DNA of 64,000 nt, taken from the NCBI GenBank assembly GCA_963774265.1, contig CAVZDU010000005.1, forward strand, positions 320,001 through 384,000. The letters are read 5' to 3'. The stretch's first letter is position 1; the number at the start of each line of letters is the position of its first letter. Source of the stretch: an uncultured Chloroflexia bacterium (lineage in GTDB: Bacteria > Chloroflexota > Anaerolineae > CG2-30-64-16). Of the stretch, positions 1 through 64,000 are shown piece after piece. Under the pieces are notes generated by a model. It ran no database searches. It had not been told where the DNA came from and worked only from the letters and a program-made list of their open reading frames with translations. The translations under genes were made by a program, and so were the position numbers.

Positions 1-397
1 GGCCGGCGAGGGTGAGTTGTGTGTGCTGTGCGGGCTGTGCGTGCGCGTGTGCCGTGACCTAGTGGGCGCGGCGGCCATCGCGTTCACCGGTCGGGGCGCG
101 GGGCGTGAGGTGGCCGCGCCGTTCCACATCCAGGCCGAGGCCTGCATCGGCTGTGGCGCGTGCGCGGCGGTCTGCCCGACCGGCGCGGTCAAAATCGAGG
201 ATATCGGGGGGCGGCGCCACCTGGTCACCTGGAACACCGTCGTGCCGCTGAAGCCCTGCCCTGGCTGCGGCCAGCCCTTCGCGCCCGAGCCCATGGCCTT
301 CCTGACCTCCCTGGCTGACGCCAGCGAGCACCTGTGGGGCCTGTGCCCCGCGTGCCGCCGCAAGGCCGCGGCCCAGGCGGCAAGGGCAACCGTGTGA
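1..397 (+). CDS. C-terminal part of a 4Fe-4S dicluster subunit (hydrogenase/formate dehydrogenase/NADH dehydrogenase-like); 5' end outside window
   Basis: CVLCGLCVRVC and CIGCGACAAVCP ferredoxin motifs, FTGRG linker, C-terminal CPGC...CPAC. Confidence 0.85.
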   Translation, partial: AGEGELCVLCGLCVRVCRDLVGAAAIAFTGRGAGREVAAPFHIQAEACIGCGACAAVCPTGAVKIEDIGGRRHLVTWNTVVPLKPCPGCGQPFAPEPMAFLTSLADASEHLWGLCPACRRKAAAQAARATV

Positions 398-402
398 ATT
401 GG

Positions 403-434
403 CGGCAGGGGCGACCGGCCGGTCGCCCCTGCCG
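403..434. repeat. REP-like perfect 32-bp palindrome
   Basis: cggcaggggcgaccgg|ccggtcgcccctgccg; near-identical element at 38206-38233. Confidence 0.8.
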
Positions 435-493
435 GAGAGGGTGGATGGGGGGTGACGCATCTGAGTAGATCGCGTATCCCCGTCACACCATAA

Positions 494-538
494 ATCGGGC
501 GGCTCCACCTGCACCGCATGCAAGAGGAGCCGCCCGAT
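494..538. terminator. Hairpin between convergent genes (possible terminator of the primase operon)
   Basis: 13-bp arms atcgggcggctcc / ggagccgcccgat. Confidence 0.5.
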
Positions 539-561
539 CTTCAACCTGGAATGGTTCGTCA

Positions 562-1692
562 TCACCACGGCGCACTGCCCAGCCCATCCAGGATCCACGC
601 GGCCACGTCTCCGCCACTCGTGGCCAGGCCATTCGCATCCTTGCCGTAGTAGGGCCGCCAACGCCGGGCATTCGGCAGGACGTCGAGCCAGTAGGCCGCG
701 GCCTCTTCTCCCGCCTCGTCGTCATCGAAGGCGGCCAGCACAACGCCACAGCTCGCGAGGCGGGTCAGCCAGTGCGGCCGTCGCGCACCGCTCGTGCTTC
801 CTGTCGCCACCGACGAGATGATCCCGCCCGCGTGCTGCCAGATCGTCAGCGCGTCAAATTCGCCTTCCACCAGGACCACTCCGAAGCCGGGCGCCAGCGT
901 GTCGACCCGGTACAGCGCATTCGCCGAGCCAGCCGCGGCGACGTATTTCGGATCTTTTTCGGGACGCCGGATACTGACGCGCCACGCGTGGCCGCCCGCG
1001 GCCCACGGGATTGTGATCCCGCGCGGCAGCCAGACCGGCTTGTGATCGTCCCCGAACCCCCACAGGTCGGGCGCCTCACGCCGGTCTTCGGCGTTGTAGC
1101 CCAGGCTGGCATTCATGATCGTCTGCTCGCTCAGGCCGCGGCTGTCGCGCAACCAGGCCCGCGCCTTGGCCCCGGCCGGGTCCCAAAGCCGGTCTGTGCA
1201 CTCCGAGCAGAAGTCAATCGCACGGCCCTGCCAGGCATCCGAGGGCGGCTCCAGCGGATCATATCGCGGCAGAGGGAGAGCCGGCAAGCCGGGAAGGCCG
1301 GTTGAGCCAGTCGCAGCAGGCCGGCGTGGGCCCGCGCGCCGTGCGACCGGCTGCGGCGCGGCCCCTTCCCGGCTCGTGTTCTTTGTGTTCTCAGTGCTCT
1401 CTGTGGCCTTGTGGGGAAATTCGTCTCTCAGTCCCAGCCGGTCGAGCGCGTCGAAAAAGTTCACCCCATGGCGCTGGCGCACATAAGCGATGGCATCGCC
1501 GTTGCGATTGCAGCGGCGGCACCAGAAGCGTCCCTCCGCGGGCCATACGCGGAACCGATCGGAACCCTGCTTCTCCGCGCCGCCGCAGAACGGGCACGGT
1601 CCGGCCCATTCGCCGCCGCGGGTCGCGGCAACTTTCTTGAGCCGTACATCCGCGCCGGTCAGGGAGAGCAGGTCAACGGAGGTGGTATCCAT
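562..1692 (-). CDS. DnaG-like primase of mobile-element type (zinc-binding domain + Toprim)
   Basis: GPCPFCG...FWCRRC zinc finger; VLVEGEFDAL and AFDDDEAG Toprim motifs; C-terminal KDAN. Confidence 0.88.
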   Translation of the reverse strand: MDTTSVDLLSLTGADVRLKKVAATRGGEWAGPCPFCGGAEKQGSDRFRVWPAEGRFWCRRCNRNGDAIAYVRQRHGVNFFDALDRLGLRDEFPHKATESTENTKNTSREGAAPQPVARRAGPRRPAATGSTGLPGLPALPLPRYDPLEPPSDAWQGRAIDFCSECTDRLWDPAGAKARAWLRDSRGLSEQTIMNASLGYNAEDRREAPDLWGFGDDHKPVWLPRGITIPWAAGGHAWRVSIRRPEKDPKYVAAAGSANALYRVDTLAPGFGVVLVEGEFDALTIWQHAGGIISSVATGSTSGARRPHWLTRLASCGVVLAAFDDDEAGEEAAAYWLDVLPNARRWRPYYGKDANGLATSGGDVAAWILDGLGSAPW

Positions 1693-1725
1693 CAGCCAGC
1701 TTTCCTCACTTTCACTCTCTCACTC

Positions 1726-1821
1726 CACTCTCTCTCCTCTCTACCCCCTTATAGGGGGGTAGAGAGGAGAGAGAGTGCACTTTCGTGACTGTCATGAGAG
1801 TTCACTGAGAGTCGTGAGAGT
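1726..1821. other. Putative replication origin: 23-bp-arm palindrome with TTATAG loop plus three TGAGAGT repeats
   Basis: Arms 1726-1748 and 1755-1777 are exact reverse complements; TGAGAGT at 1795, 1806 and 1815; lies at the helicase/primase junction. Confidence 0.6.
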
Positions 1822-3097
1822 TCACGCGTGCCTCGCCCGCATCTGTAAGGTGGTACGGATCGCCGCGTTCGTTTTGCCGCACGTACCCGTCGCGCAGCAG
1901 GGCGCTGAGCGATCGGTAAAGCGTTGCGCCTTTCAAGCCAGTTAACTCAGAGATGACAGCCGACTTTGCGCCGGCCGTCGTGAAGGTCTCCTGGTTAAGG
2001 ACCTCCAAGATCTTGCGGCGGCTGAGGGTCAGCGCTTCCGTCATCAGGACGCGCTCGCTCGCCTCGAGGACACAGCTCGTTTCGGGCTGCCCATCCTCGC
2101 CTGCGCGGCCGGTTTCCACCGGCAGCAAGCGCAGAGTTCGCGGGCTAAAGGGGACCGAGTCTTTCGATTTCTCGCAGCTCAGGGTGATCAGTCCGTCGTC
2201 GTTGCTCAGACCGATCATTTGATCGCACGCGGCGCGCAGGGCCGAGCTGCCGCGCTCCAACGCGCCCGTCTTTCCCGTGTGGTGCACGATCAGGATGGTC
2301 GCGCCCGTGGCCACCCTGACCTCGTCGCACGCGGCCACGAAGAGGCCCATGTCCCTGGCGCTGTTTTCGTCGCCGCCGATCATGCAGCGGGCCAACGTGT
2401 CGATGACCAAGAGGGCCGGGCGCAAGGGTGCGATCAGGCTGATGATCGCATTCACTTCGGCCGGGTCCAGCATGTTGACGGCCTGCGGCACGAAGAAAAG
2501 CTCGCCCGCGCGGAGCCGGTGGTGTTTGCACCAGGCGAGCTTGCGTGACGCGAGGCCCACCGCGCCTTCCCCGGCGATATAGACCACGGGCGAGGACTGG
2601 GCCGTGCGCGCGGCGTAGTCCAGGGCCGCGAAGGTTTTGCCCGCGCCCGATGCGCCATAGAGGGACACCAGGCTCTCCGTGGGGATCTCGTGGTTCGCGT
2701 CCAGGTGGCGCACCGGAGGCAGGCTGTCCAGGGCATCCGCGGGCAGCAGGCGCAGGCCGGTCGCCCGGGGTTCGTTTCCCGCGATCAACCGCCCCAGGTT
2801 GGGGTCCGCCGCGACGAGGGCGCGGAACGCGGTGCGCACCCCTGGTGGGCCCCCGTCCATGTGCGCCTCGGCCAGGGCCGCGTAGGTTTCGGACCACGGC
2901 CCCAGCTCGTCCGGCTTGACACCGTTAGGCGGCTCACCGTTCAGCAGGGCCTGGATGGCAGCCCGTGCGGCAATGGCGGCCGGCGGCCGGCCTTCATCCG
3001 CGCGGTGGCGTCCTGCGATCCCGCCGGCATCCCGAGCCGGCCCTTTCTCCCACGATCTACTCACTTCGCTTGCCGGCATATCGTCCATCCTCACCAT
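1802..3097 (-). CDS. AAA_25/RepA-like RecA-fold helicase with C-terminal winged HTH
   Basis: Walker A GASGAGKT, YIAGEG, Walker B LVIDTLAR, GGDENS, IVHHTGK, ERGSSALRAACD; C-terminal HTH-like ATLYRSLSALLRDG. Confidence 0.88.
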   Translation of the reverse strand: MVRMDDMPASEVSRSWEKGPARDAGGIAGRHRADEGRPPAAIAARAAIQALLNGEPPNGVKPDELGPWSETYAALAEAHMDGGPPGVRTAFRALVAADPNLGRLIAGNEPRATGLRLLPADALDSLPPVRHLDANHEIPTESLVSLYGASGAGKTFAALDYAARTAQSSPVVYIAGEGAVGLASRKLAWCKHHRLRAGELFFVPQAVNMLDPAEVNAIISLIAPLRPALLVIDTLARCMIGGDENSARDMGLFVAACDEVRVATGATILIVHHTGKTGALERGSSALRAACDQMIGLSNDDGLITLSCEKSKDSVPFSPRTLRLLPVETGRAGEDGQPETSCVLEASERVLMTEALTLSRRKILEVLNQETFTTAGAKSAVISELTGLKGATLYRSLSALLRDGYVRQNERGDPYHLTDAGEARVNSHDSQ

Positions 3098-3123
3098 CGA
3101 CCAACACGTTGAACGGATAATCT

Positions 3124-3171
3124 AAACGCTTGTTCTATAGCCACTATGACACGACGCGGGGGCGAGGTCAA
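3124..3171 (-). promoter_or_regulatory. Sigma70 promoter with LexA-like SOS box for the helicase-primase operon
   Basis: TTGACC (3171-3166), 17-bp spacer ending in TGt, CATAGT (3148-3143); GAACAAGCGTTT at 3135-3124 fits GAAC-RNRY-GTTY. Confidence 0.6.
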
Positions 3172-3213
3172 GGGGTTTGGGAGGTCAATTTGGGTCGAAA
3201 ATGCCGGTTGAAG

Positions 3214-3246
3214 ACTGTACACTTATGAACTCTGTACAGTTATAAT
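3214..3246 (+). promoter_or_regulatory. Operator-like inverted repeat and -10 box of the GT2 gene (probably leaderless)
   Basis: ACTGTACA-N11-TGTACAGT (3214-3240) abutting TATAAT (3241-3246); ATG 7 nt later, no Shine-Dalgarno. Confidence 0.55.
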
Positions 3247-3253
3247 ATCTCTG

Positions 3254-4300
3254 ATGGTCTTACCCAGCGAAACGCCCGGCCCAGCGGCTGACCCGACAGC
3301 AGGCACGAAGTCGGTCAGCATCATCATGAAGACCTGGAACGCGCTCCCGCACGTCCGGCTGTGTGTGCGCACCCTGCTGAACAACAGCGATGGGTCGTTC
3401 GAGTTGATCGTGATCGACAACGGCTCGCGACCGGAAATGGTGAGCTTCCTACGCGGCCTGGCCCAGGAAGATGGCCGCGTGCGCCTGGTGGAGAATCGGG
3501 CGAACGTCGGGCCGGGGGCCGCGAACCGGCAGGGGGTGGCGCTGGCCCGGGGTGACCTGGTCTGCCTGATCGACAGCGACGTGCTGGTGCCCCGAGGTTG
3601 GCTGTCGCGGCTGGTCGCCGAGTTCGAGCGGCATCCCCGCGTCAAGCTGCTGGCCCCTCTGGGCCATAACCCCAGCGTGGGCCACCCCTTCGGGCCGGAG
3701 GACAGTGCGACTGAGTGGTTTGGGGTCAAACAAGACCACCCTCGGCTGTCACCACTACACCAGTTCCACGCGTATTCCCGGGGGTTGAGCATCGACGAGT
3801 TTGACGAGCTGATGTGCAGCAGCAACGCGGGGCCGTTGCGTCCCCAGGCCTGCCCGCCGGATTTCATCGGCACCGCCTGCGCACTGCTGGACAAGCAGTT
3901 TGTCGCCGAGGCCGGCGGCGTGGCCGATCCACGGTTCGTGGGGTACGGCAGCGAAGATGTAGACCTGTGTTGGCGCATCGGCGAGCACGATGGACAGGTG
4001 GCCCGGACCGGGGCCGTCTACGTGCATCACTTTTACAATGCCAGCCTGGCCGATAACGCGGCCGATCCCGGCCCTGCGTTGCGGGCTGGCAACAACATCC
4101 TATACGCCAAATGGCAGGCCAGGTTGATCGAGTTGTGCCGGGCGGAGCTGACGCGGGGTGGCTCGCTGCGCGATTACCTGACCAGCCACTTCATCTTTCA
4201 GCCGCTGGCGCGCGACACATCGTTCCTGGCCGACCTGGCCGCGGCGACCGGGCGGACGGACATCCCGGACCAGGTCGTCTGGCGGCCTGAGGGGGTATGA
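3254..4300 (+). CDS. Family 2 glycosyltransferase
   Basis: SIIMKTWN, IVIDNGS, NVGPGAANRQG, LIDSDV (DxD), GYGSEDVDLCWR. Confidence 0.9.
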   Translation: MVLPSETPGPAADPTAGTKSVSIIMKTWNALPHVRLCVRTLLNNSDGSFELIVIDNGSRPEMVSFLRGLAQEDGRVRLVENRANVGPGAANRQGVALARGDLVCLIDSDVLVPRGWLSRLVAEFERHPRVKLLAPLGHNPSVGHPFGPEDSATEWFGVKQDHPRLSPLHQFHAYSRGLSIDEFDELMCSSNAGPLRPQACPPDFIGTACALLDKQFVAEAGGVADPRFVGYGSEDVDLCWRIGEHDGQVARTGAVYVHHFYNASLADNAADPGPALRAGNNILYAKWQARLIELCRAELTRGGSLRDYLTSHFIFQPLARDTSFLADLAAATGRTDIPDQVVWRPEGV

Positions 4301-4374
4301 GCGGGGGGAGGTTCTTGTGGGACAACTGCTGGAAGATGGCCGCATGGGGTGGGTGAAGGCCGTGGTGATGAACG

Positions 4375-5481
4375 TTGGTTGAGCAGGCGTCAGGGATCCT
4401 GAAACGCGACCGCAATCGCGGCGGCAGTGCGACCCTCATCAACGCGGTCCAGGGGGCGGCTGCAGACGTGTTGGTGTCGTCGCGCCTGTTGCAGGCGTAT
4501 GCCCTGGTGGAAGGCGCCACGGTGACGGGGCCGGTCCACCAGGGCCGCGAGGGCTGCGAGCTGGCAGAGGTGGAGACCATCTGCGGCGTGACGCCCGAGG
4601 CGTATCGCTCCCGCACGCCCTTCGAGAAACTCGTCGCCATCGATCCGGTCGAACGCTTCGACCTGGGCGCGAGCGGCGACATAGCGATGCGCGCGGTAGA
4701 CCTGTTGGCGCCCATCGGTCGGGGCACACGGGGCCTGATTGTGGCGCCGCCCAAGGCGGGCAAGACGACGATGCTGGAGGGTATCGCCCGCGCCATCCGG
4801 CTGGAGCGGCCGGCCGCGCGCATCGTGGTGCTGCTGATCGACGAGCGGCCGGAGGAGCTGACCTACTTCCGGCGCACGGTGGCGGCCGAAGTGTTCGCCA
4901 GCTCGAGCGACCAGGAGCCGGCGCAGCACATCGCGCTGGCCGAGCTGCTGCTGGCGCATATCCGGGTGGAGCTGGAGTGCGGCAACGACATTGTGGTGTT
5001 GCTGGACAGCCTGACACGGCTGGCCCGCGCGTTCAACCTGGGCAGCCGCGGCACGGGGCGCAGTCTGTCGGGCGGGATGGACGCCAGCGCGCTGGTGATC
5101 CCCCGGCGTTTCTTCGGCCTGGCGCGCAACGTGGAGCACGGCGGTTCGGTCACGCTGCTGGCCACCGCGCTGATCGACACCGGCTCGCGCATGGACCAGC
5201 TCATCTACGAGGAGTTCAAGAGCACCGGCAACAGCGAGATCGTGCTGGACCGGGGCCTGGCCCAGGAGCAGATCTTCCCGGCCATCGACGTACACCGCAC
5301 CGGCACCCGCAAGGAGGAGCACCTGTACAGCGCGGCCGAGATGGCGGGGTTGGCCCGGCTGCGCCGCGATCTGGCCTCCTACCCGCCCGCGCAGGCAATG
5401 ACACGGCTGTTGCGGTTCCTCGCGCGATACCCCACCAACGCCGCGCTGTTGGAGCGGCTGCAGCGGCCTGGCCGCGGGTGA
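4375..5481 (+). CDS. rho: Transcription termination factor Rho, short atypical paralog
   Basis: PIGRGTRGLIVAPPKAGKT, LLIDERPEE, LLDSLTRLARAFN, FFGLARN, TALIDTGSRMD, IYEEFK, GTRKEE. Confidence 0.9.
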   Translation: MVEQASGILKRDRNRGGSATLINAVQGAAADVLVSSRLLQAYALVEGATVTGPVHQGREGCELAEVETICGVTPEAYRSRTPFEKLVAIDPVERFDLGASGDIAMRAVDLLAPIGRGTRGLIVAPPKAGKTTMLEGIARAIRLERPAARIVVLLIDERPEELTYFRRTVAAEVFASSSDQEPAQHIALAELLLAHIRVELECGNDIVVLLDSLTRLARAFNLGSRGTGRSLSGGMDASALVIPRRFFGLARNVEHGGSVTLLATALIDTGSRMDQLIYEEFKSTGNSEIVLDRGLAQEQIFPAIDVHRTGTRKEEHLYSAAEMAGLARLRRDLASYPPAQAMTRLLRFLARYPTNAALLERLQRPGRG

Positions 5482-5553
5482 GCCGGCTGACCTGCTGACT
5501 TCAGTTGCTCGGGGCAGTCCGGTGTGACGGAAGTCGGTACTGGCTGGCCCGAC

Positions 5554-6012
5554 CTATTTTCCCGCCAACTCCTTCCGCACCCATGCCAGGGCATCGCCTG
5601 GCATGCCGATGCGGAGACCCGAACGTTGGGCCACCTGCGGATCATCCACAAAGTGCCGGCGATTGAGGGTGACCAGAAAGTCCGTCTTGACCTGCATGGC
5701 TGCGGCCAGGATTGGTGCGTCGGCTTCATGGCTGATCAGGTTGCGGGCGACCAGCACCTCGGCCAGAGTGGGATCCTTGATGATGCGAATGTGGCTGGCG
5801 CGCAGCGCTTGCCGGAAGAAAGGCAGGGCCGCGGCTGCCCGTCGTGCCAGGGCACGCTCGGTCTCCACAATCACCTGTTCGGAAACGGTGATCACCACCA
5901 CCCTCGCCTCTGCCAACTGCAACAAAACACGCCCCGCGCCCGTGCTTGACGCGACGCCTGCGAAAAGCGCACTGGAGTCGAAGAAGAGGTCAGGTTTAGC
6001 TGTTTGGGGCAT
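5554..6012 (-). CDS. PIN-domain toxin (VapC-like)
   Basis: FFDSSALF, ADAPILAAA, FLVTLNRRHF; overlaps the antitoxin stop. Confidence 0.85.
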   Translation of the reverse strand: MPQTAKPDLFFDSSALFAGVASSTGAGRVLLQLAEARVVVITVSEQVIVETERALARRAAAALPFFRQALRASHIRIIKDPTLAEVLVARNLISHEADAPILAAAMQVKTDFLVTLNRRHFVDDPQVAQRSGLRIGMPGDALAWVRKELAGK

Positions 6013-6280
6013 CGGCGTAATGGTCGTGATAGTAGCTTTCGCGTTCCTCGTTCAGAGTCAGGAGCACATCCTCCACGCTGACGCCGGCCTCCTGGAGGAT
6101 TTCGCTCACCTTATCGCCCAGCGCGGCCACTTTCGAAATCTTGGGAGTCAGTGTGAATGCACCATCGCCCAACTCGACCAGGGTAAACACATCACCTGGT
6201 CGCAGGCCATACTTGCGCCGCAAGCTGATCGGCAGCGTGATCACGCCTTTGTCACGTAATTGGACGGTTGCTTCGCTCAT
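5996..6280 (-). CDS. AbrB/MazE/SpoVT-type antitoxin
   Basis: KGVITLPISLRRKYGLRPGD; start taken at MSEATV; upstream TTGACC-N18-TATACT (6356-6327). Confidence 0.85.
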   Translation of the reverse strand: MSEATVQLRDKGVITLPISLRRKYGLRPGDVFTLVELGDGAFTLTPKISKVAALGDKVSEILQEAGVSVEDVLLTLNEERESYYHDHYADAPNS

Positions 6281-6540
6281 CGTGTAACCCTCAATGCGGC
6301 AGAACTTCTGCTTTTCTTCCTGAATGAGTATAGCACCCATGGTGAATCGAGGTCAAGCAGGAAGTTAGAGCGGGATAGCAATAAGTTGGCAGTCAAAACT
6401 CAACCCACAGAGATACCTCCTGTGCTTAGGTGAGAATTCAGGTTCCACCTTATTGGCTGCCCTGGCACCACCGCTTTCGCTCAAAACACTGGTGGCCCGT
6501 GTCATGTCAGAAAGTGAGGTGCCGCAAGGGCTTTTGCTAC

Positions 6541-6586
6541 TTGACAAAGCGCCAAAATGGCCTTATATATGAGTATATGCACATGA
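6541..6586 (+). promoter_or_regulatory. arsR promoter with ArsR/SmtB-type operator 1
   Basis: TTGACA at 6541, AT-rich -10 region near 6564; ATATGA-gtatatgc-ACATGA at 6567-6586. Confidence 0.6.
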
Positions 6587-6629
6587 GTTCAGGCGTAGAA
6601 CGCGAGACTGGGTCGTGCCCAGGACGACC

Positions 6630-7004
6630 ATGAACGAAGCACACACCCAGCCCCCGGCTGGCACATCCGGTGCGACTGCCGCGCCGGCAGGGCCTATCGC
6701 ACCGCCTGCGGCGGTGCCTGTGGCGGTCGCGGTGGCGCAACGGCTGGCAAGCGTGTTCAAATCACTAAGCGATCCAACCCGCCTGCGCATCATCTCGTTG
6801 CTGGCCGAGCGGGAGCTCTGTGTGACGGACCTGGTTGCGACACTGGAGATGGAGCAGTCCACTATCTCGCATCAGCTCCGCGACATGCGCAATTTGGGAC
6901 TGGTGAGCTTCCGCCGCGAGGGGCGCTACATCTTCTATCGTCTTGACGATCCGCACGTGCGGAGTTTGTTCGAGCAAGGCCTGGAGCACATCCAGGAACA
7001 GTAG
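6630..7004 (+). CDS. ArsR/SmtB-family metalloregulator (CzrA/SmtB-like)
   Basis: FKSLSDPTRLRII, ELCVTDL, QSTISHQLRDMR, C-terminal DDPHV...LEHIQE alpha5-type ligands. Confidence 0.92.
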   Translation: MNEAHTQPPAGTSGATAAPAGPIAPPAAVPVAVAVAQRLASVFKSLSDPTRLRIISLLAERELCVTDLVATLEMEQSTISHQLRDMRNLGLVSFRREGRYIFYRLDDPHVRSLFEQGLEHIQEQ

Positions 7005-7047
7005 TCGAAGGGTGGTCGTCGTCGATCGCCCTTCTCTTAGGATCAAA

Positions 7048-7069
7048 TATATGAACGATCACTCATATA
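7048..7069. promoter_or_regulatory. ArsR/SmtB-type operator 2
   Basis: Perfect TATATGA-N8-TCATATA inverted repeat upstream of the methyltransferase operon. Confidence 0.7.
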
Positions 7070-7222
7070 CGGATACCGTTTCATGGGCGCCACCGTGCTC
7101 ACCGGCCGCGGGACCATGCGGGTCACCGCACCGGCTCGCAGACCGAGCTCGGCCAGAGACGCCACCGATTTCGAACCGCAGGCGGGTCTGCCGTCATGCT
7201 TACACATCAACAGGAGCACACC

Positions 7223-8662
7223 ATGCGCAAGTTTCTCAAGATTCTACTCGCCATTCCCCTGGGGTTGGCTTTCTTTTGGCTCGTCGTGATGAAGATCATC
7301 TCACGCGTCGCGGCCAGCTTCGGCGTCTCGGGGCCCTGTCCGTCCGAGCTGAGCTGGCTGGTTGACAATTCTGTCCGCCATAATGCGGTTCCTCGGCTGC
7401 TGGACCGGGTAGGCATCCGGCCGGGAGAACGGGTGTTGGAACTCGGGCCTGGACCCGGGGCGTTCAGCGTGGAAGCCGCGCAGCGCGCCGGGCCGCAGGG
7501 CCGGCTGATCGCCGTCGACATCCAGCCAGCCATGATCGCCCAGGTGGAGGCGCGCGTGCGTCAGGCCGGGTTGACCAACGTCGAGACGCACGTCGCCAGC
7601 GCGCACAACTTGCCCCTGCCCGCTGCCAGCGTGAATCGCGCCTTTTTGATCACCGTGCTAGGCGAGATTCCGGACCCAGACCGCGCGCTGGCCGAGCTGA
7701 ATCGCGTGCTCGCGCCGGACGGCGTGCTGTCGATCGGCGAGGCGTTTATGGATCCTGACTACGCCTTCCCATCGGAGGCCATCCGGCGGGTTGAGGCTGC
7801 GGGCTTCCGCCTGGCAGAGCGACACGGCAACTTCTGGGAATACGCGCTGAACTTCCGCCGGGTGACCGTCGACCCACCGGCCGGCATGGAGGTGATGGCC
7901 TGCCCGGCCTGCCACGCCAGCCTGATGTGGCGCGATGCAGAGAACGCCCTGCGCTGTACAGCCTGCGGGGTGGACTACCCGGTGCGGCAGGGCATCCCGC
8001 ACTTCATCGAGCCTGAGATGCTGACCGGCTTCAACCGGCGCTTTGCACACCTCTACGACTGGTTCTCGTGGTTCTACCGGCTCTTCTCGAGGGTCGCGTT
8101 CGCGTTCATCGGCATGCCCGAGGAGACCGCGCGGCGGGAAGTGCTCGACCGGTTGGAGCCAGATGGCGGCCGCGTGCTCGAGGTCTCCGTCGGCCCCGGA
8201 GTCAACCTGCCCTACCTGGTCGGTCGTCCGGACGTGGGGGAAGTGCATGGGCTGGACATCTCCCCGGGCCAGTTGCGGCGCTGCCGCAGCTACCTGCAGG
8301 GGCGAGGATGGTCCGTGCCGCTCTACCTGGCCAACGCGGAAGAGCTGCCGTTCGGGGATGCGACCTTCGACGCGGTCTTCCACATCGGCGGCATCAACTT
8401 CTTCAACGATAAGGCGAAGGCTATCGCGGAGATGGTCCGCGTGGCCAGGCCCGGGACGCGCATCGTGATCTGCGACGAGAACGAGCGCGGGGCGCAGGCC
8501 TACGAGCGCACCCTCCCCGGCTTCAAGCGCTCCTTCCAGGACGGCCGCCAGGCGGTCGCGGCCCCGGTGGACGCCGTGCCGCCGGGGATGCAAGAGGTGC
8601 GCGTCTTCGATGTATGGAAGGGCTGGATGTACTGTCTGGAGTTCAGAAAACCCGGTGAGTAA
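7223..8662 (+). CDS. Tandem class I SAM methyltransferase with N-terminal TM and internal Trm112-like zinc-finger linker
   Basis: VLELGPGPG and VLEVSVGPG motif I copies; MACPACH...LRCTACGVDYPVRQGIP linker; RBS caggag. Confidence 0.85.
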   Translation: MRKFLKILLAIPLGLAFFWLVVMKIISRVAASFGVSGPCPSELSWLVDNSVRHNAVPRLLDRVGIRPGERVLELGPGPGAFSVEAAQRAGPQGRLIAVDIQPAMIAQVEARVRQAGLTNVETHVASAHNLPLPAASVNRAFLITVLGEIPDPDRALAELNRVLAPDGVLSIGEAFMDPDYAFPSEAIRRVEAAGFRLAERHGNFWEYALNFRRVTVDPPAGMEVMACPACHASLMWRDAENALRCTACGVDYPVRQGIPHFIEPEMLTGFNRRFAHLYDWFSWFYRLFSRVAFAFIGMPEETARREVLDRLEPDGGRVLEVSVGPGVNLPYLVGRPDVGEVHGLDISPGQLRRCRSYLQGRGWSVPLYLANAEELPFGDATFDAVFHIGGINFFNDKAKAIAEMVRVARPGTRIVICDENERGAQAYERTLPGFKRSFQDGRQAVAAPVDAVPPGMQEVRVFDVWKGWMYCLEFRKPGE

Positions 8663-8671
8663 GGAGGGCGT

Positions 8672-9259
8672 ATGAGCTTCTTTCGACTGTGGCTGACCGG
8701 CTATCTGCATCCCGGCCGCGCCTTCGAGGCGCTGCGTGACAAGCCCGCTCCTCATTGGGGTCTGTACGGCGTGCTTCTGCGCGGGCTGATAATGGGGGTG
8801 GTGTGGTATCTGCCGCGCGCGCTCATGGGCCTCCGGCCGGCCCTGGCGCCGGTGTTGCCCTTCCCGCCCGTCGAGAGCTACTACTGGCACGCGCTCTGGT
8901 ACTTCCCGGTCTTCGAGCTTGCCAAATGGCTGCTGCTGGCCGCGATCATGCACCTGGCGCTGCGGCTGCTGCGGCTGCCGAGCGACTACGATGTCCTCCT
9001 GAACCTCTCCGGCATCACCGCACTCATCATTGACCCGGCCATCCGCGTCTGGGACTGGATCGTGTACGCGGCGGGGTGGAGCGAGAACACGGTGCTGATG
9101 GGCGCGGCTCACGCCCTGGTCTTCTGGCCCTGGGGTCTCGCACTCGCCGTCATCGGGATGCGCAAGCTTCTGGGGCTGCCAGCACGGGTGGTCGTGCCGC
9201 TGCAACTGCTGGTGCTGGCCCTCTTCATCCCGCTGGCGGCCACGTTCTTGCGGCCGTGA
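8672..9259 (+). CDS. Yip1-like multi-pass membrane protein
   Basis: N-terminal HPGRAFEAL motif, about 5 hydrophobic segments, RBS aaggag. Confidence 0.65.
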   Translation: MSFFRLWLTGYLHPGRAFEALRDKPAPHWGLYGVLLRGLIMGVVWYLPRALMGLRPALAPVLPFPPVESYYWHALWYFPVFELAKWLLLAAIMHLALRLLRLPSDYDVLLNLSGITALIIDPAIRVWDWIVYAAGWSENTVLMGAAHALVFWPWGLALAVIGMRKLLGLPARVVVPLQLLVLALFIPLAATFLRP

Positions 9260-9287
9260 TGCAACCCCTGCCTGAAGGAGAGCACGC

Positions 9288-10154
9288 ATGAAGAGAAACC
9301 AATCCAGCCTGACTGCCGCCGGCATCGCGGTCGTGCGCGCCCTGGAATCCGAGAAGCCTGCCGGAGAGCGGCTCTGCTTCGACCCCTACGCCCGCCGCTT
9401 CGTCGGCGCCGGTCTCTACTACGTCATGAAGTTCTTCACCGCGGTGGGGTATGCCGCCTGGAGAGGCCCGGGGGTGTGGGAGTTCCTGGCCGTGCGCGAG
9501 CGGTACATCGACGACTACCTGGAAATCTGCCTGAGCGAAGGACTGGAGCAATTGGTGATCCTGGGCGCCGGCTACGACGCGAGGGCTTATCGTTTCGAGG
9601 CGCTCAAGACGGGGATCAAGGTCTTCGAGGTGGACCACCCCGCCACCCAGGCGGTCAAGCTCAGGAAGCTGGCTGCCATCTTCGGTGCCCGGCCGGCGCA
9701 CGTCACCTACGTTCCGATCGACTTCGACCGGGAGACCCTGGCGGAACGGCTCTTCGCCAGCGGCTATGACGAGCGGCTCAAGACCCTGTTCATCTGGCAG
9801 GGCGTGACGCAATACCTGACCCCTGCTGCGGTGGATGACACCCTGGCCTTTGTGGCGGGGCATTCCGGGCAGGGCAGCATCATCATTTTCGACTACATGG
9901 ACGCAGCCCTGCTGGGCGGCGCGCCGCGCCATGGCGAGGTCAGCAGCATGCGCCGCTACCGGGGTCTGACCGGCGAAGGCCTGGCCTTCGGCATCCCGAT
10001 CGCCAAGATCGAGTCGTTCCTGGAGGAACGCGGCTTCACCCGGGTGAAGAACGCCGACCACTTCGCTTTGGAGAAGGCGTACTCCAGCGTCCTCCGCCCG
10101 CGCAAGGTGGCGGATGGTTATGCGATTGCCTCGGCGGTCGTCGGGCCGCGTTGA
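9288..10154 (+). CDS. SAM-dependent methyltransferase, leucine carboxyl methyltransferase-like (YktD type)
   Basis: SLTAAGIAVVRALE, FDPYA, QLVILGAGYDARAYR, VFEVDHP, FIWQGVTQYL. Confidence 0.9.
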   Translation: MKRNQSSLTAAGIAVVRALESEKPAGERLCFDPYARRFVGAGLYYVMKFFTAVGYAAWRGPGVWEFLAVRERYIDDYLEICLSEGLEQLVILGAGYDARAYRFEALKTGIKVFEVDHPATQAVKLRKLAAIFGARPAHVTYVPIDFDRETLAERLFASGYDERLKTLFIWQGVTQYLTPAAVDDTLAFVAGHSGQGSIIIFDYMDAALLGGAPRHGEVSSMRRYRGLTGEGLAFGIPIAKIESFLEERGFTRVKNADHFALEKAYSSVLRPRKVADGYAIASAVVGPR

Positions 10155-10172
10155 GGCGGAGGGAGGTTGAAC

Positions 10173-10883
10173 ATGACACAGGGCAACAACAAGCGCTCGA
10201 ACATCGCAACGGGCATCGCTATGCGACTCGGAGCGATCGCGGCCACCCTCGCCGTGCAAGCGGCGCTCCTGTTCGGCGGCGCCGGCCGGCTGGATTGGCT
10301 CTGGGTGTGGGTCTACCTGGGGATTTCCCTCGTGACCGTGCTGATCAACGGCACGATCATGCTCCGCACCAGCCCTGAGACCATCGCCGAACGCGGCCGC
10401 CCCAGGGAGATGAGGAGTTGGGACAAGGTCGTCAGCGGCATCGGGATCCTGGCTGTCTACCTGGCGCTGCCATTGGTGGCGGGCCTGGATATGCGCTTCG
10501 GTTGGACCCCCGCGTTCAGCGTGACGTGGCATCTGGTGGGTGCTGCGGGACTCACGGCGGGATTCTGGCTGGCTGCCTGGGCCATGATCTCCAATGCATA
10601 CTTTTCGACGGTGGTGCGGATCCAGAGCGAACGCGGCCATACGGTGTGTCGCACCGGGCCGTATCGGTTCGTGCGTCACCCGGGGTACGTGGGGTTCATG
10701 CTTCAGATGCTGGGCCTTCCGTTGCTGTTCGGATCGTCCTGGGCGTTCGTCCCCGCGATGGCAGGGCTGGTTTCGATGGTGATCCGGACTGCGTTGGAGG
10801 ACCGGATGCTGCAGGCTGAGCTGCCAGGCTACCGGGAATATGCCCAGGATGTCCGCGACCGGCTCGTTCCGGGCATCTGGTAG
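10173..10883 (+). CDS. Isoprenylcysteine carboxyl methyltransferase (Ste14/PEMT) family membrane protein, copy A
   Basis: NAYFSTVVRIQ, GPYRFVRHPGY, RTALEDRMLQAELPGY, LVPGIW. Confidence 0.9.
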   Translation: MTQGNNKRSNIATGIAMRLGAIAATLAVQAALLFGGAGRLDWLWVWVYLGISLVTVLINGTIMLRTSPETIAERGRPREMRSWDKVVSGIGILAVYLALPLVAGLDMRFGWTPAFSVTWHLVGAAGLTAGFWLAAWAMISNAYFSTVVRIQSERGHTVCRTGPYRFVRHPGYVGFMLQMLGLPLLFGSSWAFVPAMAGLVSMVIRTALEDRMLQAELPGYREYAQDVRDRLVPGIW

Positions 10884-10899
10884 GTGGGGAGGGGGTGAG

Positions 10900-11585
10900 A
10901 TGAAATCTTCAGCTCGCACTCGTTATGCCATTCGGGAGACCATGGGTCTCGTCGTCATGGGGGTGGCGCTGTTCTGGTCCGCCGGCCGGATGAACTGGTG
11001 GCCGGCCTGGGCCAGCCTCGCGGTGATGGCCGCCTGGATCATAGCGACGGCCATCGTCATCCTCCGCTACAACCCCGACGCTGCTGGCCGAGCGCCTGGG
11101 GCCGCGCAAGGGCGCAAAATCCTGGGACACGGCCATCATGAGCCTCCTGGGCCTGATCCAGTTGGCGCGTTATATCATCGCCGGACTGGATCAGCGTTAT
11201 GGCTGGACGGGTGGCTTGCCTGTGGCGGTTCAGCTTGCCGCGTTGACCTTGTGCATCCTGGGCTATGCCCTGGTCGTCTGGGCGACGGCTTCCAACACCT
11301 TCTTCTCGCAGATCGTGCGCATCCAGAGCGAGCGCGGCCACGCGGTCGCGACCGGCGGCCCGTACCATACGGTGCGGCACCCCGCTTACGCTGGCGCGAT
11401 CCTGTATGAGCTGGCCGTGCCCGTCCTGCTCGCTTCCTGGCCGGCCTTGATCGTCAGCGGGTTGAGCGTCGTTCTGCTCATCCTGCGCACCGCGCTCGAA
11501 GACCGCACCTTGCAGGCGGAACTGATCGGCTATGCCGATTATGCGCGCCAGGTGCGTTATCGCCTTGCTGCCGGGCATCTGGTGA
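10900..11585 (+). CDS. ICMT/Ste14-family membrane methyltransferase, frameshifted near 11080 and 11565
   Basis: N-terminus in ORF 10840-11409, GPYHTVRHPAY and RTALEDRTL in ORF 11138; natural end ccgggcatctggtga (PGIW*). Confidence 0.75.
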
Positions 11586-11638
11586 GGTTGGAGGCTGGAT
11601 GCTGGTCATGGGGTGTGTTACTCCGGAGGAGGCTGACC

Positions 11639-11730
11639 ATGTTTGAGGAAGCATCTCCTGCCCTGAGCGGCGTGCCCGCAACCATGCTCATGACTCTCTA
11701 CATCTTCCGGCTCGGAGAGGCGGCTGGTGA
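11639..11730 (+). pseudogene. Internally deleted relic of an LCM-type methyltransferase (paralog of 18575-19438)
   Basis: 5' end ctgagcggcgtgcc...ctctac joined directly to a 3' end cttccggctcggagaggcggctggtgaaaagac; both match the ends of 18575-19445. Confidence 0.7.
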
Positions 11731-11752
11731 AAAGACCTTTGGGAGGCAACCG

Positions 11753-12541
11753 ATGACAGACAGACGTGTGTTCCTGGCCGGCCTGGCGGCCGGTGCGCTA
11801 GGTGGGCTACTGGTGAGGCGGCGGATGGACCGGCCGCGCTGGATGCCGCACCTGGACATCAGCCGGCGCGTGCTGGCCGAGACGCGCGGTGAGGTCCGGG
11901 CGGCCCTGCTGGCCGCGCGCGTGCAGGCTCGTTACGATGAGTTGGTGGCCCGCGGGCCCCGCTTTGACCATCCGGCGCTGCGCCGGCATCTCGAGGCGAG
12001 CATCCTACCCGGCCTGGCGCTTTACCGGGAGCTGCGGGAGGAAAATGGCGACCGGGAAGCGGTCCTGACGGAGATTGACCGGCTTTTCACCGCCTGGGTG
12101 GAGCATTCGGACCAACGCAAGCGGATGCGGCTCTTGGGGCGCTTGCCCGATCCGTTCGCGATCCTGCGAATCGGCAACCGCCTGGTGCTGAAAACGGGCT
12201 TCCCACCGGAGGGGTGGAGGTTGGAGTGGTTGGAAGATAGCGACCGCTGCGTCGCCTACGACATCCACGAGTGCTTCTACTTGAACGTGCTCACCGCCTA
12301 CGGTGCGCCGGAGTTGACGGCTCACTACTGCCAGGGGGATGATCTGCTCTACGGCAGCCTCCCCGGCGTCTCCTGGGAACGCACGAAGACGCTCGGCCGG
12401 GGCGACGACCGGTGCAACTTCCGGTTCTGCCGCGTGGACGCGGCGGGTGCTTTCGCAACACCCCAATCCGACGTCCTCGCGATGTACGTACGCCCGGACT
12501 GCACGGGCAGGCTGGAGCCCACCGAGGACGCCCCACACTAG
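11753..12541 (+). CDS. L-2-amino-thiazoline-4-carboxylic acid hydrolase-like (V4R-type) protein
   Basis: YDIHECFY, YGAPEL...CQGD, RTKTLGRGDDRCNFRF; RBS gggagg. Confidence 0.8.
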   Translation: MTDRRVFLAGLAAGALGGLLVRRRMDRPRWMPHLDISRRVLAETRGEVRAALLAARVQARYDELVARGPRFDHPALRRHLEASILPGLALYRELREENGDREAVLTEIDRLFTAWVEHSDQRKRMRLLGRLPDPFAILRIGNRLVLKTGFPPEGWRLEWLEDSDRCVAYDIHECFYLNVLTAYGAPELTAHYCQGDDLLYGSLPGVSWERTKTLGRGDDRCNFRFCRVDAAGAFATPQSDVLAMYVRPDCTGRLEPTEDAPH

Positions 12542-12551
12542 GGAGGACTCT

Positions 12552-12797
12552 GTGCAAGCGAGACCCAACTTCATCCTGCCTCTCGCTGATGCCTCTGCCG
12601 AACTGTTGCAGGTGGGCGGTAAGGGTGCTTCGCTGGCGCGCCTGGCCGCGGCCGGCCTGCCCGTGCCCGACGGCTTTCACATCCTCTACGATGTTGACTT
12701 CATGAATCCGATCCCTGCCGAGAAGCCGGCCCTGATGTTGGACGATGATCACGGTGGATGGGGACGCGGGGAGCGTGGAAGTACTGCGTGGACGTGA
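12552..12797 (+). pseudogene. Relic of a PEP synthase/rifampicin phosphotransferase-like gene
   Basis: VGGKGASLARLAAAGLPVPDGF N-terminal motif, then only about 35 more codons. Confidence 0.75.
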
Positions 12798-12897
12798 GAT
12801 GTGATGGCGACCCAGACGCCTGGGAACGTTTCGCCTGTACTTTAACCCTGTGCTACACTGTCGCCGCGGCATCGCCCTGAACGGGGCCACGAGATAG

Positions 12898-12931
12898 AAC
12901 CGGCCTTGCACAACGCCGTGCAGGGCCGGTT
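12898..12931. terminator. Inverted repeat/terminator; paralog of 20559-20590
   Basis: aaccggccttgcac-N6-gtgcagggccggtt. Confidence 0.6.
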
Positions 12932-13021
12932 TCATCTTCAGGCTGTGGCCCAGATGTAGCTTGCGGCTTCTGTTGTCACTGTTGCCGCAGCTACTGGTAT
13001 CGCCGCCGTCCAGTTTTGGTT

Positions 13022-13852
13022 TTAGTCATCATCATCGTCGCCGCTGTCGTCGTCACCGTCATCGCTATTGTCGTCATCATCGTCATCGTTATCCATATCG
13101 TCATCGTCGTCATTTATGTCGTCGTCATCATCGCTGTCGTCAGGCCCGCAATCATCGTCATCGCAACCGACCTTGGTAGCGGGCTGGGCTGTGGGCCGGG
13201 CTGTGGGCCGGGCTGGGTCATCGTCGTCGTCATTTATGTCGTCATCGTCGTCGGTGATGGAGGCGCCGCTACGATCTCTCAATGTGCGGGCCGCGATCGC
13301 AAATGCGCCGCCATAGCCGCTGTCCTTGAATTTGCCCACCACCGTGACGATGCTGCCGTTGGCGAGAGAGACCCTCTCCACGTCATCGTCCAGATCGACA
13401 ATGATCTGACCAGTGCCGTCGTTGATAAGGAACTTATCGCTGGTGAGTTGGGTGACTCGCCCGGCGGTGGTCACGATCTGTCCGAGGAAACCGGATGGGT
13501 TGGCCAGCAGTTGGGCGATGGTCACGGTGGCTGCAGGACTTCGGCTCGCCGTTACGTTGGAAGCCACCTGTGATTGGGAGGTGACCAGGGACGCTGCGCT
13601 AACTTCCGCTGAAGCAGCTAGCGCCTGCCAGGCGTCGAGGGTGGCCGTCTTGTCACCCTGGTTCAGGTCGACAGTCATGTCGGTGGGTTGAGAGTTGGAG
13701 TCAGATGCCTGTGCTGATCCTCCGGCTATCAGGGCCGGGAGTGGAGCGGCTGCACTGGAGCCGATGGTGCTCATCACGGCGGTGCCGCCGAGAAGCAGCA
13801 GGGCGCTCAACAAGCCCCCCGCCAGGGACAGTGACAATGCACGCTTGAACAT
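13022..13852 (-). CDS. Secreted OB-fold (BOF/YdeI-like) protein with Asp-rich tail
   Basis: Signal peptide; GRVTQLTSDKFLINDGTGQIIVDL OB motif; poly-Asp C-terminus. Confidence 0.75.
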   Translation of the reverse strand: MFKRALSLSLAGGLLSALLLLGGTAVMSTIGSSAAAPLPALIAGGSAQASDSNSQPTDMTVDLNQGDKTATLDAWQALAASAEVSAASLVTSQSQVASNVTASRSPAATVTIAQLLANPSGFLGQIVTTAGRVTQLTSDKFLINDGTGQIIVDLDDDVERVSLANGSIVTVVGKFKDSGYGGAFAIAARTLRDRSGASITDDDDDINDDDDDPARPTARPTAQPATKVGCDDDDCGPDDSDDDDDINDDDDDMDNDDDDDDNSDDGDDDSGDDDDD

Positions 13853-13902
13853 GGGATTTTCTCCTTTAGCGGATCGGAAGTCGCCGGTGACTTCCTTGTT
13901 TC

Positions 13903-13957
13903 ATGATACGGCGTGCACCTGAAGACTGGTTGAAGTCTCGCTGTAAATCGGCTGAAG
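13903..13957 (-). promoter_or_regulatory. OmpR/PhoB-type tandem box and -10 for the OB-fold gene
   Basis: Four half-sites at 11-bp spacing (ctgaag 13919, ttgaag 13930, ctgtaa 13941, ctgaag 13952); TATCAT at 13908-13903. Confidence 0.6.
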
Positions 13958-13960
13958 AAA

Positions 13961-15387
13961 TCAGCCGGCGTAGGGCAGCGTCAGGGTGAAAGTGGTTCCT
14001 TCACCGGGTTGGGATGCGGCCTGAATGGTCCCGCCATGCGCCTGGGCGATGGCGGCAACAATCGGCAATCCCAATCCTGAGCCTGGGCCTTGGCGCCGCG
14101 GGATTGATCGCCGCGATAGAAGCGCTCGAAGATGTGCGCCAATGTCTCGGGCTGCATCCCACTACCTTGATCTTGAACGATCCACCGGCAAGCGCGGGCA
14201 TCCGCTTCCACCCGCAGATGAATCTCGCGACCGACCGGCGTATAGTGGAGCGCGTTTTCAACCAGGTTGTTCAACGCGCGGCGCGAACATCTCACGGTCG
14301 GCGTGGAGCGGGGGGATGGGATGGTCCGGCCACTCCAGGATGCAGAATCTGTCCTGCAGCCAGCACCTGGGCGCGCTCGCAGACTTCTTCGAGGAGCGGC
14401 AGTGGGTCGACCAGGACGCGATTGGGCAGTCCTTCGAGATGATCCGCCGCGTCATCGATGCGGGCCAGGAAGAGCAAGTCATCGACCAATGCGGACATCG
14501 CATCCACCTCATGGGTCATCAGATGATGGATATTCTGCGCCTGGGTTTCGTCACCGTGGAGGCGGGCCGCCTCCTGCATCTCCAAGCCATTGCGCAGCAC
14601 CGCCAGGGGTGAGCGCAGCTCGTGAGAGGCGTCGCTGGCAAAGCGGCGCATCTCATCGGTCAACTGGGCCTGGCGGTCGATGGAGGCCTGAATGCGGTCG
14701 AGCATCGCATTGAATGTACGAGCGAGGTCGCGCGCTTCGCTCACTCGTGGCAGCGGCGTGCGGCTCGTCAGGTCGCCCTGCGCGACCGCCCGAGAGGTGT
14801 GCAGAAGAGCCTCCAACTGGCGAATGCTGACGCCGGCAATAATGAAGGAAAACACGACCCCCAACATCGCTGCTGCGCCGATGATCCAGATGAATCGCAG
14901 GCGTAGCCCTGCCAACTCGGCCTCGATCGTCTCCAATGGCAGGCTGGCTTCTACGGTGCAGAGCACGTTGCCCTGGGTATCCAGTACGGGGACCAGGTAG
15001 ACCATCCGGTGCGAGGAACCTGCAGGAATCGTCTGCAGCGAGCCGACGCCGCGTCTCACGGGCTGTCCGGTGTGCGGCGTCGTCGAGCCACGGGCCGGTG
15101 CCCAGCGCAGGCGGTACAGGTCGCCCCTCAGCATCCTGAACAAACAAGTCGGCGCCTAATACGCGTAAGTGCTCGCCCAACTGCACCGCCAGGTTGGTGA
15201 GATCGGCGTCGGGCGCCAACTCGGTTACGTCAGCCCGGACAAACTCGATCAGACGATCGCGTGCATCGGTCAGGAGAAAGTCCTGCTGCATGCGGAAGCC
15301 TACCAGCCCAACCAAAGTCAGCAGGGGGATCAGGCTGCCCAGGTAGAGCAGGACGATCAGGCCGCGGAAAGACAGACGGGTTCTCAT
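13961..15387 (-). CDS. HAMP-containing sensor histidine kinase (frameshifted)
   Basis: Two TM segments, HAMP, H-box DASHELRSPL, NLVENALHY, DQGSG, IFERFYR; split across ORFs 14653-15387, 14292-15143 and 13981-14295. Confidence 0.85.
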
Positions 15388-16080
15388 TCGGCCTCCTCGC
15401 GCAGAATGTAGCCCGCCCCGCGCAGTGTTTGAATGAGGGCTGGAGGGCCGACCTTCTGGCGTAGGGAATGCACGTACTGCTCGACGATATTGGCATCTCC
15501 GCCGAAGTCATAGCCCCACACGGCCTCCAACAGGCTCTCTTTGGAGAGGACCTGGCGCGGGTGGCGCAGGAGGTGAAGCAGCACTTTGTACTCGGTGGCG
15601 GTCAACGTCACCCGACGGCTGCCGCGGAGCACTTCATGCGTTTCAGTGTCCAGAGTGAGATCGCTGAAGGCAAGTTGGTTGGCTGCGGGCATCTTATGGC
15701 GCAGCCGAGCACGCACCCGCGCCAGCAGTTCCTCGATGTAGAAAGGCTTGACGATGTAGTCATCTGCGCCACTGTCCAGACCCGCGACGCGGTCGGACAG
15801 CGCGTCGCGGGCGGTGATGATGATGACGGGTGTTTCGGAGCCCGCGCGGATACGGCGACAGAGCGTGATGCCGTCCATGCCGCGGCAGCATCCAATCCAC
15901 GATGACCAGGTCAGGCTGTTCTTCTTCGAAAAGGCGGAGCCCCTCAAGGCCGTCTGCTGCGGCAAGGATTGTGTAACCCTCATAGCGCAAGCCGAGGGAG
16001 ACGAGCGACATGATCGCCTGGTCATCCTCGACAACCAACACGACCTGGGCGCTTTCGGGGCTGATCGGTGAATCCGCCAT
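15384..16080 (-). CDS. OmpR-family response regulator (frameshift near 15880)
   Basis: VLVVEDD, VIVDWMLP, GADDYIVKPF, LTATEYKVL, IQTLRGAGY. Confidence 0.9.
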
Positions 16081-16169
16081 CGTTAGCCTCCGTCTTTGGA
16101 TACCCAACAATCTGTGTCAAGCGGAGCCAGAGCACAGCCAACGCAGGCGCAGCTGCCTTGTGGCGCCTC

Positions 16170-16216
16170 TTGACAAGTCAGGCGGTAGGCTTTATTATAT
16201 GAGTTATCATTCATGT
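16170..16216 (+). promoter_or_regulatory. Sigma70 promoter with ArsR-type operator 3
   Basis: TTGACA (16170)-N17-TATTAT (16193); ATATGA-gttatcat-TCATGT (16197-16216). Confidence 0.7.
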
Positions 16217-16327
16217 CTGCAAATCCGTCACAAGGCGGAAACTCTGCAGCCTGGCCCTGGCGCATTTCGACCAGGGCTGATGGAATAAGTGGGGCCAGCG
16301 GTTGGGCCTCTTCTTTTTAGCTCAAAT

Positions 16328-16347
16328 ACATGAACGGACATTCAACT
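16328..16347. promoter_or_regulatory. ArsR-type operator 4 (degenerate)
   Basis: ACATGA-acggacat-TCAACT; left flank resembles that of operator 2 (cttc..ttag..tcaaata). Confidence 0.5.
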
Positions 16348-16368
16348 GTCAGCGGAGGGAGGTTGAAC

Positions 16369-17079
16369 ATGACACAGGGCAACAATAAACGCTCGAACAT
16401 CGCAACGGGCATCGCTATGCGGCTCGGAGCGATCGCGGCCACCCTCGCCGTGCAAGCGGCGCTCCTGTTCAGCGGCGCAGGCCGGCTGGATTGGCTCTGG
16501 GCGTGGGTCTACCTGGGGATTTCCCTCGTGACCGTGCTGATCAACGGCACGATCATGCTCCGCACCAGCCCTGAGACCATCGCCGAGCGCGGCCGCCCCA
16601 GGGAGATGAGGAGTTGGGACAAGGTCGTCAGCGGCATCGGGAGCCTGGCTGTCTACCTGGCGCTGCCATTGGTGGCGGGCCTGGATATGCGTTTCGGTTG
16701 GACCCCCGCGTTCGGCGTGACGTGGCATCTGGTGGGTGCTGTGGGACTCACGGCGGGATTCGGGCTGGCTGCCTGGGCCATGATCTCCAATGCATACTTT
16801 TCGACGGTGGTGCGGATCCAGAGCGAACGCGGCCATACGGTGTGTCGCACCGGGCCGTATCGGTTCGTGCGTCACCCGGGGTACGTGGGGTTCATGCTTC
16901 AGATGCTGGGCCTTCCGTTGCTGCTCGGATCGTCCTGGGCGTTCGTCCCCGCGATGGTAGGGCTGGTTTCGATGGTCATCCGGACGGTTCTCGAGGATCG
17001 CACGCTGCAGGCCGAGCTGCCCGGCTACCAGGAGTACGCCCAGGAGGTCCGTTACCGTCTGATGCCGGGCATCTGGTAA
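16369..17079 (+). CDS. ICMT/Ste14-family methyltransferase, copy B (near-identical to 10173-10883)
   Basis: Same N-terminus MTQGNNKRSNIATG and RBS; few substitutions until the last ~30 codons. Confidence 0.9.
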   Translation: MTQGNNKRSNIATGIAMRLGAIAATLAVQAALLFSGAGRLDWLWAWVYLGISLVTVLINGTIMLRTSPETIAERGRPREMRSWDKVVSGIGSLAVYLALPLVAGLDMRFGWTPAFGVTWHLVGAVGLTAGFGLAAWAMISNAYFSTVVRIQSERGHTVCRTGPYRFVRHPGYVGFMLQMLGLPLLLGSSWAFVPAMVGLVSMVIRTVLEDRTLQAELPGYQEYAQEVRYRLMPGIW

Positions 17080-17116
17080 GCCAGGAAGTATGGAGGGCCG
17101 CTGGAGGCGAGATTCC

Positions 17117-17770
17117 ATGGGCACAGAGATCCTATTCCGAACGCTCTTTTGGATTCTCTTTGGCGGCGTTCTGGTGATGCGGATGGTCTTCTCCCTCGAG
17201 GTACGCCGGGCCGGGGAACGGCTGTTGCCCGACCGCGCGGCCATCGAGCGCGAAGGTCGGGTCGCGTTTGCCGTTCGCTTCGTCGCGTTCTTTGTGCTGC
17301 TTGCGTTTCTGGCGCTCTACGCGCTGAATGTGCCGTGGCTGGCTGGCCTCTCGATCCCGCTGCCGCCGTGGCTGCGCTGGGCCGGTTTCGTGCTGGGGCT
17401 GATCAGCCTGGCCTGGTGGGCCTGGACGCAATCGGCGTTGGGCACGCATTGGTCTGCGCAATTGCAGCTCCGGGAAGAACATCACCTGATCACCACAGGG
17501 CCTTATACCCGGGTGCGTCATCCGCTCTACACCGCCATGTTGGGGATGACTGCAGCCTTCGCCCTGGTCACCGCCCATTGGGTCTTCGTGGCCTTCGGCA
17601 TCCTGAGCATCGTCGGGCTGTTCAGCCGCGTGCCGCGCGAGGAGCAGATGATGCTGGACGAGTTTGGGTCAGAGTATGTATCGTATATGCAGCGGACGGG
17701 CCGGTTGTTCCCACGCGTCGCCCGCCCAGGCAGACGAACAAGGCCGGAAGGAAAACATGGACATCTTTGA
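17117..17770 (+). CDS. ICMT/Ste14-family methyltransferase
   Basis: LGTHWS, HHLITTGPYTRVRHPLY, REEQMMLDEFG..Y..Y..RTGRLFP. Confidence 0.88.
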   Translation: MGTEILFRTLFWILFGGVLVMRMVFSLEVRRAGERLLPDRAAIEREGRVAFAVRFVAFFVLLAFLALYALNVPWLAGLSIPLPPWLRWAGFVLGLISLAWWAWTQSALGTHWSAQLQLREEHHLITTGPYTRVRHPLYTAMLGMTAAFALVTAHWVFVAFGILSIVGLFSRVPREEQMMLDEFGSEYVSYMQRTGRLFPRVARPGRRTRPEGKHGHL

Positions 17771-18374
17771 GTTATGGTTGGGCCGCAGCGGCGGATTGGC
17801 AGGCTTTGCGACGCTTGCACTCGCGGTCTGGCACATGCTGCGCAGCGTAGGTCACCCGGCTGGCCGCCAGACCGGCCCCGGCGCTCGGTTCTTGCGCGCC
17901 CCGATCCTGGCCCTGGCGACACTCCTGTTCGCGGCCGTGATGGCGTGGCTCTGGCGCCCGCTGCCCCTCGCCCTGCCCGCGCCTGTACGGTTGGCCTGCC
18001 TGGCGCTTGGCGCGCTGCTCTACTTTCCCAGCCTCGGCCTCTACCTGTGGGGGCTACGAGCACTGGGCGCCATGTTCACACCTTCCAGCGGGTTCGGCGT
18101 CAGGCTCCAGGCGGGGCATCGGCTAATCACGACCGGCCCCTATGCGCTGATCCGACACCCGATGTACCTGGCCGTCATCACCGCGGGCATCGGTGGGCTG
18201 CTGCTCTACCGCACGTGGGCGATGCTGCTTTTTGCGGTGGCGATGTTCGGTCTGACCGTCCGCGCCCACCGGGAGGAGGAGGCGCTGTCGGCCGAATTCG
18301 GCGCGGCCTGGGGAGCCTACTGCCGGCGCGTGCCGGCCTGGCTGCCGCACACGCTCCGGGAAGGCGAGGGGTAA
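17757..18374 (+). CDS. ICMT/Ste14-family methyltransferase
   Basis: HRLITTGPYALIRHPMY, REEEALSAEFG, YCRRVP. Confidence 0.88.
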   Translation: MDIFELWLGRSGGLAGFATLALAVWHMLRSVGHPAGRQTGPGARFLRAPILALATLLFAAVMAWLWRPLPLALPAPVRLACLALGALLYFPSLGLYLWGLRALGAMFTPSSGFGVRLQAGHRLITTGPYALIRHPMYLAVITAGIGGLLLYRTWAMLLFAVAMFGLTVRAHREEEALSAEFGAAWGAYCRRVPAWLPHTLREGEG

Positions 18375-18514
18375 ATGCACACTGCTGCTCTCACTCGTTA
18401 TGCCATTCGGGAGACCATATCCCGCTCGAAGACCGCACCTTGCAGGCGGAGCTGATCGGCTATGCTGATTATGCGCGCCAGGTGCGTTATCGCCTGCTGC
18501 CGGGCATCTGGTGA
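18375..18514 (+). pseudogene. Internally deleted relic of the ICMT gene at 10900-11585
   Basis: cactcgttatgccattcgggagaccat (matches ~10917-10943) fused to cgctcgaagaccgcacc...ggcatctggtga (matches ~11493-11585). Confidence 0.8.
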
Positions 18515-18574
18515 GGTTGGAGGCTGGATACTGGATGCTGGTTATAGAGTGTGTTACTCCGGAGGAGGTTGACC

Positions 18575-19438
18575 ATGCCTGAGACAGAGTCGGTAACCCT
18601 GAGCGGCGTGCCTGAAACGTTGCTCATTCCGCTCTACGTCCGGGCGATAGAATCGCAGCGCCCAGACGCTATGATGAAGGATGAGAAAGCCGTGGCGCTG
18701 GTCACGCAGAAGAGCTTCGACTTCACCGGGGTCAGGCAGATCCCGATGAACGAGGCGCTCAACGTAATGCGGATCATGCAAGTCCGCGAAATGGACCGCT
18801 ACGCCCGGGATTTCCTCAACCGTCACCCGGAGGCGGTGGTGGTTGACATCGGGTGTGGCCTCGATTCGCGCTTTGAGCGCGTCTGCTCTGAGCGGCCGGA
18901 CAACGGCCAGGCGGAGTGGTACGACATGGACTTGCCGGAAATCATTGAACTGCGCCGCAGGTTCATTAGCGATGAGAAAGAGCGGTATCATCTGCTGGGC
19001 TGTTCGGTGTTCGAGGACACCTGGCTGGAGGCGGTCAGCGTACATCGCCAACGCCCCTTCCTGTTTCTGGCCGAAGGTGTGTTTGTGTACTTCGAAGAAG
19101 CGCAGGTCAAGTCGCTGGTGCTGACCCTGCTCAATCGTTTCCCAGGCTCGGAGATGGTCTTCGATGTCTTTTCGCCGTTCGGCGTCTGGGAGTGCAACTT
19201 CGCAATCTCTCGCTCCAAGCTCAGTGCCCGTGCCCACTGGGGTACCTGGCACGGCCGGGAGATCGAAGGCTGGGTCGGCGCCAGCCGAGCTGCCGGCAGC
19301 ATCCGCCTGCTCGATGAATGGGGAGTCTTCGACCGGCCTGAGCCGCGGCTGGACCCCTTTCGCTGGATGGCACCCATCTATCACCTGCTCAAGCCAGTGC
19401 GCATCTGCCACTTCCAACTTGGAAAAGCAGCCGGGTGA
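18575..19438 (+). CDS. LCM-type O-methyltransferase (TcmP-like)
   Basis: GVPETLLIPLYVRAIES, VVDIGCGLDSRFER, WYDMDLPE, FLAEGVFVY. Confidence 0.9.
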   Translation: MPETESVTLSGVPETLLIPLYVRAIESQRPDAMMKDEKAVALVTQKSFDFTGVRQIPMNEALNVMRIMQVREMDRYARDFLNRHPEAVVVDIGCGLDSRFERVCSERPDNGQAEWYDMDLPEIIELRRRFISDEKERYHLLGCSVFEDTWLEAVSVHRQRPFLFLAEGVFVYFEEAQVKSLVLTLLNRFPGSEMVFDVFSPFGVWECNFAISRSKLSARAHWGTWHGREIEGWVGASRAAGSIRLLDEWGVFDRPEPRLDPFRWMAPIYHLLKPVRICHFQLGKAAG

Positions 19439-19579
19439 AAAGACTTTTCATTTCCGCAAAATACGTGTTTCCTCGCCTGCACATCGATGCCTTCTCACGC
19501 CTTTTGCAGAACAAGGAGATTCTTGACCTCCGGCGTGGTATAATGCCGTCCGTCCGTTGCTCATACAGGAGGCATCATC

Positions 19580-20488
19580 ATGGCCAGTGTCGCTGCCAGT
19601 CCGGCCAGCCGATCTCCCGCCCGCCGCATCGTTCTGGTCTCCATTGCGGCATCCATCGTCACCATGCTGCTCAAGTTCGGGGCGTACATGCTCACGCATT
19701 CGGTCAGCCTCCTCTCGGATGCGGCCGAGTCGTCGGTGAACCTGGTGGCCGCGCTGGTGGCATTCGGCGCTCTCACCGTCGCGTGCGCGGCCTGCCGACG
19801 AAGAGTTCCGTTACGGATACGAAAAGGCCGAATACTTCTCCAGCGGCGTGGAAGGCGCGCTGATCCTGGTCGCAGCGGTGACTATCATCTACACGGCGAT
19901 CAACCGCTTCCTCAACCCCTCTCCGTTGTACGGATCTCGGTCCCGGCCTGGGCATTGCCTTGGTAGCCTCCGGCATCAACTTCGGCGTCTCACGCTTCAT
20001 GCTGCACAAGGCCGAACAAGTACGACAGCATCACCCTGGAGGCCGATGCCCACCATCTCATGACCGACGTCTGGACGTCGGTGGGCGTGGTCGCTGCCCT
20101 CGTCGTGGTGATGTTCGCGCCGCCGAGCTGGGCGATCCTCGATCCGATCATCGCCGTGGCTGTGGCTTTGAACATCATTCGCACCGGCGTGAACCTCGTG
20201 AAGCGGTCGGCAGCCGGATTGATGGATATCAGCTTGCCCGCGGACGAGATGGATCAGATCGAGGAAGTGCTGCGGGCGAAGGAAGGCCAGGATGTCGTCT
20301 ATCACAAGTTTCGTACGCGTAAGTCTGCCTCACGGCGCTACGTGGAATTCCATCTGTTGGTGCCCGGCAATCTCAGTGTGCGGGCCGCGCACGATCGGTG
20401 CACCGCGATCGAGGCCGAGCTCCGCAGTCGGTGGCCCAAAACGCGGATAACGATTCATGTCGAGCCCAAGGAGACCGGGGGCGTGTAA
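19580..20488 (+). CDS. Cation diffusion facilitator (FieF-like), frameshifted
   Basis: [52 protein letters not shown]; TGgTATAAT at 19536-19544. Confidence 0.85.
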
Positions 20489-20558
20489 CTGGTACCTTAT
20501 CGTTGTGATCGCGCGCTTGCTTCCGGGAATCGCCCCCTGACCCGGGCGCACGAAAACT

Positions 20559-20590
20559 ACCGGCCTTGCACAGCGCTGTGCAAGGCCGGT
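20559..20590. terminator. Perfect 32-bp palindrome/terminator
   Basis: accggccttgcacagc|gctgtgcaaggccggt followed by a T-run. Confidence 0.65.
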
Positions 20591-20723
20591 TTTGTGATCA
20601 GCCTATAGAACTGGATTGGCAACGCAGGTTTTTTTCTTGGAACGAAAAGCGGACAGGCGCCTGCGTCCGTCCGCTTTTGCCAGGACCTTCGGGTTCGTGG
20701 CGAACCCGGAGGTCCGCCTGCCA

Positions 20724-20825
20724 TTAGTACCGCGTCGAGATCGTCGGTCGTGCCAGAACTACTCCGATGATTAGGCCAAGGATGAAGGCAATCAGTATCA
20801 AGATCAGAGTCACTTCTGGGTCCAT
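20724..20825 (-). CDS. 33-aa single-TM small protein
   Basis: MDPEVTLILILIAFILGLIIGVVLARPTISTRY; upstream gaaaggatggtgg RBS; downstream hairpins at 20645-20715. Confidence 0.65.
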   Translation of the reverse strand: MDPEVTLILILIAFILGLIIGVVLARPTISTRY

Positions 20826-21047
20826 ATCGCCACCATCCTTTCTTGATCCAGCGACGATTGGGAGGTCAGGCCCCCGTCGTCCTGACTTGTAGTGCGTCGC
20901 CTCATGCCGGAAGTAAACCATGTTTCGAGGGCGCGGTCTATCGCCCCGTGGCATGAAAAGCCGAAAGCGACTTCGCCCGCGGGTTCGTAACCACAGGTGG
21001 GATGGGGTGGGTGATGTGCGCGGTGCGTCGCGGGTTAACCGCGCAGG

Positions 21048-21734
21048 TTAATCATTCAGCATGCCCAGGAAGCGCGCGAGCGCGACGGCCTGTTGCGTCT
21101 TCTGCACGCCGAACTTGTTGCGAATGCTGGTCAACTGGCTCTTGATGGTATCAATGGATGTGTTGCGCGCGGCCGCCAGGGCCTGGTACGACAGGCCTTG
21201 GGCGAAACCGGCGAGCACGACGCGCTCCGCGGGCGACAGCGGGGGGAGCCTGTTAGCGTCGGCCTCCAGCAGTTTCTCCGATGGCAGATCGAGGTGGAGA
21301 CGCAGTGCCTGCACGAGCGCGCCATCGTAATAGGTCCCACCCGCCACCAGCATCCGCACGATGGCGGCAAGGTCAGGCCGCCGGGCCTCCGGCATTTCCT
21401 TGCTCACAAAGGCCGCGGCCCCCCGATCGAGCGCGGCGATGAAGCGGGCCAGGTTTGGGAAATGCGAGAGGACGATGGTGTGCGTGGGCGAACCGGCGCT
21501 CCGCAACCGCTCCAACATGTTGAGCCCGGCGCGGTCGTCATCTGAGATGATCAGGTCGACGATGGCGATGTCGGGCTGCTCCGCCAGCACAAGATCGAAG
21601 AATTTACCCGGCTCATCGGTATCGCCGATGACGCGGATATCGCCAGCGCTGGTCAGGTCGCGGACGATGCCCGCGCGTTCCCAGCGGTTATCCTCCAGCA
21701 CTGCGACGGAGATGATGCGCGGTTCGGCGATCAT
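21048..21734 (-). CDS. NarL/LuxR-family response regulator
   Basis: VAVLEDN, IAIVDL, FVSK; C-terminal LSPAERVVL...GLSYQALA...TIKSQLTSIRNKFG. Confidence 0.88.
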   Translation of the reverse strand: MIAEPRIISVAVLEDNRWERAGIVRDLTSAGDIRVIGDTDEPGKFFDLVLAEQPDIAIVDLIISDDDRAGLNMLERLRSAGSPTHTIVLSHFPNLARFIAALDRGAAAFVSKEMPEARRPDLAAIVRMLVAGGTYYDGALVQALRLHLDLPSEKLLEADANRLPPLSPAERVVLAGFAQGLSYQALAAARNTSIDTIKSQLTSIRNKFGVQKTQQAVALARFLGMLND

Positions 21735-24022
21735 GCCGCCACCCTTTCTCCTACCGGCAAGGGCAGGCGGATCGTGATGTGGGCGCCTTTGCCGGGCGCC
21801 GCCTGAATGTTGCAGGTGCCGCGCAGTCGCTCCGCGCGATCGCGGGCGTGTTTCAGTCCGCGTGGCTGCACCCACTCCGGGTTGAAGCCCCGGCCGTTGT
21901 CCACCACCTGAATACACACCCCATCGTCCTCGAGATCGCACGACAACGCCAGATGCGTGGTCTTGCCGTGGCGCAGGGCGTTCAGGATCAGCTCGCTCAG
22001 CATCAACTCGATCTCGGTGGGATAGGGTGGAGGCAGACTATCCGCGGCGGCCGTCCAGTCCACAGCTACGGTCATTTGGTAGATCTTGCGCAGCCGGTTT
22101 GCCACCACCTCCACTTCTGCGGAGAGGGGCCTCACTATCGCATCTTCCAGCGATTGATTGAGATAAGTGATCGCCTGCGCCATCTCGTCCAGCATCTCCA
22201 GGCCCGCGGTCAGTCGCTCCGCATCGATGGCATCGAGCGCCCCGCGCTGTAGCACGTCGCGGATGGCACTGCCGGCGTGGCTGGTGTTGCCTTTGAGTTG
22301 ATCGTGCACCAGTGCGCCGATTTCCTGGCGTTGCAGCTCCAGCTCCCGTTCGTCCAACTGCGCCTGCCGGATGGCGAGCGCGGCCAGGTCGGCAAACACA
22401 TTCGCGCCCTTCTTAAACGCATCGTTGAACTCCTGCGGCTGGCGGAAGTTCACGAACATGATGCCGACGCAATCGTACCCGGCGGCGAGCTTGTACACGG
22501 CGCGCGCTCGCACCTCTTCCCGCACCTCGAACCCGTGGGAGCGGGAGCTTCTGCGCTGGGAATCGGGCCAGAACGGCAGGTCGGGTGCGGGTGAACAGAG
22601 GTCTTCGCGGTAGTAGCACAATGCCGGGTCGGCCAGCAGCCGCACAAACAGGCCGCCCGGAACCATGCGCGGCGCGTGCACCAGGTCGGGCAAATTCAGT
22701 TTGCCGGCGCACGTGGGCGAGCTGACCGCGCCCGTTTGCGGGTTGCGCTCGTACAGCGCGACGATGTCCGCCTGCAGAAGGTCGCGGACGCCTTCCGCGA
22801 TCTGCTGCAGGGTGCCCTCCAGATCGTTCTGCGCCAGCAGCCGCACCGCCATGCTTTGGATCAGCTCGCTGAAGCGACGCCGCCAGCGGTGTGCACCCAC
22901 ATTATCCATCGTGCGGGCCAGCTGCACAGCGAGCACCTCCATCACGGCCTGGTCGTGCGGCATGAACGCCTGCGATCGATGCGCCTGCACATCGAGCACG
23001 CCCAGCAGCCGCTGATCGCGCTGGATGGGCACGACCAGCTCCGCTTTCGTTTTCTCGAATACCACATGGGGCAGGTAGTCGTCCGCATGCTCCGTGTCGT
23101 TGCGCAGCTGAGTCTGCCCGGTCTTCGCGGCGGCGACGACGAGGCTGCGTTCGTTGGTCAGGCTGAACCCGGCATCCACCAGTTGCTGCCCGGCGGGCGA
23201 GGCCGCAGCGACACACGTGAGCTTACCGTCGGGCTGCTGCTGAAACACGTTGACGTGGGGGAACGCGTAGTCTTCCCGAATGCGACTGACGGTCGATTTG
23301 AGCGCCAGCGCCATGTTCTGCGGACCAAGGTTGGCAATGGCGCTCTGCTCGTGTTCCCGCATCTCACCGGTGACATTGTGCAGCAGTTCTACGTCGGCGT
23401 ACAGGTTGCCCACAAAACGGACGAACAGATGCAAGGTGAAGCTGAGCAGCGAGAGCCACACGATCTTCTCCATCAGACCGAGCGCGATGGGCTCCGTTTG
23501 CGTGATGGCGGGCGCCACATCTGCTGCGATGACTGTGGTGAGTACGAGAGAGGCGATGGCCGCTGCCAAGGCGATCAGCATATGCTCGGTGGAGCTGCGC
23601 TGGCTGACGAAGAGCGTGCCGAGGAACAGGAGTAGCCACAGCGTGTGGTTGAGCCCGCCACGCTGGAGAAAGGTAGTGAACACGTAGAGATAGATTTGGA
23701 GCGCGGTGACGGCCGCAATAAGCATGAGGGCGCGGACCAACTCGTATACCTTGCGCTCGGGGCGTCCCTGCGCGGCGTCGCGTGCGCGACGCCAGTGTCT
23801 GAGCAAGAAAACCACCCAGTAGCCCAGGACCGTCACCAGGCCAAGGATGGGCTCATAGGGTGTCACGGTCACCAGCAGGACGAGGGTGATGCCGCCCGCA
23901 ACGATCAGCCCGTACCAGCGCTGGAAGAAGGCAATGCGGCCGCGGCGTGGCCTCGCATCGGAGAAAACGAGGCTATCCGATGCGAAGATGTCGAGCGTAA
24001 GGCGAATCCCTGGCACTGGCAT
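21731..24022 (-). CDS. Membrane sensor histidine kinase with two GAF domains (HisKA_3/NarX-type)
   Basis: About 6 TM segments, AELVVPI...GVLDVQ GAF, LVHDQLKG H-box, ELILNALRHG, DNGRGF, GLKHARDR; start chosen from RBS ggag and TATAAT at 24082-24077. Confidence 0.85.
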   Translation of the reverse strand: MPVPGIRLTLDIFASDSLVFSDARPRRGRIAFFQRWYGLIVAGGITLVLLVTVTPYEPILGLVTVLGYWVVFLLRHWRRARDAAQGRPERKVYELVRALMLIAAVTALQIYLYVFTTFLQRGGLNHTLWLLLFLGTLFVSQRSSTEHMLIALAAAIASLVLTTVIAADVAPAITQTEPIALGLMEKIVWLSLLSFTLHLFVRFVGNLYADVELLHNVTGEMREHEQSAIANLGPQNMALALKSTVSRIREDYAFPHVNVFQQQPDGKLTCVAAASPAGQQLVDAGFSLTNERSLVVAAAKTGQTQLRNDTEHADDYLPHVVFEKTKAELVVPIQRDQRLLGVLDVQAHRSQAFMPHDQAVMEVLAVQLARTMDNVGAHRWRRRFSELIQSMAVRLLAQNDLEGTLQQIAEGVRDLLQADIVALYERNPQTGAVSSPTCAGKLNLPDLVHAPRMVPGGLFVRLLADPALCYYREDLCSPAPDLPFWPDSQRRSSRSHGFEVREEVRARAVYKLAAGYDCVGIMFVNFRQPQEFNDAFKKGANVFADLAALAIRQAQLDERELELQRQEIGALVHDQLKGNTSHAGSAIRDVLQRGALDAIDAERLTAGLEMLDEMAQAITYLNQSLEDAIVRPLSAEVEVVANRLRKIYQMTVAVDWTAAADSLPPPYPTEIELMLSELILNALRHGKTTHLALSCDLEDDGVCIQVVDNGRGFNPEWVQPRGLKHARDRAERLRGTCNIQAAPGKGAHITIRLPLPVGERVAA

Positions 24023-24162
24023 TAACTCCAAACGACGAACGGGCGGAACGCGCGGGGGCGGCCCACCATGCTGCGCATTATAGAGTGCGTGCGCTGCCGT
24101 GTCTATCCCCGCGTGGGGCGCGGTTATCGCCAATGCGGGTTAACCCTGTGGGTGATGCGCGC

Positions 24163-26111
24163 CTAGTCCAATTCGTGCTGCCCCGTGTACAGCTCGTAGT
24201 ACCGCCCGCGCTGCGCCAGCAGATCGTCGTGGTCCCCACGCTCGATGATCTTCCCGTCCTCGATCACCAGGATCGCGTTGGCGTTGCGCACGGTCGAGAG
24301 GCGGTGCGCGATCACGAAGACGGTCCGGTCCTTCATCAGCGTGTCCATGCCCTTTTCGATCAGGCGCTCGGTGCGCGTGTCGATCGAGCTGGTCGCCTCG
24401 TCCAGGATCATCACCGGCGGGTCGGCCACCGCGGTGCGTGCGATCGCCAGGAGCTGGCGCTGCCCCTGCGACAGGTTCGCGCCGTCCGCGGTGATCATCG
24501 GTCTGATAGCCCTGCGGCAGGCGCTTGATGAACGAATGTGCGTTGGCCTGCTTGGCCGCTTGCATGCACTCCTCGTCGGTGGCGTCCAGCCGGCCGTAGC
24601 GGATGTTCTCCATGACCGTGCCGGTGAAGAGGTGGGTGTCCTGCAGCACCATGCCGATCGAATCGCGCAGGCCATCCTTGCGGATTTGCTTGATGTCGAT
24701 CCCGTCGAAGGTGATACTGCCCTGCTCGATCTCGTAGAAGCGGTTGATCAGGTTCGTGATGGTGGTCTTGCCCGCGCCGGTCGACCCGACGAAGGCGATC
24801 TTCTGGCCCGGCTTGGCATACAGCGAGACGTCGTGCAGCACGACCTTGTCCGGCGACGTAGCCGAAGGTGACGTTGTGAGAAGCGGACGTCGCCCTTTAG
24901 CTCGGTGTAGGGCGGCAGCTCCTCAGCCTCGGGACAGTGCCAGGCCCAGTGCGTGGGATGTGCGCCGTTGCGGCTCGCCTCGATGGTCGCCGTCCTGCCC
25001 GATCGTCGCTCCCACCAGTGTCACGCACCCTTCGTCCACCTCGGGCGCTTGATCCATCATCTCGAAGACCCGCTCGGCGCCGGCCAGCGCCGCCAGCACC
25101 GTGTTGAACTGGTTGGAGATCTGCTGCACGGGCATGCCCACCTGGCGGGTGTACTGCAGGAAGGCCGCCAGCGAGCCGATGTCGAAGCGGCCCATCACCG
25201 CGAGCACGCCCGCCCACGAGGGCCGTGGCCGCATAGGCGATGTTGTTCAGGTTGCCCACGACGGGCATCACGACGCGCGGCGAAGAAGTTGGCGCTCGGT
25301 GGCGGCCTGGCGGTAGGCTTCGTTGCGCTTCTTGAACTCGGCGATGGCCGCGTGCTCGTGGCCGAACACCTTGACGACCTTCAGCCCCTCCACCATCTCC
25401 TCGACGTAGCCGTTGACGTTGCCCAGGTTCTGCTGCTGCTGCCGGAAGTAGTTGCGGCTCTTGCCGCCGATCTTGCGCATGATGAAGAACATCAGGCCAG
25501 CACCAGCCGCGGTGACGAGGAACAGGATCGGGCTGAGCATCAGCATCAGCACGATCGCGCCGACAAAGCTGAGCACGCTGGAGATGAGCTGTACCAGGCT
25601 CTGCTCGAACGCCATCTGCACGTTGTCGATGTCGTTGGTGAAGCGGCTCATCAGCTCGCCGTGGGTGTGGCTGTCGAAGTAGCGCAGGGGCAGGCTCTGC
25701 ATCTTGGCGAACAGATCGCGGCGCAGGGTGTTGGCAGGTGCGCTGGGCCACCTGGATCATGAGCCGGCTCTGCCCGTAGGACGCGGCCACGCCGACCAGG
25801 TAGATGCCGGCCAGCACGATCAGGCCGCGCGCCAGGCCGGCGAAGTCACCCGGCAGGATGTAGTTGTTGATCAGCGGCTTCAGGAAGTAGTTGCCGGCCA
25901 ACATGCTGCCGAGCTGAGCAGCATCAGGACCAGAACAACGACCAGCAGCGTCAGCCTACGCGCCTTCAGATAGCCCAACAGGCGGAGGGCGATCTTCGTG
26001 GCGTCCTTGGGCTTCTCAAAGTGGCCGCGTGGCCCCGGGGCCCGCGGCCCTGGCATGCGGCCGGCCGCGCTGGGCGGCCTTCTGAGTCGTGGTGCTTCTC
26101 GTGTCGCTCAT
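24163..26111 (-). CDS. ABC exporter ATPase/permease, subunit B of a heterodimer (multiple frameshifts)
   Basis: GSTGAGKTT, LSQGQRQL, ILDEATSSIDT, IAHRLST; TM domain in ORF fragments. Confidence 0.85.
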
Positions 26112-27875
26112 TGCGCCAGCACCCCCTCCTGCTGCGATTGGTTGATTTCCTGGTAGACCGTGTTGTCGGCCAGCAGGGACTCGGTGGGTGCCGACGCCGA
26201 CGATCTTGCCGTCGTCGAGCACGATGATCTTGTCCGCGTCGCGCACCGAGCTGATGCGCTGGGCGATGATGAAGATGGTCGTCTGCGCCAGGTTGTGGTA
26301 GAAGGACTCGCGGATGCGGGCCTCGGTCGCCGAGTCCACCGCGCTGGTGCTGTCGTCGAGGATCAGGATCTTCGGCTGCTTGAGCATGGCGCGGGCGATG
26401 CACAGCCGCTGCTTCTGCCCGCCGGACAGGTTCACCCCGCCCTGGCCCGAGCTCGGTGTCGTAGCCCTCGGGGAAGGACATGATGAAATCGTGGGCCTGG
26501 GCATCCTCGCAGGCGGCCTCGATCTCCGCCTGGGTCGCGTCCGCCCGGCCCCACAGCAGGTTCTCGCGGATCGTGCCGGAGAAGAGCGTGTTGTTCTGCA
26601 GCACCACGCCGATGGCGCCGCGCAGGCCGTCGAGCGTGATAGTCGCGCACATCGACGCCGTCCACCAGGACCGCGCCGCGCCGTGACGTCGTAGAGCCGG
26701 GGGATCAGGTTGACCAGGGTGGATTTGCCGGAGCCGGTGCCGCCGACGATGGCCGACCACCTCGCCGGGTTCGGCCGTGAAGCTGATGCCCGAGAGCACC
26801 TCTTCGCCGGTGCCGGTCAGGCTGTATTTGAAGGATACATCCGCGGAACTCGACCTTGCCCTGCGGTCACCTGCGGCAGTCGGCTGGCCGCCGTGCGGCC
26901 AGCGTGCGGGCTTGTCGACGATGTCCACCTCGGTCGTCCAGCACCTCGAGCACGCGCACGCCCGCTGGCCTGGGCGCGCGCGGACATGATGAAGACCATC
27001 GAGATCATCATCACGCTCATCAGGATCTGGAACACGTAGCTGAGGAAGCTGATCAGCTCGCCCGCGCCCAGCGTTCCTGCGAAGACCATGTGCCCGCCCA
27101 GCCAGATGATGGCGAGGGTCGCGCCGTTCATGACCAGCATCATCACCGGCATGTTCGAGGATGACGATGCTGACGGCCCGGATGAATGCGTTGGTCAGGG
27201 CGTCGTTGGACTTCTGGAACTTCGCGATCTCGAAATCCTGACGCACGAACGCCTTGACGACCCGCTGGCCGATCAGGTTCTCCTGGATCGTGCTGTTGAT
27301 CGCGTCGATGCGTCTCCTGCACGATGGCGAACCGCCTGGTGGCCGTCCTGAGGATGAACGCGATGCCGAGCACCAGCAGCGGGATGGCGATCGCGAGCAC
27401 CACGGAGAGCTCGGCGTTGATGCTGTAGGCCAGGACAAAGGCGATGATCAGCATGCAGCGGCGCGCGCAAGCAGGATGCGCAGCGCCATCATGAAGGTGA
27501 TCTGCAGGTTGTTGACGTCGTTGGTCAGGCGGGTGACCAGGGACGCGGTGCTGAACTGGTCGATGTTGGTGAAGGAGAACTGCTGCACCTTCGCGAAGAG
27601 CGCGTCGCGCAGGTTAGCGCCGAAGCCCATGCTGCCGACCGTCGACAGGCGCATGAAGATGATGCCGAAGCCGATCGCCGCGAGGGCCAGCAGCACCATG
27701 TAGAGCCCGATCCGCGCGATGTAGCCGACATCCTTGTTCGCGATGCCCACGTCGACGATCGTGGACATGAGCAGCGGCATGCTCAGCTCGCCATGACATC
27801 GAGCAGGATGAAGATGGGCGTCAGGAAAACGTACTTTTTGTACCGGCCCACGTAGCCGGCCAGTGTCTTGATCAA
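26108..27875 (-). CDS. ABC exporter ATPase/permease, subunit A of a heterodimer (multiple frameshifts)
   Basis: SLVTRLTNDV, LSGGQKQRL, degenerate ILDDSTSAVD and IAQRISS as in TM287-type subunits; TTG start after aaggag. Confidence 0.85.
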
Positions 27876-28096
27876 GGGTGACTCCTTCCCGTCCGCGACG
27901 GATTAGATATTGTACGCCCGTGGTGGCGTAGGACAAATTTCCGCCCTGCTCAGTTGTCCCCAAGGTCAATCACGGGAGCGGCTGACGTGGCGCCCGTACC
28001 GTCTCGAATCTCAAAAACTGACCCCTTCACGGCGACTCTTTCGGGTGTATAATAGGCATGTGGTGAAGCGCGGACAGGCTCCGCAGGAGGTGACTC

Positions 28097-28330
28097 ATGA
28101 GCGAGCAGCGCGCAAGTTGGCCCAGGCGGTTCTACCGCTGGCTCTTCGGGGGTCCGTTCCGCCAGTTGCCGCCGGCCTTTGGCAACCCGGTTCCACCGGA
28201 CCTGCAGCAGTTCGAGGAAGAGGCGGCTGACGCGGGGCGCCGGGGGATCGGCGGGGTGGCTCGGCAGGCGCCGGCACATCACGCAAAGACGCACCCGGCG
28301 CGCGGGGATGAGTCGCTAGAGCGACAATAG
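28097..28330 (+). CDS. Small hypothetical protein (77 aa)
   Basis: Strong RBS ggaggtga and TGTATAAT about 45 nt upstream. Confidence 0.6.
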   Translation: MSEQRASWPRRFYRWLFGGPFRQLPPAFGNPVPPDLQQFEEEAADAGRRGIGGVARQAPAHHAKTHPARGDESLERQ

Positions 28331-28349
28331 CCAGCGCGGCCGGCCTGAC

Positions 28350-29123
28350 TCAGGCCCCGCCCCCCAGTTCAGCGATAAACGACCCCATGAGGCCGAGCAG
28401 CACCTCGGGCTGATCGGCGTGGGGCGCGTGCCCGCTGCCCTCAACCAGCACCCCGCGGCGCTCCGCGCGCCCTCCGACGATTTCCGCCACCTGCGCCGGT
28501 GTCCCGTACTGATCGCCGTCGCCCTGCAGCACGAGGACGGGGACCTCAATGGCCGGCAGGGCATACACGAGGCTCCACGAACGGAACCACGGCGCAGACC
28601 AGGTGGCTGCCCAAGACCAGAATACCGCGTCGGTCTTTTCTCCATGGTAGCGGGCCAGGCCCGCCAGCTTGCCGGCCTCGTAAGCGCGGACGGCCGTCTG
28701 GAGGCCGGCCTTCGTATCGGTCTCGACAAAGACATGCGCGGCCTCCGTGATCACCCCAAGCAGCGCCGGGGGACGCTCCGCGGCATAGATCAGTGCAATG
28801 CTCCCACCATCTGAGTGCCCGATGAGGATGTGCTTGCGGCCGGGGATGACTCCTGCCAGCACGGTGGGGAGTTCCTGCAGCGCGGCTTCATGCAGGTAGT
28901 GGATGGTGCGTGGCCCGCGGCCGGGCGATGACTTTCCGTAGCTCACCCGATCGTAGACGAGCCCCGCGCGCCCCGTGGCCGCGGAAAGCCGTCGTGGGAA
29001 CGTCTTCCACATGGCCGTGCAGCCAAGGCCTTCATGCAAGAAGACCAGGACGGGACGATCCGCCGGCCCTTCGATGAGTTCGTAGTAAACCCGGTCGCCG
29101 TTCAGCAGGTCAAGGAATGCCAA
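28350..29123 (-). CDS. Alpha/beta hydrolase
   Basis: FLHEGLG, GHSDGG nucleophile elbow, QGDGDQYG, GHAPH. Confidence 0.9.
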   Translation of the reverse strand: MAFLDLLNGDRVYYELIEGPADRPVLVFLHEGLGCTAMWKTFPRRLSAATGRAGLVYDRVSYGKSSPGRGPRTIHYLHEAALQELPTVLAGVIPGRKHILIGHSDGGSIALIYAAERPPALLGVITEAAHVFVETDTKAGLQTAVRAYEAGKLAGLARYHGEKTDAVFWSWAATWSAPWFRSWSLVYALPAIEVPVLVLQGDGDQYGTPAQVAEIVGGRAERRGVLVEGSGHAPHADQPEVLLGLMGSFIAELGGGA

Positions 29124-29256
29124 ACCAACCTCCCCGAGTGGTCAGCACCGGTCGTGCAAGGAAAGAGGGGCGGGCTGACTGCGGAATGGTAGTACGCCGG
29201 AACGCCAAGCATCCTTCTGGATTTCACACACGGTGGTGGCTCCATTAGCGGACTCA

Positions 29257-29877
29257 CTAACGATTATTGACCGCCAGCTTGATGCCGAAGCCGATCAGCG
29301 CGATCCCTGCGAGGCGCGTGGCGACTTTTCGGGCCGAGGGTATGGATTTCAGCCGTTTCGCCACCGCATTGCCAACGAACACGAGGCCGGCCTGGTACAG
29401 GAGGCTGATGCCGGTGACATGCACCATCATAGCCGCGAGCGTCGCGTTGGACGATCCAGGACGCAGGAAGAGCGGGAAGAATGCCACGAAAAACAGGACG
29501 ACCTTCGGGTTTGTGAGGCTCACCGTCAAGGCCTGGCGGTAATAGACCCGGGCCGACTTCTTGGGTTCGGCGGCGCCCCCCTCACCCGTCGCGCCTGCGC
29601 GCAAGAGCTGAAGCCCCATCCAGCACAGGTAGCCTGCTCCGAACCACTGCAACGCCTGAAACAGGATCGGGTTTGCGTTCATGACCGCGGCCAGGCCTGC
29701 GACCGCAGCGACCATGAAGAGAAAGTCACCGGTGAGCGTGCCCAGCACCGCCCCAAGTCCTGCGCCGACTCCGTTTCTGGCCGTGGCGTTCAGGATGGTG
29801 AGGGTGCCCGGCCCCGGGATGAGCTGGAAGACGGTGATCGCGGCAACGAAGCTGCTGTAGTTACGGATATCGAACAC
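29257..29877 (-). CDS. LysE/RhtB-family exporter
   Basis: IPGPG, LQWFGAGYLCWMG, SLTNPKVVLFFVAFFP. Confidence 0.92.
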   Translation of the reverse strand: MFDIRNYSSFVAAITVFQLIPGPGTLTILNATARNGVGAGLGAVLGTLTGDFLFMVAAVAGLAAVMNANPILFQALQWFGAGYLCWMGLQLLRAGATGEGGAAEPKKSARVYYRQALTVSLTNPKVVLFFVAFFPLFLRPGSSNATLAAMMVHVTGISLLYQAGLVFVGNAVAKRLKSIPSARKVATRLAGIALIGFGIKLAVNNR

Positions 29878-29984
29878 CGATGGACCTCGTTCTTGGGAAT
29901 GAACTCGATGACCTTCACCTCATATCAAACCGAGTGCCCATTGTGTTCATACCCCTTCTCGCGCCTATGCGTCAACCGGCCATC

Positions 29985-31247
29985 CTACTTTCGCGGGACG
30001 TTTGCGCCGCAGGGCCACGACGTCTGAATGGCCCCGTTGGGCTGGAGGATCAGCGCCTTCTGGCCGGCCAGGACGTCGCCCTCGGTGCGGATCAACTTGC
30101 CGTCCTCCCATAGCTCCACCTTGTAGGGCTGGCCGTCCCAGCCGTAGAGCGCGGAGATGGGCAGGCCGAACAGCTTGAGCTCGCCGTTTTGGGCCGACGG
30201 ACCGTACCCGTCCGGCTTGAGGTCCTCCCAAGTCGTGTTGGGTGCCAGGCGATATAGCTTGATCCACGATTTCTCGGGCCACATGCAGGTGGTCAGGTTT
30301 CCGATCCAGTCGACGCTGGTGTCTTTCCATTCGAGCTTGATCTGGGCCTCACCGCCGGCCTGGAAATACTCCACGACGATCTCGTGTTTGCCGCTCTTGA
30401 TCGCCTTCTCCACGGTATAGGTCCGCGCCGAGCTTTCGCGCCACTCATCGATGATCGCCACCCAGTCGAGCCAGACGCGCACGCCATCATCGGCTGTGAC
30501 CTTGAACTGATAGGTTCCGTCCGCAAACTCCACCACGCGGTTCCAGCGCACCGAGAAGTCTTTGCCGTCGAAGCCGCCCCCAGGTCCACTGTCGCCCCAA
30601 TCGAAATAGACGAATGCATCATCGCGTTCGAAGGCTGGATTGCCTTCGAGCGTCTTGTTGTCGAAATAATCGGCCTGCCACGTGCCCAGGACCGTGGGGG
30701 GCCGCCAGGTGACAGCCGGGACCGAGGAGACCGGGACCGGGGAGACCGTGGCCGGGGTTGCCGTGCCCTTATCCCACCACACGCGAATCTGCGCTCGCTC
30801 GGTGTTCTCGTAGTAGTCGACCTTCACGAGGTGTGCGCCCGCGGTCAAGTTGATGCTTGCGGTGTAGGTGATCGGCGCAGTAATGTGCCACTGGTCGATG
30901 ATGGCCTGGCCGTCCACGTAGAGGCGGACGCCGTCGTCGACCGTGACGTTGAAGCGGTACGTGCCGGCTGAGAAATTGGCGGTGCGGGTCCATCGGGCCG
31001 AAAAGTGATCGGCCGCGAGCTTACTGTTGGGCGCGCCCCAACCCCAGTTGAAGTTGAGGCTGGCATCGGAACGCACGAGAACGGGGCTGCCGGAGAGGTC
31101 CTGGCTGGCAAAGTACTCGCCGCGCCAGGTCGCATCGGCGGCGACCGGCACGGTCGCGCTGGCCGTTGCCGGCAGCAGCCCTAGGAGGAGCGCGAGCACA
31201 ACCAAAGCGCTCAGACGGGGCAGCATGATGAGTGACAGCCTGGGCAT
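29985..31247 (-). CDS. Secreted protein with two PA14 domains
   Basis: Signal peptide; two repeats of FSARW/FSVRW...DDGVR...IIDxW...H...(D/E)Y. Confidence 0.85.
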   Translation of the reverse strand: MPRLSLIMLPRLSALVVLALLLGLLPATASATVPVAADATWRGEYFASQDLSGSPVLVRSDASLNFNWGWGAPNSKLAADHFSARWTRTANFSAGTYRFNVTVDDGVRLYVDGQAIIDQWHITAPITYTASINLTAGAHLVKVDYYENTERAQIRVWWDKGTATPATVSPVPVSSVPAVTWRPPTVLGTWQADYFDNKTLEGNPAFERDDAFVYFDWGDSGPGGGFDGKDFSVRWNRVVEFADGTYQFKVTADDGVRVWLDWVAIIDEWRESSARTYTVEKAIKSGKHEIVVEYFQAGGEAQIKLEWKDTSVDWIGNLTTCMWPEKSWIKLYRLAPNTTWEDLKPDGYGPSAQNGELKLFGLPISALYGWDGQPYKVELWEDGKLIRTEGDVLAGQKALILQPNGAIQTSWPCGANVPRK

Positions 31248-31584
31248 GGGAACCTCCTTGTTTACATAAGAACCCATCAGGCCAAACAGCGAGCAGGATT
31301 GAGCTAATAATAGACCAGATGCCGGCCGCAAGCAACAAGATCCTGGCCGCGTCGGCCGGTGCGCGTGCCAGCAAGTAAGGCGGCAGGAGCTTGCATCTTT
31401 AGGATCGCAGAATAGTCAACCCAGATGAAAATTCTATGAAGAATTCGTTCCGCGGATGGGCGCACGAATATCTGCAAGGATGCTTGACACTCTCAGAAAA
31501 CGGCATAAAATGGGGTGTGACCTGTTTCCCACTGCCGTCCGGCCGAACTATGCGGTTTCCCACCACGCTAGAGAGGTGATAGCC

Positions 31585-33960
31585 ATGAAGTCGCGCCCCT
31601 ACCTCGTCCTGCTTGGGCTGCTTGTCCTGGCGCTGGTGGCGCCGACCTGCGGCCCCGCGTCTGCCTCGCGCGCCGTCGCGGCGCGAATCATCCGTGATTC
31701 GTACGGCGTGCCGCACATCTATGCCGACAACGCCTACGATCTTTTCTATGCCAATGGGTACGCGGTGGCTCAGGATCGCCTGAGCCAGCTCGAACTCTAT
31801 CGACGCGCCGGGCTGGGACGACTCGCCGAGATGATGGGCTCCAGTTATCTCGAGACCGACATGGATACCCGTCACGAGTCCTACACGCTCGTCGAGCGAG
31901 ACGCAATGCTCAAGGCGCTCCCCGTTGAGCAGCAGCGCATCCTCGAAGCTTACACCGACGGCATCAACGCCAGGCTGGCCGAGGTGCGAGCCGATGCCTC
32001 GCTGATGCCCTGGGATTTGAGCATCCAGGGGGTGACGCCCGCAGACTGGCAGGTCGATGACTGCGTGGCGATCCTGTTGTACATGGGCCGCACGTTTGGG
32101 GAGTACGGCGGTGCTGGTGGCAACGAGCTTAACAACCAAAGCTTCTACCAGCACCTGGTGGAAACCTTCGGCAGCAGCCAAGGGGCAGCGATCTTTAACG
32201 ACGTGGTCCCGATCGAGGACCCGGCTGCCGCCACGACGATCCAGGTGGCTCCCCCCGCCGGCGCGGCTGGCGTCCAAGTCACGCGTTCGCCGCTGGCCGT
32301 TGAAAGTGATCTGCTGGAAGACGCGCAGGCTCGGGAGGCGCGCGTGCGCCAGGCTCGCGAATCGATCGGGGTGCCGACCAAGCTGGGCAGCTTCTGGTGG
32401 GCCATCACCGGTGCGCGCTCGTCCACCGGCCGCGCGTTGCTGTTCGGTGGGCCACAGATGGGATATGCGACACCCAATGTCGGCCACGAAATCAGCCTGC
32501 ACGGCGCCGGCTTTGATGTGCGGGGGATGTCTGTTGCAGGCGTGCCGGGGGTGCTAATCGGCTACAACGGCCGTCTCGCCTGGAGCATCACATCCGGTTT
32601 CAGCGACCAGGTGGACGTCTACGTCGAGACGCTCGATCCGGCCGACCCTTCGCGCTACTGGCAAGGGGGCGCCTGGCACGTCATGGAGCAGCGCACGGAA
32701 ACGTACCAGGTGAAGGGAGGCGCTCCGGTCACCGAGACGATCTGGCGCACCGTACACGGTCCCGTCTTCGCGGTGGACCCGACCTCACATACGGCCCTGT
32801 CCGAGCGCCGGGCCCACTGGGGACAGGAGCTGGCGGCCTGGCAAGCCTGGCTGCAATTTAACGCCCTGGGAACCGTGGCCGCAGGGTTGGAGGCAATCGA
32901 GACTCTCCCGCTCTCGCTGAACTTCTTGTTCGCCGACCAGGATGGGCACATCGGCTATCGCCAGGCTGGGCGCCAACCCGTGCGCGCGTCCGGTTTCGAT
33001 CCCCGTATGCCGTTGCCAGGCACAGGGGAGGCGGAGTGGATAGGCTTCCTGGCGCCTGAGGACATGCCGCACGTGGTCGATCCCGCGGGAGGCGCGCTGG
33101 GCAACTGGAACAACAAGCCGATGCCGGGCTGGCCGAACGGCGACGCGGTCAACTGGGGCGCAGTGGATCGCGTGCAGCGCATCTTCACCCGGCTGGGGGG
33201 CAATGCACCAATGTCGCCGGAGATGGCCAAGGACCTCGCGCCCGACATCGGCCGGAATGACTATCGGGCCGACGCGCTGCTGCCGTACCTGCTCGATGCC
33301 CTCGCGGTCCCCGGGGTCCCGGCCGATGGGCGGCTGCCCCAGGTGAAGCAGATCCTGAGCGATTGGGATCACCGAGCGGACGATGGCGCGGTGGGCGAAA
33401 GCATCTTCAACGCCTGGCGCACGCAGGTCTTTAGCGATACGCTCGGCGACGAGCTGGGCGCCTTCCTGGTCCCGCTTCAGGACTGGTTCAACCCGGTTGG
33501 CGACTCGCTGCTGCTCCGCGCGCTCCAGGGTCCCGCGGCCTCGCTGCCGGTGGTCCACGACTACTTCGACGGCATCGAACCCGAGACGGCCCTGGTGGAG
33601 AGCCTGAGCGCCGCGTTGGACAGCCTGACCAGCAGCTATGGCACGTCGGACATGACCCAGTGGAAATTCGATCCGGGCACCATCGATTTCACGCTGGGTC
33701 CGGCGGTCGTCGCCAGAATCCCCTGGTACAGTCGGGGCTCCTACATGCAGTTCATCGAGCTGACCCGACCTCTGGCGCGGGGCATCAACATCCTGCCACC
33801 GGGCCAAAGCGGCACCGTGCTCGTCGGTTCCGACGGCTACGTTCACGCCGACCCACACTATCTGGATCAGGTTGAACTGGCCAGGACCTGGCAGTATAAG
33901 TCGATGCCGCTTTACTACCCGGCAGCGCTGTATCTGCCGCTGATCGTAAAACTGGAATGA
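31585..33960 (+). CDS. Penicillin acylase-family Ntn hydrolase, secreted, with C-terminal YLPLI motif
   Basis: IIRDSYGVPHIYA, GYAVAQDRL, GS nucleophile (GSFWW), GGPQMG, RTVHGPV, NWNNKP. Confidence 0.92.
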   Translation: MKSRPYLVLLGLLVLALVAPTCGPASASRAVAARIIRDSYGVPHIYADNAYDLFYANGYAVAQDRLSQLELYRRAGLGRLAEMMGSSYLETDMDTRHESYTLVERDAMLKALPVEQQRILEAYTDGINARLAEVRADASLMPWDLSIQGVTPADWQVDDCVAILLYMGRTFGEYGGAGGNELNNQSFYQHLVETFGSSQGAAIFNDVVPIEDPAAATTIQVAPPAGAAGVQVTRSPLAVESDLLEDAQAREARVRQARESIGVPTKLGSFWWAITGARSSTGRALLFGGPQMGYATPNVGHEISLHGAGFDVRGMSVAGVPGVLIGYNGRLAWSITSGFSDQVDVYVETLDPADPSRYWQGGAWHVMEQRTETYQVKGGAPVTETIWRTVHGPVFAVDPTSHTALSERRAHWGQELAAWQAWLQFNALGTVAAGLEAIETLPLSLNFLFADQDGHIGYRQAGRQPVRASGFDPRMPLPGTGEAEWIGFLAPEDMPHVVDPAGGALGNWNNKPMPGWPNGDAVNWGAVDRVQRIFTRLGGNAPMSPEMAKDLAPDIGRNDYRADALLPYLLDALAVPGVPADGRLPQVKQILSDWDHRADDGAVGESIFNAWRTQVFSDTLGDELGAFLVPLQDWFNPVGDSLLLRALQGPAASLPVVHDYFDGIEPETALVESLSAALDSLTSSYGTSDMTQWKFDPGTIDFTLGPAVVARIPWYSRGSYMQFIELTRPLARGINILPPGQSGTVLVGSDGYVHADPHYLDQVELARTWQYKSMPLYYPAALYLPLIVKLE

Positions 33961-34041
33961 TGGCCCACCGGCAATACCGGACCCATGTTCGGTCAAGGTC
34001 TACCTGCCGCGGGTGATTCGCTAGACTGGCATGCGCCAAAC

Positions 34042-36183
34042 ATGACTACGACCCAGCCTATGCGCAGCATGACCTGGAATACTCTGGGCAGCACGCTCCG
34101 GCTGCTCGGCCGGCCGGCCGACATACTCGCGCGGCCTCCGCCGCGAGAACCTGGGCGCCGACCTGTTCGCGGCGTTGACCGTGACCATGGTCGTGCTGCC
34201 GCAGACCATGGCCTATGCCATCTTGGGCGGGCTCCCGCCGGAGGTGGGGCTCTACTCAGCCGCGGTCGCGAGCATCGTCGGCGCACTGTGGGGCTCGTCC
34301 ATCCAGCTCCAGACCGGCCCCAGCAACACTGTTGCGCTGCTGACCCTGGCCGCAATTACCCCGCTGGCAGCGATCGGCACGCCGGGATACCTGGCTGCGG
34401 CCGGCCTTCTGGCTCTCATGGGCGGCGTGCTGCGCCTGGTGATGGGGCTGGCCCGGCTCGGCCTGCTGGTGCGCTTCGTCTCTGATGCGGTCATCGTGGG
34501 CTTCACCGCGGGCGCAGGTGTGCTCATCGTCGGTCAACCAGCTTCCGCGACCTGCTCGGGCTTACTCTGCCATCCACTGCCGAGTTGGTGGAGACGGTGA
34601 AGGCGATCGCGCTCAACCTGAATCAGGCGCACCTGCCCAGCCTGGCGGTGGGCCTGCTGGCGATCGGCCTGATCGTCGGGCTCAGGCGAATCAACAAGCG
34701 CATCCCGGGGCCGTTGATTGCGATCATCGTGGCAGGGGCTGCGGTCGCGCTGCTGGGCCTGGATGTCAGGATGGTGAATGCTCTGCCCCGCGGCCTCCCC
34801 CCTTTCAGCATCCCGCCGCTGACCGATCTGAAGTTGATCGGTCAGCTATCGACCACGGCGTTGTCCGTCGCCGCGATCGGACTGGTCGAGGCGATCTCCA
34901 ACGCGCGCGCCATGGCCAGCCAGACCGGCCAGCGCCTGGACAGCAACCAGGAGTTCGTCGGCCAGGGTATGGCCAACATCGCATGCGGGTTCTTCACCGG
35001 CTGCCCGGTCACCGGTTCGTTCGGCCGCTCCAATCTCAACTTGCAGGCGGGCGCGAAGACACCGATGGCCAATGTATTCATCGGCCTGATGGTCATCATC
35101 GCGCTCCTCTTCGTGGGACCCGCGGCCTCGCTGCTCCCGAGGCCGTCGCTGGCCGGGGTGGTGTTGGTGACGGCCTACAGCCTGATCGACCGCAAGGAGA
35201 TCAGCCGCATCTGGCGCGGGGGCGGCGCCGACCGGCTCACCCTGGTGGTCACGCTGGTGGCCACCCTGTTGCTGCCGCTGCAGTTCGCGATTATGGCGGG
35301 CATCCTGATGTCGTTGGGCGGCTATCTGCTACAGACCAGCACCCCGCGCGTACGCACGGTGCTTCCTACGAAGGATTTTCGTCACTACGAGCACCAGCCG
35401 GGCGTGCAGCCGTGCCCCCAACTGGGCGTCACGGAGATCCTGGGCGACCTGTATTTCGGAGCGGTGCAGCACATCGACGAGCAGGTATATCGCAACCTGG
35501 TCGACCATCCGGGCCAGCGTTTCCTGCTGCTGCGCATGCAAGGTGTTCGTAACTGCGACATCAGCGGCATCCACGCGTTGGAATCCATCTTGCGCGTCGT
35601 ACCACGAGCAGGGCGGCGAGGTCTTCATGTCGCGGGTGCGCCGCCGGTCATGCAGATAGATGAGCGTCCTCCGGTTTTCTGAAGAGTCTCGGGCGAGGAT
35701 CACCTGCTGGCAGATGACTCGGCCATCGACTATCTGTATCATCGTGTGCTCGACCCGGCAATCTGCATCTATGAATGCCCGCTGCGGGTGTTCGAGCAGT
35801 GCCAGAACCTGCCCAAGCAGCTTCATGCAGAGTTTGCGCCGGTGCACCTTGGGCCGCTCACGGCGCCTGCGCCGACGATCGAGCCGCTTGCCCTGTGGCA
35901 GGCGCTGCGGAGCGAAACACCGCCGTTGGCGATCGATGTGCGCGAGCCGCGCGAGTTCGGCCAGGGCCACGTGCCGGGCAGCCAGCTCATCCCGCTGCCC
36001 AAGCTGCTGACCAACCTGGACCAGGTCCCGCGCGACCAGGCCGTGGTGCTGGTCTGTCGCGGCGGCCGGCGCAGTGCGCGGGCCGCCGCCGCGCTACTGG
36101 CGGCTGGCCACCCGAATGTCGCTTCTCTGGAGGGCGGCATGTTGGCCTGGGAGTCTGCCAATTTGCTGGAGGCCAGCGAATGA
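34042..36183 (+). CDS. SulP anion permease with STAS and rhodanese domains (frameshifted)
   Basis: LPQTMAYA, GLYSA, NQEFVGQG, TGSFGRS, GDLYFG (STAS), IDVREPREF...VCRGGRRS (rhodanese). Confidence 0.85.
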
Positions 36184-37152
36184 CCGATCAAATCGATATC
36201 TCGTCCCAACTCGGGCTGGACCTGGTGCGCGCCACCGAGGCAGGCCGCGTTGGCTGCCGGACGTTGGTCCGGCCTGGGGAACCCGAATGAGGCCGAACGT
36301 GCCGGCACGGAGGCGATGATCAGGGTGCTGGAGAGAATCGAGATCGATGGCGTCGTGTGCCTGAGCGAGGGGAGAGCCGCCTGGGCGAAGGGGTGACGTT
36401 CGTCACGGGCCAACATCTGGGCGCCGGCCGCGGCCCGGCGTTGATGTGCTGGCCAAGGCGCTCGAAGGGGGACGACTGCTGGCCGGCGGTTACCCGGGCG
36501 CGCTGGCGACCGTGGCGGTGGCGCCGGCCGGCGCCATCCGGAACCCGCCGGGGATCCGCTACATGGAAAAAATCGTCGTCAATGCAGGAGGTCGCGTCCA
36601 ACGTTGGTGCCCGAGTGTCTGGATGCCCCGGCTGCGTGGACACTGGCGCTGGTGGCGCGTGCCAAGGGAAAGCAGGTCCGTGACCTGGTCGTTTTCGTCC
36701 TGGATCGTCCGCGGCATGCCGATTTGGTGGCCGAGATTCGCGCCGCGGGCGCACACGTCCTGCTGCGCGCCGGCGGCGATGTTGCGGGCGCGCTCGATGG
36801 CGTGACTGCGCGACGGCACGGTCGATCTGCTGATGGGGACGGGCGGTGTGCCGCAAGGACTGATGGCCGCCTGCGCCGTCAAGGCCGCGGGCGGGGCGAT
36901 GCTGGGCAGGCTGGCGCCGCAGAATCCGGAGGAGAAGACTCAGCTGCTCGCCGCATCCCCGGAATTTCGGGGCATCCGCTCTGTCGACGAGCTGGTGAAG
37001 GGAAAGATCGCCTTTTTCTCGGCCACTGCGATCACGGATGGCCCGCTGCTGCACGGCGTGCACTATCGCGGGCGCCGCGCGGAGTCCAATTCGATCATCA
37101 TGCGCGGCTGAGATCGGCGTTCGGCGCATCCTTCAAACCGAGCACTGGGTAA
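36180..37152 (+). CDS. glpX: Class II fructose-1,6-bisphosphatase-like protein (frameshifted)
   Basis: LDLVRATE, YMEKIV, VFVLDRPRH, GDVAGAL, MGTGG, FSATAITDG. Confidence 0.8.
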
Positions 37153-37285
37153 GCGAGCAGGCGCAGGCCGTCACTTTGGACGCGGAGGAATTCGAAAAGT
37201 GACTGCAATGGCCGCCCGGTTTTGGCAAGACATCGGGTTCGTTCGAAAAGAGCCAGAAAATCGATCCATTGGAAGGAGTATCCAA

Positions 37286-38146
37286 ATGCATTCTGCCCAT
37301 GATCCTCTCGTGACCATCGCACCCGGCGCGGGCGACCTGCCCAAGCTAACCCTCGTTGCGCCGGACGGCGCGCGGGCCGAAGTCTACCTCTACGGCGCGC
37401 ACGTCGCGTCGTGGGTTCCGGCAGGTGGCGAGGAACGCCTGTTTTTGAGCCGGCTGTCCGCGTTCAAGCCGGGCGCGCCGATCCGCGGGGGCGTGCCGCT
37501 GGTGTGGCCCCAGTTCGGGGGGAATGGGCCGCTGCCCTTGCATGGCATCGTGCGCATCCGGTCGTGGGAGCTTGCCTCCGTAGATCTTCAGGGCAGGCGG
37601 GCGATGGTGATCCTCCGCCTGGTCGATTCTGAGGAGACCCGAGGACTTTGGACGCACGCGTTTAAGACCGAGCTGGCCGTCACGGTTGGCGGAACTGAGC
37701 TGACGGTCAAGCTCTCGGCCACGAACACCGGTGCGGCGCCGTTCACCTTCACGACCGCGCTGCACACCTACCTGGCCGTGAAGGACCTCGCCGCGGCTCA
37801 TGTCGACGGGCTGAGCGGCCTGAACTACCGCGATAACGCGGCCGGCGGGGTCGAGGTGCAGGATATCGAGCCGCAGGTGGTGTTCGGCGGTGAGGTGAAC
37901 CGGGTCTATCTCGATGCGCCGGCCGAGGTGCGGCTGGTCGACGGGGATCGCACGCTCATCAGCCGGGCCGCGGGCTTCACCGATGCCGTGGTGTGGAACC
38001 CGGCTGCGGCCAAGTGTGCGACTATGGTCGATCTGGAGCCCGAGGACTACCTCAAATTCGTCTGCATCGAGACCGCGACGGTCGGCGCGCCGGTGGAGCT
38101 GGTGCCAGGCGCGACCTGGGCGGGCAGCCAGACGCTGGTGGCCTGA
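37286..38146 (+). CDS. D-hexose-6-phosphate mutarotase (aldose 1-epimerase family)
   Basis: YGAHVASW, IRGGVPLVWPQF, LHG, ALHTYL, VVWNP, FVCIE. Confidence 0.92.
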   Translation: MHSAHDPLVTIAPGAGDLPKLTLVAPDGARAEVYLYGAHVASWVPAGGEERLFLSRLSAFKPGAPIRGGVPLVWPQFGGNGPLPLHGIVRIRSWELASVDLQGRRAMVILRLVDSEETRGLWTHAFKTELAVTVGGTELTVKLSATNTGAAPFTFTTALHTYLAVKDLAAAHVDGLSGLNYRDNAAGGVEVQDIEPQVVFGGEVNRVYLDAPAEVRLVDGDRTLISRAAGFTDAVVWNPAAAKCATMVDLEPEDYLKFVCIETATVGAPVELVPGATWAGSQTLVA

Positions 38147-38205
38147 AAGCCTGACGAGGCGGCGACCCAGCGGGTCTCCCTTCTTCTCCCGGGAGAGGGG
38201 CAGGG

Positions 38206-38233
38206 GTAGGGGCGACCGGCTGGTCGCCCCTAC
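38206..38233. repeat. GTAG-type REP-like palindrome overlapping the decarboxylase stop codon
   Basis: gtaggggcgaccggctggtcgcccctac; degenerate copy near 38157-38183. Confidence 0.8.
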
Positions 38234-39714
38234 TTCACGACCTCGCGCCCGAGCCGCACGACCTCGCGGACCAGCAGGTCGAAGTCCTCGCGGCGGCTGC
38301 GGTGGTTGGTGATGGCTGCGCGCAGCGCATAGCGGCCGCGCAACGTGGTGTAGGTTGGCGCAGCGACGCCGCTCTCATGCAGCCGGAGGAGGATCTCCTC
38401 GTTGAGCGCGTTGAGTGCGGCGTCGCCCATGTTGGGAAGGCTGCCGCCCTCACGCTTGCCGGGGTTGAAGCGGAAGCAGACGATGTTCAGGTCGACCGGC
38501 GCGATGAGCTCCAGGTCGGGGGATGACACGACCAGCTCCCCCAGGTAGCGCGCCTGGGCCGCGTTCTGCGAGATGAGCCGGCCGTACTTCTCCACGCCAT
38601 GCTCGCGCAACGACATCCAGACCTTCAGCGCTCGGAAATTGCGCGTCAACTGCACGCCGTACTCGTTCGGCCAGCGCGACCCCCCAGCCACGCCGCGCTC
38701 TTGGTGTGCCAGGTACTCAGGCGTGAGGCTGAAGGTCCCGCGGTGCGCAGCCTCGTCACGGACCAGAACGCACCCCGCCTCGAACTGCACATACAGCCAC
38801 TTGTGGAAGTCCAGCGCGAGCGAATCCGCGCGGCGCATGCCCGCGAACTTGGGCTGTAAATCGGGCGCCAGGACGGCCAGCGCACCGATCGCGCCGTCCA
38901 CGTGGAACCACAGCCCTTCGCGCTCTGCAATGTCCGCCAGCCTTTCGAGGGGGTCGATCGCGCCGCTGTTGACCGTGCCAGCGTGTCCGATGAGGCAGAT
39001 CGGCTGTAGCCCCGCGGCGCGATCTGCGGCGAGCGTGGTCTCCAATGCGGGCACGTCGATGCGGTACGCGTCGTCCACCGGGATCAGCCGCAGGCTTTCG
39101 CTGCCCAGCCCGAGCAGTTCCACGGCCTTCTGGATCGAGCTGTGCGCCTCGACTGAAGTGTACACCGTCAGCCGCCCCGTGCAGCCCTGCAGCCCCACCT
39201 TGCGCACATCGAATCCGGCGCGGGTGTTACGCGCCACGGCCAGCCCGACGAGGTTCGCCATCGATCCGCCGCTCACCAGCAGGCCGCTCGCGTCTGCGGG
39301 GAAGCCGAGCAGTGCTTTCGTCCAGTCGATCACCTGCCGCTCGACATAGATGCCGGCGTGCTCGCCGCCGCCCATGTTGGGGTTCATGCCCGCGGCCAGC
39401 ATCTCGGCCAGCATGCCCAGCGCGGTGCCGTTGCCCATGACCCAGCCCCAGAAGCGCGGGTGGGTGTTGCCCATCGCATAGGGCAGGATAGTCTGCTGGA
39501 AGTCCGCGTAGATCTCTTCGGGCGACGCCGGCTCCGTGGGGACGGGCTGCTGGAAGTGTGCCTTCACCTCCGCGGGGACGGGCTGCCACACCTTCCGCTC
39601 GCGTGCGGACTGGAGCCAGGCGAGCATGTCATCCACCATACGGTGGCCGAGTGCGCGCATCGCGCCCCAGTCCTGCGGGTCCAGGGTCTCTTCAGGTTTT
39701 TCGAGAATGCCCAT
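38230..39714 (-). CDS. Group II PLP-dependent amino acid decarboxylase
   Basis: HPRFWGW, VSGGSMAN, AHSSIQKA, GTVNSGAIDPL, FHVDGAIG, DFHKW (PLP lysine). Confidence 0.93.
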   Translation of the reverse strand: MGILEKPEETLDPQDWGAMRALGHRMVDDMLAWLQSARERKVWQPVPAEVKAHFQQPVPTEPASPEEIYADFQQTILPYAMGNTHPRFWGWVMGNGTALGMLAEMLAAGMNPNMGGGEHAGIYVERQVIDWTKALLGFPADASGLLVSGGSMANLVGLAVARNTRAGFDVRKVGLQGCTGRLTVYTSVEAHSSIQKAVELLGLGSESLRLIPVDDAYRIDVPALETTLAADRAAGLQPICLIGHAGTVNSGAIDPLERLADIAEREGLWFHVDGAIGALAVLAPDLQPKFAGMRRADSLALDFHKWLYVQFEAGCVLVRDEAAHRGTFSLTPEYLAHQERGVAGGSRWPNEYGVQLTRNFRALKVWMSLREHGVEKYGRLISQNAAQARYLGELVVSSPDLELIAPVDLNIVCFRFNPGKREGGSLPNMGDAALNALNEEILLRLHESGVAAPTYTTLRGRYALRAAITNHRSRREDFDLLVREVVRLGREVVK

Positions 39715-39818
39715 CGTCAGTCCCTTTCGTTGTCTGCGGTTTCATACGAAGATAGCACAATTGTCGTACCAAGTCAACGCAGTGCGTGAATCTGCGCGCT
39801 GGACGAAGCTGGACAAGA

Positions 39819-39852
39819 AAACACCCGAAGGGCCTGGAAACCCTTCGGGTGT
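39819..39852 (-). terminator. Intrinsic terminator after the small secreted protein gene
   Basis: aacacccgaaggg / cccttcgggtgtt stem with minus-strand T tail. Confidence 0.75.
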
Positions 39853-39930
39853 TGATCCATACTGTTTGATCGCCCGGTGTCACTCAGGGGTCACCGGCTC
39901 TCTACGGCTGCTTGTTCAGTAGCCGCCTCC

Positions 39931-40260
39931 TCATTGCACCGCACCTTGCGGCTGCGCCCTCAGTTGCTGCTCGGCCATTTTCTGATACCGCTCCCCCATC
40001 GCCACCCAGCGCGCCTTGAACGCCTCGAAGGCCCGCTGCTGCTTGAGTGCAGCCTGTGCCGCCTGCAGCTTCTGATAGTACAAGCTCATCGCCGCCCAAC
40101 GTGCTGTTTCGGCGGCACGCGCATTATGCGTCATCACCACCGTGGCCGAATTATCCGCATGAACGACGGACGACGTAAAGACGGCCTCTCGAATAGTCAG
40201 TCCCACTACCGCTACCAACGCAATGACGATCAACATCTTGAACCACCGATTCGCTTTCAT
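39931..40260 (-). CDS. Small secreted or membrane-anchored protein with two ARWxAM..YQK repeats
   Basis: Hydrophobic N-terminus ending VHA; RBS ggagg; ARWAAMSLYYQKL and ARWVAMGERYQKM. Confidence 0.75.
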   Translation of the reverse strand: MKANRWFKMLIVIALVAVVGLTIREAVFTSSVVHADNSATVVMTHNARAAETARWAAMSLYYQKLQAAQAALKQQRAFEAFKARWVAMGERYQKMAEQQLRAQPQGAVQ

Positions 40261-40383
40261 CCTAGCCTCCAAACCAGTTTGGCGTTCGCTTGACTGCGTT
40301 CCGCCGTATTGATGCTCTCACGATAGCACGGCGGCGCTTGCCAGGCTTGCCATTTCCTACCAAAAATCTCCAAGAGGTCCCTG

Positions 40384-40413
40384 ATTGTATTATTCTGACA
40401 AATATAGTACAAT
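40384..40413. promoter_or_regulatory. Symmetric bidirectional sigma70-like promoter
   Basis: Plus strand TTGTAT-N17-TACAAT; minus strand TTGTAC-N17-TACAAT over the same 30 bp. Confidence 0.6.
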
Positions 40414-40450
40414 AACAGTACTTTCAAGGTGAGTTTCCAGAGGAAGCACT

Positions 40451-43400
40451 ATGCCAGCCATTCCGTCCGGCACGTTAGAGAAATTCACGACTTTTGGCGA
40501 TCTGCTGCGCTACCTGAGACGCCGCGCGGGCCTCACGCAGTTGGAGCTGTCGATCGCAGTCAACTACAGTGACGCCCAGATCAGCCGGCTCGAACAGAAT
40601 CTGCGGCTGCCCGACATCCCCACGATCGAGGCGCGCTTCGTTTCGGCGCTTGGGCTGGAAGATGAACCCAAGGCCGTCGCGCGGCTGCTGGAGCTGGCTG
40701 CCAACGTCCGCCGCGAGGACGCACCCGGGCCGGGGCTCTGTCCCTACAAAGGATTGGATTGTTATGAGGAAACGGACGCGGATCTGTTCGTCGGGCGCGA
40801 AACGCTGACCGCGAAGCTGATCGAGCGCGTCCTTACGCTCAGCTCCGGCCCCATGACGGGTCCCTCGCGATTCCTCGCCATCATCGGGGCTTCGGGCAGC
40901 GGCAAATCCTCCCTCGTCCGGGCCGGCTTGGCGCCTGCGCTGCGCTGGAACCGGGTCTCGGCGGGGTGGCCCATCCACGTCTTCACTCCCACGGCCCATC
41001 CTCTCGAAAGCCTGGCCGCCAGTTTGACGCACGACGCAGGCTCCGTGGCAGCCACGGCCAGCCTGATGGATGACCTGGCGCAGGAGCCGCGCAGCCTGGG
41101 CCTCTTCAGCCGGCGGGTGTTGAAACTGTCCGGCGCGTCGCATCTCGCACTGGTGGTCGATCAGTTCGAGGAGTTGTTCACGTTGTGCCGGTCTGATGAC
41201 GAACGATCCATGTTCATCGATAACCTGCTCACCGCGGCGAGCGAGACGGACGGCCGCGTGGTCGTCGTCATCACCCTGCGCGCGGACTTTTATTCCTATT
41301 GTGCGGACTACCCACAACTACGGGAGGCGTTGGCCGGGCAGCAAGAATACATCGGCGCGATGGATGCGACGGAGCTGCGCCGTGCCATCGAGGAGCCTGC
41401 TCGCCGCGGGCGGTGGGACCTTGAGCCCGGCCTGGTCGATCTGCTGCTGCGCGATGCAGGCCAAGAGCCGGGTGCGCTTCCGTTGCTGTCACATGCCTTG
41501 TGGGAGACGTGGCAGCGCCGGCGGGGACGCACACTCACACTGAGCGGATACACCTCATCGGGCGGTGTGCGTGGGGCCATCGCCGAGACCGCGGAGTCCG
41601 TGTTTGCGGATCAGTTCACGGCCGAACAGCGAAAGATCGCGCGTCGGATCTTCCTGCGCCTGACTGAGCTGGGCGATGAGACCGCGACGGGCGACACGCG
41701 GCGCCGCGCCACGTTTGACGAATTGATCGCGAAACCGGATGAAGCGGCCGTCACGCAGTCTGTGTTGACGATTCTGGCCGACGCCCGTCTGATCACCACC
41801 AGCGAGCACTCTGCCGAGGTGGCGCACGAGGCGCTCATCCGTGAATGGCCGACGTTGCGCGGCTGGCTCACGGAGAATCGGGAAAGCCTGCGCCTGCACC
41901 GGAACCTCGCCGACGCGGCGCTCGAATGGCTGAAGGCGGGCCGCGAGCCGGACTTGTTGTACCGCGGTGCGCGGCTCTTCCAGGCACGTGAATGGGCCGC
42001 GGCCTACGATGAAGAGCTGAACGCTCAGGAGCGCGAGTTCCTGGCTGCATCCAGTAGTCTCAGCGAACGCGAGGTTGCGGAGCGCGAGGAGCAGCGCCAG
42101 CGTGAGCTCGTCGCCGCGCAGAAGCTGGCCGATGCCGAAAGGCAACGAGCTGAGGAGCAGTCCTGTTATGCTGCACAGCTTCGCAAGCGGGCCGTCTTTC
42201 TGGCCGGGGCATTCACCGTGGCGCTGGCGATGGCATTTGTGACGCTCTATTTCGGTTCGCAGGCGCGGCAGGCCGCGGCCGCGGCGCAAAACGAGCGCCG
42301 CATCGGTTTCTCGCGGGAACTGGCCGCGGAGGCGATCAACAACCTGGCCGTAGACCCCGAGCTGAGCATTTTGCTCGCGATGCAAGCGGTGTCGGTGACC
42401 TATGCTCAGGACCGGACCGAGACGGCCGAGGCAGAAGACGCCCTGCGCCGCGGCCTGTTGGCATCGCGCGCGCGGCTGACCCTGTCGCCTTCTGGCTCCA
42501 AGGGCCGGGCCTGGGCCGTGGCCTTCAGTCCCGCGCCTCCTGGCGGCGGCACAGACGGCGAGCTCCTGGCCGCCGCCAGCGATGACGGAACCGCGCATAT
42601 CTGGTCCGCCGCGACGGGCCACGAGCTGCTGGTCCTGCCCACCAACGCCACGCGCGGGCACCAGGGCATCGCCTTTAGCCCGGCGCCGCCGGGCGGCGGC
42701 ACAGGCGGGACGCGCCTGCTCACAGCCGGCGAAATGGGCCTGGCCAAGGTGTGGGATGCGGAGACGGGTGCGGCACTGCTGAACCTGATCGGCCACACGA
42801 ACTGGGTTACGGGCGTTGCCTTCAGCCCGGATGGGCGACGCCTCGCCACGGCCAGCGAGGATCGGACGGCAAGAATCTGGGACGCGGTGACAGGCCAGCC
42901 CCTGCTTGTCTTAACGGGCCACACAGCCGAGGTGTCCGATGTGGCGTTCAGCCCAGACGGGACGCGCGTGGCCACAGCCGGGGCGGACGGGATTGCGATC
43001 GTGTGGGATGCGGCGAGCGGCGAGCGGCTGCTCACCCTCTCCGGCCACACCAACGGCGTCGTCGCCATCGCGTTCAGCCCCGCGCGGCCTGGCGGCGGCA
43101 CAGACGGCGCGCGCCTGGCCACGGCCGGTGACGACGGGACGGCCAGGCTGTGGGACGCGACAGGCCGGCTGCTCCTGACCCTGCGCGGTCACACGGATGC
43201 GGTCTCGGATGTGGCCTTCAGCCCGGATGGACGGCGGTTGGCGACGGCCGGTGTCGACGGCAGGGTGAAGCTCTGGGACGCCGCAACCGGGCAGGAGTTG
43301 CTGACCCTCTCCGGCCCGTCGGGCGCGGTCTCTGGCCTGGCCTTCAGCCCGGATTGCCCGACGCCTGCTGGGGATGCTGCGCAAGACCAACTGGGCGCCT

Positions 43401-45622
43401 CGTCACCTGCGGAGTTGTGCGGGACCCACCTGGCCACGGCGCACCTGGATGGGACGGCCAAGATTTGGAACACCTCCTTTGCTCGCGAATTGCTCACGGT
43501 GGCCGCGCCCTCCGCCTCCGCGGTAGCGGTCAGCCCAGGCGGCGCTCGCCTGGCCACCGGCCTGCCGGATGGAACGGTGCAGGTGCGGGATGTCGCAAGC
43601 CCACCTGGCGCCGGTGAGGTCGCCGGCAGGCTGCTTATGGCATGGCACGCGCATGACGGAAGGATCACAGCCCTGGCCTTCAGCCCGGACGGGGAGCAGC
43701 TCGCGACAGCGGGAGAAGACAAGGCGGTGATCCTGTGGGACCCGGCCACCGGGGCGAAGCTCCGCGCACTGGCTGGCCAGGCCGGCCAGGTCCTCGCGGT
43801 CGTCTTCAGCCCAGGCGGCGAGCGCTTGGCCACCATTGGCAGGGATCAAGCCGTCAGGGTGTGGGATGTTGCCTCCGGTCGGCTGTTGCAGACGCTGCCC
43901 CTCTCCACCTGGGGCTCTGCTGTCGCCTTCAACCAGGACGCAACGCGTGTCGCGGCGGGCTTGAACGATGGGACGGCGAAGGTCTGGGATGTAGCGGCGG
44001 GCGACGAAGTCCTGGTGGCGCGCGGTCACGCGGGTGGGGTCTGGGGCGTCGCCTTCAGCCCGGCGCCACCGCCGTCAGGCGGCGCCGGTACAGGTGGCGG
44101 CGCCGCTGGCGAGCTCCTGGCCACCGCCGGCAACGATGGGACAGCCAAGGTGTGGGATGCCGCGCCCCCTGGAGATGGCGCCCACACTGCCAGGGAGCTA
44201 CTCACGTTGGCCGGTCACAACGGCCCGGTCAACGGCATCGCGTTCAGCCCGGCGCCACCAGGCGGCGGCACAGGTGGACTGCTCCTGGCCACTGCGGGCC
44301 AGGATGGAACGGCGAAGCTCTGGGATGCCCGCACCGGCCGGGAGGTGCTTACCCTGTACGGCCAGGCCGATGCGGTAGCTGCCGTCGGCTTTGCCTCAGG
44401 CTGCGAGGAGGCCGGGTGCCGGCCACAACTGTTCACGACGAGCGTCAACGGGATCGTGCGCGCCTATCTGCTGCAGATCGAAGACCTGATGGACCTGGCT
44501 GCCGCGCGCCTGACGCGCTCCCTGACGCCTGCGGAGTGCCGGCAGTACCTGCACCTGATGCTCGAGCAGTGTGGTGACGAGGCTACGGCGGTGACCGCAC
44601 CCGCGACCAGCGCGGCAGCAGCGCCGGTTTCCGTGCTGCCCACTCAGGCGGGGCCCGCCCGCGATAGCATTCAGGGCTTCAAGGTTTGCGAAGTAACCGA
44701 CTCGAGCGGCGTGAACGACGGCTTCTACAACCAGGGCGCCTTCCGGGGCATGCAGGATGCCGCGGCCAGGTTGGGATTGTCGTACGCGGTTCTCGAATCA
44801 CAGCAGCCGGCGGACTATGAGATCAACATCGCTAAGGCGGTCGAGTCCGGTTGCCATCTCATTGTGGCGCCGATCGGGAGCTATTTCGGGGAAATCATCA
44901 AGGCTGCGGCTGCCGGCAATCCCGATCGCAAGTTTCTGACCGTGGAGTGGGCCGAGGTCGTGCCGCAGGATAATGTCTGGGTGCAAACGTACGCGGTCGA
45001 CCAGGCAGGCTTCCTCGCCGGCTATCTCGCGGCCGCGGTTACGAAGACCGGTAAGGTGGGGACATTTGGCGGCGTTGATTTTCCCCCGGTGACCGACTTC
45101 CTGGACGGGTTCAGCCTGGGCGTGGCCCACTACAACGAACAGCACCGGGCGCAGGTCCAGGTGCTCGGGTGGGACGTCCAAAGGCGCGACGGCCTGTTCG
45201 CCGACAGCTTTACGGACACGCGCCTGGGCCGCCAGATCGGCGTCCGGTTGATGGATGAGGGTGCGGACATTCTCCTGCCGGTGGCGGGGTCTGTCGGCAT
45301 GGGGACTGCGGCGGCGATCAAGGAGCGCGGGAACGCCTATCTCATCGGCGTGGATACCGATTGGGCGCTGACTGCTGCTGAGTACGCGGACATCGTGCTG
45401 ACCAGCATCGAGAAACGCGTGGATGTGAGCGTGGCGTCTGCGGTCGAGGATCTGGCGGCCGGCACGTTCACTGGAGGCCCGCACCTCGGCACGCTGGAGA
45501 ACGGCGGCGTCAGCATCGCGCCCTTCCACGGCCTGGATGGCCTGGTCACACTGGAGATCAAGGCCGAGCTGGCGCAGGTCAAGGCCGGCATCATCGCGGG
45601 TGAGATCAAGACGAAGCCATAA
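40451..45622 (+). CDS. XRE-HTH + STAND NTPase (nSTAND1-like) + TM + WD40 propellers + BMP/PnrA-type solute-binding domain
   Basis: FGDLLRYLRRRAGLTQ; CPYKGL...FVGRE, GASGSGKSS, VVDQFEELF, TLRADF, ALPLLSHAL, AHEALIREW; about 14 WD40 repeats; VNDGFYNQ, GFLAGYLAA, IGVDTD, LTSIEK, GTLENGGV. Confidence 0.9.
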   Translation: MPAIPSGTLEKFTTFGDLLRYLRRRAGLTQLELSIAVNYSDAQISRLEQNLRLPDIPTIEARFVSALGLEDEPKAVARLLELAANVRREDAPGPGLCPYKGLDCYEETDADLFVGRETLTAKLIERVLTLSSGPMTGPSRFLAIIGASGSGKSSLVRAGLAPALRWNRVSAGWPIHVFTPTAHPLESLAASLTHDAGSVAATASLMDDLAQEPRSLGLFSRRVLKLSGASHLALVVDQFEELFTLCRSDDERSMFIDNLLTAASETDGRVVVVITLRADFYSYCADYPQLREALAGQQEYIGAMDATELRRAIEEPARRGRWDLEPGLVDLLLRDAGQEPGALPLLSHALWETWQRRRGRTLTLSGYTSSGGVRGAIAETAESVFADQFTAEQRKIARRIFLRLTELGDETATGDTRRRATFDELIAKPDEAAVTQSVLTILADARLITTSEHSAEVAHEALIREWPTLRGWLTENRESLRLHRNLADAALEWLKAGREPDLLYRGARLFQAREWAAAYDEELNAQEREFLAASSSLSEREVAEREEQRQRELVAAQKLADAERQRAEEQSCYAAQLRKRAVFLAGAFTVALAMAFVTLYFGSQARQAAAAAQNERRIGFSRELAAEAINNLAVDPELSILLAMQAVSVTYAQDRTETAEAEDALRRGLLASRARLTLSPSGSKGRAWAVAFSPAPPGGGTDGELLAAASDDGTAHIWSAATGHELLVLPTNATRGHQGIAFSPAPPGGGTGGTRLLTAGEMGLAKVWDAETGAALLNLIGHTNWVTGVAFSPDGRRLATASEDRTARIWDAVTGQPLLVLTGHTAEVSDVAFSPDGTRVATAGADGIAIVWDAASGERLLTLSGHTNGVVAIAFSPARPGGGTDGARLATAGDDGTARLWDATGRLLLTLRGHTDAVSDVAFSPDGRRLATAGVDGRVKLWDAATGQELLTLSGPSGAVSGLAFSPDCPTPAGDAAQDQLGASSPAELCGTHLATAHLDGTAKIWNTSFARELLTVAAPSASAVAVSPGGARLATGLPDGTVQVRDVASPPGAGEVAGRLLMAWHAHDGRITALAFSPDGEQLATAGEDKAVILWDPATGAKLRALAGQAGQVLAVVFSPGGERLATIGRDQAVRVWDVASGRLLQTLPLSTWGSAVAFNQDATRVAAGLNDGTAKVWDVAAGDEVLVARGHAGGVWGVAFSPAPPPSGGAGTGGGAAGELLATAGNDGTAKVWDAAPPGDGAHTARELLTLAGHNGPVNGIAFSPAPPGGGTGGLLLATAGQDGTAKLWDARTGREVLTLYGQADAVAAVGFASGCEEAGCRPQLFTTSVNGIVRAYLLQIEDLMDLAAARLTRSLTPAECRQYLHLMLEQCGDEATAVTAPATSAAAAPVSVLPTQAGPARDSIQGFKVCEVTDSSGVNDGFYNQGAFRGMQDAAARLGLSYAVLESQQPADYEINIAKAVESGCHLIVAPIGSYFGEIIKAAAAGNPDRKFLTVEWAEVVPQDNVWVQTYAVDQAGFLAGYLAAAVTKTGKVGTFGGVDFPPVTDFLDGFSLGVAHYNEQHRAQVQVLGWDVQRRDGLFADSFTDTRLGRQIGVRLMDEGADILLPVAGSVGMGTAAAIKERGNAYLIGVDTDWALTAAEYADIVLTSIEKRVDVSVASAVEDLAAGTFTGGPHLGTLENGGVSIAPFHGLDGLVTLEIKAELAQVKAGIIAGEIKTKP

Positions 45623-45711
45623 GATGGACGCGCGGACGGGATTCGTGACCGCCCACTATAGTCACGCACCGCTTGGGTTGCGGCGGTGCGTGAAATCGCC
45701 GACGGGTGCAT

Positions 45712-48700
45712 TCACGGGACGTTCCGCGCGATGAAGGGCAGATATTGTGACTGCGTGGCTTGTGTGAAGTAGCGCCCTCGATTGTCAGCGACCGCCACAT
45801 TCCCAGCGCCGTCCACTGCTTGTATGAAGTAGGCCAGGCCAAATTGAGCGGGCAGTGAACCTTCCCATATCTTCGGATCCTGGCGCGGCGCTAGCTCGAC
45901 GGCCTGCCATATGCCGTCACCAACCGTGTAGGTCGCCACGACCCGAACGACCCCGGAGAAGTCCGTTACATCCACCAGCACGGTTGTCGAAGCGTCGCCC
46001 TGCTGCTGATCGCGCACGGCCCAGATGCTGGGCGGGATGACATCGCCGGACGCGGAATAATAGACCATGTACGTCATTTCGTTGAACAGCCGCTCTACCC
46101 CCTGCGTCGCGCCGATCGCCTGGTATTGTGCAGGGATCAAGATCAATCGCTGGAGCAGGCCTTCGGGCGCGCGCACCGTATTGATCACGCCCCAGGATGA
46201 CGGTGTCCAGACCCTTGTGTCGAAGCCGGGATCGATCGCGGCGCCAACGCTGCGCGTGTCGTCGCTGGTCGGCTGCGTAAGCACAGGGGAGAACATGGCG
46301 TGGGTCTCGTAGCGCCCCCCCTCGAACAGTGTCCCGCGCGCCACCGTGCCCGCCAATGTGACACTGATCCCGGTGCGCGGCTGGATCGGCTGGCCCGGCG
46401 CCACCTGCGTTTCACCGCCGATGCTGTAGTAAGTCCGCGTTGTGTCGCCTGAAGATACCGTGTTGGGCGCATCATAGTTCGGCGCCACCAGCACCCGGCG
46501 GCAGATCAGACCCTCAGGGCAATTCTCGGCCTCGCTCGGTTGTCCGGCGGCGATATCGCCGCGACCGTGTCGCGCGATCGTGTCGGTCGTCGCGGCAGCC
46601 GCCGCGCCCGGCATCTGCACGCGATACATAGGCAGTCCATACAGGGTGGCTACGGCCAACACCTTTTCGTCGTAGGGTGTCAGCGAATGGACGCCGACCG
46701 AGTTGAAGTATTCGATCTCAGCCCCGCGTAACGCCTGGCCCACTGCGCCATCCGCCCGCAGGTGCTGGGCAAAGAGCGTCATCAATCGTTCCGAGTAACC
46801 GATGGCATTGGCGTCCCCGTAGCCATATCCCGTGTTGGCGAGGTATGTGACGCCCTTCCCCACGAGCGCCTGTGCGAAATCGAGCTGGTGGGCAGTGGCC
46901 TGCTCGTCGGGCACGGGGAGGCCGGAGTGGCAGCCCACGGAGAAGACCACGGTGCCAGAGAGTTGGCTGCTTGCGCGCACCTGCTCGGGATCCAGATCCC
47001 CCCCGGCGCCCTCGGCCGGGAGGGCGTGCCAGTGCTCGAAATGCGCGTTGATCGAGCTCAGGTCGTGACGGTCATCCAGCCATTTGGCCTTTAGCGCGGC
47101 CGCCTGCCAGGAGTCGTTGATCAGGCTGGTGTCGGTGTCCAGGCCGGCGCTCTGCATCGCGTCCGCCACAGCACGGGCCTGATCCTTGAGAAAGTCGTAG
47201 CCGACGGCCAGCCCGGTCTGCGCGGCGAGAACCGGCTGCTGCAGGAAGACATCGATCGCCGCGGCGATCTCTTCCGGGGTCTCCACGAGCCGGCCGATGG
47301 CGTAGTCGGGCAGGGTCAGCTCTCGCCCGCGCCAGGAGAACGGGGAGAACCCGGCGTAGTAGGTATCACTCAGGAAGTAGCGCCCCCGTAAGCTGGCGCC
47401 CAGGGGAGAGTCGTCAGCCAGGAAAGCGTGGTAGTCCTCTTCGTTGGCCACCGGCACCTCGTCGGGGATGCGACGGAAAGGCACCACTTCATCATCCCCG
47501 GCGATCACCAGGTTCTCCAGATCGGGATAGGCGGGGCGGAGCGCTGACAGCAGGGCCTTGATCGCGGCCGCGACCAGGTTGGCGTGCGCCGGATCGGACC
47601 GGCTACCATCCCACAGCCCGTAGACGGCCCTGACTGGGCCGTATGTGTTCAGGTCGATTACCTCGCCGGCAACCTGGGGATGCCGCGCCAGCTCACCGAG
47701 TTTATCCAGAAGCGCTTGTGTCCGCGCAACGCCGTAGCGTGCCTTGAGCCGCGTCCCGTTGGTCAGGATCAGCGTCTTGACCCCCCCGTGCGCGGCGTCC
47801 GGCGCCGCGAAGACCGGCGGCTGAAACCCGGGGTCCAACACCGCCTGGCCTTGTGTCACAGTGATCGCCAGGGTGTAGGCGTGCTGGGGATCGTTGGCGC
47901 CGTTGTGGCCGGCCACCAGCAGGTGATACCAGCCGCTCTGGTCCCAGACGTCCGTGCCGACCGTCTCCGATTGGACGCCGGTGCGGCAACTGGCGCGCAG
48001 CAAGGCGCCGGTGTCTGCCGCCAGGCCCACGCCGGCCACCTGCCCCAGGTACGTCGGTGAGCAGCTCTCGCCGCTCCCCAACTCGCCGGGGATGCCCTGC
48101 AGGTTCCCGATCCCCTGGAGGTTGCCGATGCCTTGCAGGTTCCCGACGCCACCGGGCGAGGCCCCCGGGGCTTGCTCCAGTCCGCCAAACAAGAACGCAT
48201 CGTAGTCCTGCGGCAGGGCGCTCAGTGTGGCGGTGATCGCCGCGTTGCGGGCACCCACCGGGATGCGGAACCACTGCGGATCTCGCTCGCCGGAGATGGT
48301 GAAGTGATGAACGCCGGGCACCAGAACGGGTGCGGTGAGCCAGGCGTCCTTCGCACCGGGGTCCGTGCGCCAGTTGAGCACGTTCACGTCGCCGCTGACC
48401 GCATCGCCCGCGCCGGCCGGGTTGCCCGGCGTATGTGGCCCCGTGGCGCTGCCCCACCAGGCGCCGGACGCGTCGATGGGACTGTCGCTGCCGTTTTCGA
48501 TCGCGAACCCGCCGTTGCCCGCCAGCGAGTTGCCCACAAGTGTCAGGGCGCCGCCGCGCGCCAGGATGCCGTCCTCCCGGCTGGCGGCGATGGTGCTGGA
48601 GATGACGTTGAGCGTGCCTCCATCCTGCGTGATGCCGTTTGCCGCGAACTCGACGCTGGTGTAGCTCAGCGAACCGGTGCTGCCGGCTGAGAATGAGAGC

Positions 48701-50787
48701 CCTTTCCAATCACCCGGCAGGGGCGCTGCGAAGCGCCCGGCGCTGGTGAAACGGACCGGGCCTGTTTCACTCCCAATGGCCACCAGCACTCCGGCGATCT
48801 GGGCGCCCCGGCCGAAGTCGAACTGTACGTTCACGCCCGGCGCCAGCGTCCACGTCCGGCCGGCCGGTACGGAGATGTCGTCGCTGACAACGCGGTAGGT
48901 GTCCAGGTCGCCCTGGGGTGTCCACGTCTCGTCGCGCTCACCGACTGTTCCGCCGGTCACCTGAACGACGTTCTCGCCGTTGGCCGAGAAACGGTTGTCC
49001 ACCAGGGGATTCCCCAGGGTCAGCCGAGCCGCCAGGCCGCCTTGATTAGAGATCGTGTTCTTTTGGAAGACGTTGCCGGTGCAATTCGACAGTAGCTCCA
49101 GCCCAACCGTGCGGTTGAACTCGATCAGGTTGCCGGCCGCGGCATCGGCCCCGCCAATCTGGTTGTTCGCGGCGTCATCCAGCCTGATGCCGGCGTTGTT
49201 CGGGACCGGCTTGGCGCCGGACGCGTCCGCCCCGATGCGATTGCCCGCGATCTGGTTGCCTGTTACGAGGAAATCCGATCCTTTGAGCACGATTCCTTCG
49301 CCTCGGTTGCCGCTAATCAGGTTGCCAGCCGTACCCGTGCCGACGATATTGTCGCTGGCGCCGCCGTGGAGCTTCACGCCCGCGAGGGCGTTCGGCACAG
49401 CATGGCTGCCCGTGACGTCGGTGCCGATATAGTTGCCCAGCACCTGGTTACCCGATGTGCCGGGCGATTCGAGGGCCAGGCCGTTGCTCCCGTTGCCGCT
49501 GATGACATTGCGTTCTGCTGGCGTTTGTCCGCCTATCACGTTGTCGGCACTGCCGAGGTGAATGAAGATCCCATCGTCGCCGTTTCCGAGAGCTGCCTGG
49601 CCCGCGGCATCGACGCCAATCCGGTTGCCCGCCACCACGTTGCCCGCCGCGCCTGGATTTTGGATCGAGATGCCGTTGCCCTGATTGCCGCTGATCAGAT
49701 TGGCCGCGCCGTAGCCCGTTCCGCCGATCATGTTCTGGCCCGCGCTGCCGAGGTGGATGCCATCCCCGCCGTTTGGCAACATGTCCGTGCCCGTGGCATT
49801 GGCCCCGATGATGTTGCCCGCGACCCGGTTGTGTTCCGCGCCGGTTTCCTGGATCCAGACGCCGCTCTGGATGTTACCGCTGATAAGATTGCCCGCGCCA
49901 GCCTCGCCGATCACGTTGTGGTCCGCATCGGAGACCAGGATTCCATGTCCCTGGTTGCCGAGCGAGGCGCGGCCCGTCGCATCGGCGCCGATGATGTTGT
50001 CCAGGACGCGATTGGCGGACGTGCCACTGATTTGGATGCGGACGCCGTCCTGCCGGTTGCCGCTGATCAGGTTGCCTTCCACCACGTTCTCATTAGCGCC
50101 GTCGCTGATAATCACGCCGTTTTGTCCGTTTGCCATGGCGCGCAGGCCTGCCAGGTCGGCGCCGATGATGTTGCCCAGCACGCGGTTAGCCGAGGTGCCG
50201 GTGTCTTGGATGAGGACTCCATCCTCCCGGTTGGCGCTGATGAGGTTGCCCTGTCCCAGGGGCGCCGCGCCGATAGTTCGCGATCCACCGATGACGGCAT
50301 TTCGCGCGCCGTCGGTCAACGCGATGCCATAACGCGGGAAGTTCAGGACTTGCAGCCCGCGAACTGTCACGCCCTCGGCGCCCTTGATGCTGAGGCCGGA
50401 GCTGTACTGCGCCCCGCTCCCCTCCAGGATCACGCCGGCGTTGCTGGCGTCGACTGTCAGTGACCCGGCCGTGATCACGGGAAGCCCGCTCTGCAAGGAG
50501 ATCGTCATGGGAGCTGAAGGAGGGAACACCGCGGGGTCGAACGTGATGACGTCGCCTGCCTGCGCATCGGTGAGCGCCGCGCGCAGCGTGCCCAACCCGC
50601 CGTCAGCCGGGCTGGTGACGACGACGCTGCGCGCGGCCGGCGCCAGGACCTGGCCCACGATAGACTGGGGCGGCGCAAAGCCTAGCGCCAGGAGGACGAC
50701 GAAGACGATGCGCAGGCAGGGGAGCCCTGCGTATCCGCTTTTCGTTCGTGAACGCTGCGCCACGGTGGTGGTTCTCCTGGCAGCCAT
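45712..50787 (-). CDS. Large secreted protein: parallel beta-helix repeats + PPC-like domain + peptidase C25 (gingipain-like) domain, C-terminal YLPFI motif
   Basis: VVTSPADGGLGTLRAAL, repeated NLISGN/GNxIG; LVIAGDDEVVPF, LSDTYY, AIGRLVETP, SINAHF, FSVGCHSG, YLANTGYGY, LYGLP. Confidence 0.8.
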   Translation of the reverse strand: MAARRTTTVAQRSRTKSGYAGLPCLRIVFVVLLALGFAPPQSIVGQVLAPAARSVVVTSPADGGLGTLRAALTDAQAGDVITFDPAVFPPSAPMTISLQSGLPVITAGSLTVDASNAGVILEGSGAQYSSGLSIKGAEGVTVRGLQVLNFPRYGIALTDGARNAVIGGSRTIGAAPLGQGNLISANREDGVLIQDTGTSANRVLGNIIGADLAGLRAMANGQNGVIISDGANENVVEGNLISGNRQDGVRIQISGTSANRVLDNIIGADATGRASLGNQGHGILVSDADHNVIGEAGAGNLISGNIQSGVWIQETGAEHNRVAGNIIGANATGTDMLPNGGDGIHLGSAGQNMIGGTGYGAANLISGNQGNGISIQNPGAAGNVVAGNRIGVDAAGQAALGNGDDGIFIHLGSADNVIGGQTPAERNVISGNGSNGLALESPGTSGNQVLGNYIGTDVTGSHAVPNALAGVKLHGGASDNIVGTGTAGNLISGNRGEGIVLKGSDFLVTGNQIAGNRIGADASGAKPVPNNAGIRLDDAANNQIGGADAAAGNLIEFNRTVGLELLSNCTGNVFQKNTISNQGGLAARLTLGNPLVDNRFSANGENVVQVTGGTVGERDETWTPQGDLDTYRVVSDDISVPAGRTWTLAPGVNVQFDFGRGAQIAGVLVAIGSETGPVRFTSAGRFAAPLPGDWKGLSFSAGSTGSLSYTSVEFAANGITQDGGTLNVISSTIAASREDGILARGGALTLVGNSLAGNGGFAIENGSDSPIDASGAWWGSATGPHTPGNPAGAGDAVSGDVNVLNWRTDPGAKDAWLTAPVLVPGVHHFTISGERDPQWFRIPVGARNAAITATLSALPQDYDAFLFGGLEQAPGASPGGVGNLQGIGNLQGIGNLQGIPGELGSGESCSPTYLGQVAGVGLAADTGALLRASCRTGVQSETVGTDVWDQSGWYHLLVAGHNGANDPQHAYTLAITVTQGQAVLDPGFQPPVFAAPDAAHGGVKTLILTNGTRLKARYGVARTQALLDKLGELARHPQVAGEVIDLNTYGPVRAVYGLWDGSRSDPAHANLVAAAIKALLSALRPAYPDLENLVIAGDDEVVPFRRIPDEVPVANEEDYHAFLADDSPLGASLRGRYFLSDTYYAGFSPFSWRGRELTLPDYAIGRLVETPEEIAAAIDVFLQQPVLAAQTGLAVGYDFLKDQARAVADAMQSAGLDTDTSLINDSWQAAALKAKWLDDRHDLSSINAHFEHWHALPAEGAGGDLDPEQVRASSQLSGTVVFSVGCHSGLPVPDEQATAHQLDFAQALVGKGVTYLANTGYGYGDANAIGYSERLMTLFAQHLRADGAVGQALRGAEIEYFNSVGVHSLTPYDEKVLAVATLYGLPMYRVQMPGAAAAATTDTIARHGRGDIAAGQPSEAENCPEGLICRRVLVAPNYDAPNTVSSGDTTRTYYSIGGETQVAPGQPIQPRTGISVTLAGTVARGTLFEGGRYETHAMFSPVLTQPTSDDTRSVGAAIDPGFDTRVWTPSSWGVINTVRAPEGLLQRLILIPAQYQAIGATQGVERLFNEMTYMVYYSASGDVIPPSIWAVRDQQQGDASTTVLVDVTDFSGVVRVVATYTVGDGIWQAVELAPRQDPKIWEGSLPAQFGLAYFIQAVDGAGNVAVADNRGRYFTQATQSQYLPFIARNVP

Positions 50788-50809
50788 AGGTCCCTCCCAA
50801 AGCGTGCAT

Positions 50810-53800
50810 CTACCTCAGCACTATCGGCAGGTAGATCTGTCTCAGGTGCGTGTCGAGGCCGAACGAGAACTCGGACGTGGTTCCCTGCGGATCCGTGGCC
50901 GTGGCGTGCAAGAACGGCAGCGGCGGCGGGCTGCTCAGCGTCACCGTGAACGTGTTGGTCGCGTTCGCGGTGGCAGCCGCCAGGTAGACCGTACCCGCCG
51001 GCTGCGCGTCGAGGTTGGCGAAAACCTCCACCCGACAGCCCGCGCACGCGGCTCCGGTCAGCGTGCTGCTCTCGATCGTGTACTGGCCGAGGACTGGGGC
51101 GTTCACCGGCCCAATCGGTTGCGGTGTGTCCACGAAGTCAATCGGGAGCCCGGCGTTGTGGTGGATCGCGTTACGAGTGATCGTGTTGCGCAGGGTCTTC
51201 TCACCGCTGATGATCACGCCGGCCAGGTCGTTGAAGAGGATCGAGTTGTACGGCCCGAGGATGTTGCCCTGGCTCTCCCCGGTGAGTACGATGCCGCCAT
51301 TCAGGTTACCCAGATCGCCCGTGCCCGCTGCGCGGGCGCCGATGATATTGCCGGCCACCCGGTTGAGGGTTGTCCCGGTGTTCTGAATCCATACGCCAGC
51401 CCCGCTGTTGCCACTGATCAGGTTGCCCTCGCCCGCCGCCTCCCCGCCCACAACGTTGCCGCTGGCGGCAAAACAGATCGCCACCCCATCCGCCGCATTG
51501 GGTATGGCGTGAGCACCGCTAACATCCGTGCCGATGTAGTTGCCAAGCACGTTGTTCCCGGTCGTCCCCAGGTTTTTGATGTAAACGCCGGCCATCTCGT
51601 TCCCGCTGATGATGTTGCGCATACCGGCCTCTGCACCGCCTACCACGTTGTCAAATGCGCCGAAACCGATATGGACGCCGGCCTGCCCGTTACCGAGCGC
51701 TTTCGCGCCGGTTACGTCGGCGCCGATAGTGTTGCCCAGCACGCGGTTGCCGGTGACATCCTGGTTGATATTGACGCCCATCTCGGCGTTTCCGCTGATG
51801 AGGTTGCCATCCCCCGGCGTCTCCCCGCCGACCAGGTTGTCGCTGGCGCCCTGGGAAATGATCACCCCATCCTTCGCGTTGGCGAGCGCGGCCGTGCCGT
51901 TCACGTCTGTGCCGATGTAGTTGCCCTGCACCCGGTTGCCGGTCGTCCCCGGGTCTTGTAGCTGTACCCCATACAGACCGTTGCCGCTGATGACATTGCG
52001 CGCGCCTGCCGTGTTTCCACCGACCACGTTGCTGGTGGACCCATACATGATCAGAACACCGTTCAGTCCGTTGCCGAGCGATTGTGCGCCCGTGACATCG
52101 GCGCCGATGGTGTTGCCCTTAACTTCGTTGGCCGTGGTCCCGGCGCCCTGCATGAAAACCCCGTGCTTAGCATTGCCGCTGATAATGTTAGCCGCAGCAG
52201 GCGTTTCTCCGCCCACCACGTTTCCGCTGGGACCGTCGATAAGGGCAACGCCATCACCCTGGTTGCCGGGCGCGGTTGTGCCGTTCGCGTCTGTGCCGAC
52301 GTAATTGCCCAGCACCTGGTTGCCGGTCGTCCCTGGATCCTGCAGCCACACGCCGCCGTTGATCAAGTTGCGCGTGCCAGGAGCTTCCCCACCGACCACG
52401 TTGTTGCTGGCCGTGAAGCCGATGAACACGCCTGTCTCGCCGTTGGTCAGGGAATGCGTGCCCGTTGCGTCCAGGCCGATAGTGTTGCCGACGATCCGGT
52501 TGTGATCGGTGCCGGCTTGCTGGAGAGACACCCCGTGCCCGCCGTTGCCACTGATAACGTTGGCCGCACCCGGCGTCTCTCCGCCGATGATGGTGTCGTG
52601 CGCGCCGAGGGCCAGCACGATGCCCACGTCCCCATTGCCTAAGCTGCCCGTGCCCGTACCATCGGTGCCAATGTAGTTGCCCAATATCCGGTTGCCGGCT
52701 GTGTCTGCGTCCTGGAGGTAGATGCCGGCCTCATCAGTCTCATCGTTCCCATCGCTATTTCCGCTGATCAAATTGCGTGCACCCGGTGTATCGCCGCCCA
52801 CCACATTGTTGCTGGCGCCGGCCATGATGACGATGCCGTCTCCGGAGTTTGCCACGGCCTTCGTGCCTGTCGCGTCCGCGCCGACGGTGTTGCCCAGAAT
52901 CCGATTGTCGTCGGAACCCAAACCCTGTATGGTGATGCCCCGGTCGCCGTTGCCGCTGATGACGTTGCCCGCGCCCGCTGCGTTCCCACCGATGGAGTTG
53001 CCGCCCGCGCCACCGAGGATAGTGATGCCGTCGTTGCCGTTGCTTAGCGCACTGATACCAGTCACATCAACGCCGATCAGGTTACCCAACACCTGGTTTC
53101 CCGTGGTCCCCGCGTTTTGGATCCACACGCCGGAACCTCCGTTGCCGCTGATCAGGTTGCCCGCGCCCGCGGACGTCCCGCCGATGGTATTGCCGTGAGC
53201 GCCAAAACCAATCAGGAGGCCAGCCTCTTCGTTGCCTAGGGCGACGATCCCTGAGGCGGCCGTGCCGATGAAGTTGCCCGTCACCCGGTTGCCCGTCGTA
53301 TCTGCGTCCTTGATGAGCACACCGGACAGGCCGTTGCCGCTGATTACATTCCGCAACGCGACCGTTGCGCCGCCCACCACGTTATCGTGCGCGCCGAAGC
53401 CGATAAGGACGCCCAGTTGGCCATTGCCCAGATCGGCCGCACCGTTCACTTCCGTGCCGATGATGTTCCCCACGACCCGGTTGCCCGAGCAGTCCTCGTT
53501 GAGGTTGACGCCGATCCGGCCGTTGCCGCTGATCAGGTTGCCCGTGCCCGGCTCCTCCCCGCCCACCAGGTTGTCATCGGCCGCCAGCAGGACCACCCCA
53601 TCGACGCTGTTTGGGATGGCGCTTGTGCCGTTCAGGTCTGTCCCGATAAAGTTGCCCTGGATGCGATTGTTGATGACGCCCGGCCCCTCCAGCCAGACGC
53701 CCGTATCCCCGTTCCCGCTCACCAGGTTGCCCTGACCCAGGGGCCCCGTGCCGATCCCTCGATCGCCGCCGATGACGCAATCGTGCGCGCCGTCGAGCAG

Positions 53801-54439
53801 CTCGATGCCGTCGCTGGGGAAACCTTCAATCTGTAGCCCGCGAATGGTCACGCTGCCGGCTCCCGACACGACCAGGCCCGCGCCCGCGGACAGGCCGCTT
53901 CCGTCCAGCACCGCGCCGGCATTGCTGCCATCGATGGTCAGGCCGTTTACGGTGATGGCGGGCAGGACCGACGCCAGCTTGATCGCGGCGGGGCTTGCCG
54001 GCGGAAAGACGCCGGCGTCGAAGAGGATGGTCCCGTTCACGGCCGCCTGCAAGAGGCACGCGCGGAGGCTGCCCGAACCGCTGTCAGCCCGGGTCGTGAC
54101 CGTGCAGGTGGCGAGCGTGCCGATGATGGCCTGGCGGTCGCTAAGGCCGGCCAACCGCGCTTTCGACTCCGCGCGGCCGTGTTCGGGCAGCACGGCTCCG
54201 GCGGTGTCAGCGATCGCAGCAGCCTTCGGAGACCGAAGCTCCGCCTTCACCCGACGGCGTCCGGCAGGGGCATACGGTGCAAGCGCCTTCGGCTCGTCGT
54301 AGAGGGCGCCGCCGGCCAGGTGCGCGTCCAGGTGCGCGGCACTTTCCCCGTCCAGGTGCCCGGCACCTTCAAGGTGCCGGGCACCTCCTCCTCCTGCAAG
54401 AGCGGCGCAGATGACTATGAAAATGATCCGTCTGAACAT
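50810..54439 (-). CDS. Secreted parallel beta-helix repeat protein with C-terminal YLPIV motif
   Basis: TVTTRADSGSGSLRACL; many ~56-aa NLISGN...GNxIGTD repeats; ATATDPQGTTSEFS; IYLPIVLR. Confidence 0.85.
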   Translation of the reverse strand: MFRRIIFIVICAALAGGGGARHLEGAGHLDGESAAHLDAHLAGGALYDEPKALAPYAPAGRRRVKAELRSPKAAAIADTAGAVLPEHGRAESKARLAGLSDRQAIIGTLATCTVTTRADSGSGSLRACLLQAAVNGTILFDAGVFPPASPAAIKLASVLPAITVNGLTIDGSNAGAVLDGSGLSAGAGLVVSGAGSVTIRGLQIEGFPSDGIELLDGAHDCVIGGDRGIGTGPLGQGNLVSGNGDTGVWLEGPGVINNRIQGNFIGTDLNGTSAIPNSVDGVVLLAADDNLVGGEEPGTGNLISGNGRIGVNLNEDCSGNRVVGNIIGTEVNGAADLGNGQLGVLIGFGAHDNVVGGATVALRNVISGNGLSGVLIKDADTTGNRVTGNFIGTAASGIVALGNEEAGLLIGFGAHGNTIGGTSAGAGNLISGNGGSGVWIQNAGTTGNQVLGNLIGVDVTGISALSNGNDGITILGGAGGNSIGGNAAGAGNVISGNGDRGITIQGLGSDDNRILGNTVGADATGTKAVANSGDGIVIMAGASNNVVGGDTPGARNLISGNSDGNDETDEAGIYLQDADTAGNRILGNYIGTDGTGTGSLGNGDVGIVLALGAHDTIIGGETPGAANVISGNGGHGVSLQQAGTDHNRIVGNTIGLDATGTHSLTNGETGVFIGFTASNNVVGGEAPGTRNLINGGVWLQDPGTTGNQVLGNYVGTDANGTTAPGNQGDGVALIDGPSGNVVGGETPAAANIISGNAKHGVFMQGAGTTANEVKGNTIGADVTGAQSLGNGLNGVLIMYGSTSNVVGGNTAGARNVISGNGLYGVQLQDPGTTGNRVQGNYIGTDVNGTAALANAKDGVIISQGASDNLVGGETPGDGNLISGNAEMGVNINQDVTGNRVLGNTIGADVTGAKALGNGQAGVHIGFGAFDNVVGGAEAGMRNIISGNEMAGVYIKNLGTTGNNVLGNYIGTDVSGAHAIPNAADGVAICFAASGNVVGGEAAGEGNLISGNSGAGVWIQNTGTTLNRVAGNIIGARAAGTGDLGNLNGGIVLTGESQGNILGPYNSILFNDLAGVIISGEKTLRNTITRNAIHHNAGLPIDFVDTPQPIGPVNAPVLGQYTIESSTLTGAACAGCRVEVFANLDAQPAGTVYLAAATANATNTFTVTLSSPPPLPFLHATATDPQGTTSEFSFGLDTHLRQIYLPIVLR
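54354..54386. repeat. Palindromic element inside a coding sequence
   Basis: aggtgcccggcacctt-c-aaggtgccgggcacct; relatives at 54460-54492 and 57783-57815. Confidence 0.8.
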
Positions 54440-54505
54440 GGTCTTTCCTCTTCTGAATACCCGGCACCTCCTGGCACTAAGTGCCGGGCGCCACCGGGCA
54501 GATGA

Positions 54506-57500
54506 TCAGAGCGATCGGCGGAGGTCGCGCGCCAGCTCGGCGTCGAGGCGCGCGCCCAACTCGTCGAAGATGGCGAGGGCGCGCTCGCAAGTCGACCGGG
54601 CTTGTACGCGTGTCGCCCCGTCGGCCCCTGCTCCCTGCAACCGGGCGAGCACAACCAACGTCAAGGCCATTTCGTACGGGTTGCGCTGCGCTTCGAGGAT
54701 GGCCAGGCTCTCGCGTAAGGAGGTTTCTGCCTCGACACGCCGTTCCAACGCAAAGTAGACTTGGCCCAGGATGCACCGCGCCTGACCCAGCTCGATGCGA
54801 CGCTCCAGTCGGGTCGCCCAATCCACGGCCTGCTGCGCCAGCATCAGCGCTTCGTCCGGACGCCCGCCCAATAGCTGAAGCTCAGCCTGGTAGCGCAATA
54901 TCTCCGGCAGGTACACGTCAGTCCCGATGCGCTGAAAAGTGGCCAGGCCTTGCTCCAGGTGCTCCGCGGCCTGCGCGACCGCACCCTGCTTCAGGTAGGA
55001 TGCGCCCAGGTTCATGAACGCCATGCCGGTGGCCTCCTGGAAGCCGAACTCCTCGCCGATCTGCCGAGCCCGTTCGTAGACCGCGATCGCCCGTTCCAGA
55101 TCGCCCTGCCGGCGGTAGATCTCGCCCAGGTTGATGGCCGCGGCGGCCTGTCGCCATGTTTCACCGGTCCGCTCGGCCAGCTCGGCGCTGCGCTCGAAAC
55201 AACGCAACGCCTCGGGCCACCGGCTCAGGTCCTGGTACACGCAGCCGAGGTTGCTGGTGGCGCGTTCGAGTCCGGCGCTGTCGCCGGCTGCCTCGTAAAG
55301 GGCGATGCTGCGCTCGTGCGCCTCGATGGCCGGCCCGCTCTCGCCCATGTTGCGGTGGATGAGGCCTTGAAGGTTGTACGCCTGGGCGAGATCCTGCGGG
55401 CTATCGGCCTGCGCCAGGATGGCGATTCCCTGTTCGCAGGACGCCAGCGATTGGGCCAGCTCGCCGCGGCGAAAACGCAGCAATCCATTCCACACGTGCA
55501 GCCGGCCCGCCTCCAGGCACGCCTGCCCGTCTACGACGGACAACCCTTTTTCCAGCGCAGCCTGGGCTGCGACGAGATCGCCCCGGTCGTGCAACGCCAT
55601 CGCCAGCCTGCGGTACAGATCGGCCTGCCGCGGCGCGGCGAAGATCGCTGAGCCTGCCACCAACTCCAGCGCAAGCGTATAGCCGGCGATCGCCTCATCC
55701 AGGCGGCCGATCGCGGCTTGGACGCCGGCCTGCCCCTCGCTGGCCTCGACGCGCCAACGGAGGAGCTGATCCAACGTGGCGCCGCGCTCCTGTTCGGCCT
55801 CATCGGGCGGCAGGGTCGCGAAGTTCCTGGCTTTTGCCAGCGCCCGGTCGAACCAGTTCAGCGCGATGGTATTGGCCCACGTATCGGCGGCGCGTCGGGC
55901 AGCCCACAGGCAATAGCGAAGGGCTGAACAGCGGTCGTCGCTGCGGTCGAAATGATGCGCCAACAGCTCGAGAGCCTCGACCTCGCGGCCCGCGTAAACC
56001 CGCTCCAACGCCCGTCCCAGGCATAGATGTGTGCGCGGCTGTGCGTCGGCGGTGAGTGCATCGTAGGCAACTTCGCGAAGCAGGGCGTGCGTGAAGCGGT
56101 AGCTCGGTTCGCCCCAGCGATGGTAGAGAAACTCGCGGGCTTCCAATTGCAGCAGACCCTCATCCAGCGCGGCATCGCCGCCGGTCTCGGCCAGTGCTGC
56201 GGCCAACACCTCGACGTCCACCTGATCGCCGGCGACCGCAGCCATCGACAACACACGCCGCGCGGCTTCCGGCAACGCGTCCATGCGAGTCAAGATGAGG
56301 CGTTGCACCGTGCTCGGCAGGAGAGCCGGCGACGCGGCCTCGGCCGAGGCCGAGGTTGCGGATTCTCGCACCGCCAGCGTCAGCTCACGGAGGAAGAACG
56401 GGTTCCCCCCCGCCCGATCGAGGATCGCCCGAGACAGGGCGGGGGGAACGACCTCAGGCGCGAACAACGCAGCCAGCAGGCTAGCGCTCTCAGCTTCCCC
56501 AAGGCTGGCCAGCCGCAGCCAGCGATGATTCTGCCGGTTCCACCAGGGCGGCTGCCAGGAGGTCTCGGAACGGAAAAGCGCGATGAGCAGCACGGGCAGC
56601 CGCTCAAAGCCGCCGGCAAACTGGTCGAGCACGTCGAGGCTGGCATCGTCGGCCCAATGCAAATCGTCCAGAATGACGATCAGCGGCTGATGGACGGCGC
56701 GCCGTGCCAGCAGCCTGCCGAGCAGGCGCACGATCCGGCGCTGGAGGGCCCTGGGCTCAACCTGGGCCTGCGGGAGATCGATCGGTGAAGTCACGGCGAG
56801 AATTTCTGCCAGGACGGCTACGTCTTCCGAATGGGCCAACCCCGCTGCATCCACCCCCAGCGCGCGGCCGAGCGCCGCGGCCAAATGACTGCGCGCCTCC
56901 GCGCCGGCAAGGGATGGCGCAAGGTCCAACAGGCCGCGAAATAGATCCGCCACCAGTTCGTATGGGCCAGGACGATAGGATGATCGGCAGGCTGCGGCCA
57001 ACCAGCGGATCTCCCTGGTGGAGCCGGAGGTCCCTTGTTCCGCAGGGCCGGTTCCCGGTGGGTCAACTCCCTGGCGAAATTCCTGCAGCAGTCGCGACTT
57101 GCCCGACCCCGCCTCACCTGCGATGCTGACGATCTGTCCCCGGCCCTGGCGGCATACATGCCAGGCTTCCTGGAGCGTAGCCAACTCGCGCTGTCGCCCG
57201 ATGAGCGGCGCCTGGTGTCCGGGCGCCTGCCAGCGGAACGGATCACCGGCGGTCGGCCCCAACACCTGGTAAGCCGCGAAAGCGGGATCAGCTTCCAGCC
57301 GCACATCCGGCCGGGCGGCCAGCTCGAAGAGAGAACCGGTCAGGCGCCGCACTGGTTCGGCGGCCAGGATGGCGCCGTCGCCAGCCTGCCGGGCCAGCCA
57401 CACGGCCTGGTTCACCGCCTCGCCCAGCAGTGTCACGAGATGCGACCTCCAACCGTCCTGTGGAGGCCCCCCGCCGCGGTCCTCGGCTGCGAGAAGGTCG

Positions 57501-59016
57501 CCGCTGCTCAGGCCCACGGCAACGCCCGGGCCGCGGCCGGCGCTGGGGCCCTGCGTCCCACGGGGACGGCTCTCATTCACTGCGATCATCTCCAGCGCCG
57601 CGCGCACGGCCCGTTCTGCGTCGTTCTCGCGCGTCCCAGACAGGCCAAAGACGCCAATGAGGAGATCGTGGCCGAAATCCAGCGGCCGGCCGCCGTAGCG
57701 GAGGATCAGCCCGGCCAGCGCCTCGACCTGCTCCGCCAGCTCGCCCACGAGCGGCGCGCCGGCACTCCCCAGGTGCCCCCCCAGGTGCCCGGCACTTCGA
57801 AAGTGCCGGGCACCTTCTGCACCTTTTTTCTCGCGATCCGGCTCCCCCCACAGCGCCTGGACGCCCAGCAGGCGAGCGGCCAACACGGATGCAGGCCGGC
57901 GTTCGACCCGTGGCGGGGCCAGCAGTGGCGCGTCGGGGTCGCCGTAGAGGGCAAAGGAGGCCCACAGCGGATCCGCGGGGTTAGCCGTGCGCGCCGCCCT
58001 GCCGCGCCTGACGCATTGCTTCCCCCGCCGGCATCCCGCGCAGCGCCGCCTGGTAGAAGGAGAGGACGAACACGGGCGCGTTGGGGTCGGCCACCGGCCA
58101 GAGGGTGCCGATGACCGCCTGCCGCGCCGCCCTGGACAAAGGCGGAGGCCAGACCGGCGGCGTTCTGGCCAAGGTAGGCCAGGCCTGCGGGGTCGTCCAC
58201 GCTTGCGGCGTCGACCTGCTGGCGCGCGGTTTCGCACCCGTTGAGGAAAACGAACGGCCGTCCGCCAAGGTTCTTCTCGATCTCGGCGCCTGTCAGCACC
58301 TCGTTCGGCGCCAGGATCAGCCCGCCGCCTTCGGGTGTGGCAGGGTCGAAAAAAGCGTGGCCGGAGTAGTGGACCAGGTCGTATGCGCCGCTGGCGAGCT
58401 CGCCCAGCACCGCCGAACGGGTCGCGCGGCGGCGCATCAGGATGCGCGGCGGGGCTGTGCCCGGCGTGGCCTGGAGCAAGCGCACCAGCTCCTCGACTTC
58501 CCGATCTGCATGGGGCAGATCACCGGTGGGGTTGCCGATGATCAGCGCGGTGAACTGCCGGCGAGGGGGCAGGGGGTTTTGCCGCGGCGGGTGCGCCAAT
58601 AGGAACCGCCGGGCAACTGCAACCTTGAGGGCCAGGTAGTCCTCGCCATCGTGCGCCAGCTCCCACGATAGCTCCCCAGCGCTGGCGTCGATCAACAGCG
58701 ACGCCCCGGGGGGGAGCTCGGCGAGGGCTTGCATGACGGCCGGGGGCAGCCGGTTGTAGATCAGGCGCGCGATGCGGAAGAGAGGATCGATCGCCGTAGA
58801 GTCGCTGGCAGAAGCGGCAGCGTGGGGGCGCAGGATGCGTTGGCCGAGCAAACGCGCCGCGCGGTCGAGCTCGGCCCGCTGCGCCCGATCGGCCTCCGGG
58901 GACCGCGGTTCCCGCGCCAGCAGGATGGCGGCACCGGGCCGTGAGCCGGCCGGCTGCCACATGAACTGGCACGAATCGCCCTCCTGCAGCAGCGATAAGA
59001 CCGCGGGTGACGACAC
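54506..59016 (-). CDS. CHAT (caspase-like) protease + degenerate class III cyclase + STAND ATPase + TPR protein (frameshifts near 58120 and 57990)
   Basis: LSWEL, IIGNPTGDLP, VHYSGH, FLNGCET, VIGTLWPV, WASFALYGDP; ENDAERAVRAAL; LIGRQREL, GEAGSGKS, ILDDLHWAD, GGNPFFLREL, FTHALLREVAY; TPR array. Confidence 0.85.
57783..57815. repeat. Palindromic element inside the cyclase-like domain
   Basis: aggtgcccggcactt-cga-aagtgccgggcacct. Confidence 0.8.
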
Positions 59017-59035
59017 GGGAAACCCCTTTCGACCA

Positions 59036-59926
59036 TCAGGCCGATGCAAATAATAGCGGAAACTCCCACGCCTTCTCGGCGTACTCGACGCGAATCAGGT
59101 ACTCACCGATATCCAGGTCACGGAACAGAACCACGCCATCTGCGCCGGTGGAGGCGCCCTCCAGCAAGGTCCCATCGGCATCCCGCAACGTCACACGGGC
59201 CTGCGCGATGGGTTGGGGCGGATCGATCGTGCCGGCCGCCAGGGCGAGCACGCCCCTGTCCTCGAAGACCGGCCCGAGACTGACCTTGAGCATCAGATTG
59301 GCCTCGGGATGGGGCAGCGCGAGCAGTTCGAGAAAATCCCGTGCTTCCTCAGCGGGGGCACGCGGCCTTTTGTCCCGGTATACCGGGATGGGCGCCAACT
59401 GGACGGTCAAGGGCGCGGCCAGCACGCCGAATGAGGCGCCGGCGCGGTCGATCAACACCGGGATGGTGGCGGCCAGACGATGCAGGCCCTCGGCGGTTTG
59501 CTTCCAGAGGCCAGATTGCACGCCCGGCAGGAAGGACAGGTCCGGCCTCGGGTAGGAGGGTGGTTCCGCGCCACTCTCCCCATCAGCCAGTGAAAACAGG
59601 CCGATCAGCGACGTTTGCGCGGCGGCGCAGTGGGGACACGCCTCCAGGTGACGCCTGACGTGGACCCACTCAGGCCCGTCGGATTCGCCCAGGCTCTCTG
59701 CGGCCAGATAACCGGGCAGAACCCCCTGGCACTCCTCGCAGGTGAGGACGTCTTCGTCCGCTATCTCTGCCGCCAGCAGTCGCACCAGGTGACTTGCTCG
59801 CCCTCTGCACGCGGGGCACGCCCTGAAATGATCGTGCACCCCCACGATTTCGGAGCGGCGCGTCTCCGGAGCATTCAGAAATTCCTCGAACGCCTCGATC
59901 ACCTCGCGGCAACCGGTCTTCGCCAT
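59036..59926 (-). CDS. Double zinc-finger (ZAS-like) anti-sigma factor with C-terminal Ig/carboxypeptidase-regulatory-like domain
   Basis: C...HFRACPAC and C...HLEACPHC; ARVTL...TGADGVVLFRDLDIGEYLIRV; no TM segment. Confidence 0.82.
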   Translation of the reverse strand: MAKTGCREVIEAFEEFLNAPETRRSEIVGVHDHFRACPACRGRASHLVRLLAAEIADEDVLTCEECQGVLPGYLAAESLGESDGPEWVHVRRHLEACPHCAAAQTSLIGLFSLADGESGAEPPSYPRPDLSFLPGVQSGLWKQTAEGLHRLAATIPVLIDRAGASFGVLAAPLTVQLAPIPVYRDKRPRAPAEEARDFLELLALPHPEANLMLKVSLGPVFEDRGVLALAAGTIDPPQPIAQARVTLRDADGTLLEGASTGADGVVLFRDLDIGEYLIRVEYAEKAWEFPLLFASA

Positions 59927-60774
59927 GTCATTATTCCCCCTTGAATAGCATCGTCCGAACATGAAAGAGAGCCCGAGCCGCAAAACGTTACAGTTCTCAA
60001 CGTCGAGAACCAGGAGGCTCGCTTGACAAGGCTGCGTTCAGCTGCCGCGTCAGCCCGGAGCCGGTCCACTCCCCTGTGGCGCAGGACGCGCACATGTCCG
60101 GACGTTATGCCAAGACGATGGCCGATATCTTCATCGCTCAACCCACCGAAGAACTTCCATAATACAACGGAGCGCTGCCGGGGATAAGGCAGCCGCTCGA
60201 TTGCTTGCAGCAGCGCGGCCGTGCTCTCTGCGGACAGCAGGCGCTCGGCCAACGCACCCGCTTGACCATCGGCAAGCATTTCGGCCAGATCATCCAGCAC
60301 GACATCGCTCCCTTTCCGGGCACGCTGCTCCTGCTGGAAAGCATGGCGCAGCTTGTTCAGCGCAAACGCCAGGAAAGTGCCGGGCTCGCGGCAGCGATCG
60401 AGCTGCACATAGACCAGGACCAGCGCGCGCTGGGCCGCGTCCTCCGCCAGCTCGGGCCAGCGGTTATAGGCCGCGCGGTATAGGACGCGGTGCAGGTCCC
60501 CGAAGGCGGCCTCGCGCTTTTGAGGGTCCCGGTTTTGGAGACATGCTTCGTACAGAAGGGCCGAGTAGTGGTGCTTGGCGAGCCGGTCGAAGGTGGCAGA
60601 CGAAGCGTCGGGCCCGGCAGCACGCCAGACGCGGTCCACGAGCTCTTCTTCGCCGGCGCACGTCCAGGCGCCCCTGGCCATCAGCGTAATCACCGCCGAC
60701 CGGCAGGCCGCGCGAGCATAATCTGAGGAGATGGGTTCCTCGGCTGTTATCTCATCCATGACGGCTGCGTCCAC
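59899..60774 (-). CDS. ECF-type RNA polymerase sigma factor (C-terminal extension may reflect a frameshift)
   Basis: AEDAAQRALV, FLAFAL (region 2); LPYPRQRSVV...GLSDEDIGHRLGITSGHVRVLRHRG (region 4). Confidence 0.88.
   Translation of the reverse strand: MDAAVMDEITAEEPISSDYARAACRSAVITLMARGAWTCAGEEELVDRVWRAAGPDASSATFDRLAKHHYSALLYEACLQNRDPQKREAAFGDLHRVLYRAAYNRWPELAEDAAQRALVLVYVQLDRCREPGTFLAFALNKLRHAFQQEQRARKGSDVVLDDLAEMLADGQAGALAERLLSAESTAALLQAIERLPYPRQRSVVLWKFFGGLSDEDIGHRLGITSGHVRVLRHRGVDRLRADAAAERSLVKRASWFSTLRTVTFCGSGSLSCSDDAIQGGIMTWRRPVAAR
59964..59993 (-). promoter_or_regulatory. Putative ECF promoter upstream of the anti-sigma/CHAT operon
   Basis: CTGTAAC-N17-CTCTTT, 38 nt before the anti-sigma ATG. 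Confidence 0.65.
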
Positions 60775-60892
60775 ATGGGTTCTGGAGGCGCCTGGCTGCC
60801 CGGACGCCGGTGAATTCCATCGCGACTGGAGGCGACCGCATGATAGCGCACGCCGCGATTCTTGCCAAGTCGGTGGAGGCCGGGGCGAAAGG

Positions 60893-60922
60893 CTGTAACA
60901 CGATCGGCCGCAGCTGCTCTTT
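60893..60922 (+). promoter_or_regulatory. Putative ECF promoter upstream of the FxLYD lipoprotein genes
   Basis: CTGTAAC-N17-CTCTTT with identical boxes and spacing. Confidence 0.65.
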
Positions 60923-61070
60923 TATCCATAGAAAATAGGGAGTTGTCTGCCTTTGCCGCTGGCCGCACCTGATCTATCATACCGTGCTGGCCGGGATGAT
61001 CTCCACTTGCACCGATTCGCACAGACGCCGCCGCGAAGGCCGTTCGCCATGACAATGAAAGGGAAGCGCC

Positions 61071-63095
61071 ATGCGGACCCAACCTGCTCGTATCCTGTGG
61101 ATGGCACTTGTGCTGCTGGCCGTGGCAGCCTGCCAGGGAGCTGCGCCGCGAGAGCGAACAGAACCCGCGAGCACCGCGGCTGCGGCGGAGTCGACGCCCA
61201 CTGCCGTGGCGCGGGCCGCGCCCACCGCCCCTTCGCCCGCATTCCCGGGTGTGCAGGCCTCGCCTGTCGGAGTGGAGCGAATGGGAGCGCTGCGGATTTT
61301 TCCCGGGACGGTGAAGACGGTCTTTGTGCTCGAGAACCATGCGCCGCGCGGCTATGCGCCGGTCACCTACCACCTCTCCCTCTACGATCTACAGGACCGG
61401 GCCGTCGCAGAACTTGACGGCGAGATTGGCTTCATCTTCCCGAACAGCCGGTCAGCCCACGAAGCGCGGCTCTTCTATGACCGCAGCATCTCGGTGGCCC
61501 GGGTGGATTTGCGCATCCGGCCGAACCTTGACGACCGGGGCGACAACCAGGGTGCAGCGGGGAGCGGCTCCATACCGATCGCGGCCGGGAGCGCGCAGTA
61601 CTGGCCCAGCATAGACCACCGCCACGACAAGGTCACGGCCCTATTGAGCAATACCTCGGATCAGCCCATCGACTCGGCCGGCGCCACCGCGCTGCTGTAC
61701 GACGTCGCAGGGCAGATCGTCGGCAGCGGCAGCAACAGCCTCGGCGTCCTGCCCACGGGCGGCCAGATGCAGGCGGAGATCGATGTGGACATCATGGGCG
61801 ACGTGGACCGCGCGGAAGTCATTCCCTTCTTCTACCACCCGCCTGCCGGTCTGGGCGCTTCCGCGGCCCAGCCAGCGTCCCCGTCCGGCGCGCAGGAGAC
61901 GCCGCCGCCCAGTGCCCAGGCCCCCGAGATCCTGGCGAGCTGGTTCATGCAGAACAGCTCGAATGCGAGTGTATTCGACTACGCGCTCCTTCTGGCGAAT
62001 CCGAATCCATCCCTCGACCTGCACGACATCGAATACCAGGTGGTGGCCTACGACGACGCCGGTTTGGCCGTGGCATCCAGCACGGCCTGGCTCGACTGGC
62101 TGCCTGCCGGCGGCCGGCTGGGCATAATAAACACCCTCGTGGTCGACAACGACGAGATTCCGGCGAGAATCGAGGCAGCCATCGCCGCGCCCGGACGGCC
62201 GCAGGCTCCTGCCGGCGCACAAGTCGCGCCCCAAGCCGGGCCGGCGGTCCTCGCCAGCTATGGCGACTGGAATGCCGTCTCGGGCCGGGTCGGCAACGCC
62301 CTCGGCCAGCCGGTGGCCGGCGTGAGGGCTAATGCGTTGGTCTTCGACGACAGTGATCGACTCGTCGGCGCGGGAGAAGGCCACGATGATTATTTCATCC
62401 CGGCAGGCGGCCAGGCACCGGTGGCCGTGAAGATCGCCACGACGGGTGTGCCCGTCCGGGCCGAGCTCTACCCCTTCTACGCGCCGATGACGGGCGGTCC
62501 GCAGGCCGCTTCGGGCCTTCAGCCTCTCAACGTGGTCGCTGCCGGTTTTGCACAGCACCCGCAAAACCCCGGCAGGGTGACCGCGGCCATCGTGGTCGAA
62601 AACCCCAACCCTGGGCAGGCCATCTCCGGCGCCGCGTATCAGCTCGCGGCATACGACTCGGTCGGCGCACTCCTGTGCACGCTCGCCGGTGACAGAGATC
62701 CTCTTCCCGCCGTCTATCCCGGCGGCAGGACCGCCGTCGTGACCAGCTTCGAGGTGCCGGCGCAGGCCCAGGTCGCCAGGGTGGATGTAATGTGGGATCA
62801 GAGGGAGGCGAAACTGGCGCCGGGTCGGAATCCCCTGGCCGGCGACAAGGCGACTTATGTGGCCGAGACCTATCCGAAGGTCACCGGGCTGGTCCTGAAC
62901 AGCAGCGAAAAAGAGATCACACGGGTCAACGTCTATGCCGTCCTCTACGACAGGGACGGCCGCATCATCGGCGGGGGCGGAGAACAGGTCGATCGTGTGC
63001 CCGCCAACGGCCAGATCCCGGTGGAGATGATGGTCGATTCGACCGGAGTCCCGGACCGCGTGGAGATCTATGCCGGCCCGGCAGAACTCGATTGA
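61071..63095 (+). CDS. Lipoprotein with repeated FxLYD-type Ig-like domains
   Basis: Lipobox VAAC; repeated LSLYD/ALLYD/VVAYD/LVFD/LAAYD/AVLYD..G.I.G modules with (E/A)NPNP. Confidence 0.8.
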   Translation: MRTQPARILWMALVLLAVAACQGAAPRERTEPASTAAAAESTPTAVARAAPTAPSPAFPGVQASPVGVERMGALRIFPGTVKTVFVLENHAPRGYAPVTYHLSLYDLQDRAVAELDGEIGFIFPNSRSAHEARLFYDRSISVARVDLRIRPNLDDRGDNQGAAGSGSIPIAAGSAQYWPSIDHRHDKVTALLSNTSDQPIDSAGATALLYDVAGQIVGSGSNSLGVLPTGGQMQAEIDVDIMGDVDRAEVIPFFYHPPAGLGASAAQPASPSGAQETPPPSAQAPEILASWFMQNSSNASVFDYALLLANPNPSLDLHDIEYQVVAYDDAGLAVASSTAWLDWLPAGGRLGIINTLVVDNDEIPARIEAAIAAPGRPQAPAGAQVAPQAGPAVLASYGDWNAVSGRVGNALGQPVAGVRANALVFDDSDRLVGAGEGHDDYFIPAGGQAPVAVKIATTGVPVRAELYPFYAPMTGGPQAASGLQPLNVVAAGFAQHPQNPGRVTAAIVVENPNPGQAISGAAYQLAAYDSVGALLCTLAGDRDPLPAVYPGGRTAVVTSFEVPAQAQVARVDVMWDQREAKLAPGRNPLAGDKATYVAETYPKVTGLVLNSSEKEITRVNVYAVLYDRDGRIIGGGGEQVDRVPANGQIPVEMMVDSTGVPDRVEIYAGPAELD

Positions 63096-63116
63096 GACCG
63101 TGAGAGAGAGGCGAAC

Positions 63117-64000
63117 ATGACGGCGCAAACCAAGCTGTGCACGGTGATACTCCTCCTGGTCCTGGCGGCCCCGGCATTGGGCGGCTGCCGGTCGGCTCCT
63201 CCCGCAGCTACCAGCACGCCCACCGCCGAGACAGAGCGCGCCGTCTTACCTGCCGCGCCGGGCAGCGAGCCCGCGCCCCCGGTCGCGCAGCCTCCGGCCC
63301 TGACCGCGGCCCCCCCGGCATCGGAACAACCCCCTGCCCAGGAGGCCTATCCGGGCGTGGTGGCGTCAGGCAACGCACCGGTCCTGGGGGGCGCTGCCGA
63401 GCCGCTGGCAATCTCGCCGGTCGACGCCGAGGCCCAAGCCGTGCGCGTGGCGGAAGTGATCGAGGTGCTCAGCGTGTGGAAGGACAGCTGCGGGCAGCTG
63501 CTGGTGCTCGAAAATCCCAATCCCGATCTCGCCATCCAGAACATCCAATACCGGCTCACCGGCTACGACAGCGGCGGGGCCGTCCTGGAAACGGATGAAT
63601 CCAGGATCGACGTGCTCTATCCCGGCGAGCGCCGCAAGATTTACCTGGGCATCCGCAGCCAGGAAGGCGCGCCGGCCGCCCGGCTGGAGTTCACGATCGT
63701 CGGGCAAGGCGAACCCGGGCGGACGAGCCTGGCCGCCGACAGCCTGAGCATCGAGCGCGTGCAGTACTGGCCTGAGGCGGGCGCCGTGACCGGCATTGCC
63801 ACGAACCGCTCGGACTTCCTGATGAGGATGCCCGTGCTGACCGCTTTGCTCTACGATCAACAGGACCGGTTGATCGGCTTCGGCGAGATGCCGTCGCTCC
63901 ACTTCGTGCCGCCCCGGGGACAGGCGGGCGTATCCGTGCGCGTCCCCTACAATCTCGAAGCTGCCCGCGTGGAGCTGCTGGCCGTGCCGAAGGGCAGCTG
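63117..64000 (+). CDS. Second FxLYD-type lipoprotein, truncated by the window end
   Basis: MTAQTKLCTVILLLVLAAPALGGC lipobox; LENPNP, LTGYDSGG, ALLYDQQDRLIG; absent from the ORF track because it has no stop in the window. Confidence 0.75.
   Translation, partial: MTAQTKLCTVILLLVLAAPALGGCRSAPPAATSTPTAETERAVLPAAPGSEPAPPVAQPPALTAAPPASEQPPAQEAYPGVVASGNAPVLGGAAEPLAISPVDAEAQAVRVAEVIEVLSVWKDSCGQLLVLENPNPDLAIQNIQYRLTGYDSGGAVLETDESRIDVLYPGERRKIYLGIRSQEGAPAARLEFTIVGQGEPGRTSLAADSLSIERVQYWPEAGAVTGIATNRSDFLMRMPVLTALLYDQQDRLIGFGEMPSLHFVPPRGQAGVSVRVPYNLEAARVELLAVPKGS

Follow-up and report, generated by a model that had tools for sequence, protein, structure and literature searches.

The window, i.e., the entire 64,000-nucleotide stretch analyzed here, includes at positions 40451-45622 a real gene whose product is predicted to be a single-pass membrane protein, with a DNA-binding switch inside the cell and propellers plus a nucleoside-binding-type sensor outside. 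Upstream of it lie an operator-like repeat element and a small divergent gene, and the locus comprises the following features:

40451-45622, plus strand: receptor-regulator gene, 1723 aa plus stop, ATG start, zero internal stops
40493-40666, plus strand: XRE-type HTH, aa 15-72 (Pfam HTH_31)
40742-41950, plus strand: nSTAND1 NTPase, aa 98-500 (Pfam PF20703)
42023-42187, plus strand: single long helix, aa 525-579, leading into the membrane helix (AlphaFold2 model, pLDDT 84-95)
42191-42253, plus strand: predicted transmembrane (TM) helix, aa 581-601, AVFLAGAFTVALAMAFVTLYF (hydropathy, family conservation)
42521-44425, plus strand: WD40 region, aa 691-1325, with blades enough for two 7-bladed propellers (Pfam, blade-end motif)
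44426-44575, plus strand: C-terminal cap shared by the core family, aa 1326-1375; C1363 and C1374 are invariant (alignment)
44576-44680, plus strand: Pro/Ala/Thr-rich linker, aa 1376-1410 (9% mean identity)
44681-45619, plus strand: BMP/PnrA-type binding domain, aa 1411-1723, with invariant C1413 and C1468 (Pfam, structure model)
40391-40396, plus strand: predicted -10 hexamer TATTCT, family consensus tgtgcTAtnCT, 17-18 nt past the last repeat (consensus)
40338-40373, plus strand: operator-like element, direct repeats TTGCCA / TTGCCA / CTACCA / TCTCCA (alignment, genome searches)
40310-40329, no strand assigned: conserved block upstream of the repeats, family consensus TTTTGATGcnTTCAATGTAGC (upstream alignment)
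39934-40260, minus strand: divergent partner gene of class B, 108 aa plus stop (its ATG is preceded by GGAGG)
39820-39853, minus strand: terminator-like hairpin after the divergent gene, 15-pair stem and T-run (sequence)

The receptor frame can be extended upstream by at most 6 codons (to 1729 aa), and GAGGAAG stands 4 nt 5' of its ATG. A preliminary description of this DNA had read it as one uninterrupted 1723-aa ORF, and this is borne out: neither a stop nor a frameshift occurs ahead of the BMP domain, and the fusion repeats across independent assemblies. The chain starts with an XRE HTH and an nSTAND1 NTPase, continues through a long helix and a hydrophobic helix into 14 WD40 blades, and closes with a two-Cys cap, which a Pro/Ala linker joins to a BMP/PnrA domain. 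When this architecture was compared against protein databases (158 matches in the 947-3016-aa length band, with counts here and below taken from the 119 other proteins listed), WD40 and BMP were found together in 112 of the 119, in NCBI, JGI, ENA, and Logan assemblies. The nearest fused relative is a 1702-aa protein with 79% identity in the BMP region, and the only names that members carry in their source databases are "BMP family ABC transporter substrate-binding protein" or "WD40 repeat protein/basic membrane lipoprotein Med". Six additional complete fused ORFs were found on metagenome contigs, and one in genome G036.

Complete relatives include the BMP domain in 6 of 15 cases and end at the cap in the other 9, so that BMP is, judging from these sequences, an optional add-on to an HTH-nSTAND1-TM-WD40 core. 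The "two sensor types" of the preliminary description fit this picture, with BMP as the optional module behind the cap. N-terminal modules also vary within the BMP subfamily, which comprises HTH, HTH with Pkinase, and BTAD forms; among the matches listed, 7 proteins are BTAD-headed (~1719-1787 aa) and 11 are kinase-headed (~1879-1903 aa). Across 401 genomes of the class, a BMP match within a STAND-fusion frame was present only in G000 and G036 among the matches listed, i.e., the family is patchy in reference genomes, yet common in metagenome protein sets. A long open frame in genome G364 that matched the BMP query turned out to be a chain of four binding domains and not a STAND fusion. A scan of genome contigs yielded mostly distant BMP-less relatives among the matches listed, with a helix at the TM-equivalent place in 24 of 38 loci (counted from coordinates), and extended the nSTAND1-TM-WD40 core to Streptomyces and cyanobacteria. 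Relatives in other phyla have long N-terminal regions instead of the HTH, and the bacterium's own genome also encodes a non-HTH nSTAND1 paralogue. Based on these sequence comparisons, the family is widespread; it is undescribed as far as our literature search shows, and the source-data tables of two eLife papers may list similar architectures.

In the N-terminal part, the HTH was recognized by HTH_31 (PF13560; 5.5e-10, 39.8 bits against a cut-off of 27) and by HTH_3 (PF01381; 25.8 bits against 23). It is the most conserved region of the protein in the family alignment (mean identity 82%), and the recognition-helix residues Y39, S40, S45, R46, L47, and E48 are invariant. We infer that this domain binds DNA in a sequence-specific manner, for which the invariant recognition helix and the invariant repeat element linked to the gene provide indirect support. 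The NTPase matches positions 1-378 of the 379 in the nSTAND1 profile (PF20703; 1.9e-126, 423.2 bits against a cut-off of 27.1), with GASGSGKSS at aa 146-154 as its Walker A motif and DQFEE at aa 237-241 as its Walker B motif. Both are invariant or nearly so, G146-S154 and D237-E240 being fully invariant in alignments of 38 and 37 sequences. The AlphaFold2 model (pLDDT 87.5) had ORC/Cdc6, NLRP14, CED-4, NRC2, and Apaf-1 as best Foldseek matches, with low TM-scores of 0.23-0.36.

The hydrophobic helix that had been proposed between the STAND and WD40 regions was located at aa 581-601, and is both strongly hydrophobic and conserved in the family. Hydropathy is the basis of its assignment as a TM helix: the Kyte-Doolittle 19-residue mean reaches 2.28, and no other segment of the protein exceeds 1.6 (next 1.48). 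A helix with a Kyte-Doolittle value ≥ 1.8 was detected at the matching place in 105 of the 112 WD40 + BMP proteins among the matches listed, and all 15 complete relatives downstream of the promoter element displayed one TM at aa 571-594. RKR directly precedes the helix, and Lys and Arg in the flanking 15 residues average 4.6 on the N side versus 2.1 on the C side across the family, with a modest bias (4 versus 2) in the window protein itself (P0001). HTH domains and P-loop NTPases require the cytoplasm, and the native place of BMP proteins is outside it. The four cysteines C1363, C1374, C1413, and C1468 were kept in 106 of 106 TM-bearing members, and lost in 3 of the 4 full-length members (P0013, P0105, P0117, and P0119) in which the TM is cleanly deleted. 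This co-variation of cysteines with TM presence supports a location of the WD40 region, cap, linker, and BMP domain outside the cell, as predicted from sequence. The remaining TM-less member, P0013, retains all four cysteines and the binding pocket, so that a cytoplasmic form does exist in the family.

The WD40 region was identified with an E-value of 1.8e-98 over 9 scored Pfam stretches, and includes 13 [VIL][WR][DNS] blade ends at aa 717-1290 as well as a closing blade identified by eye. Five of the blades contain an APPGGGTGG-type insert. Tandem Repeats Finder detected no DNA-level tandem repeats in 40000-46000, indicating that the blades were not recently homogenized. Mean family identity is 47% for WD40 and 54% for BMP, and the linker, at 9%, is the least conserved stretch of the protein. 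BMP-less relatives terminate at the preceding cap with ...ECxxYLHxxxCPxEP, and this cap is probably clipped by a disulfide.

Behind the linker, the full BMP/PnrA-like domain anticipated in the preliminary description was recovered as Pfam Bmp (PF02608) at aa 1412-1690, with an E-value of 3e-36 and 125-130 bits against a cut-off of 24.1. The NCBIfam equivalog model NF047927 ("putative B6 ABC transporter SBP") scored well below its cut-off (64.3 bits against 400). The top match in a PDB sequence search was Lbp (7x0r, 1.4e-31), followed by BmpA, PnrA, TmpC, and BmpD (down to 1.9e-17), and the structure model (pLDDT 93.2) adopts a type I periplasmic-binding fold with TM-scores of 0.76/0.78 to 7x0r. 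Its top fold matches are nucleoside complexes throughout (TM-score 0.74-0.78, Lbp, PnrA, and BmpD best), and BMP-fold relatives of lower similarity bind other ligands, namely RfuA with riboflavin (4iil) and AtzT (6pi5). Lbp of C. thermocellum contained guanosine, according to the available portion of that report (PMC9601137). The conserved nucleoside pocket, as given in the sections at hand of PMC13325309, consists of F27, D98, F151, F176, V224, D225, and K242, along with N28 in BmpD; F27 and F176 form the aromatic sandwich, and D98, D225, and K242 bind ribose. These positions correspond in the receptor to Y1426, E1499, F1550, F1587, V1634, D1635, K1655, and N1427, respectively, to which D1423 adds a further pocket residue; of the seven canonical positions, five are thus identical and two conservative (F to Y, D to E). 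In 38 aligned members, the same eight positions display F (28) or Y (10), D (26) or E (10), F (36), F (38), V (38), D (38), K (37), and N (38). The proposal that this domain reads extracellular nucleosides therefore fits both the conserved pocket residues and the best fold matches, and a nucleoside or close analogue is the ligand that we infer from sequence and model.

Like PnrA/TmpC, BmpA/BmpD, and Lbp, the receptor BMP keeps the fold, the sequence, the aromatic sandwich, and the ribose-binding D and K. It differs from the canon by Y for F27, E for D98, and an insert of 8-12 residues ahead of F1587 (the F176 equivalent) relative to PDB relatives, and its D-x-D motif is followed by W, in place of the Q of Lbp and BmpA. 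Unlike PnrA, BmpA, and Lbp, it is not a free lipoprotein, but a C-terminal module starting at aa 1411 of a 1723-aa chain, with neither a lipoprotein signal nor adjacent transporter genes. Free BMP relatives share the KVC...CDLIV Cys pair; the nearest are 48-57% identical, and an ABC ATPase gene follows both of the two examined. The domain was probably recruited from ABC binding proteins of the nucleoside type that occur in free form in this bacterial class.

In the element upstream of the receptor gene, four phased direct repeats make up a 24-nt core, with the CCA of each repeat at 40341, 40350, 40360, and 40370 (spacing 9, 10, and 10 nt) and the last repeat at the -35 position of the predicted receptor promoter. 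The block at 40310-40329, which reads GTGCTATCGT on the minus strand, is possibly the -10 of the divergent gene. Across 68 unique sequences, the repeat element is nearly invariant and its flanks are variable. A 25-mer of the element is present as a single copy in each of G000 and G036 (0 matches for the reversed control), and the element was found in 5 of 401 class genomes, 38-77 nt ahead of an HTH-nSTAND1 start in 4 of the 5. In metagenomes, 77 of 80 matches had an HTH-nSTAND1 homologue (68-90% identity) downstream, and the remaining 3 had ≤ 251 nt of downstream sequence. From the whole 5.5-Mb genome, a 41-nt position weight matrix picked out the gene's own site alone, at 56.1 bits, with the runner-up scoring -5.7; if the element is an operator, the regulon would thus be the local gene pair only, a thin output for a 1723-aa receptor. 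No common 9-mer was found upstream of the Streptomyces relatives, so that the element is specific to the Anaerolineae subfamily. XRE HTH proteins typically bind inverted repeats as dimers, and the putative operator of this receptor differs in being made of direct repeats.

The divergent partner protein begins with an N-terminal signal or anchor (MKANRWFKMLIVIALVAVVGLTIREAV...) followed by two copies of an A-R-W-x-A-M...Y motif, and is 39% identical over 122 aa (E 6.5e-17) to the homologue at the same place in locus L124. We surveyed 81 loci with ≥ 250 nt of upstream sequence by BLAST against two partner classes, and recognized a divergent gene for a predicted secreted protein or lipoprotein at 53. 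Class B occurred at 37 loci, 75-95 nt from the repeat element, a DUF5640 lipoprotein took its place at 16, and neither class was matched at the other 28. A conserved Sec-type leader is common to the class-B proteins, as are tandem units (1-7, some near-identical) split by basic RxR motifs, and some partners combine the same leader with a different Cys-containing cargo. Class-B partners had no Pfam match above cut-off, and the protein atlas gave zero usable match for the small partner. A predicted complex of receptor residues 602-1375 with partner residues 25-108 yielded ipSAE values of 0.00 and 0.00, which, with controls absent, counts neither way. No conserved neighborhood was found past the partner gene in the window and G036: the window neighbors are a PLP decarboxylase, an aldose epimerase, and a beta-helix/C25-like protein, and those in G036 are ABC exporter-type genes, a permease, and a DEAD helicase. 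The neighboring ORFs scanned in the window and in G036 likewise included no ABC importer permease or ATPase, nor any other obvious target gene. Family membership, the conserved promoter element, and the divergent gene for a putatively secreted partner all go beyond the preliminary description.

The interpretation we favor, with a probability of roughly 0.55, is that of a membrane-tethered, self-regulating one-component STAND transcription switch which would read extracellular nucleosides and a WD40 ligand. Ligand occupancy outside the cell, i.e., a nucleoside or analogue closing the BMP domain and a second ligand on the WD40 face, may alter the packing or clustering of the ectodomain, and the long helix and TM segment would relay this change to the NTPase. 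The latter would then oligomerize in an NTP-dependent manner, and the oligomer would align several HTH domains along the four direct repeats, which lie on the same face and overlap the -35 of the receptor's own weak promoter. The outcome would be a switching of the divergent promoter pair, i.e., of the receptor gene and the small gene for the putatively secreted partner. The architecture, its recurrence, the TM conservation, the co-variation of cysteines with the TM, the pocket conservation, the repeat-gene linkage, and the conserved partner gene are observed features of this family; the ligand, the HTH-DNA contact, and the direction of regulation enter the scheme as putative elements.

Several known systems resemble parts of this design. 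MalT, AfsR/SARP-type regulators (BTAD + NB-ARC + TPR), and GutR are soluble, with sensor repeats that bind ligands in the cytoplasm, and STAND regulators are expected to oligomerize in an NTP-dependent manner on several direct-repeat sites near -35. The receptor shares with MalT, AfsR/SARP, and GutR the order of DNA-binding domain, STAND NTPase, and repeat sensors, and includes BTAD-headed members in its family. The four direct repeats upstream of its gene, with spacings of 9, 10, and 10 nt and an end at -35, would be candidates for sites of this kind. In classical STAND proteins, however, the sensor repeats touch the NTPase and keep it off, and such contact is impossible across the conserved TM that separates NTPase and repeats here, so that coupling must differ. 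ToxR and CadC are membrane-bound one-component regulators with winged-helix domains and small periplasmic sensors, in which an NTPase is absent. The predicted topology of the receptor is similar (cytoplasmic N-terminal DNA-binding domain, one TM helix, sensor outside), and would likewise have DNA bound at the membrane, but the receptor has an XRE HTH, an NTPase, and WD40/BMP sensors. RRNPP regulators have cytoplasmic TPR sensors which bind re-imported peptides, and lack both NTPase and membrane helix; the receptor likewise fuses an XRE HTH to a repeat sensor and adjoins a small gene with a predicted secretion leader, but its sensor is WD40, lies beyond a TM helix, and comes with an NTPase. Med, which is linked to the kinase KinD, is a BMP-fold protein used for signaling and not transport (PDB 2hqb, "Transcriptional activator of comK gene"; TM-score 0.77/0.86 to the receptor BMP), although it is a separate lipoprotein working with a histidine kinase, and its sequence similarity is weak (1.4e-05).

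Among described nSTAND1 NTPases (PF20703; Kaur, Iyer, Burroughs, and Aravind 2021, PMC8195603), the receptor's full-profile match, intact Walker A and B motifs, WD40 repeats behind the NTPase, and occurrence in filamentous or multicellular taxa are all familiar. The accessible part of that study describes nSTAND1 proteins as conflict-system switches of the cytoplasm whose N-termini are effectors or adaptors, and does not mention the receptor architecture, which differs by its DNA-binding N-terminus, the TM between NTPase and repeats, and the terminal solute-binding domain. Planctomycetota Ser/Thr kinases, in the available sections of PMC11032199, combine one TM helix with predicted periplasmic WD40 or TPR arrays, and thus resemble the receptor in having predicted WD40 arrays beyond a single-pass helix; kinase-headed members also occur in the receptor family. 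As presented there, however, these proteins have kinase output only, with neither STAND, HTH, nor solute-binding domain.

The conserved partner gene raises another interpretation, namely a peptide-signaling loop in which the secreted partner or its peptides are the WD40 ligand, the receptor induces both genes as quorum-sensing circuits do, and BMP only gates the response through nucleosides. We consider this unlikely overall, even though the putative precursor is built from tandem A-[DE]-x-A-R-W-x-A-M-G-E-Y-Y units with RxR on either side, 1-7 of which follow the conserved Sec-type leader in class B, this class sits 75-95 nt from the repeats at 37 of 81 loci, and both partner and WD40 region are predicted outside the cell. 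Divergent genes with a common control region, the layout seen here, are typical of autoinduction circuits, and WD40 propellers are well-known peptide binders. Yet the partners are not one family, with DUF5640 lipoproteins at 16 of 81 loci and other Cys-containing cargo behind the same leader in some cases, a variety which would suit a regulated output better than a cognate ligand; in addition, 28 of 81 loci matched neither class by BLAST, and the partner has neither a family name nor an atlas match. A fuller version, which we regard as decidedly improbable, would be an undescribed cell-to-cell signaling module of filamentous Chloroflexota with four working parts acting together. A secreted precursor would carry ARWxAMGEYY-type tandem units between basic cleavage-like sites; the extracellular WD40 propellers of the STAND receptor would bind these units, and the multivalent ligand would cluster receptors; clustering would drive NTPase oligomerization across the membrane and align HTH domains on the four phased repeats; and both genes would be auto-induced, with the optional BMP domain gating by nucleosides from lysed neighbors.

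The receptor could also be a conflict or immunity sensor, i.e., an NLR-like guard as other nSTAND1 proteins of multicellular bacteria are, here watching the exterior for an invader- or kin-derived determinant with the HTH as effector arm, an idea to which we give low credence. It draws on the definition of nSTAND1 in counter-invader systems (PMC8195603, in the portion available) and on the EACC1/caspase system, whose variable region includes TM helices with a downstream extracellular periplasmic-binding domain (PMC7159879, in the sections at hand), as well as on the long N-terminal regions replacing the HTH in other phyla, the non-HTH nSTAND1 paralogue in the same genome, and a TIR+SH3+FGE protein 578 nt upstream at one family locus. 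However, the N-termini of the BMP subfamily (HTH, HTH with Pkinase, and BTAD) include zero death effectors, the WD40 region is not hypervariable (its mean identity is near that of BMP, and DNA-level homogenization is absent), the pocket is conserved as for a small metabolite, and the locus lies outside any evident defense island. A tethered transport protein, whose BMP domain would feed nucleosides to an ABC importer encoded elsewhere while the remainder anchors or regulates uptake, appears more doubtful again: the nearest free relatives are true ABC binding proteins with an ABC ATPase gene next to them in 2 of 2 cases, and single membrane-anchored proteins that chain several binding domains are frequent in the class, beside permeases (the G364 locus; P0004-P0007), but an importer permease or ATPase gene is absent from the scanned ORFs beside the fusion at both loci (window and G036), relatives that have the same promoter element mostly lack BMP (9/15), and a 580-aa HTH-NTPase module serves nothing in transport. 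Finally, the chance that assembly or gene calling joined a WD40 protein to a separate BMP lipoprotein is practically negligible. The genome assembly is 84% complete in 10 contigs, and a paralogue elsewhere in it is split over three frames; nevertheless, the fusion is seen in the 112 listed proteins from four assembly sources, the nearest of them 79% identical in BMP, and in the seven complete ORFs from metagenome contigs (six) and G036 (one), the junction is in frame, and the cap is conserved. This recurrence in independent assemblies stands in for read support across the junction.

What is new here is the STAND family with its predicted membrane-spanning form, its linked repeat element, and its conserved divergent partner gene. 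STAND/NLR switches are understood as soluble proteins in which sensor repeats restrain the NTPase through direct contact, and a membrane placed between the two needs another coupling, probably driven by clustering. The locus offers a compact study system, with one protein, a guessable ligand class (nucleosides), one genome-unique promoter element, and one partner gene. The database label "ABC transporter binding protein" is misleading when the metabolism of Anaerolineae from sludge, soil, and sediment is reconstructed. Since the nSTAND1-TM-WD40 core is also found in Streptomyces and cyanobacteria, the principle may extend well past Anaerolineae, and if the receptor and its secreted partner do form a cell-to-cell signaling module, trans-membrane signaling by an NLR-like switch would have been shown for the first time.

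The receptor gene occupies positions 40451-45622 of the forward strand as one uninterrupted frame of 1723 aa, which stays open for six codons upstream of the ATG and no further, and a ribosome-binding site (GAGGAAG) lies 5' of this ATG. The ORF scan, Pfam, and hydropathy all reproduced the coordinates, hydrophobic helix, linker, and domain order of the preliminary description, the encoded parts being:

aa 15-72, + strand, HTH_31 (Pfam)
aa 98-500, + strand, nSTAND1 (Pfam, 423 bits, profile 1-378 of 379)
aa 581-601, + strand, hydrophobic helix (Kyte-Doolittle mean 2.28 over 19 residues)
about aa 700-1330, + strand, WD40 repeats (Pfam)
aa 1412-1690, + strand, Bmp (Pfam, 125-130 bits)

No segment except aa 581-601 lies above a 19-residue Kyte-Doolittle (KD) mean of 1.6. 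Mean identity by part is highest for the HTH (82%), followed by the NTPase (72%), BMP (54%), and WD40 (47%). Five WD40 blades (window 42540-44400, aa ~697-1300) carry a Gly/Pro-rich insert where the family has FSPDG (APPGGGTDG, APPGGGTGG, ARPGGGTDG, APPPSGGAGTGGGAAG, and APPGGGTGG); by a regular-expression count, the receptor of the window is alone among 120 fetched proteins in having ≥2 such inserts.

Relatives were sought with the BMP part (aa 1390-1723) as query against proteins of 947-3016 aa, which yielded 158 matches. This check of domain architecture recovered the same WD40 and BMP combination in 112 of the 119 non-query proteins among the best 120 of these matches, the remaining seven lacking WD40 and consisting of several binding domains in a chain. 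In their source, relatives are named only as 'BMP family ABC transporter substrate-binding protein [Anaerolineae / Anaerolineales]' or 'WD40 repeat protein/basic membrane lipoprotein Med', and the closest among the matches listed is P0003, a database relative of 1702 aa with 79% identity in the BMP part. N-terminal heads vary: as annotated by Pfam among the matches listed, most members carry an XRE HTH, at least 11 relatives of 1879-1903 aa have an added protein kinase, and at least seven (1719-1787 aa) are headed by a BTAD transcription activator. Judged by these annotations, the HTH-nSTAND1-TM-WD40-BMP fusion is a recurrent family and no accident. Outside the window, the same genome holds a second nSTAND1-WD40 gene (G000:C2:766478-770800; 33% identity to aa 246-968) with neither HTH head nor BMP, whose NTPase region switches between three reading frames in a stretch of about 450 nt, reflecting either a pseudogene or assembly errors.

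A single helix (KD ≥ 1.8) is found at the matching place in 105 of the 112 WD40+BMP relatives (best 120 of 158 matches), which, together with the hydropathy of 2.28 in the receptor itself, bears out the TM helix originally placed between STAND and WD40. The seven exceptions comprise three N-terminally truncated fragments and four full-length proteins (P0013, P0105, P0117, and P0119) that cleanly lack the helix together with part of the coiled coil before it. Four cysteines C-terminal to the helix are invariant in a 38-member alignment, namely C1363 and C1374 in the cap that follows WD40, and C1413 and C1468 in BMP. Across 113 WD40-bearing proteins (including the query), this CCCC pattern is present in 106 of 106 helix-bearing members and in one of the four helix-less full-length members; the other three display RRIC, CDFC, and SAFS and have degraded pocket residues as well. 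All four proteins look like cytoplasmic forms derived from the receptor. Secreted binding proteins of the same class, namely the free BMP relatives, share a KVC...CDLIV pair, and cysteine pairs decaying upon helix loss are the pattern expected for disulfides in an extracytoplasmic domain. An HTH and a P-loop NTPase require the cytoplasm, and the family mean of K+R across the helix is 4.6 vs 2.1. Taken together, cysteine/helix co-variation, the cytoplasmic need of HTH and NTPase, and K+R bias support a predicted N-in, C-out topology of the family, based on hydropathy and co-variation, and we consider the architecture and topology of the receptor close to settled. The proposal of a single-chain trans-membrane receptor is thus strengthened by both the recurrent family and the cysteine loss in helix-less variants, and the receptor finding is real.

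Relatives of the core, sought in one genome per species, were detected at a minimum of 38 loci, including some in Streptomyces (four loci), cyanobacteria (Nostoc, Calothrix, Leptolyngbyaceae, and Chroococcales), Thermoleophilia, Pseudonocardiales, and other Chloroflexota. A match to the BMP part was absent from all 38 loci listed (one genome per species); several align as far as residue 1362-1386, i.e., through the cap, and by coordinate arithmetic 24 of the 38 have a helix (KD ≥ 1.8) at the equivalent of aa 500-595. A sample of the Anaerolineae subfamily, consisting of 15 complete ORFs located after the promoter element that precedes the receptor gene, had one helix at aa 571-594 in every case. 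Nine of these ORFs stop at ...ECxxYLHxxxCPxEP (1292-1368 aa) and six run on via the linker into BMP (1601-1706 aa), which argues that BMP is an optional second sensor beyond the normal C-terminus. From its distribution in these sequences, the core predates the BMP add-on and is more widespread. BMP matches at E ≤ 1e-40 occur in 204 of 401 class genomes (including G389, unpublished), nearly all of those listed being either free proteins (350-450 aa) or tandem forms (650-810 aa), with 48-57% identity, and an ABC ATPase gene comes next after the free BMP relative in both cases examined. Among the matches listed from the 401 class genomes, the STAND fusion is restricted to the genome containing the window (G000) and one other, G036. 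As far as these matches indicate, the source of BMP is local, i.e., from the same bacterial class. In Anaerolineae, several solute-binding domains are chained within one protein: a 1542-aa ORF of another class genome (L064:5036-9664, G364; Peripla_BP_6 + Bmp + SBP_bac_3 + SBP_bac_5) adjoins ABC permease genes, the window's genome encodes a 748-aa tandem double BMP (G000:C1:1339343-1341511), and other binding-domain chains are P0004-P0007, P0027, P0113, and P0120.

For the BMP domain, the nearest solved structures by sequence are Lbp of C. thermocellum (7x0r, 1.4e-31) and BmpA (9q1u, 1.3e-23), followed by pneumococcal PnrA (6y9u and related entries, 1.1e-21), TmpC (2fqw, 1.8e-18), and BmpD (6shu, 1.9e-17). 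Guanosine is present in the pocket of crystallised Lbp (PMC9601137). The conserved pocket of BmpA consists of F27, F151, F176, V224, D225, and K242, D98 lies at the ribose, and F27A and F176A abolish binding, N28 being a base contact in BmpD (PMC13325309).

Pocket residues (BmpA unless stated), receptor equivalents from pairwise alignments to solved structures, and counts in the 38-member alignment
F27: Y1426; F in 28, Y in 10
F151: F1550; F in 36
F176: F1587; F in 38
V224: V1634; V in 38
D225: D1635; D in 38
K242: K1655; K in 37
D98: E1499; D in 26, E in 10
N28 (BmpD): N1427; N in 38

AlphaFold2 modelled aa 1405-1723 with confidence (pLDDT 93.2, pTM 0.92). The ten structures closest to this model in fold are of Lbp, PnrA, and BmpD in complex with nucleosides (TM-score 0.74-0.78), with Med (2hqb), the riboflavin-binding RfuA, and AtzT ranking below them. 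Conserved pocket residues and modelled fold both favour the nucleoside-type sensor initially suggested; such binding is thus fairly likely, with a nucleoside or close analogue as the best guess for the ligand. The specificity could have shifted, given the Y and E substitutions, the invariant W that follows D-x-D, and the insertion preceding F1587.

On the cytoplasmic side, invariant or near-invariant Walker A (GASGSGKSS) and Walker B (DQFEE) motifs, conserved in distant relatives too, imply that the receptor NTPase should be active. The recognition-helix residues of the HTH are invariant in the family alignment. A model of aa 1-580 (pLDDT 87.5) displays the HTH, a P-loop core accompanied by helical and small strand modules, and a lone helix (aa 525-579) running into the membrane helix. 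Foldseek returned only generic AAA+/STAND relatives of this model (ORC/Cdc6, NLRP14, CED-4, NRC2, and Apaf-1; TM-score 0.23-0.36) and no close solved structure.

The DNA upstream of the receptor gene shares a 25-mer with that of its G036 homologue, present as a single copy in each genome (reversed control, 0) and matched in 5 of 401 class genomes. Four class-genome matches with ≤2 mismatches end 38-77 nt 5' of the ATG of an HTH-nSTAND1 homologue. Scanning metagenome contigs for exact matches to a 24-nt degenerate core gave at least 80 loci: in 77 of the 80 listed, a homologue (68-90% identity to query aa 1-520) starts 2-101 nt downstream of the core, and the other three have at most 251 nt of downstream sequence. 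The consensus of 68 unique sequences reads cTTACCnnACTTGCCATTTcCTACCAAAATTCTCCAAAa, then about 14 variable bases, then tgtgcTAtnCT. The region includes:

39820-39853, - strand, terminator-like hairpin of the partner gene
39934-40260, - strand, small partner gene with its own GGAGG site
CCA at 40341, 40350, 40360, and 40370, + strand, four direct repeats TTGCCA, TTGCCA, CTACCA, and TCTCCA (consensus mapped on the window)
40391-40396, + strand, TATTCT, predicted -10 (consensus mapped on the window)

The last repeat occupies the -35 position yet is poor as a -35 sequence, a layout suggesting that the promoter depends on an activator. Run over the 5.5-Mb genome, a 41-nt weight matrix retrieved the receptor-gene site only (56.1 bits; next best -5.7). 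By alignment, the repeats are a same-face direct-repeat array, invariant, genome-unique, and linked to an invariant HTH recognition helix, the simplest reading of which is that a receptor oligomer would autoregulate its own gene via the repeats. That the HTH binds them we judge to be about an even chance.

The divergent partner was surveyed at 81 loci with ≥250 nt upstream of the element. Homologues of the window gene (class B) are found at 37, and 16 carry a DUF5640-type lipoprotein of the kind seen in G036 (class A); the other 28 had no BLAST match to either class at 1e-5, most of them having a divergent ORF of 80-200 aa that starts about 75-95 nt from the element. In the window product, two A-R-W-x-A-M...Y units follow a leader (MKANRWFKMLIVIALVAVVGLTIREAV...). 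Class-B members have in common the leader M-x-T-N-R-x-F...L-T-V-R-E-A-V-A-T-S and contain one to seven tandem RSRxA[DE]xARWxAMGEYY units, some nearly identical. Some divergent partners (L075:4897-5244, L080:459-728, L088:566-847, and L100:1544-1885) combine a class-B leader, M.(K/R)NR.FN....AI.L......LTVREA.AT, with other cargo of about 60 aa that includes two Cys and the C-terminus ...GPTGVDGGL..LLS.YRTC.R. Partner proteins are predicted to lie outside the cell, and the partner may be either a ligand of the WD40 ectodomain or a regulated output. Read from its sequence, the receptor locus would be a complete local circuit of phased-repeat promoter element and divergent, predicted secreted partner, both new here.

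The best available explanation, to which we assign a probability of roughly 0.55, is a full chain from outside ligand to promoter switch. A ligand outside the cell would alter the packing or clustering of ectodomains, this change would cause NTP-dependent oligomerisation inside the cell, and the oligomer would line up HTH domains on the phased repeats and thereby switch the divergent promoter pair of receptor and partner genes. Several difficulties weigh on this chain. In STAND proteins the sensor usually contacts the NTPase, which is impossible across a membrane, and the usual targets of XRE domains are inverted repeats, whereas those of the element are direct. Moreover, the sole full operator-like site is the receptor gene's own, and four natural variants lack the helix.

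The product of a 1691-aa gene convergent to the receptor gene (window 45712-50787, - strand) has a signal-like helix at its N-terminus and contains right-handed beta-helix repeats, three tandem GNLQGI units, and a region weakly matching Peptidase_C25 (3.8e-07); the 1209-aa window ORF at 50810-54439 has no Pfam match. A second STAND-type protein of 1243 aa (AAA_16 + TPR, with a MalT-like TPR region) is encoded 9 kb downstream (window 54506-58237, - strand), near a gene for a protein with sigma-70 region 4 (59899-60774, - strand). At another locus (L095:11324-13366), a 680-aa TIR + SH3 + FGE-sulfatase protein, an architecture typical of conflict systems, is encoded 578 nt upstream of a family receptor gene.

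The component parts (nSTAND1, nucleoside-binding BMP proteins, XRE HTH, and WD40) are known. Partial precedents include the soluble STAND regulators MalT and AfsR, membrane-bound ToxR-like regulators, and, for the BMP domain, the BMP-fold signalling lipoprotein Med. In published work, nSTAND1 is already defined (PMC8195603), the EACC1/caspase conflict system has, in its variable region, TM helices with an extracellular periplasmic-binding domain (PMC7159879), and Planctomycetota have single-pass kinases with periplasmic WD40 arrays (PMC11032199). A full-text literature search of main articles returned no published description of the receptor architecture, promoter element, or partner. Beyond the preliminary description, the present analysis adds a recurrent family with optional BMP, topology evidence from natural variants, and a local circuit. 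Overall, the protein is most likely a STAND-type transcription switch that has become a trans-membrane receptor.

Follow-up and report, generated by a model that had tools for sequence, protein, structure and literature searches.

The window, a 64,000-nucleotide stretch of DNA from an uncultured Chloroflexia bacterium, holds at positions 45,712–64,000 a minus-strand series of genes with lipoprotein genes diverging from it, and the open reading frames lie where an earlier note on this DNA had placed them. The series begins with an ECF-type sigma factor gene (59899..60774, a 291-aa ORF). It is followed by the gene of a soluble anti-sigma-like protein (59036..59926, 296 aa), which overlaps the sigma gene by 28 nt, and, after a gap of about 19 nt, by a long sensor-protease gene starting with a CHAT protease. 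Profile searches matched CHAT, AAA_16, TPR_12 and Sigma70_r4 in these proteins; Sigma70_r2 and CarboxypepD_reg stayed below the cut-off.

The sigma factor gene is present as a single copy in the genome. In Pfam its product matches Sigma70_r4 at 3.9e-9, above the cut-off, and Sigma70_r2 at only 0.0031. Residues 92–240 match the NCBIfam sigma70-ECF model TIGR02937 with 57.7 bits (cut-off 42.9). On these matches the protein is classed as ECF-type (group 4 of the sigma-70 family). About 90 N-terminal and 50 C-terminal residues gave no family match in Pfam or NCBIfam, so that the N-terminal extension is unclassified. In another genome (G399), a 210-aa upstream ORF shows no BLASTP similarity to this sigma factor and gives weak matches to ECF models, below the cut-off.

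Ahead of the sigma gene, a consensus scan finds TTGGCA-17-TATCAT, a promoter of the sigma-70 type (60840..60868, minus strand). It has 10 of the 12 consensus bases; three such sites occur in the region and 0.2 are expected. The TTG of the −35 element and a TATCAT or TATGAT hexamer are kept in all five aligned orthologous sequences upstream of sigma. This element is the only conserved promoter found. Inspection by eye and by alignment, upstream of sigma and before the beta-helix genes, showed no ECF-type promoter; it brought out nothing but the sigma-70-type element and REP-like palindromes. The suggestion that the sigma factor induces the neighbouring surface proteins thus gains no support.

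These neighbours are two large secreted proteins on the minus strand and two lipoproteins on the plus strand. Both secreted proteins had been described as beta-helices, one with a C25 peptidase domain. The 1691-aa protein (45712..50787) has a hydrophobic N-terminal segment and does match Beta_helix (1.3e-19). The C25 assignment holds only in part; the Peptidase_C25 match (3.8e-7, 30 bits) aligns residues 1073–1179 with model positions 46–143 of 374. The 1209-aa repeat protein (50810..54439) has no Pfam or NCBIfam match and is called beta-helix-like because it shares 45% identity with the Beta_helix portion of the adjoining gene's product. The FxLYD domain of the 674-aa lipoprotein (61071..63095) is confirmed (NF038353, 1e-17). 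The second lipoprotein (63117..64000, running off the window) is its paralogue at 29–31% identity, and a lipobox can be read in both. Beta-helix genes recur only in L014, the one close orthologous locus that extends that far, FxLYD lipoproteins are present in none of 12 metagenome loci, and in distant lineages the genes downstream of the module differ. By this comparison of gene content, the beta-helix and lipoprotein genes are outside the conserved unit.

The sensor-protease and its frameshifts

[quoted passage not shown] The window's fragment matches CHAT (PF12770) at 1.6e-20, and the matches in relatives go as far as 9.1e-38. Direct reading places the catalytic histidine in HYSGHAFF (codon 58357–58359) and the cysteine in FLNGCET (codon 58234–58236), and this dyad, H225 and C266, is invariant in the alignment of CHAT relatives. 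The AAA_16 domain (56582..57208, 9.6e-25) covers residues 344–552 of a 1243-aa ORF and carries the Walker A motif GEAGSGKS. It is followed by a C-terminal TPR sensor region (54506..55870; TPR_12, 4.7e-36; TPR_MalT, 9.9e-12). A P-loop NTPase of the AAA_16 family followed by repeat sensors defines a STAND protein, and judged by its sequence the sensor-protease is one. The earlier description of a CHAT protease with intact His and Cys motifs, fused to a STAND ATPase and TPRs, is thus borne out by the Pfam matches and by direct reading.

Between CHAT and AAA_16 lies a degenerate cyclase-like domain (57330..57930) that was absent from the first reading. It was recognized by direct reading and by Guanylate_cyc matches in the relatives L033 (5.9e-8) and L076 (3.8e-8); L010 has a partial TOMM_kin_cyc match. 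Its first metal-binding Asp is replaced, and an in-frame REP-like palindrome is inserted within it at 57759–57815.

The gene spans three reading frames through two single-base insertions about 120 bp apart. Three-frame tblastn and a DNA alignment place the first at 58115..58118 (alignment column 65) and the second at 57992..57998 (column 188). At each site the window has one base more than the intact orthologues in L010 and L014. If these insertions were real, the gene would be a true pseudogene in this genome and the switch proposed below would be dead. Both do fall in one gene, and the three long ORFs next to it, which add up to about 14 kb, are uninterrupted. Against this, indel errors are common in the assembly, as frameshifts in the essential genes rpoB and rpoC show, the latter interrupted within a motif that is universally conserved. 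The shifted segments also keep 73–76% identity to the orthologue when translated and show no other damage. One public sequencing run (X1, share 0.07), compared with 57000–59000, gave short pieces of relatives and bridged neither frameshift site. We consider a pseudogene highly improbable. Given the broken rpoB and rpoC, both frameshifts in the window's copy are probably assembly errors, and the objection that they are real, which the earlier note had raised against its own proposal, probably falls.

The anti-sigma protein and its modeled contact with CHAT

The anti-sigma had been described as a soluble protein with two HxxxCxxC fingers. Both motifs are present, and the protein is taken to have no membrane helix because its highest Kyte–Doolittle mean over 19 residues is 1.49. 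Each HxxxCxxC is preceded by a cysteine at ZAS spacing, which is invariant in 20 homologues. Among these, C6/H33/C37/C40 and C63 or C66/H93/C97/C100 are the invariant positions.

Profile matches to known families are weak for the window's copy. It gave no match to zf-HC2 (PF13490) at E≤0.01, and its matches to the NCBIfam RsrA model (0.00027) and to CarboxypepD_reg (1.7e-5) are below the cut-offs. zf-HC2 is matched above the cut-off in the relative L034 (3.1e-7), and precomputed annotations list it for three close homologues (P0002, P0004 and P0019). A profile of the anti-sigma matched the solved anti-sigma factors RsiW, RslA and DdvA weakly (E 0.028–0.18). In an AlphaFold2 model, the L010 orthologue folds into two three-helix bundles and a C-terminal beta-sandwich, with 118–232 between them disordered, and the bundles have a block pLDDT of 79–92; the window's protein is accordingly laid out as two ZAS-like three-helix bundles, a linker and a beta-sandwich. 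Foldseek with the model returned only beta-sandwich look-alikes and gave no information on the helical bundles. On sequence and model together, the protein has the hallmark of the ZAS type, namely HxxxCxxC with an upstream Cys in a helical domain.

The disordered linker of the window's protein carries the motif YPRPDLSFL. Among the 11 anti-sigmas of triads (sigma, anti-sigma and CHAT), FDxSFL is found in 10, as is the second HxxxCxxC. The first bundle is absent in three of the 11, and one has no HxxxCxxC at all. In the wider family, a permissive regular expression for this motif hit only 10 of 67 short representatives, and our claim for the motif is confined to the triad subset.

A model of the CHAT/anti-sigma complex, a check proposed with the original hypothesis, supports contact between the two proteins when set beside its controls. 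The complex scored 0.69, and the best of three controls scored 0.14. Of 80 solved complexes, 58 reach this mark, as do two of 110 mismatched pairs. At least 51% of contacts are shared between the runs, and the partner has a pLDDT of at least 59. In the modeled interface, CHAT residues 176–207 meet anti-sigma residues 278–308, which form the most conserved part of the beta-sandwich. Neither the catalytic dyad nor the linker is among the confident contacts. The model speaks for an anti-sigma docked on CHAT through its beta-sandwich.

A conserved core, swapped inputs and a proposed switch

The sigma factor, the soluble ZAS-type anti-sigma and CHAT recur as a unit in Chloroflexota, in agreement with the earlier expectation that the trio would be conserved across genomes. 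The core with an N-terminal CHAT was found in about 10 further Chloroflexota genomes and on several metagenome contigs. The gene order sigma, anti-sigma, CHAT is kept in the metagenome loci L010, L011 and L012, and L014 and L015 show the anti-sigma followed by CHAT. Five of 401 sampled genomes of the phylum match the anti-sigma profile over its full length, and in each of them CHAT is the next gene downstream, as it is for every full-length anti-sigma of this family that was found. Starting from the protease, nine of the 80 best CHAT loci across all species genomes have the anti-sigma and sigma directly upstream, and all nine belong to Chloroflexota. In eight inspected loci without the anti-sigma, CHAT stands at the protein C-terminus instead. 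We reject chance adjacency of the trio on the strength of these counts. Six of the other seven genomes of the genus gave no match to the window's anti-sigma as query, and the seventh (G006) gave a weak partial one (E 2.7e-5). A scan of the genome collection with a narrow anti-sigma alignment found no relative.

The part joined to CHAT varies. It is STAND-TPR in the window, L010, L014, L076 and L086, STAND-TPR plus SBP_bac_5 in L033, and a membrane helix with a Sortilin/BNR propeller in L034, L035 and L077. A ClpA-like AAA+ unfoldase is fused to CHAT in L082, L090 and L094 and is a separate gene in L069. In three other Chloroflexota (G289, G165 and G294), a sigma gene and a gene for a related short anti-sigma (profile positions ~40–265) lie beside a convergent TPR-CHAT gene. 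These cassettes share the related anti-sigma and the sigma next to CHAT, but their CHAT is C-terminal to the TPRs, there is no NTPase, and the anti-sigma lacks the beta-sandwich end.

We propose, with a probability of roughly 0.55, that the trio is a cytoplasmic protease-gated sigma switch, in which a sensed signal leads to cutting of the anti-sigma and then to sigma-driven gene expression. Sigma, anti-sigma and sensor-protease would be co-expressed from the housekeeping-type promoter. The N-terminal zinc-finger helical bundle or bundles of the anti-sigma would hold the sigma factor, and its C-terminal beta-sandwich, as modeled, would tether it to the CHAT domain. The TPR/STAND part would read the signal. 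Relatives would rely for this on other readers: an SBP domain, a ClpA-like unfoldase adjoining a kinase gene, or a membrane helix with a BNR propeller outside the cell. The signal would activate CHAT through nucleotide-dependent assembly, as STAND behavior suggests, and CHAT would cut the anti-sigma within its disordered linker, the conserved P-x-F-D-x-S-F-L motif being a possible site. Loss of the sigma-binding fragment would then free the sigma factor. There is a precedent in Csx29, which is described as cleaving Csx30 and so relieving the inhibition of CASP-sigma (PMC10028731).

The protease might instead act on the sigma factor, degrading it or trimming its extension of about 90 residues, with the zinc-finger protein as an adaptor that brings sigma to CHAT. 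A review proposes for ECF54 contexts that proteases degrade the sigma factor itself (PMC8999054). The unclassified extension does precede region 2, which begins near residue 92, and the ClpA-like fusions would fit wholesale degradation too. However, in every triad the ZAS-type protein lies between sigma and CHAT, the usual position of an inhibitor, and in the lineage with the membrane helix and BNR propeller the extension is much shorter, with region 2 beginning at residues 41–49. We regard this route as quite unlikely.

Conflict systems typically combine STAND proteins with caspase-like effectors, the pairing found here. The locus might accordingly be an NLR-like conflict or anti-phage system with other, lethal substrates, in which sigma and anti-sigma only regulate or report; alternatively, the anti-sigma-like protein might inhibit CHAT and not be its substrate. 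The distribution among relatives is patchy, another STAND protein (nSTAND1-WD40) adjoins, and other CHAT homologues in the phylum adjoin caspase, HEPN and Macro domains. Gene neighborhoods of caspases that include an ECF sigma have been described (Kaur et al. 2021, PMC8195603). On the other hand, PADLOC reported no system; it gave only domain-level matches for CHAT-STAND, to BovA (2.5e-9) and TPR (4.8e-8), and no match for sigma or anti-sigma. The NCBIfam Avs1b match is 0.0058, for a model with a cut-off of 1500 bits. The extracellular BNR propeller and SBP inputs resemble environmental sensing, and no toxin-like effector gene is kept beside the triad. A conflict system is therefore unlikely in our view.

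Returning to the protease-gated switch, a wider reading can be offered only tentatively, at somewhat less than even odds. The Chloroflexota family would be modular, with a constant output of N-terminal CHAT, docked soluble anti-sigma and ECF sigma and with swappable inputs. In its STAND form it would be a bacterial pathway of the kind ‘NLR, caspase, transcription factor’ that ends in gene expression and not in cell death; its Clp fusions would represent a new kind of ATP-dependent caspase-fold protease, and the anti-sigma would be cleaved at FD-x-SFL. The input devices counted in this modular reading are STAND-TPR, the same with a solute-binding domain, a transmembrane receptor whose propeller is extracellular, and a ClpA-like unfoldase with a Ser/Thr kinase. 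Input swapping around a fixed CHAT/anti-sigma/sigma core is a natural comparison set for the activation of CHAT proteases. The protease and its presumed substrate are separate and soluble, and intact orthologue sequences exist; the hypothesis is therefore directly testable.

Comparison with known systems

Sigma release by cutting of an inhibitor is known for membrane cascades (DegS/RseP) and, more recently, for CRISPR-linked proteases. If our reading is true, the STAND/caspase machinery of bacteria would, in a stand-alone cytoplasmic version driven by an NLR-type NTPase, be coupled to transcription and not to suicide. Antiviral STAND (Avs) and NLR-like proteins join an effector, an NTPase and a repeat sensor, and a protease is a possible effector. 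The sensor-protease shares this three-part layout, but there is no signal of Avs membership (Avs1b at 0.0058; no Avs in PADLOC), and this system seems to act through a transcription factor, not through cell death.

The type III-E Craspase (Cas7-11, Csx29, Csx30 and CASP-sigma) resembles the proposed switch, since its soluble CHAT protease cleaves the soluble inhibitor that restrains an ECF-like sigma; it differs in being activated by crRNA-guided binding of target RNA (PMC10028731). The window has a ZAS-type anti-sigma with a beta-sandwich in place of Csx30, and CHAT precedes the sensor, whereas in Craspase the TPR precedes CHAT. No CRISPR genes lie beside the trio, in line with the CRISPR independence first proposed, and Cas/Csx families gave no match among the eight proteins of 45712–64000 in Pfam or the seven scanned with NCBIfam. 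CalpL/CalpT/CalpS, as described, likewise has three parts, a protease that carries a sensor domain, an anti-sigma and an ECF-like sigma. Its protease, however, is a Lon-SAVED protein activated by cA4 from type III CRISPR, and neither Lon nor SAVED domains were found by Pfam in the region's proteins.

DdvA of Myxococcus xanthus is reported as an anti-sigma fused to TPR-CHAT in a single transmembrane protein (PMC11506125). The likeness lies in an ECF sigma, DdvS, held by a zinc-binding three-helix-bundle anti-sigma domain, and in a CHAT with a His-Cys dyad that is proposed to start sigma release (PMC11506125). In that account, however, TPR-CHAT is periplasmic and activation would run via RseP (PMC11506125). 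Here the anti-sigma is soluble and separately encoded, and CHAT is N-terminal, cytoplasmic and carried on a STAND NTPase. The anti-sigma is not of the DdvA type; the genes are separate, there is no membrane helix, and the profile match to 8rlz_A is only E 0.18.

The gene context given for ECF54 lists CHAT, ‘carboxypeptidase’ and subtilase proteins (PMC8999054). CHAT and ‘carboxypeptidase’ proteins beside an ECF sigma, with proteolytic control proposed, resemble by description what is seen here (PMC8999054, PMC7826278). ECF54 differs in being described for Actinobacteria and, in those accounts, as lacking an anti-sigma (PMC8999054, PMC7826278). In the present cluster CHAT is present, CarboxypepD_reg is weak, and Pfam shows no subtilase. 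The ECF54 ‘carboxypeptidase’ protein may be a CarboxypepD_reg-bearing anti-sigma of the kind found here. It would then be the missing anti-sigma, which could explain the ‘carboxypeptidase/CHAT’ context of ECF54-like sigmas. The novelty is thus narrower than first assumed, as the ECF54 context already lists CHAT and DdvA already joins an anti-sigma to TPR-CHAT. The combination of a sigma factor, a soluble zinc-finger inhibitor and a CHAT protease on an NLR-type sensor is a form not previously described.

Genes of the module

The region comprises seven open reading frames, five on the minus strand and two on the plus strand. The genes and domains that an earlier note had read from the sequence alone were mostly borne out by domain searches (Pfam, NCBIfam). 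The sigma factor (291 aa; 59899–60774, minus strand) matches Sigma70_r4 (3.9e-9) and the NCBIfam sigma70-ECF model (57.7 bits; cut-off 42.9); region 2 taken alone falls under the Pfam cut-off. It is followed on the same strand by an ORF for an anti-sigma-like protein of 296 aa (59036–59926) and by a sensor-protease gene lying in three reading frames (54506–59016), with matches to CHAT (1.6e-20), AAA_16 (9.6e-25) and TPR_12 (4.7e-36). CHAT and AAA_16 are separated by a cyclase-like domain, which, read from its sequence, has lost the first metal-binding Asp; Guanylate_cyc matches were obtained for this domain in two relatives (L033 and L076). Sigma, anti-sigma and CHAT are each present as a single copy in the genome (5.5 Mb, 10 contigs).

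The remaining minus-strand genes encode proteins of 1209 aa (50810–54439) and 1691 aa (45712–50787), described in the earlier note as beta-helix proteins, one of them with a C25 domain. The larger protein does match Beta_helix (1.3e-19), and its Peptidase_C25 match is partial (30 bits, model positions 46–143 of 374). Family searches with the 1209-aa protein gave no match, and its assignment rests on 45% identity to the beta-helix part of its neighbor. Paralogues of both (39–43% identity) are found on contig C2 of the same genome, at about 602775–605600. On the plus strand, the first of two divergent lipoprotein genes (61071–63095) encodes an FxLYD domain (1e-17), and the second is an ORF running from 63117 to the window end. 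Adjoining the module (40451–45622, plus strand) is a gene for a 1723-aa fusion protein in which an HTH, nSTAND1 (1.9e-126) and WD40 repeats are joined to a Bmp/PnrA-like solute-binding domain at the C-terminus (3e-36), again a STAND protein that carries a sensor for solutes.

With an intact orthologue as query, tblastn finds the CHAT domain spread over three frames. DNA alignment with two close metagenome loci whose sensor-protease is intact (L010, 1513 aa; L014, 1498 aa) reveals two sites, at about 58115–58118 and 57992–57998, each with a single surplus base. Neither site was bridged by contigs from one public read run (a small share of its words). The gene could be a true pseudogene, a dead copy in this genome. 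However, rpoC in the same assembly is broken into two frames within a motif that is conserved universally (...KSLSD / LLKGKQGRFR...), and rpoB, whose N-terminus lies on a different contig (C8), is also split; the rpoB/rpoC frameshifts are at about 3122–3640 and about 5678 of contig C7. Essential genes cannot be broken, so the assembly must contain indel errors, roughly one per few kilobases. Two shifts in a 4.5-kb gene fit this rate, and a pseudogene is highly improbable. The frequent indel errors may also lower the completeness estimate of the assembly, which is 84%.

The anti-sigma protein and its predicted contact with CHAT

Residues C6, H33, C37, C40, C63, C66, H93, C97 and C100 are kept in twenty homologues (50–70% identity, all metagenomic). 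Judged by its spacing, this Cys/His set is two copies of the ZAS arrangement. No segment is hydrophobic enough for a membrane helix (maximum KD 1.49 in the window's protein and 1.18–1.41 in three relatives), in agreement with the soluble protein expected earlier. Homology to known anti-sigma factors is weak at the sequence level. A zf-HC2 match above cut-off was obtained in relatives only and not in the window's protein, the RsrA model gave 0.00027, and the anti-sigma profile run against PDB sequences gave RsiW at 0.028, RslA at 0.14 and DdvA at 0.18. The AF2 model of the L010 anti-sigma (mean pLDDT 69, pTM 0.34) predicts two three-helix bundles (6–55 and 63–115; block pLDDT 79–92), a mostly disordered stretch (118–232) with low-confidence helices at 131–140 and 174–200, and a beta-sandwich at 235–329.

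A profile search of 1.84 billion representatives for the wider family returned 6827 matches at E ≤ 0.001. Among the best 150 of these, 83 are giant proteins in which the beta-sandwich repeat alone was matched, and 67 are full-length and no longer than 340 aa. Two HxxxCxxC motifs are present in 21 of these short proteins, one in 40 and none in 6; all ten that were looked up are annotated without a name or as 'hypothetical'. We aligned 11 anti-sigma sequences from confirmed triads of sigma, anti-sigma and sensor-protease. The second zinc-finger bundle is common to them (HLxxCxxC in 10/11) and is directly followed by a linear motif, P-x-F-D-x-S-F-L, also in 10/11, whose Ser is invariant. One Trp, one Arg and the beta-sandwich are further constants. 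The first bundle is absent from three of the 11, so the 'double' finger of the earlier note, correct for the window and the twenty homologues, is a trait of some lineages only.

Modeling of the CHAT/anti-sigma complex, which had also been suggested there, was carried out with residues 1–360 of the L010 CHAT protein and the L010 anti-sigma, each with a separate alignment. The complex scored 0.69, and the best of three controls 0.14. Of 80 solved complexes, 58 attain this level, as do 2 of 110 mismatched pairs; these counts apply here only approximately, because our own alignments were supplied. The runs share at least 51% of contacts, with a partner pLDDT of 59 or more. Confident contacts run between CHAT 176–207 and anti-sigma 278–308, the RVTLRD...DGVVLFRDL segment, where conservation within the sandwich is highest. 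As a prediction, the model favors docking of the beta-sandwich on CHAT, and its confident contacts do not extend to the linker or the catalytic dyad.

Conservation, variable input and expression

Across 12 metagenome loci, the anti-sigma was matched in seven, sigma in five and CHAT in five. The STAND part was matched in two (L010 and L014), with a weak TPR match (23% identity) in L019. Beta-helix genes were matched only in L014, the sole close locus extending that far, and the lipoproteins in none. A small lipoprotein-like gene lies between anti-sigma and CHAT in L015 (389–1201), and L009 ends inside the same gene (2271–2837); in L034 such a gene lies between sigma and anti-sigma (10694–11359). 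The window's anti-sigma was also searched against 40 other genomes, all close relatives, and 34 of them gave no match. The six that did (G006, G021, G022, G024, G026, G031) gave weak partial ones, the best with E 7e-7 over query residues 44–143. Six of seven same-genus genomes had no match; G006 matched partially (E 2.7e-5, query 24–183).

The trio does recur elsewhere. In a survey of 401 sampled genomes of the phylum, own included, a broad anti-sigma profile matched 69 at E ≤ 1e-8. Only five (own, G055, G052, G101, G399) had a full-length match, and in each of them CHAT is the next gene downstream. Matches to the CHAT N-terminal query came from 32 of the 401; 30 of these loci were retrieved, and 5 have the anti-sigma upstream. 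The remaining CHAT homologues that were inspected are different proteins (Macro-AAA_16-CHAT, C11-CHAT, adjoining caspase or HEPN genes). A rival reading, which we regard as unlikely, is that the module serves in conflict or defence, with the anti-sigma-like protein acting to inhibit or adapt a killer protease. Among the best 80 CHAT loci of an all-prokaryote survey (one genome per species), there are nine in which anti-sigma and sigma immediately precede CHAT and share its strand. All nine are labelled Chloroflexota, Anaerolineae, Anaerolineales, Caldilineales or Ktedonobacterales; three are contigs already found above, and L077 and L078, with identical scores, may be one organism binned twice. 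In eight inspected loci without an anti-sigma, a count that leaves out L085, L088 and L091, CHAT lies C-terminally in its protein. Within these data, N-terminal CHAT goes with the sigma/anti-sigma pair.

The module after CHAT varies by lineage. The cyclase-like/AAA_16/TPR form is present in the window, L010, L014, L076 and L086, and is shared by most of 59 protein clusters (proteins taken alone, without neighborhoods); L033 adds SBP_bac_5 (2.4e-80). L034, L035 and L077 continue with a helical region, then a single segment of strong hydrophobicity (KD 2.3–2.7 near residue 520), then Sortilin/BNR repeats. L082 (5821–9756), L090 (2203–6009) and L094 (2192–5983) encode a fusion of CHAT with an entire ClpA/C-like double AAA+ unfoldase module (Clp_N, AAA, AAA_lid_9, AAA_2, ClpB_D2-small); in each, the sigma and anti-sigma genes come before the fusion and a Pkinase-TPR gene comes after it. 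G399 (locus L069) has two adjacent genes, one for the CHAT protein and one for the Clp-like ATPase. The architecture is unusual and modular, a constant core with variable input. Within the membrane/BNR lineage, G101 (locus L035) has a Peptidase_M50 gene of the site-2-protease family (11393–12499, plus strand) divergent from sigma.

The promoter upstream of sigma, TTGGCA-17-TATCAT, scores 10 of 12. Both hexamers and a portion of the spacer are conserved in all five aligned orthologous regions, and the sequence farther upstream is not. This pattern suggests constitutive expression, with control at the protein level. No sign of an auto-regulated ECF promoter, common in such operons, was seen upstream of sigma in the window or the aligned regions. 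The 67-nt spacer before the beta-helix gene has no recognizable promoter in the window or L014, and contains REP-like palindromes in both. With no promoter there and lipoproteins in 0/12 loci, the proposal that the neighboring surface proteins form the sigma regulon found no support.

Genome-wide, exact-pattern matches to the palindrome family (AGGTGCCGGGCACCT and variants) number 80 and fall in 46 clusters, with window copies at 57759–57815, 54330–54386 and 54479–54493. Within coding DNA, copies lie in frame in the sensor-protease (cyclase-like domain) and in the 1209-aa protein, following its signal peptide; the spacer between these genes also holds copies. L010 and L014 carry copies at corresponding places. 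The sigma 5' leader (60775–60840) and its orthologues have a conserved GC-rich inverted repeat directly before the start codon (GGCGTCCG ... CGGACGCC in L010 and L012).

Proposed switch and known systems

We propose that a zinc-finger bundle of the anti-sigma sequesters sigma, and that the anti-sigma would be held on CHAT by its sandwich, as modeled. The STAND/TPR or alternative input module would switch CHAT on, as the behavior of STAND proteins and caspase-fold enzymes suggests. CHAT would then, speculatively, cleave the disordered linker, the cut perhaps falling after the Asp that is conserved in FD-x-SFL, and sigma would be set free. We give the whole chain a probability of about 0.55. The protease-gated switch of the earlier note is partly supported: the trio is conserved and the modeled docking is in its favor, and nothing supports the neighbors as its regulon. 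Proteolysis of sigma itself, which has been proposed for ECF54, seems unlikely here.

Several related systems are described. DdvA of the DdvA/DdvS pair is an anti-sigma fused to a periplasmic TPR-CHAT, for which autoproteolysis is proposed (PMC11506125). In Craspase, cleavage of Csx30 by Csx29 relieves inhibition of CASP-sigma (PMC10028731); CalpL/CalpT/CalpS is likewise taken as a comparison system. The gene context of ECF54 includes CHAT, 'carboxypeptidase' and subtilase proteins (PMC8999054), and the group is described as lacking an anti-sigma (PMC8999054, PMC7826278). This 'carboxypeptidase' may be a homologue of the present anti-sigma. A sister arrangement occurs in other Chloroflexota (G289, G165, G294): in L038 (contig C9 of G289, 6873–11017), and also in L161 and L162, sigma and a shorter related anti-sigma share a strand and a TPR-CHAT protein is encoded convergently, with overlapping stop codons. 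An NB-ARC-LysM protein is encoded near the cassette in G289. Among the papers listed by full-text literature searches, none was found to describe an N-terminal CHAT that is fused to STAND or Clp and encoded next to sigma and anti-sigma. The protease-gated sigma/anti-sigma switch is a known kind of system, of which the present candidate would be a new form with an unusual, modular architecture, and the hypothesis is open to direct testing.
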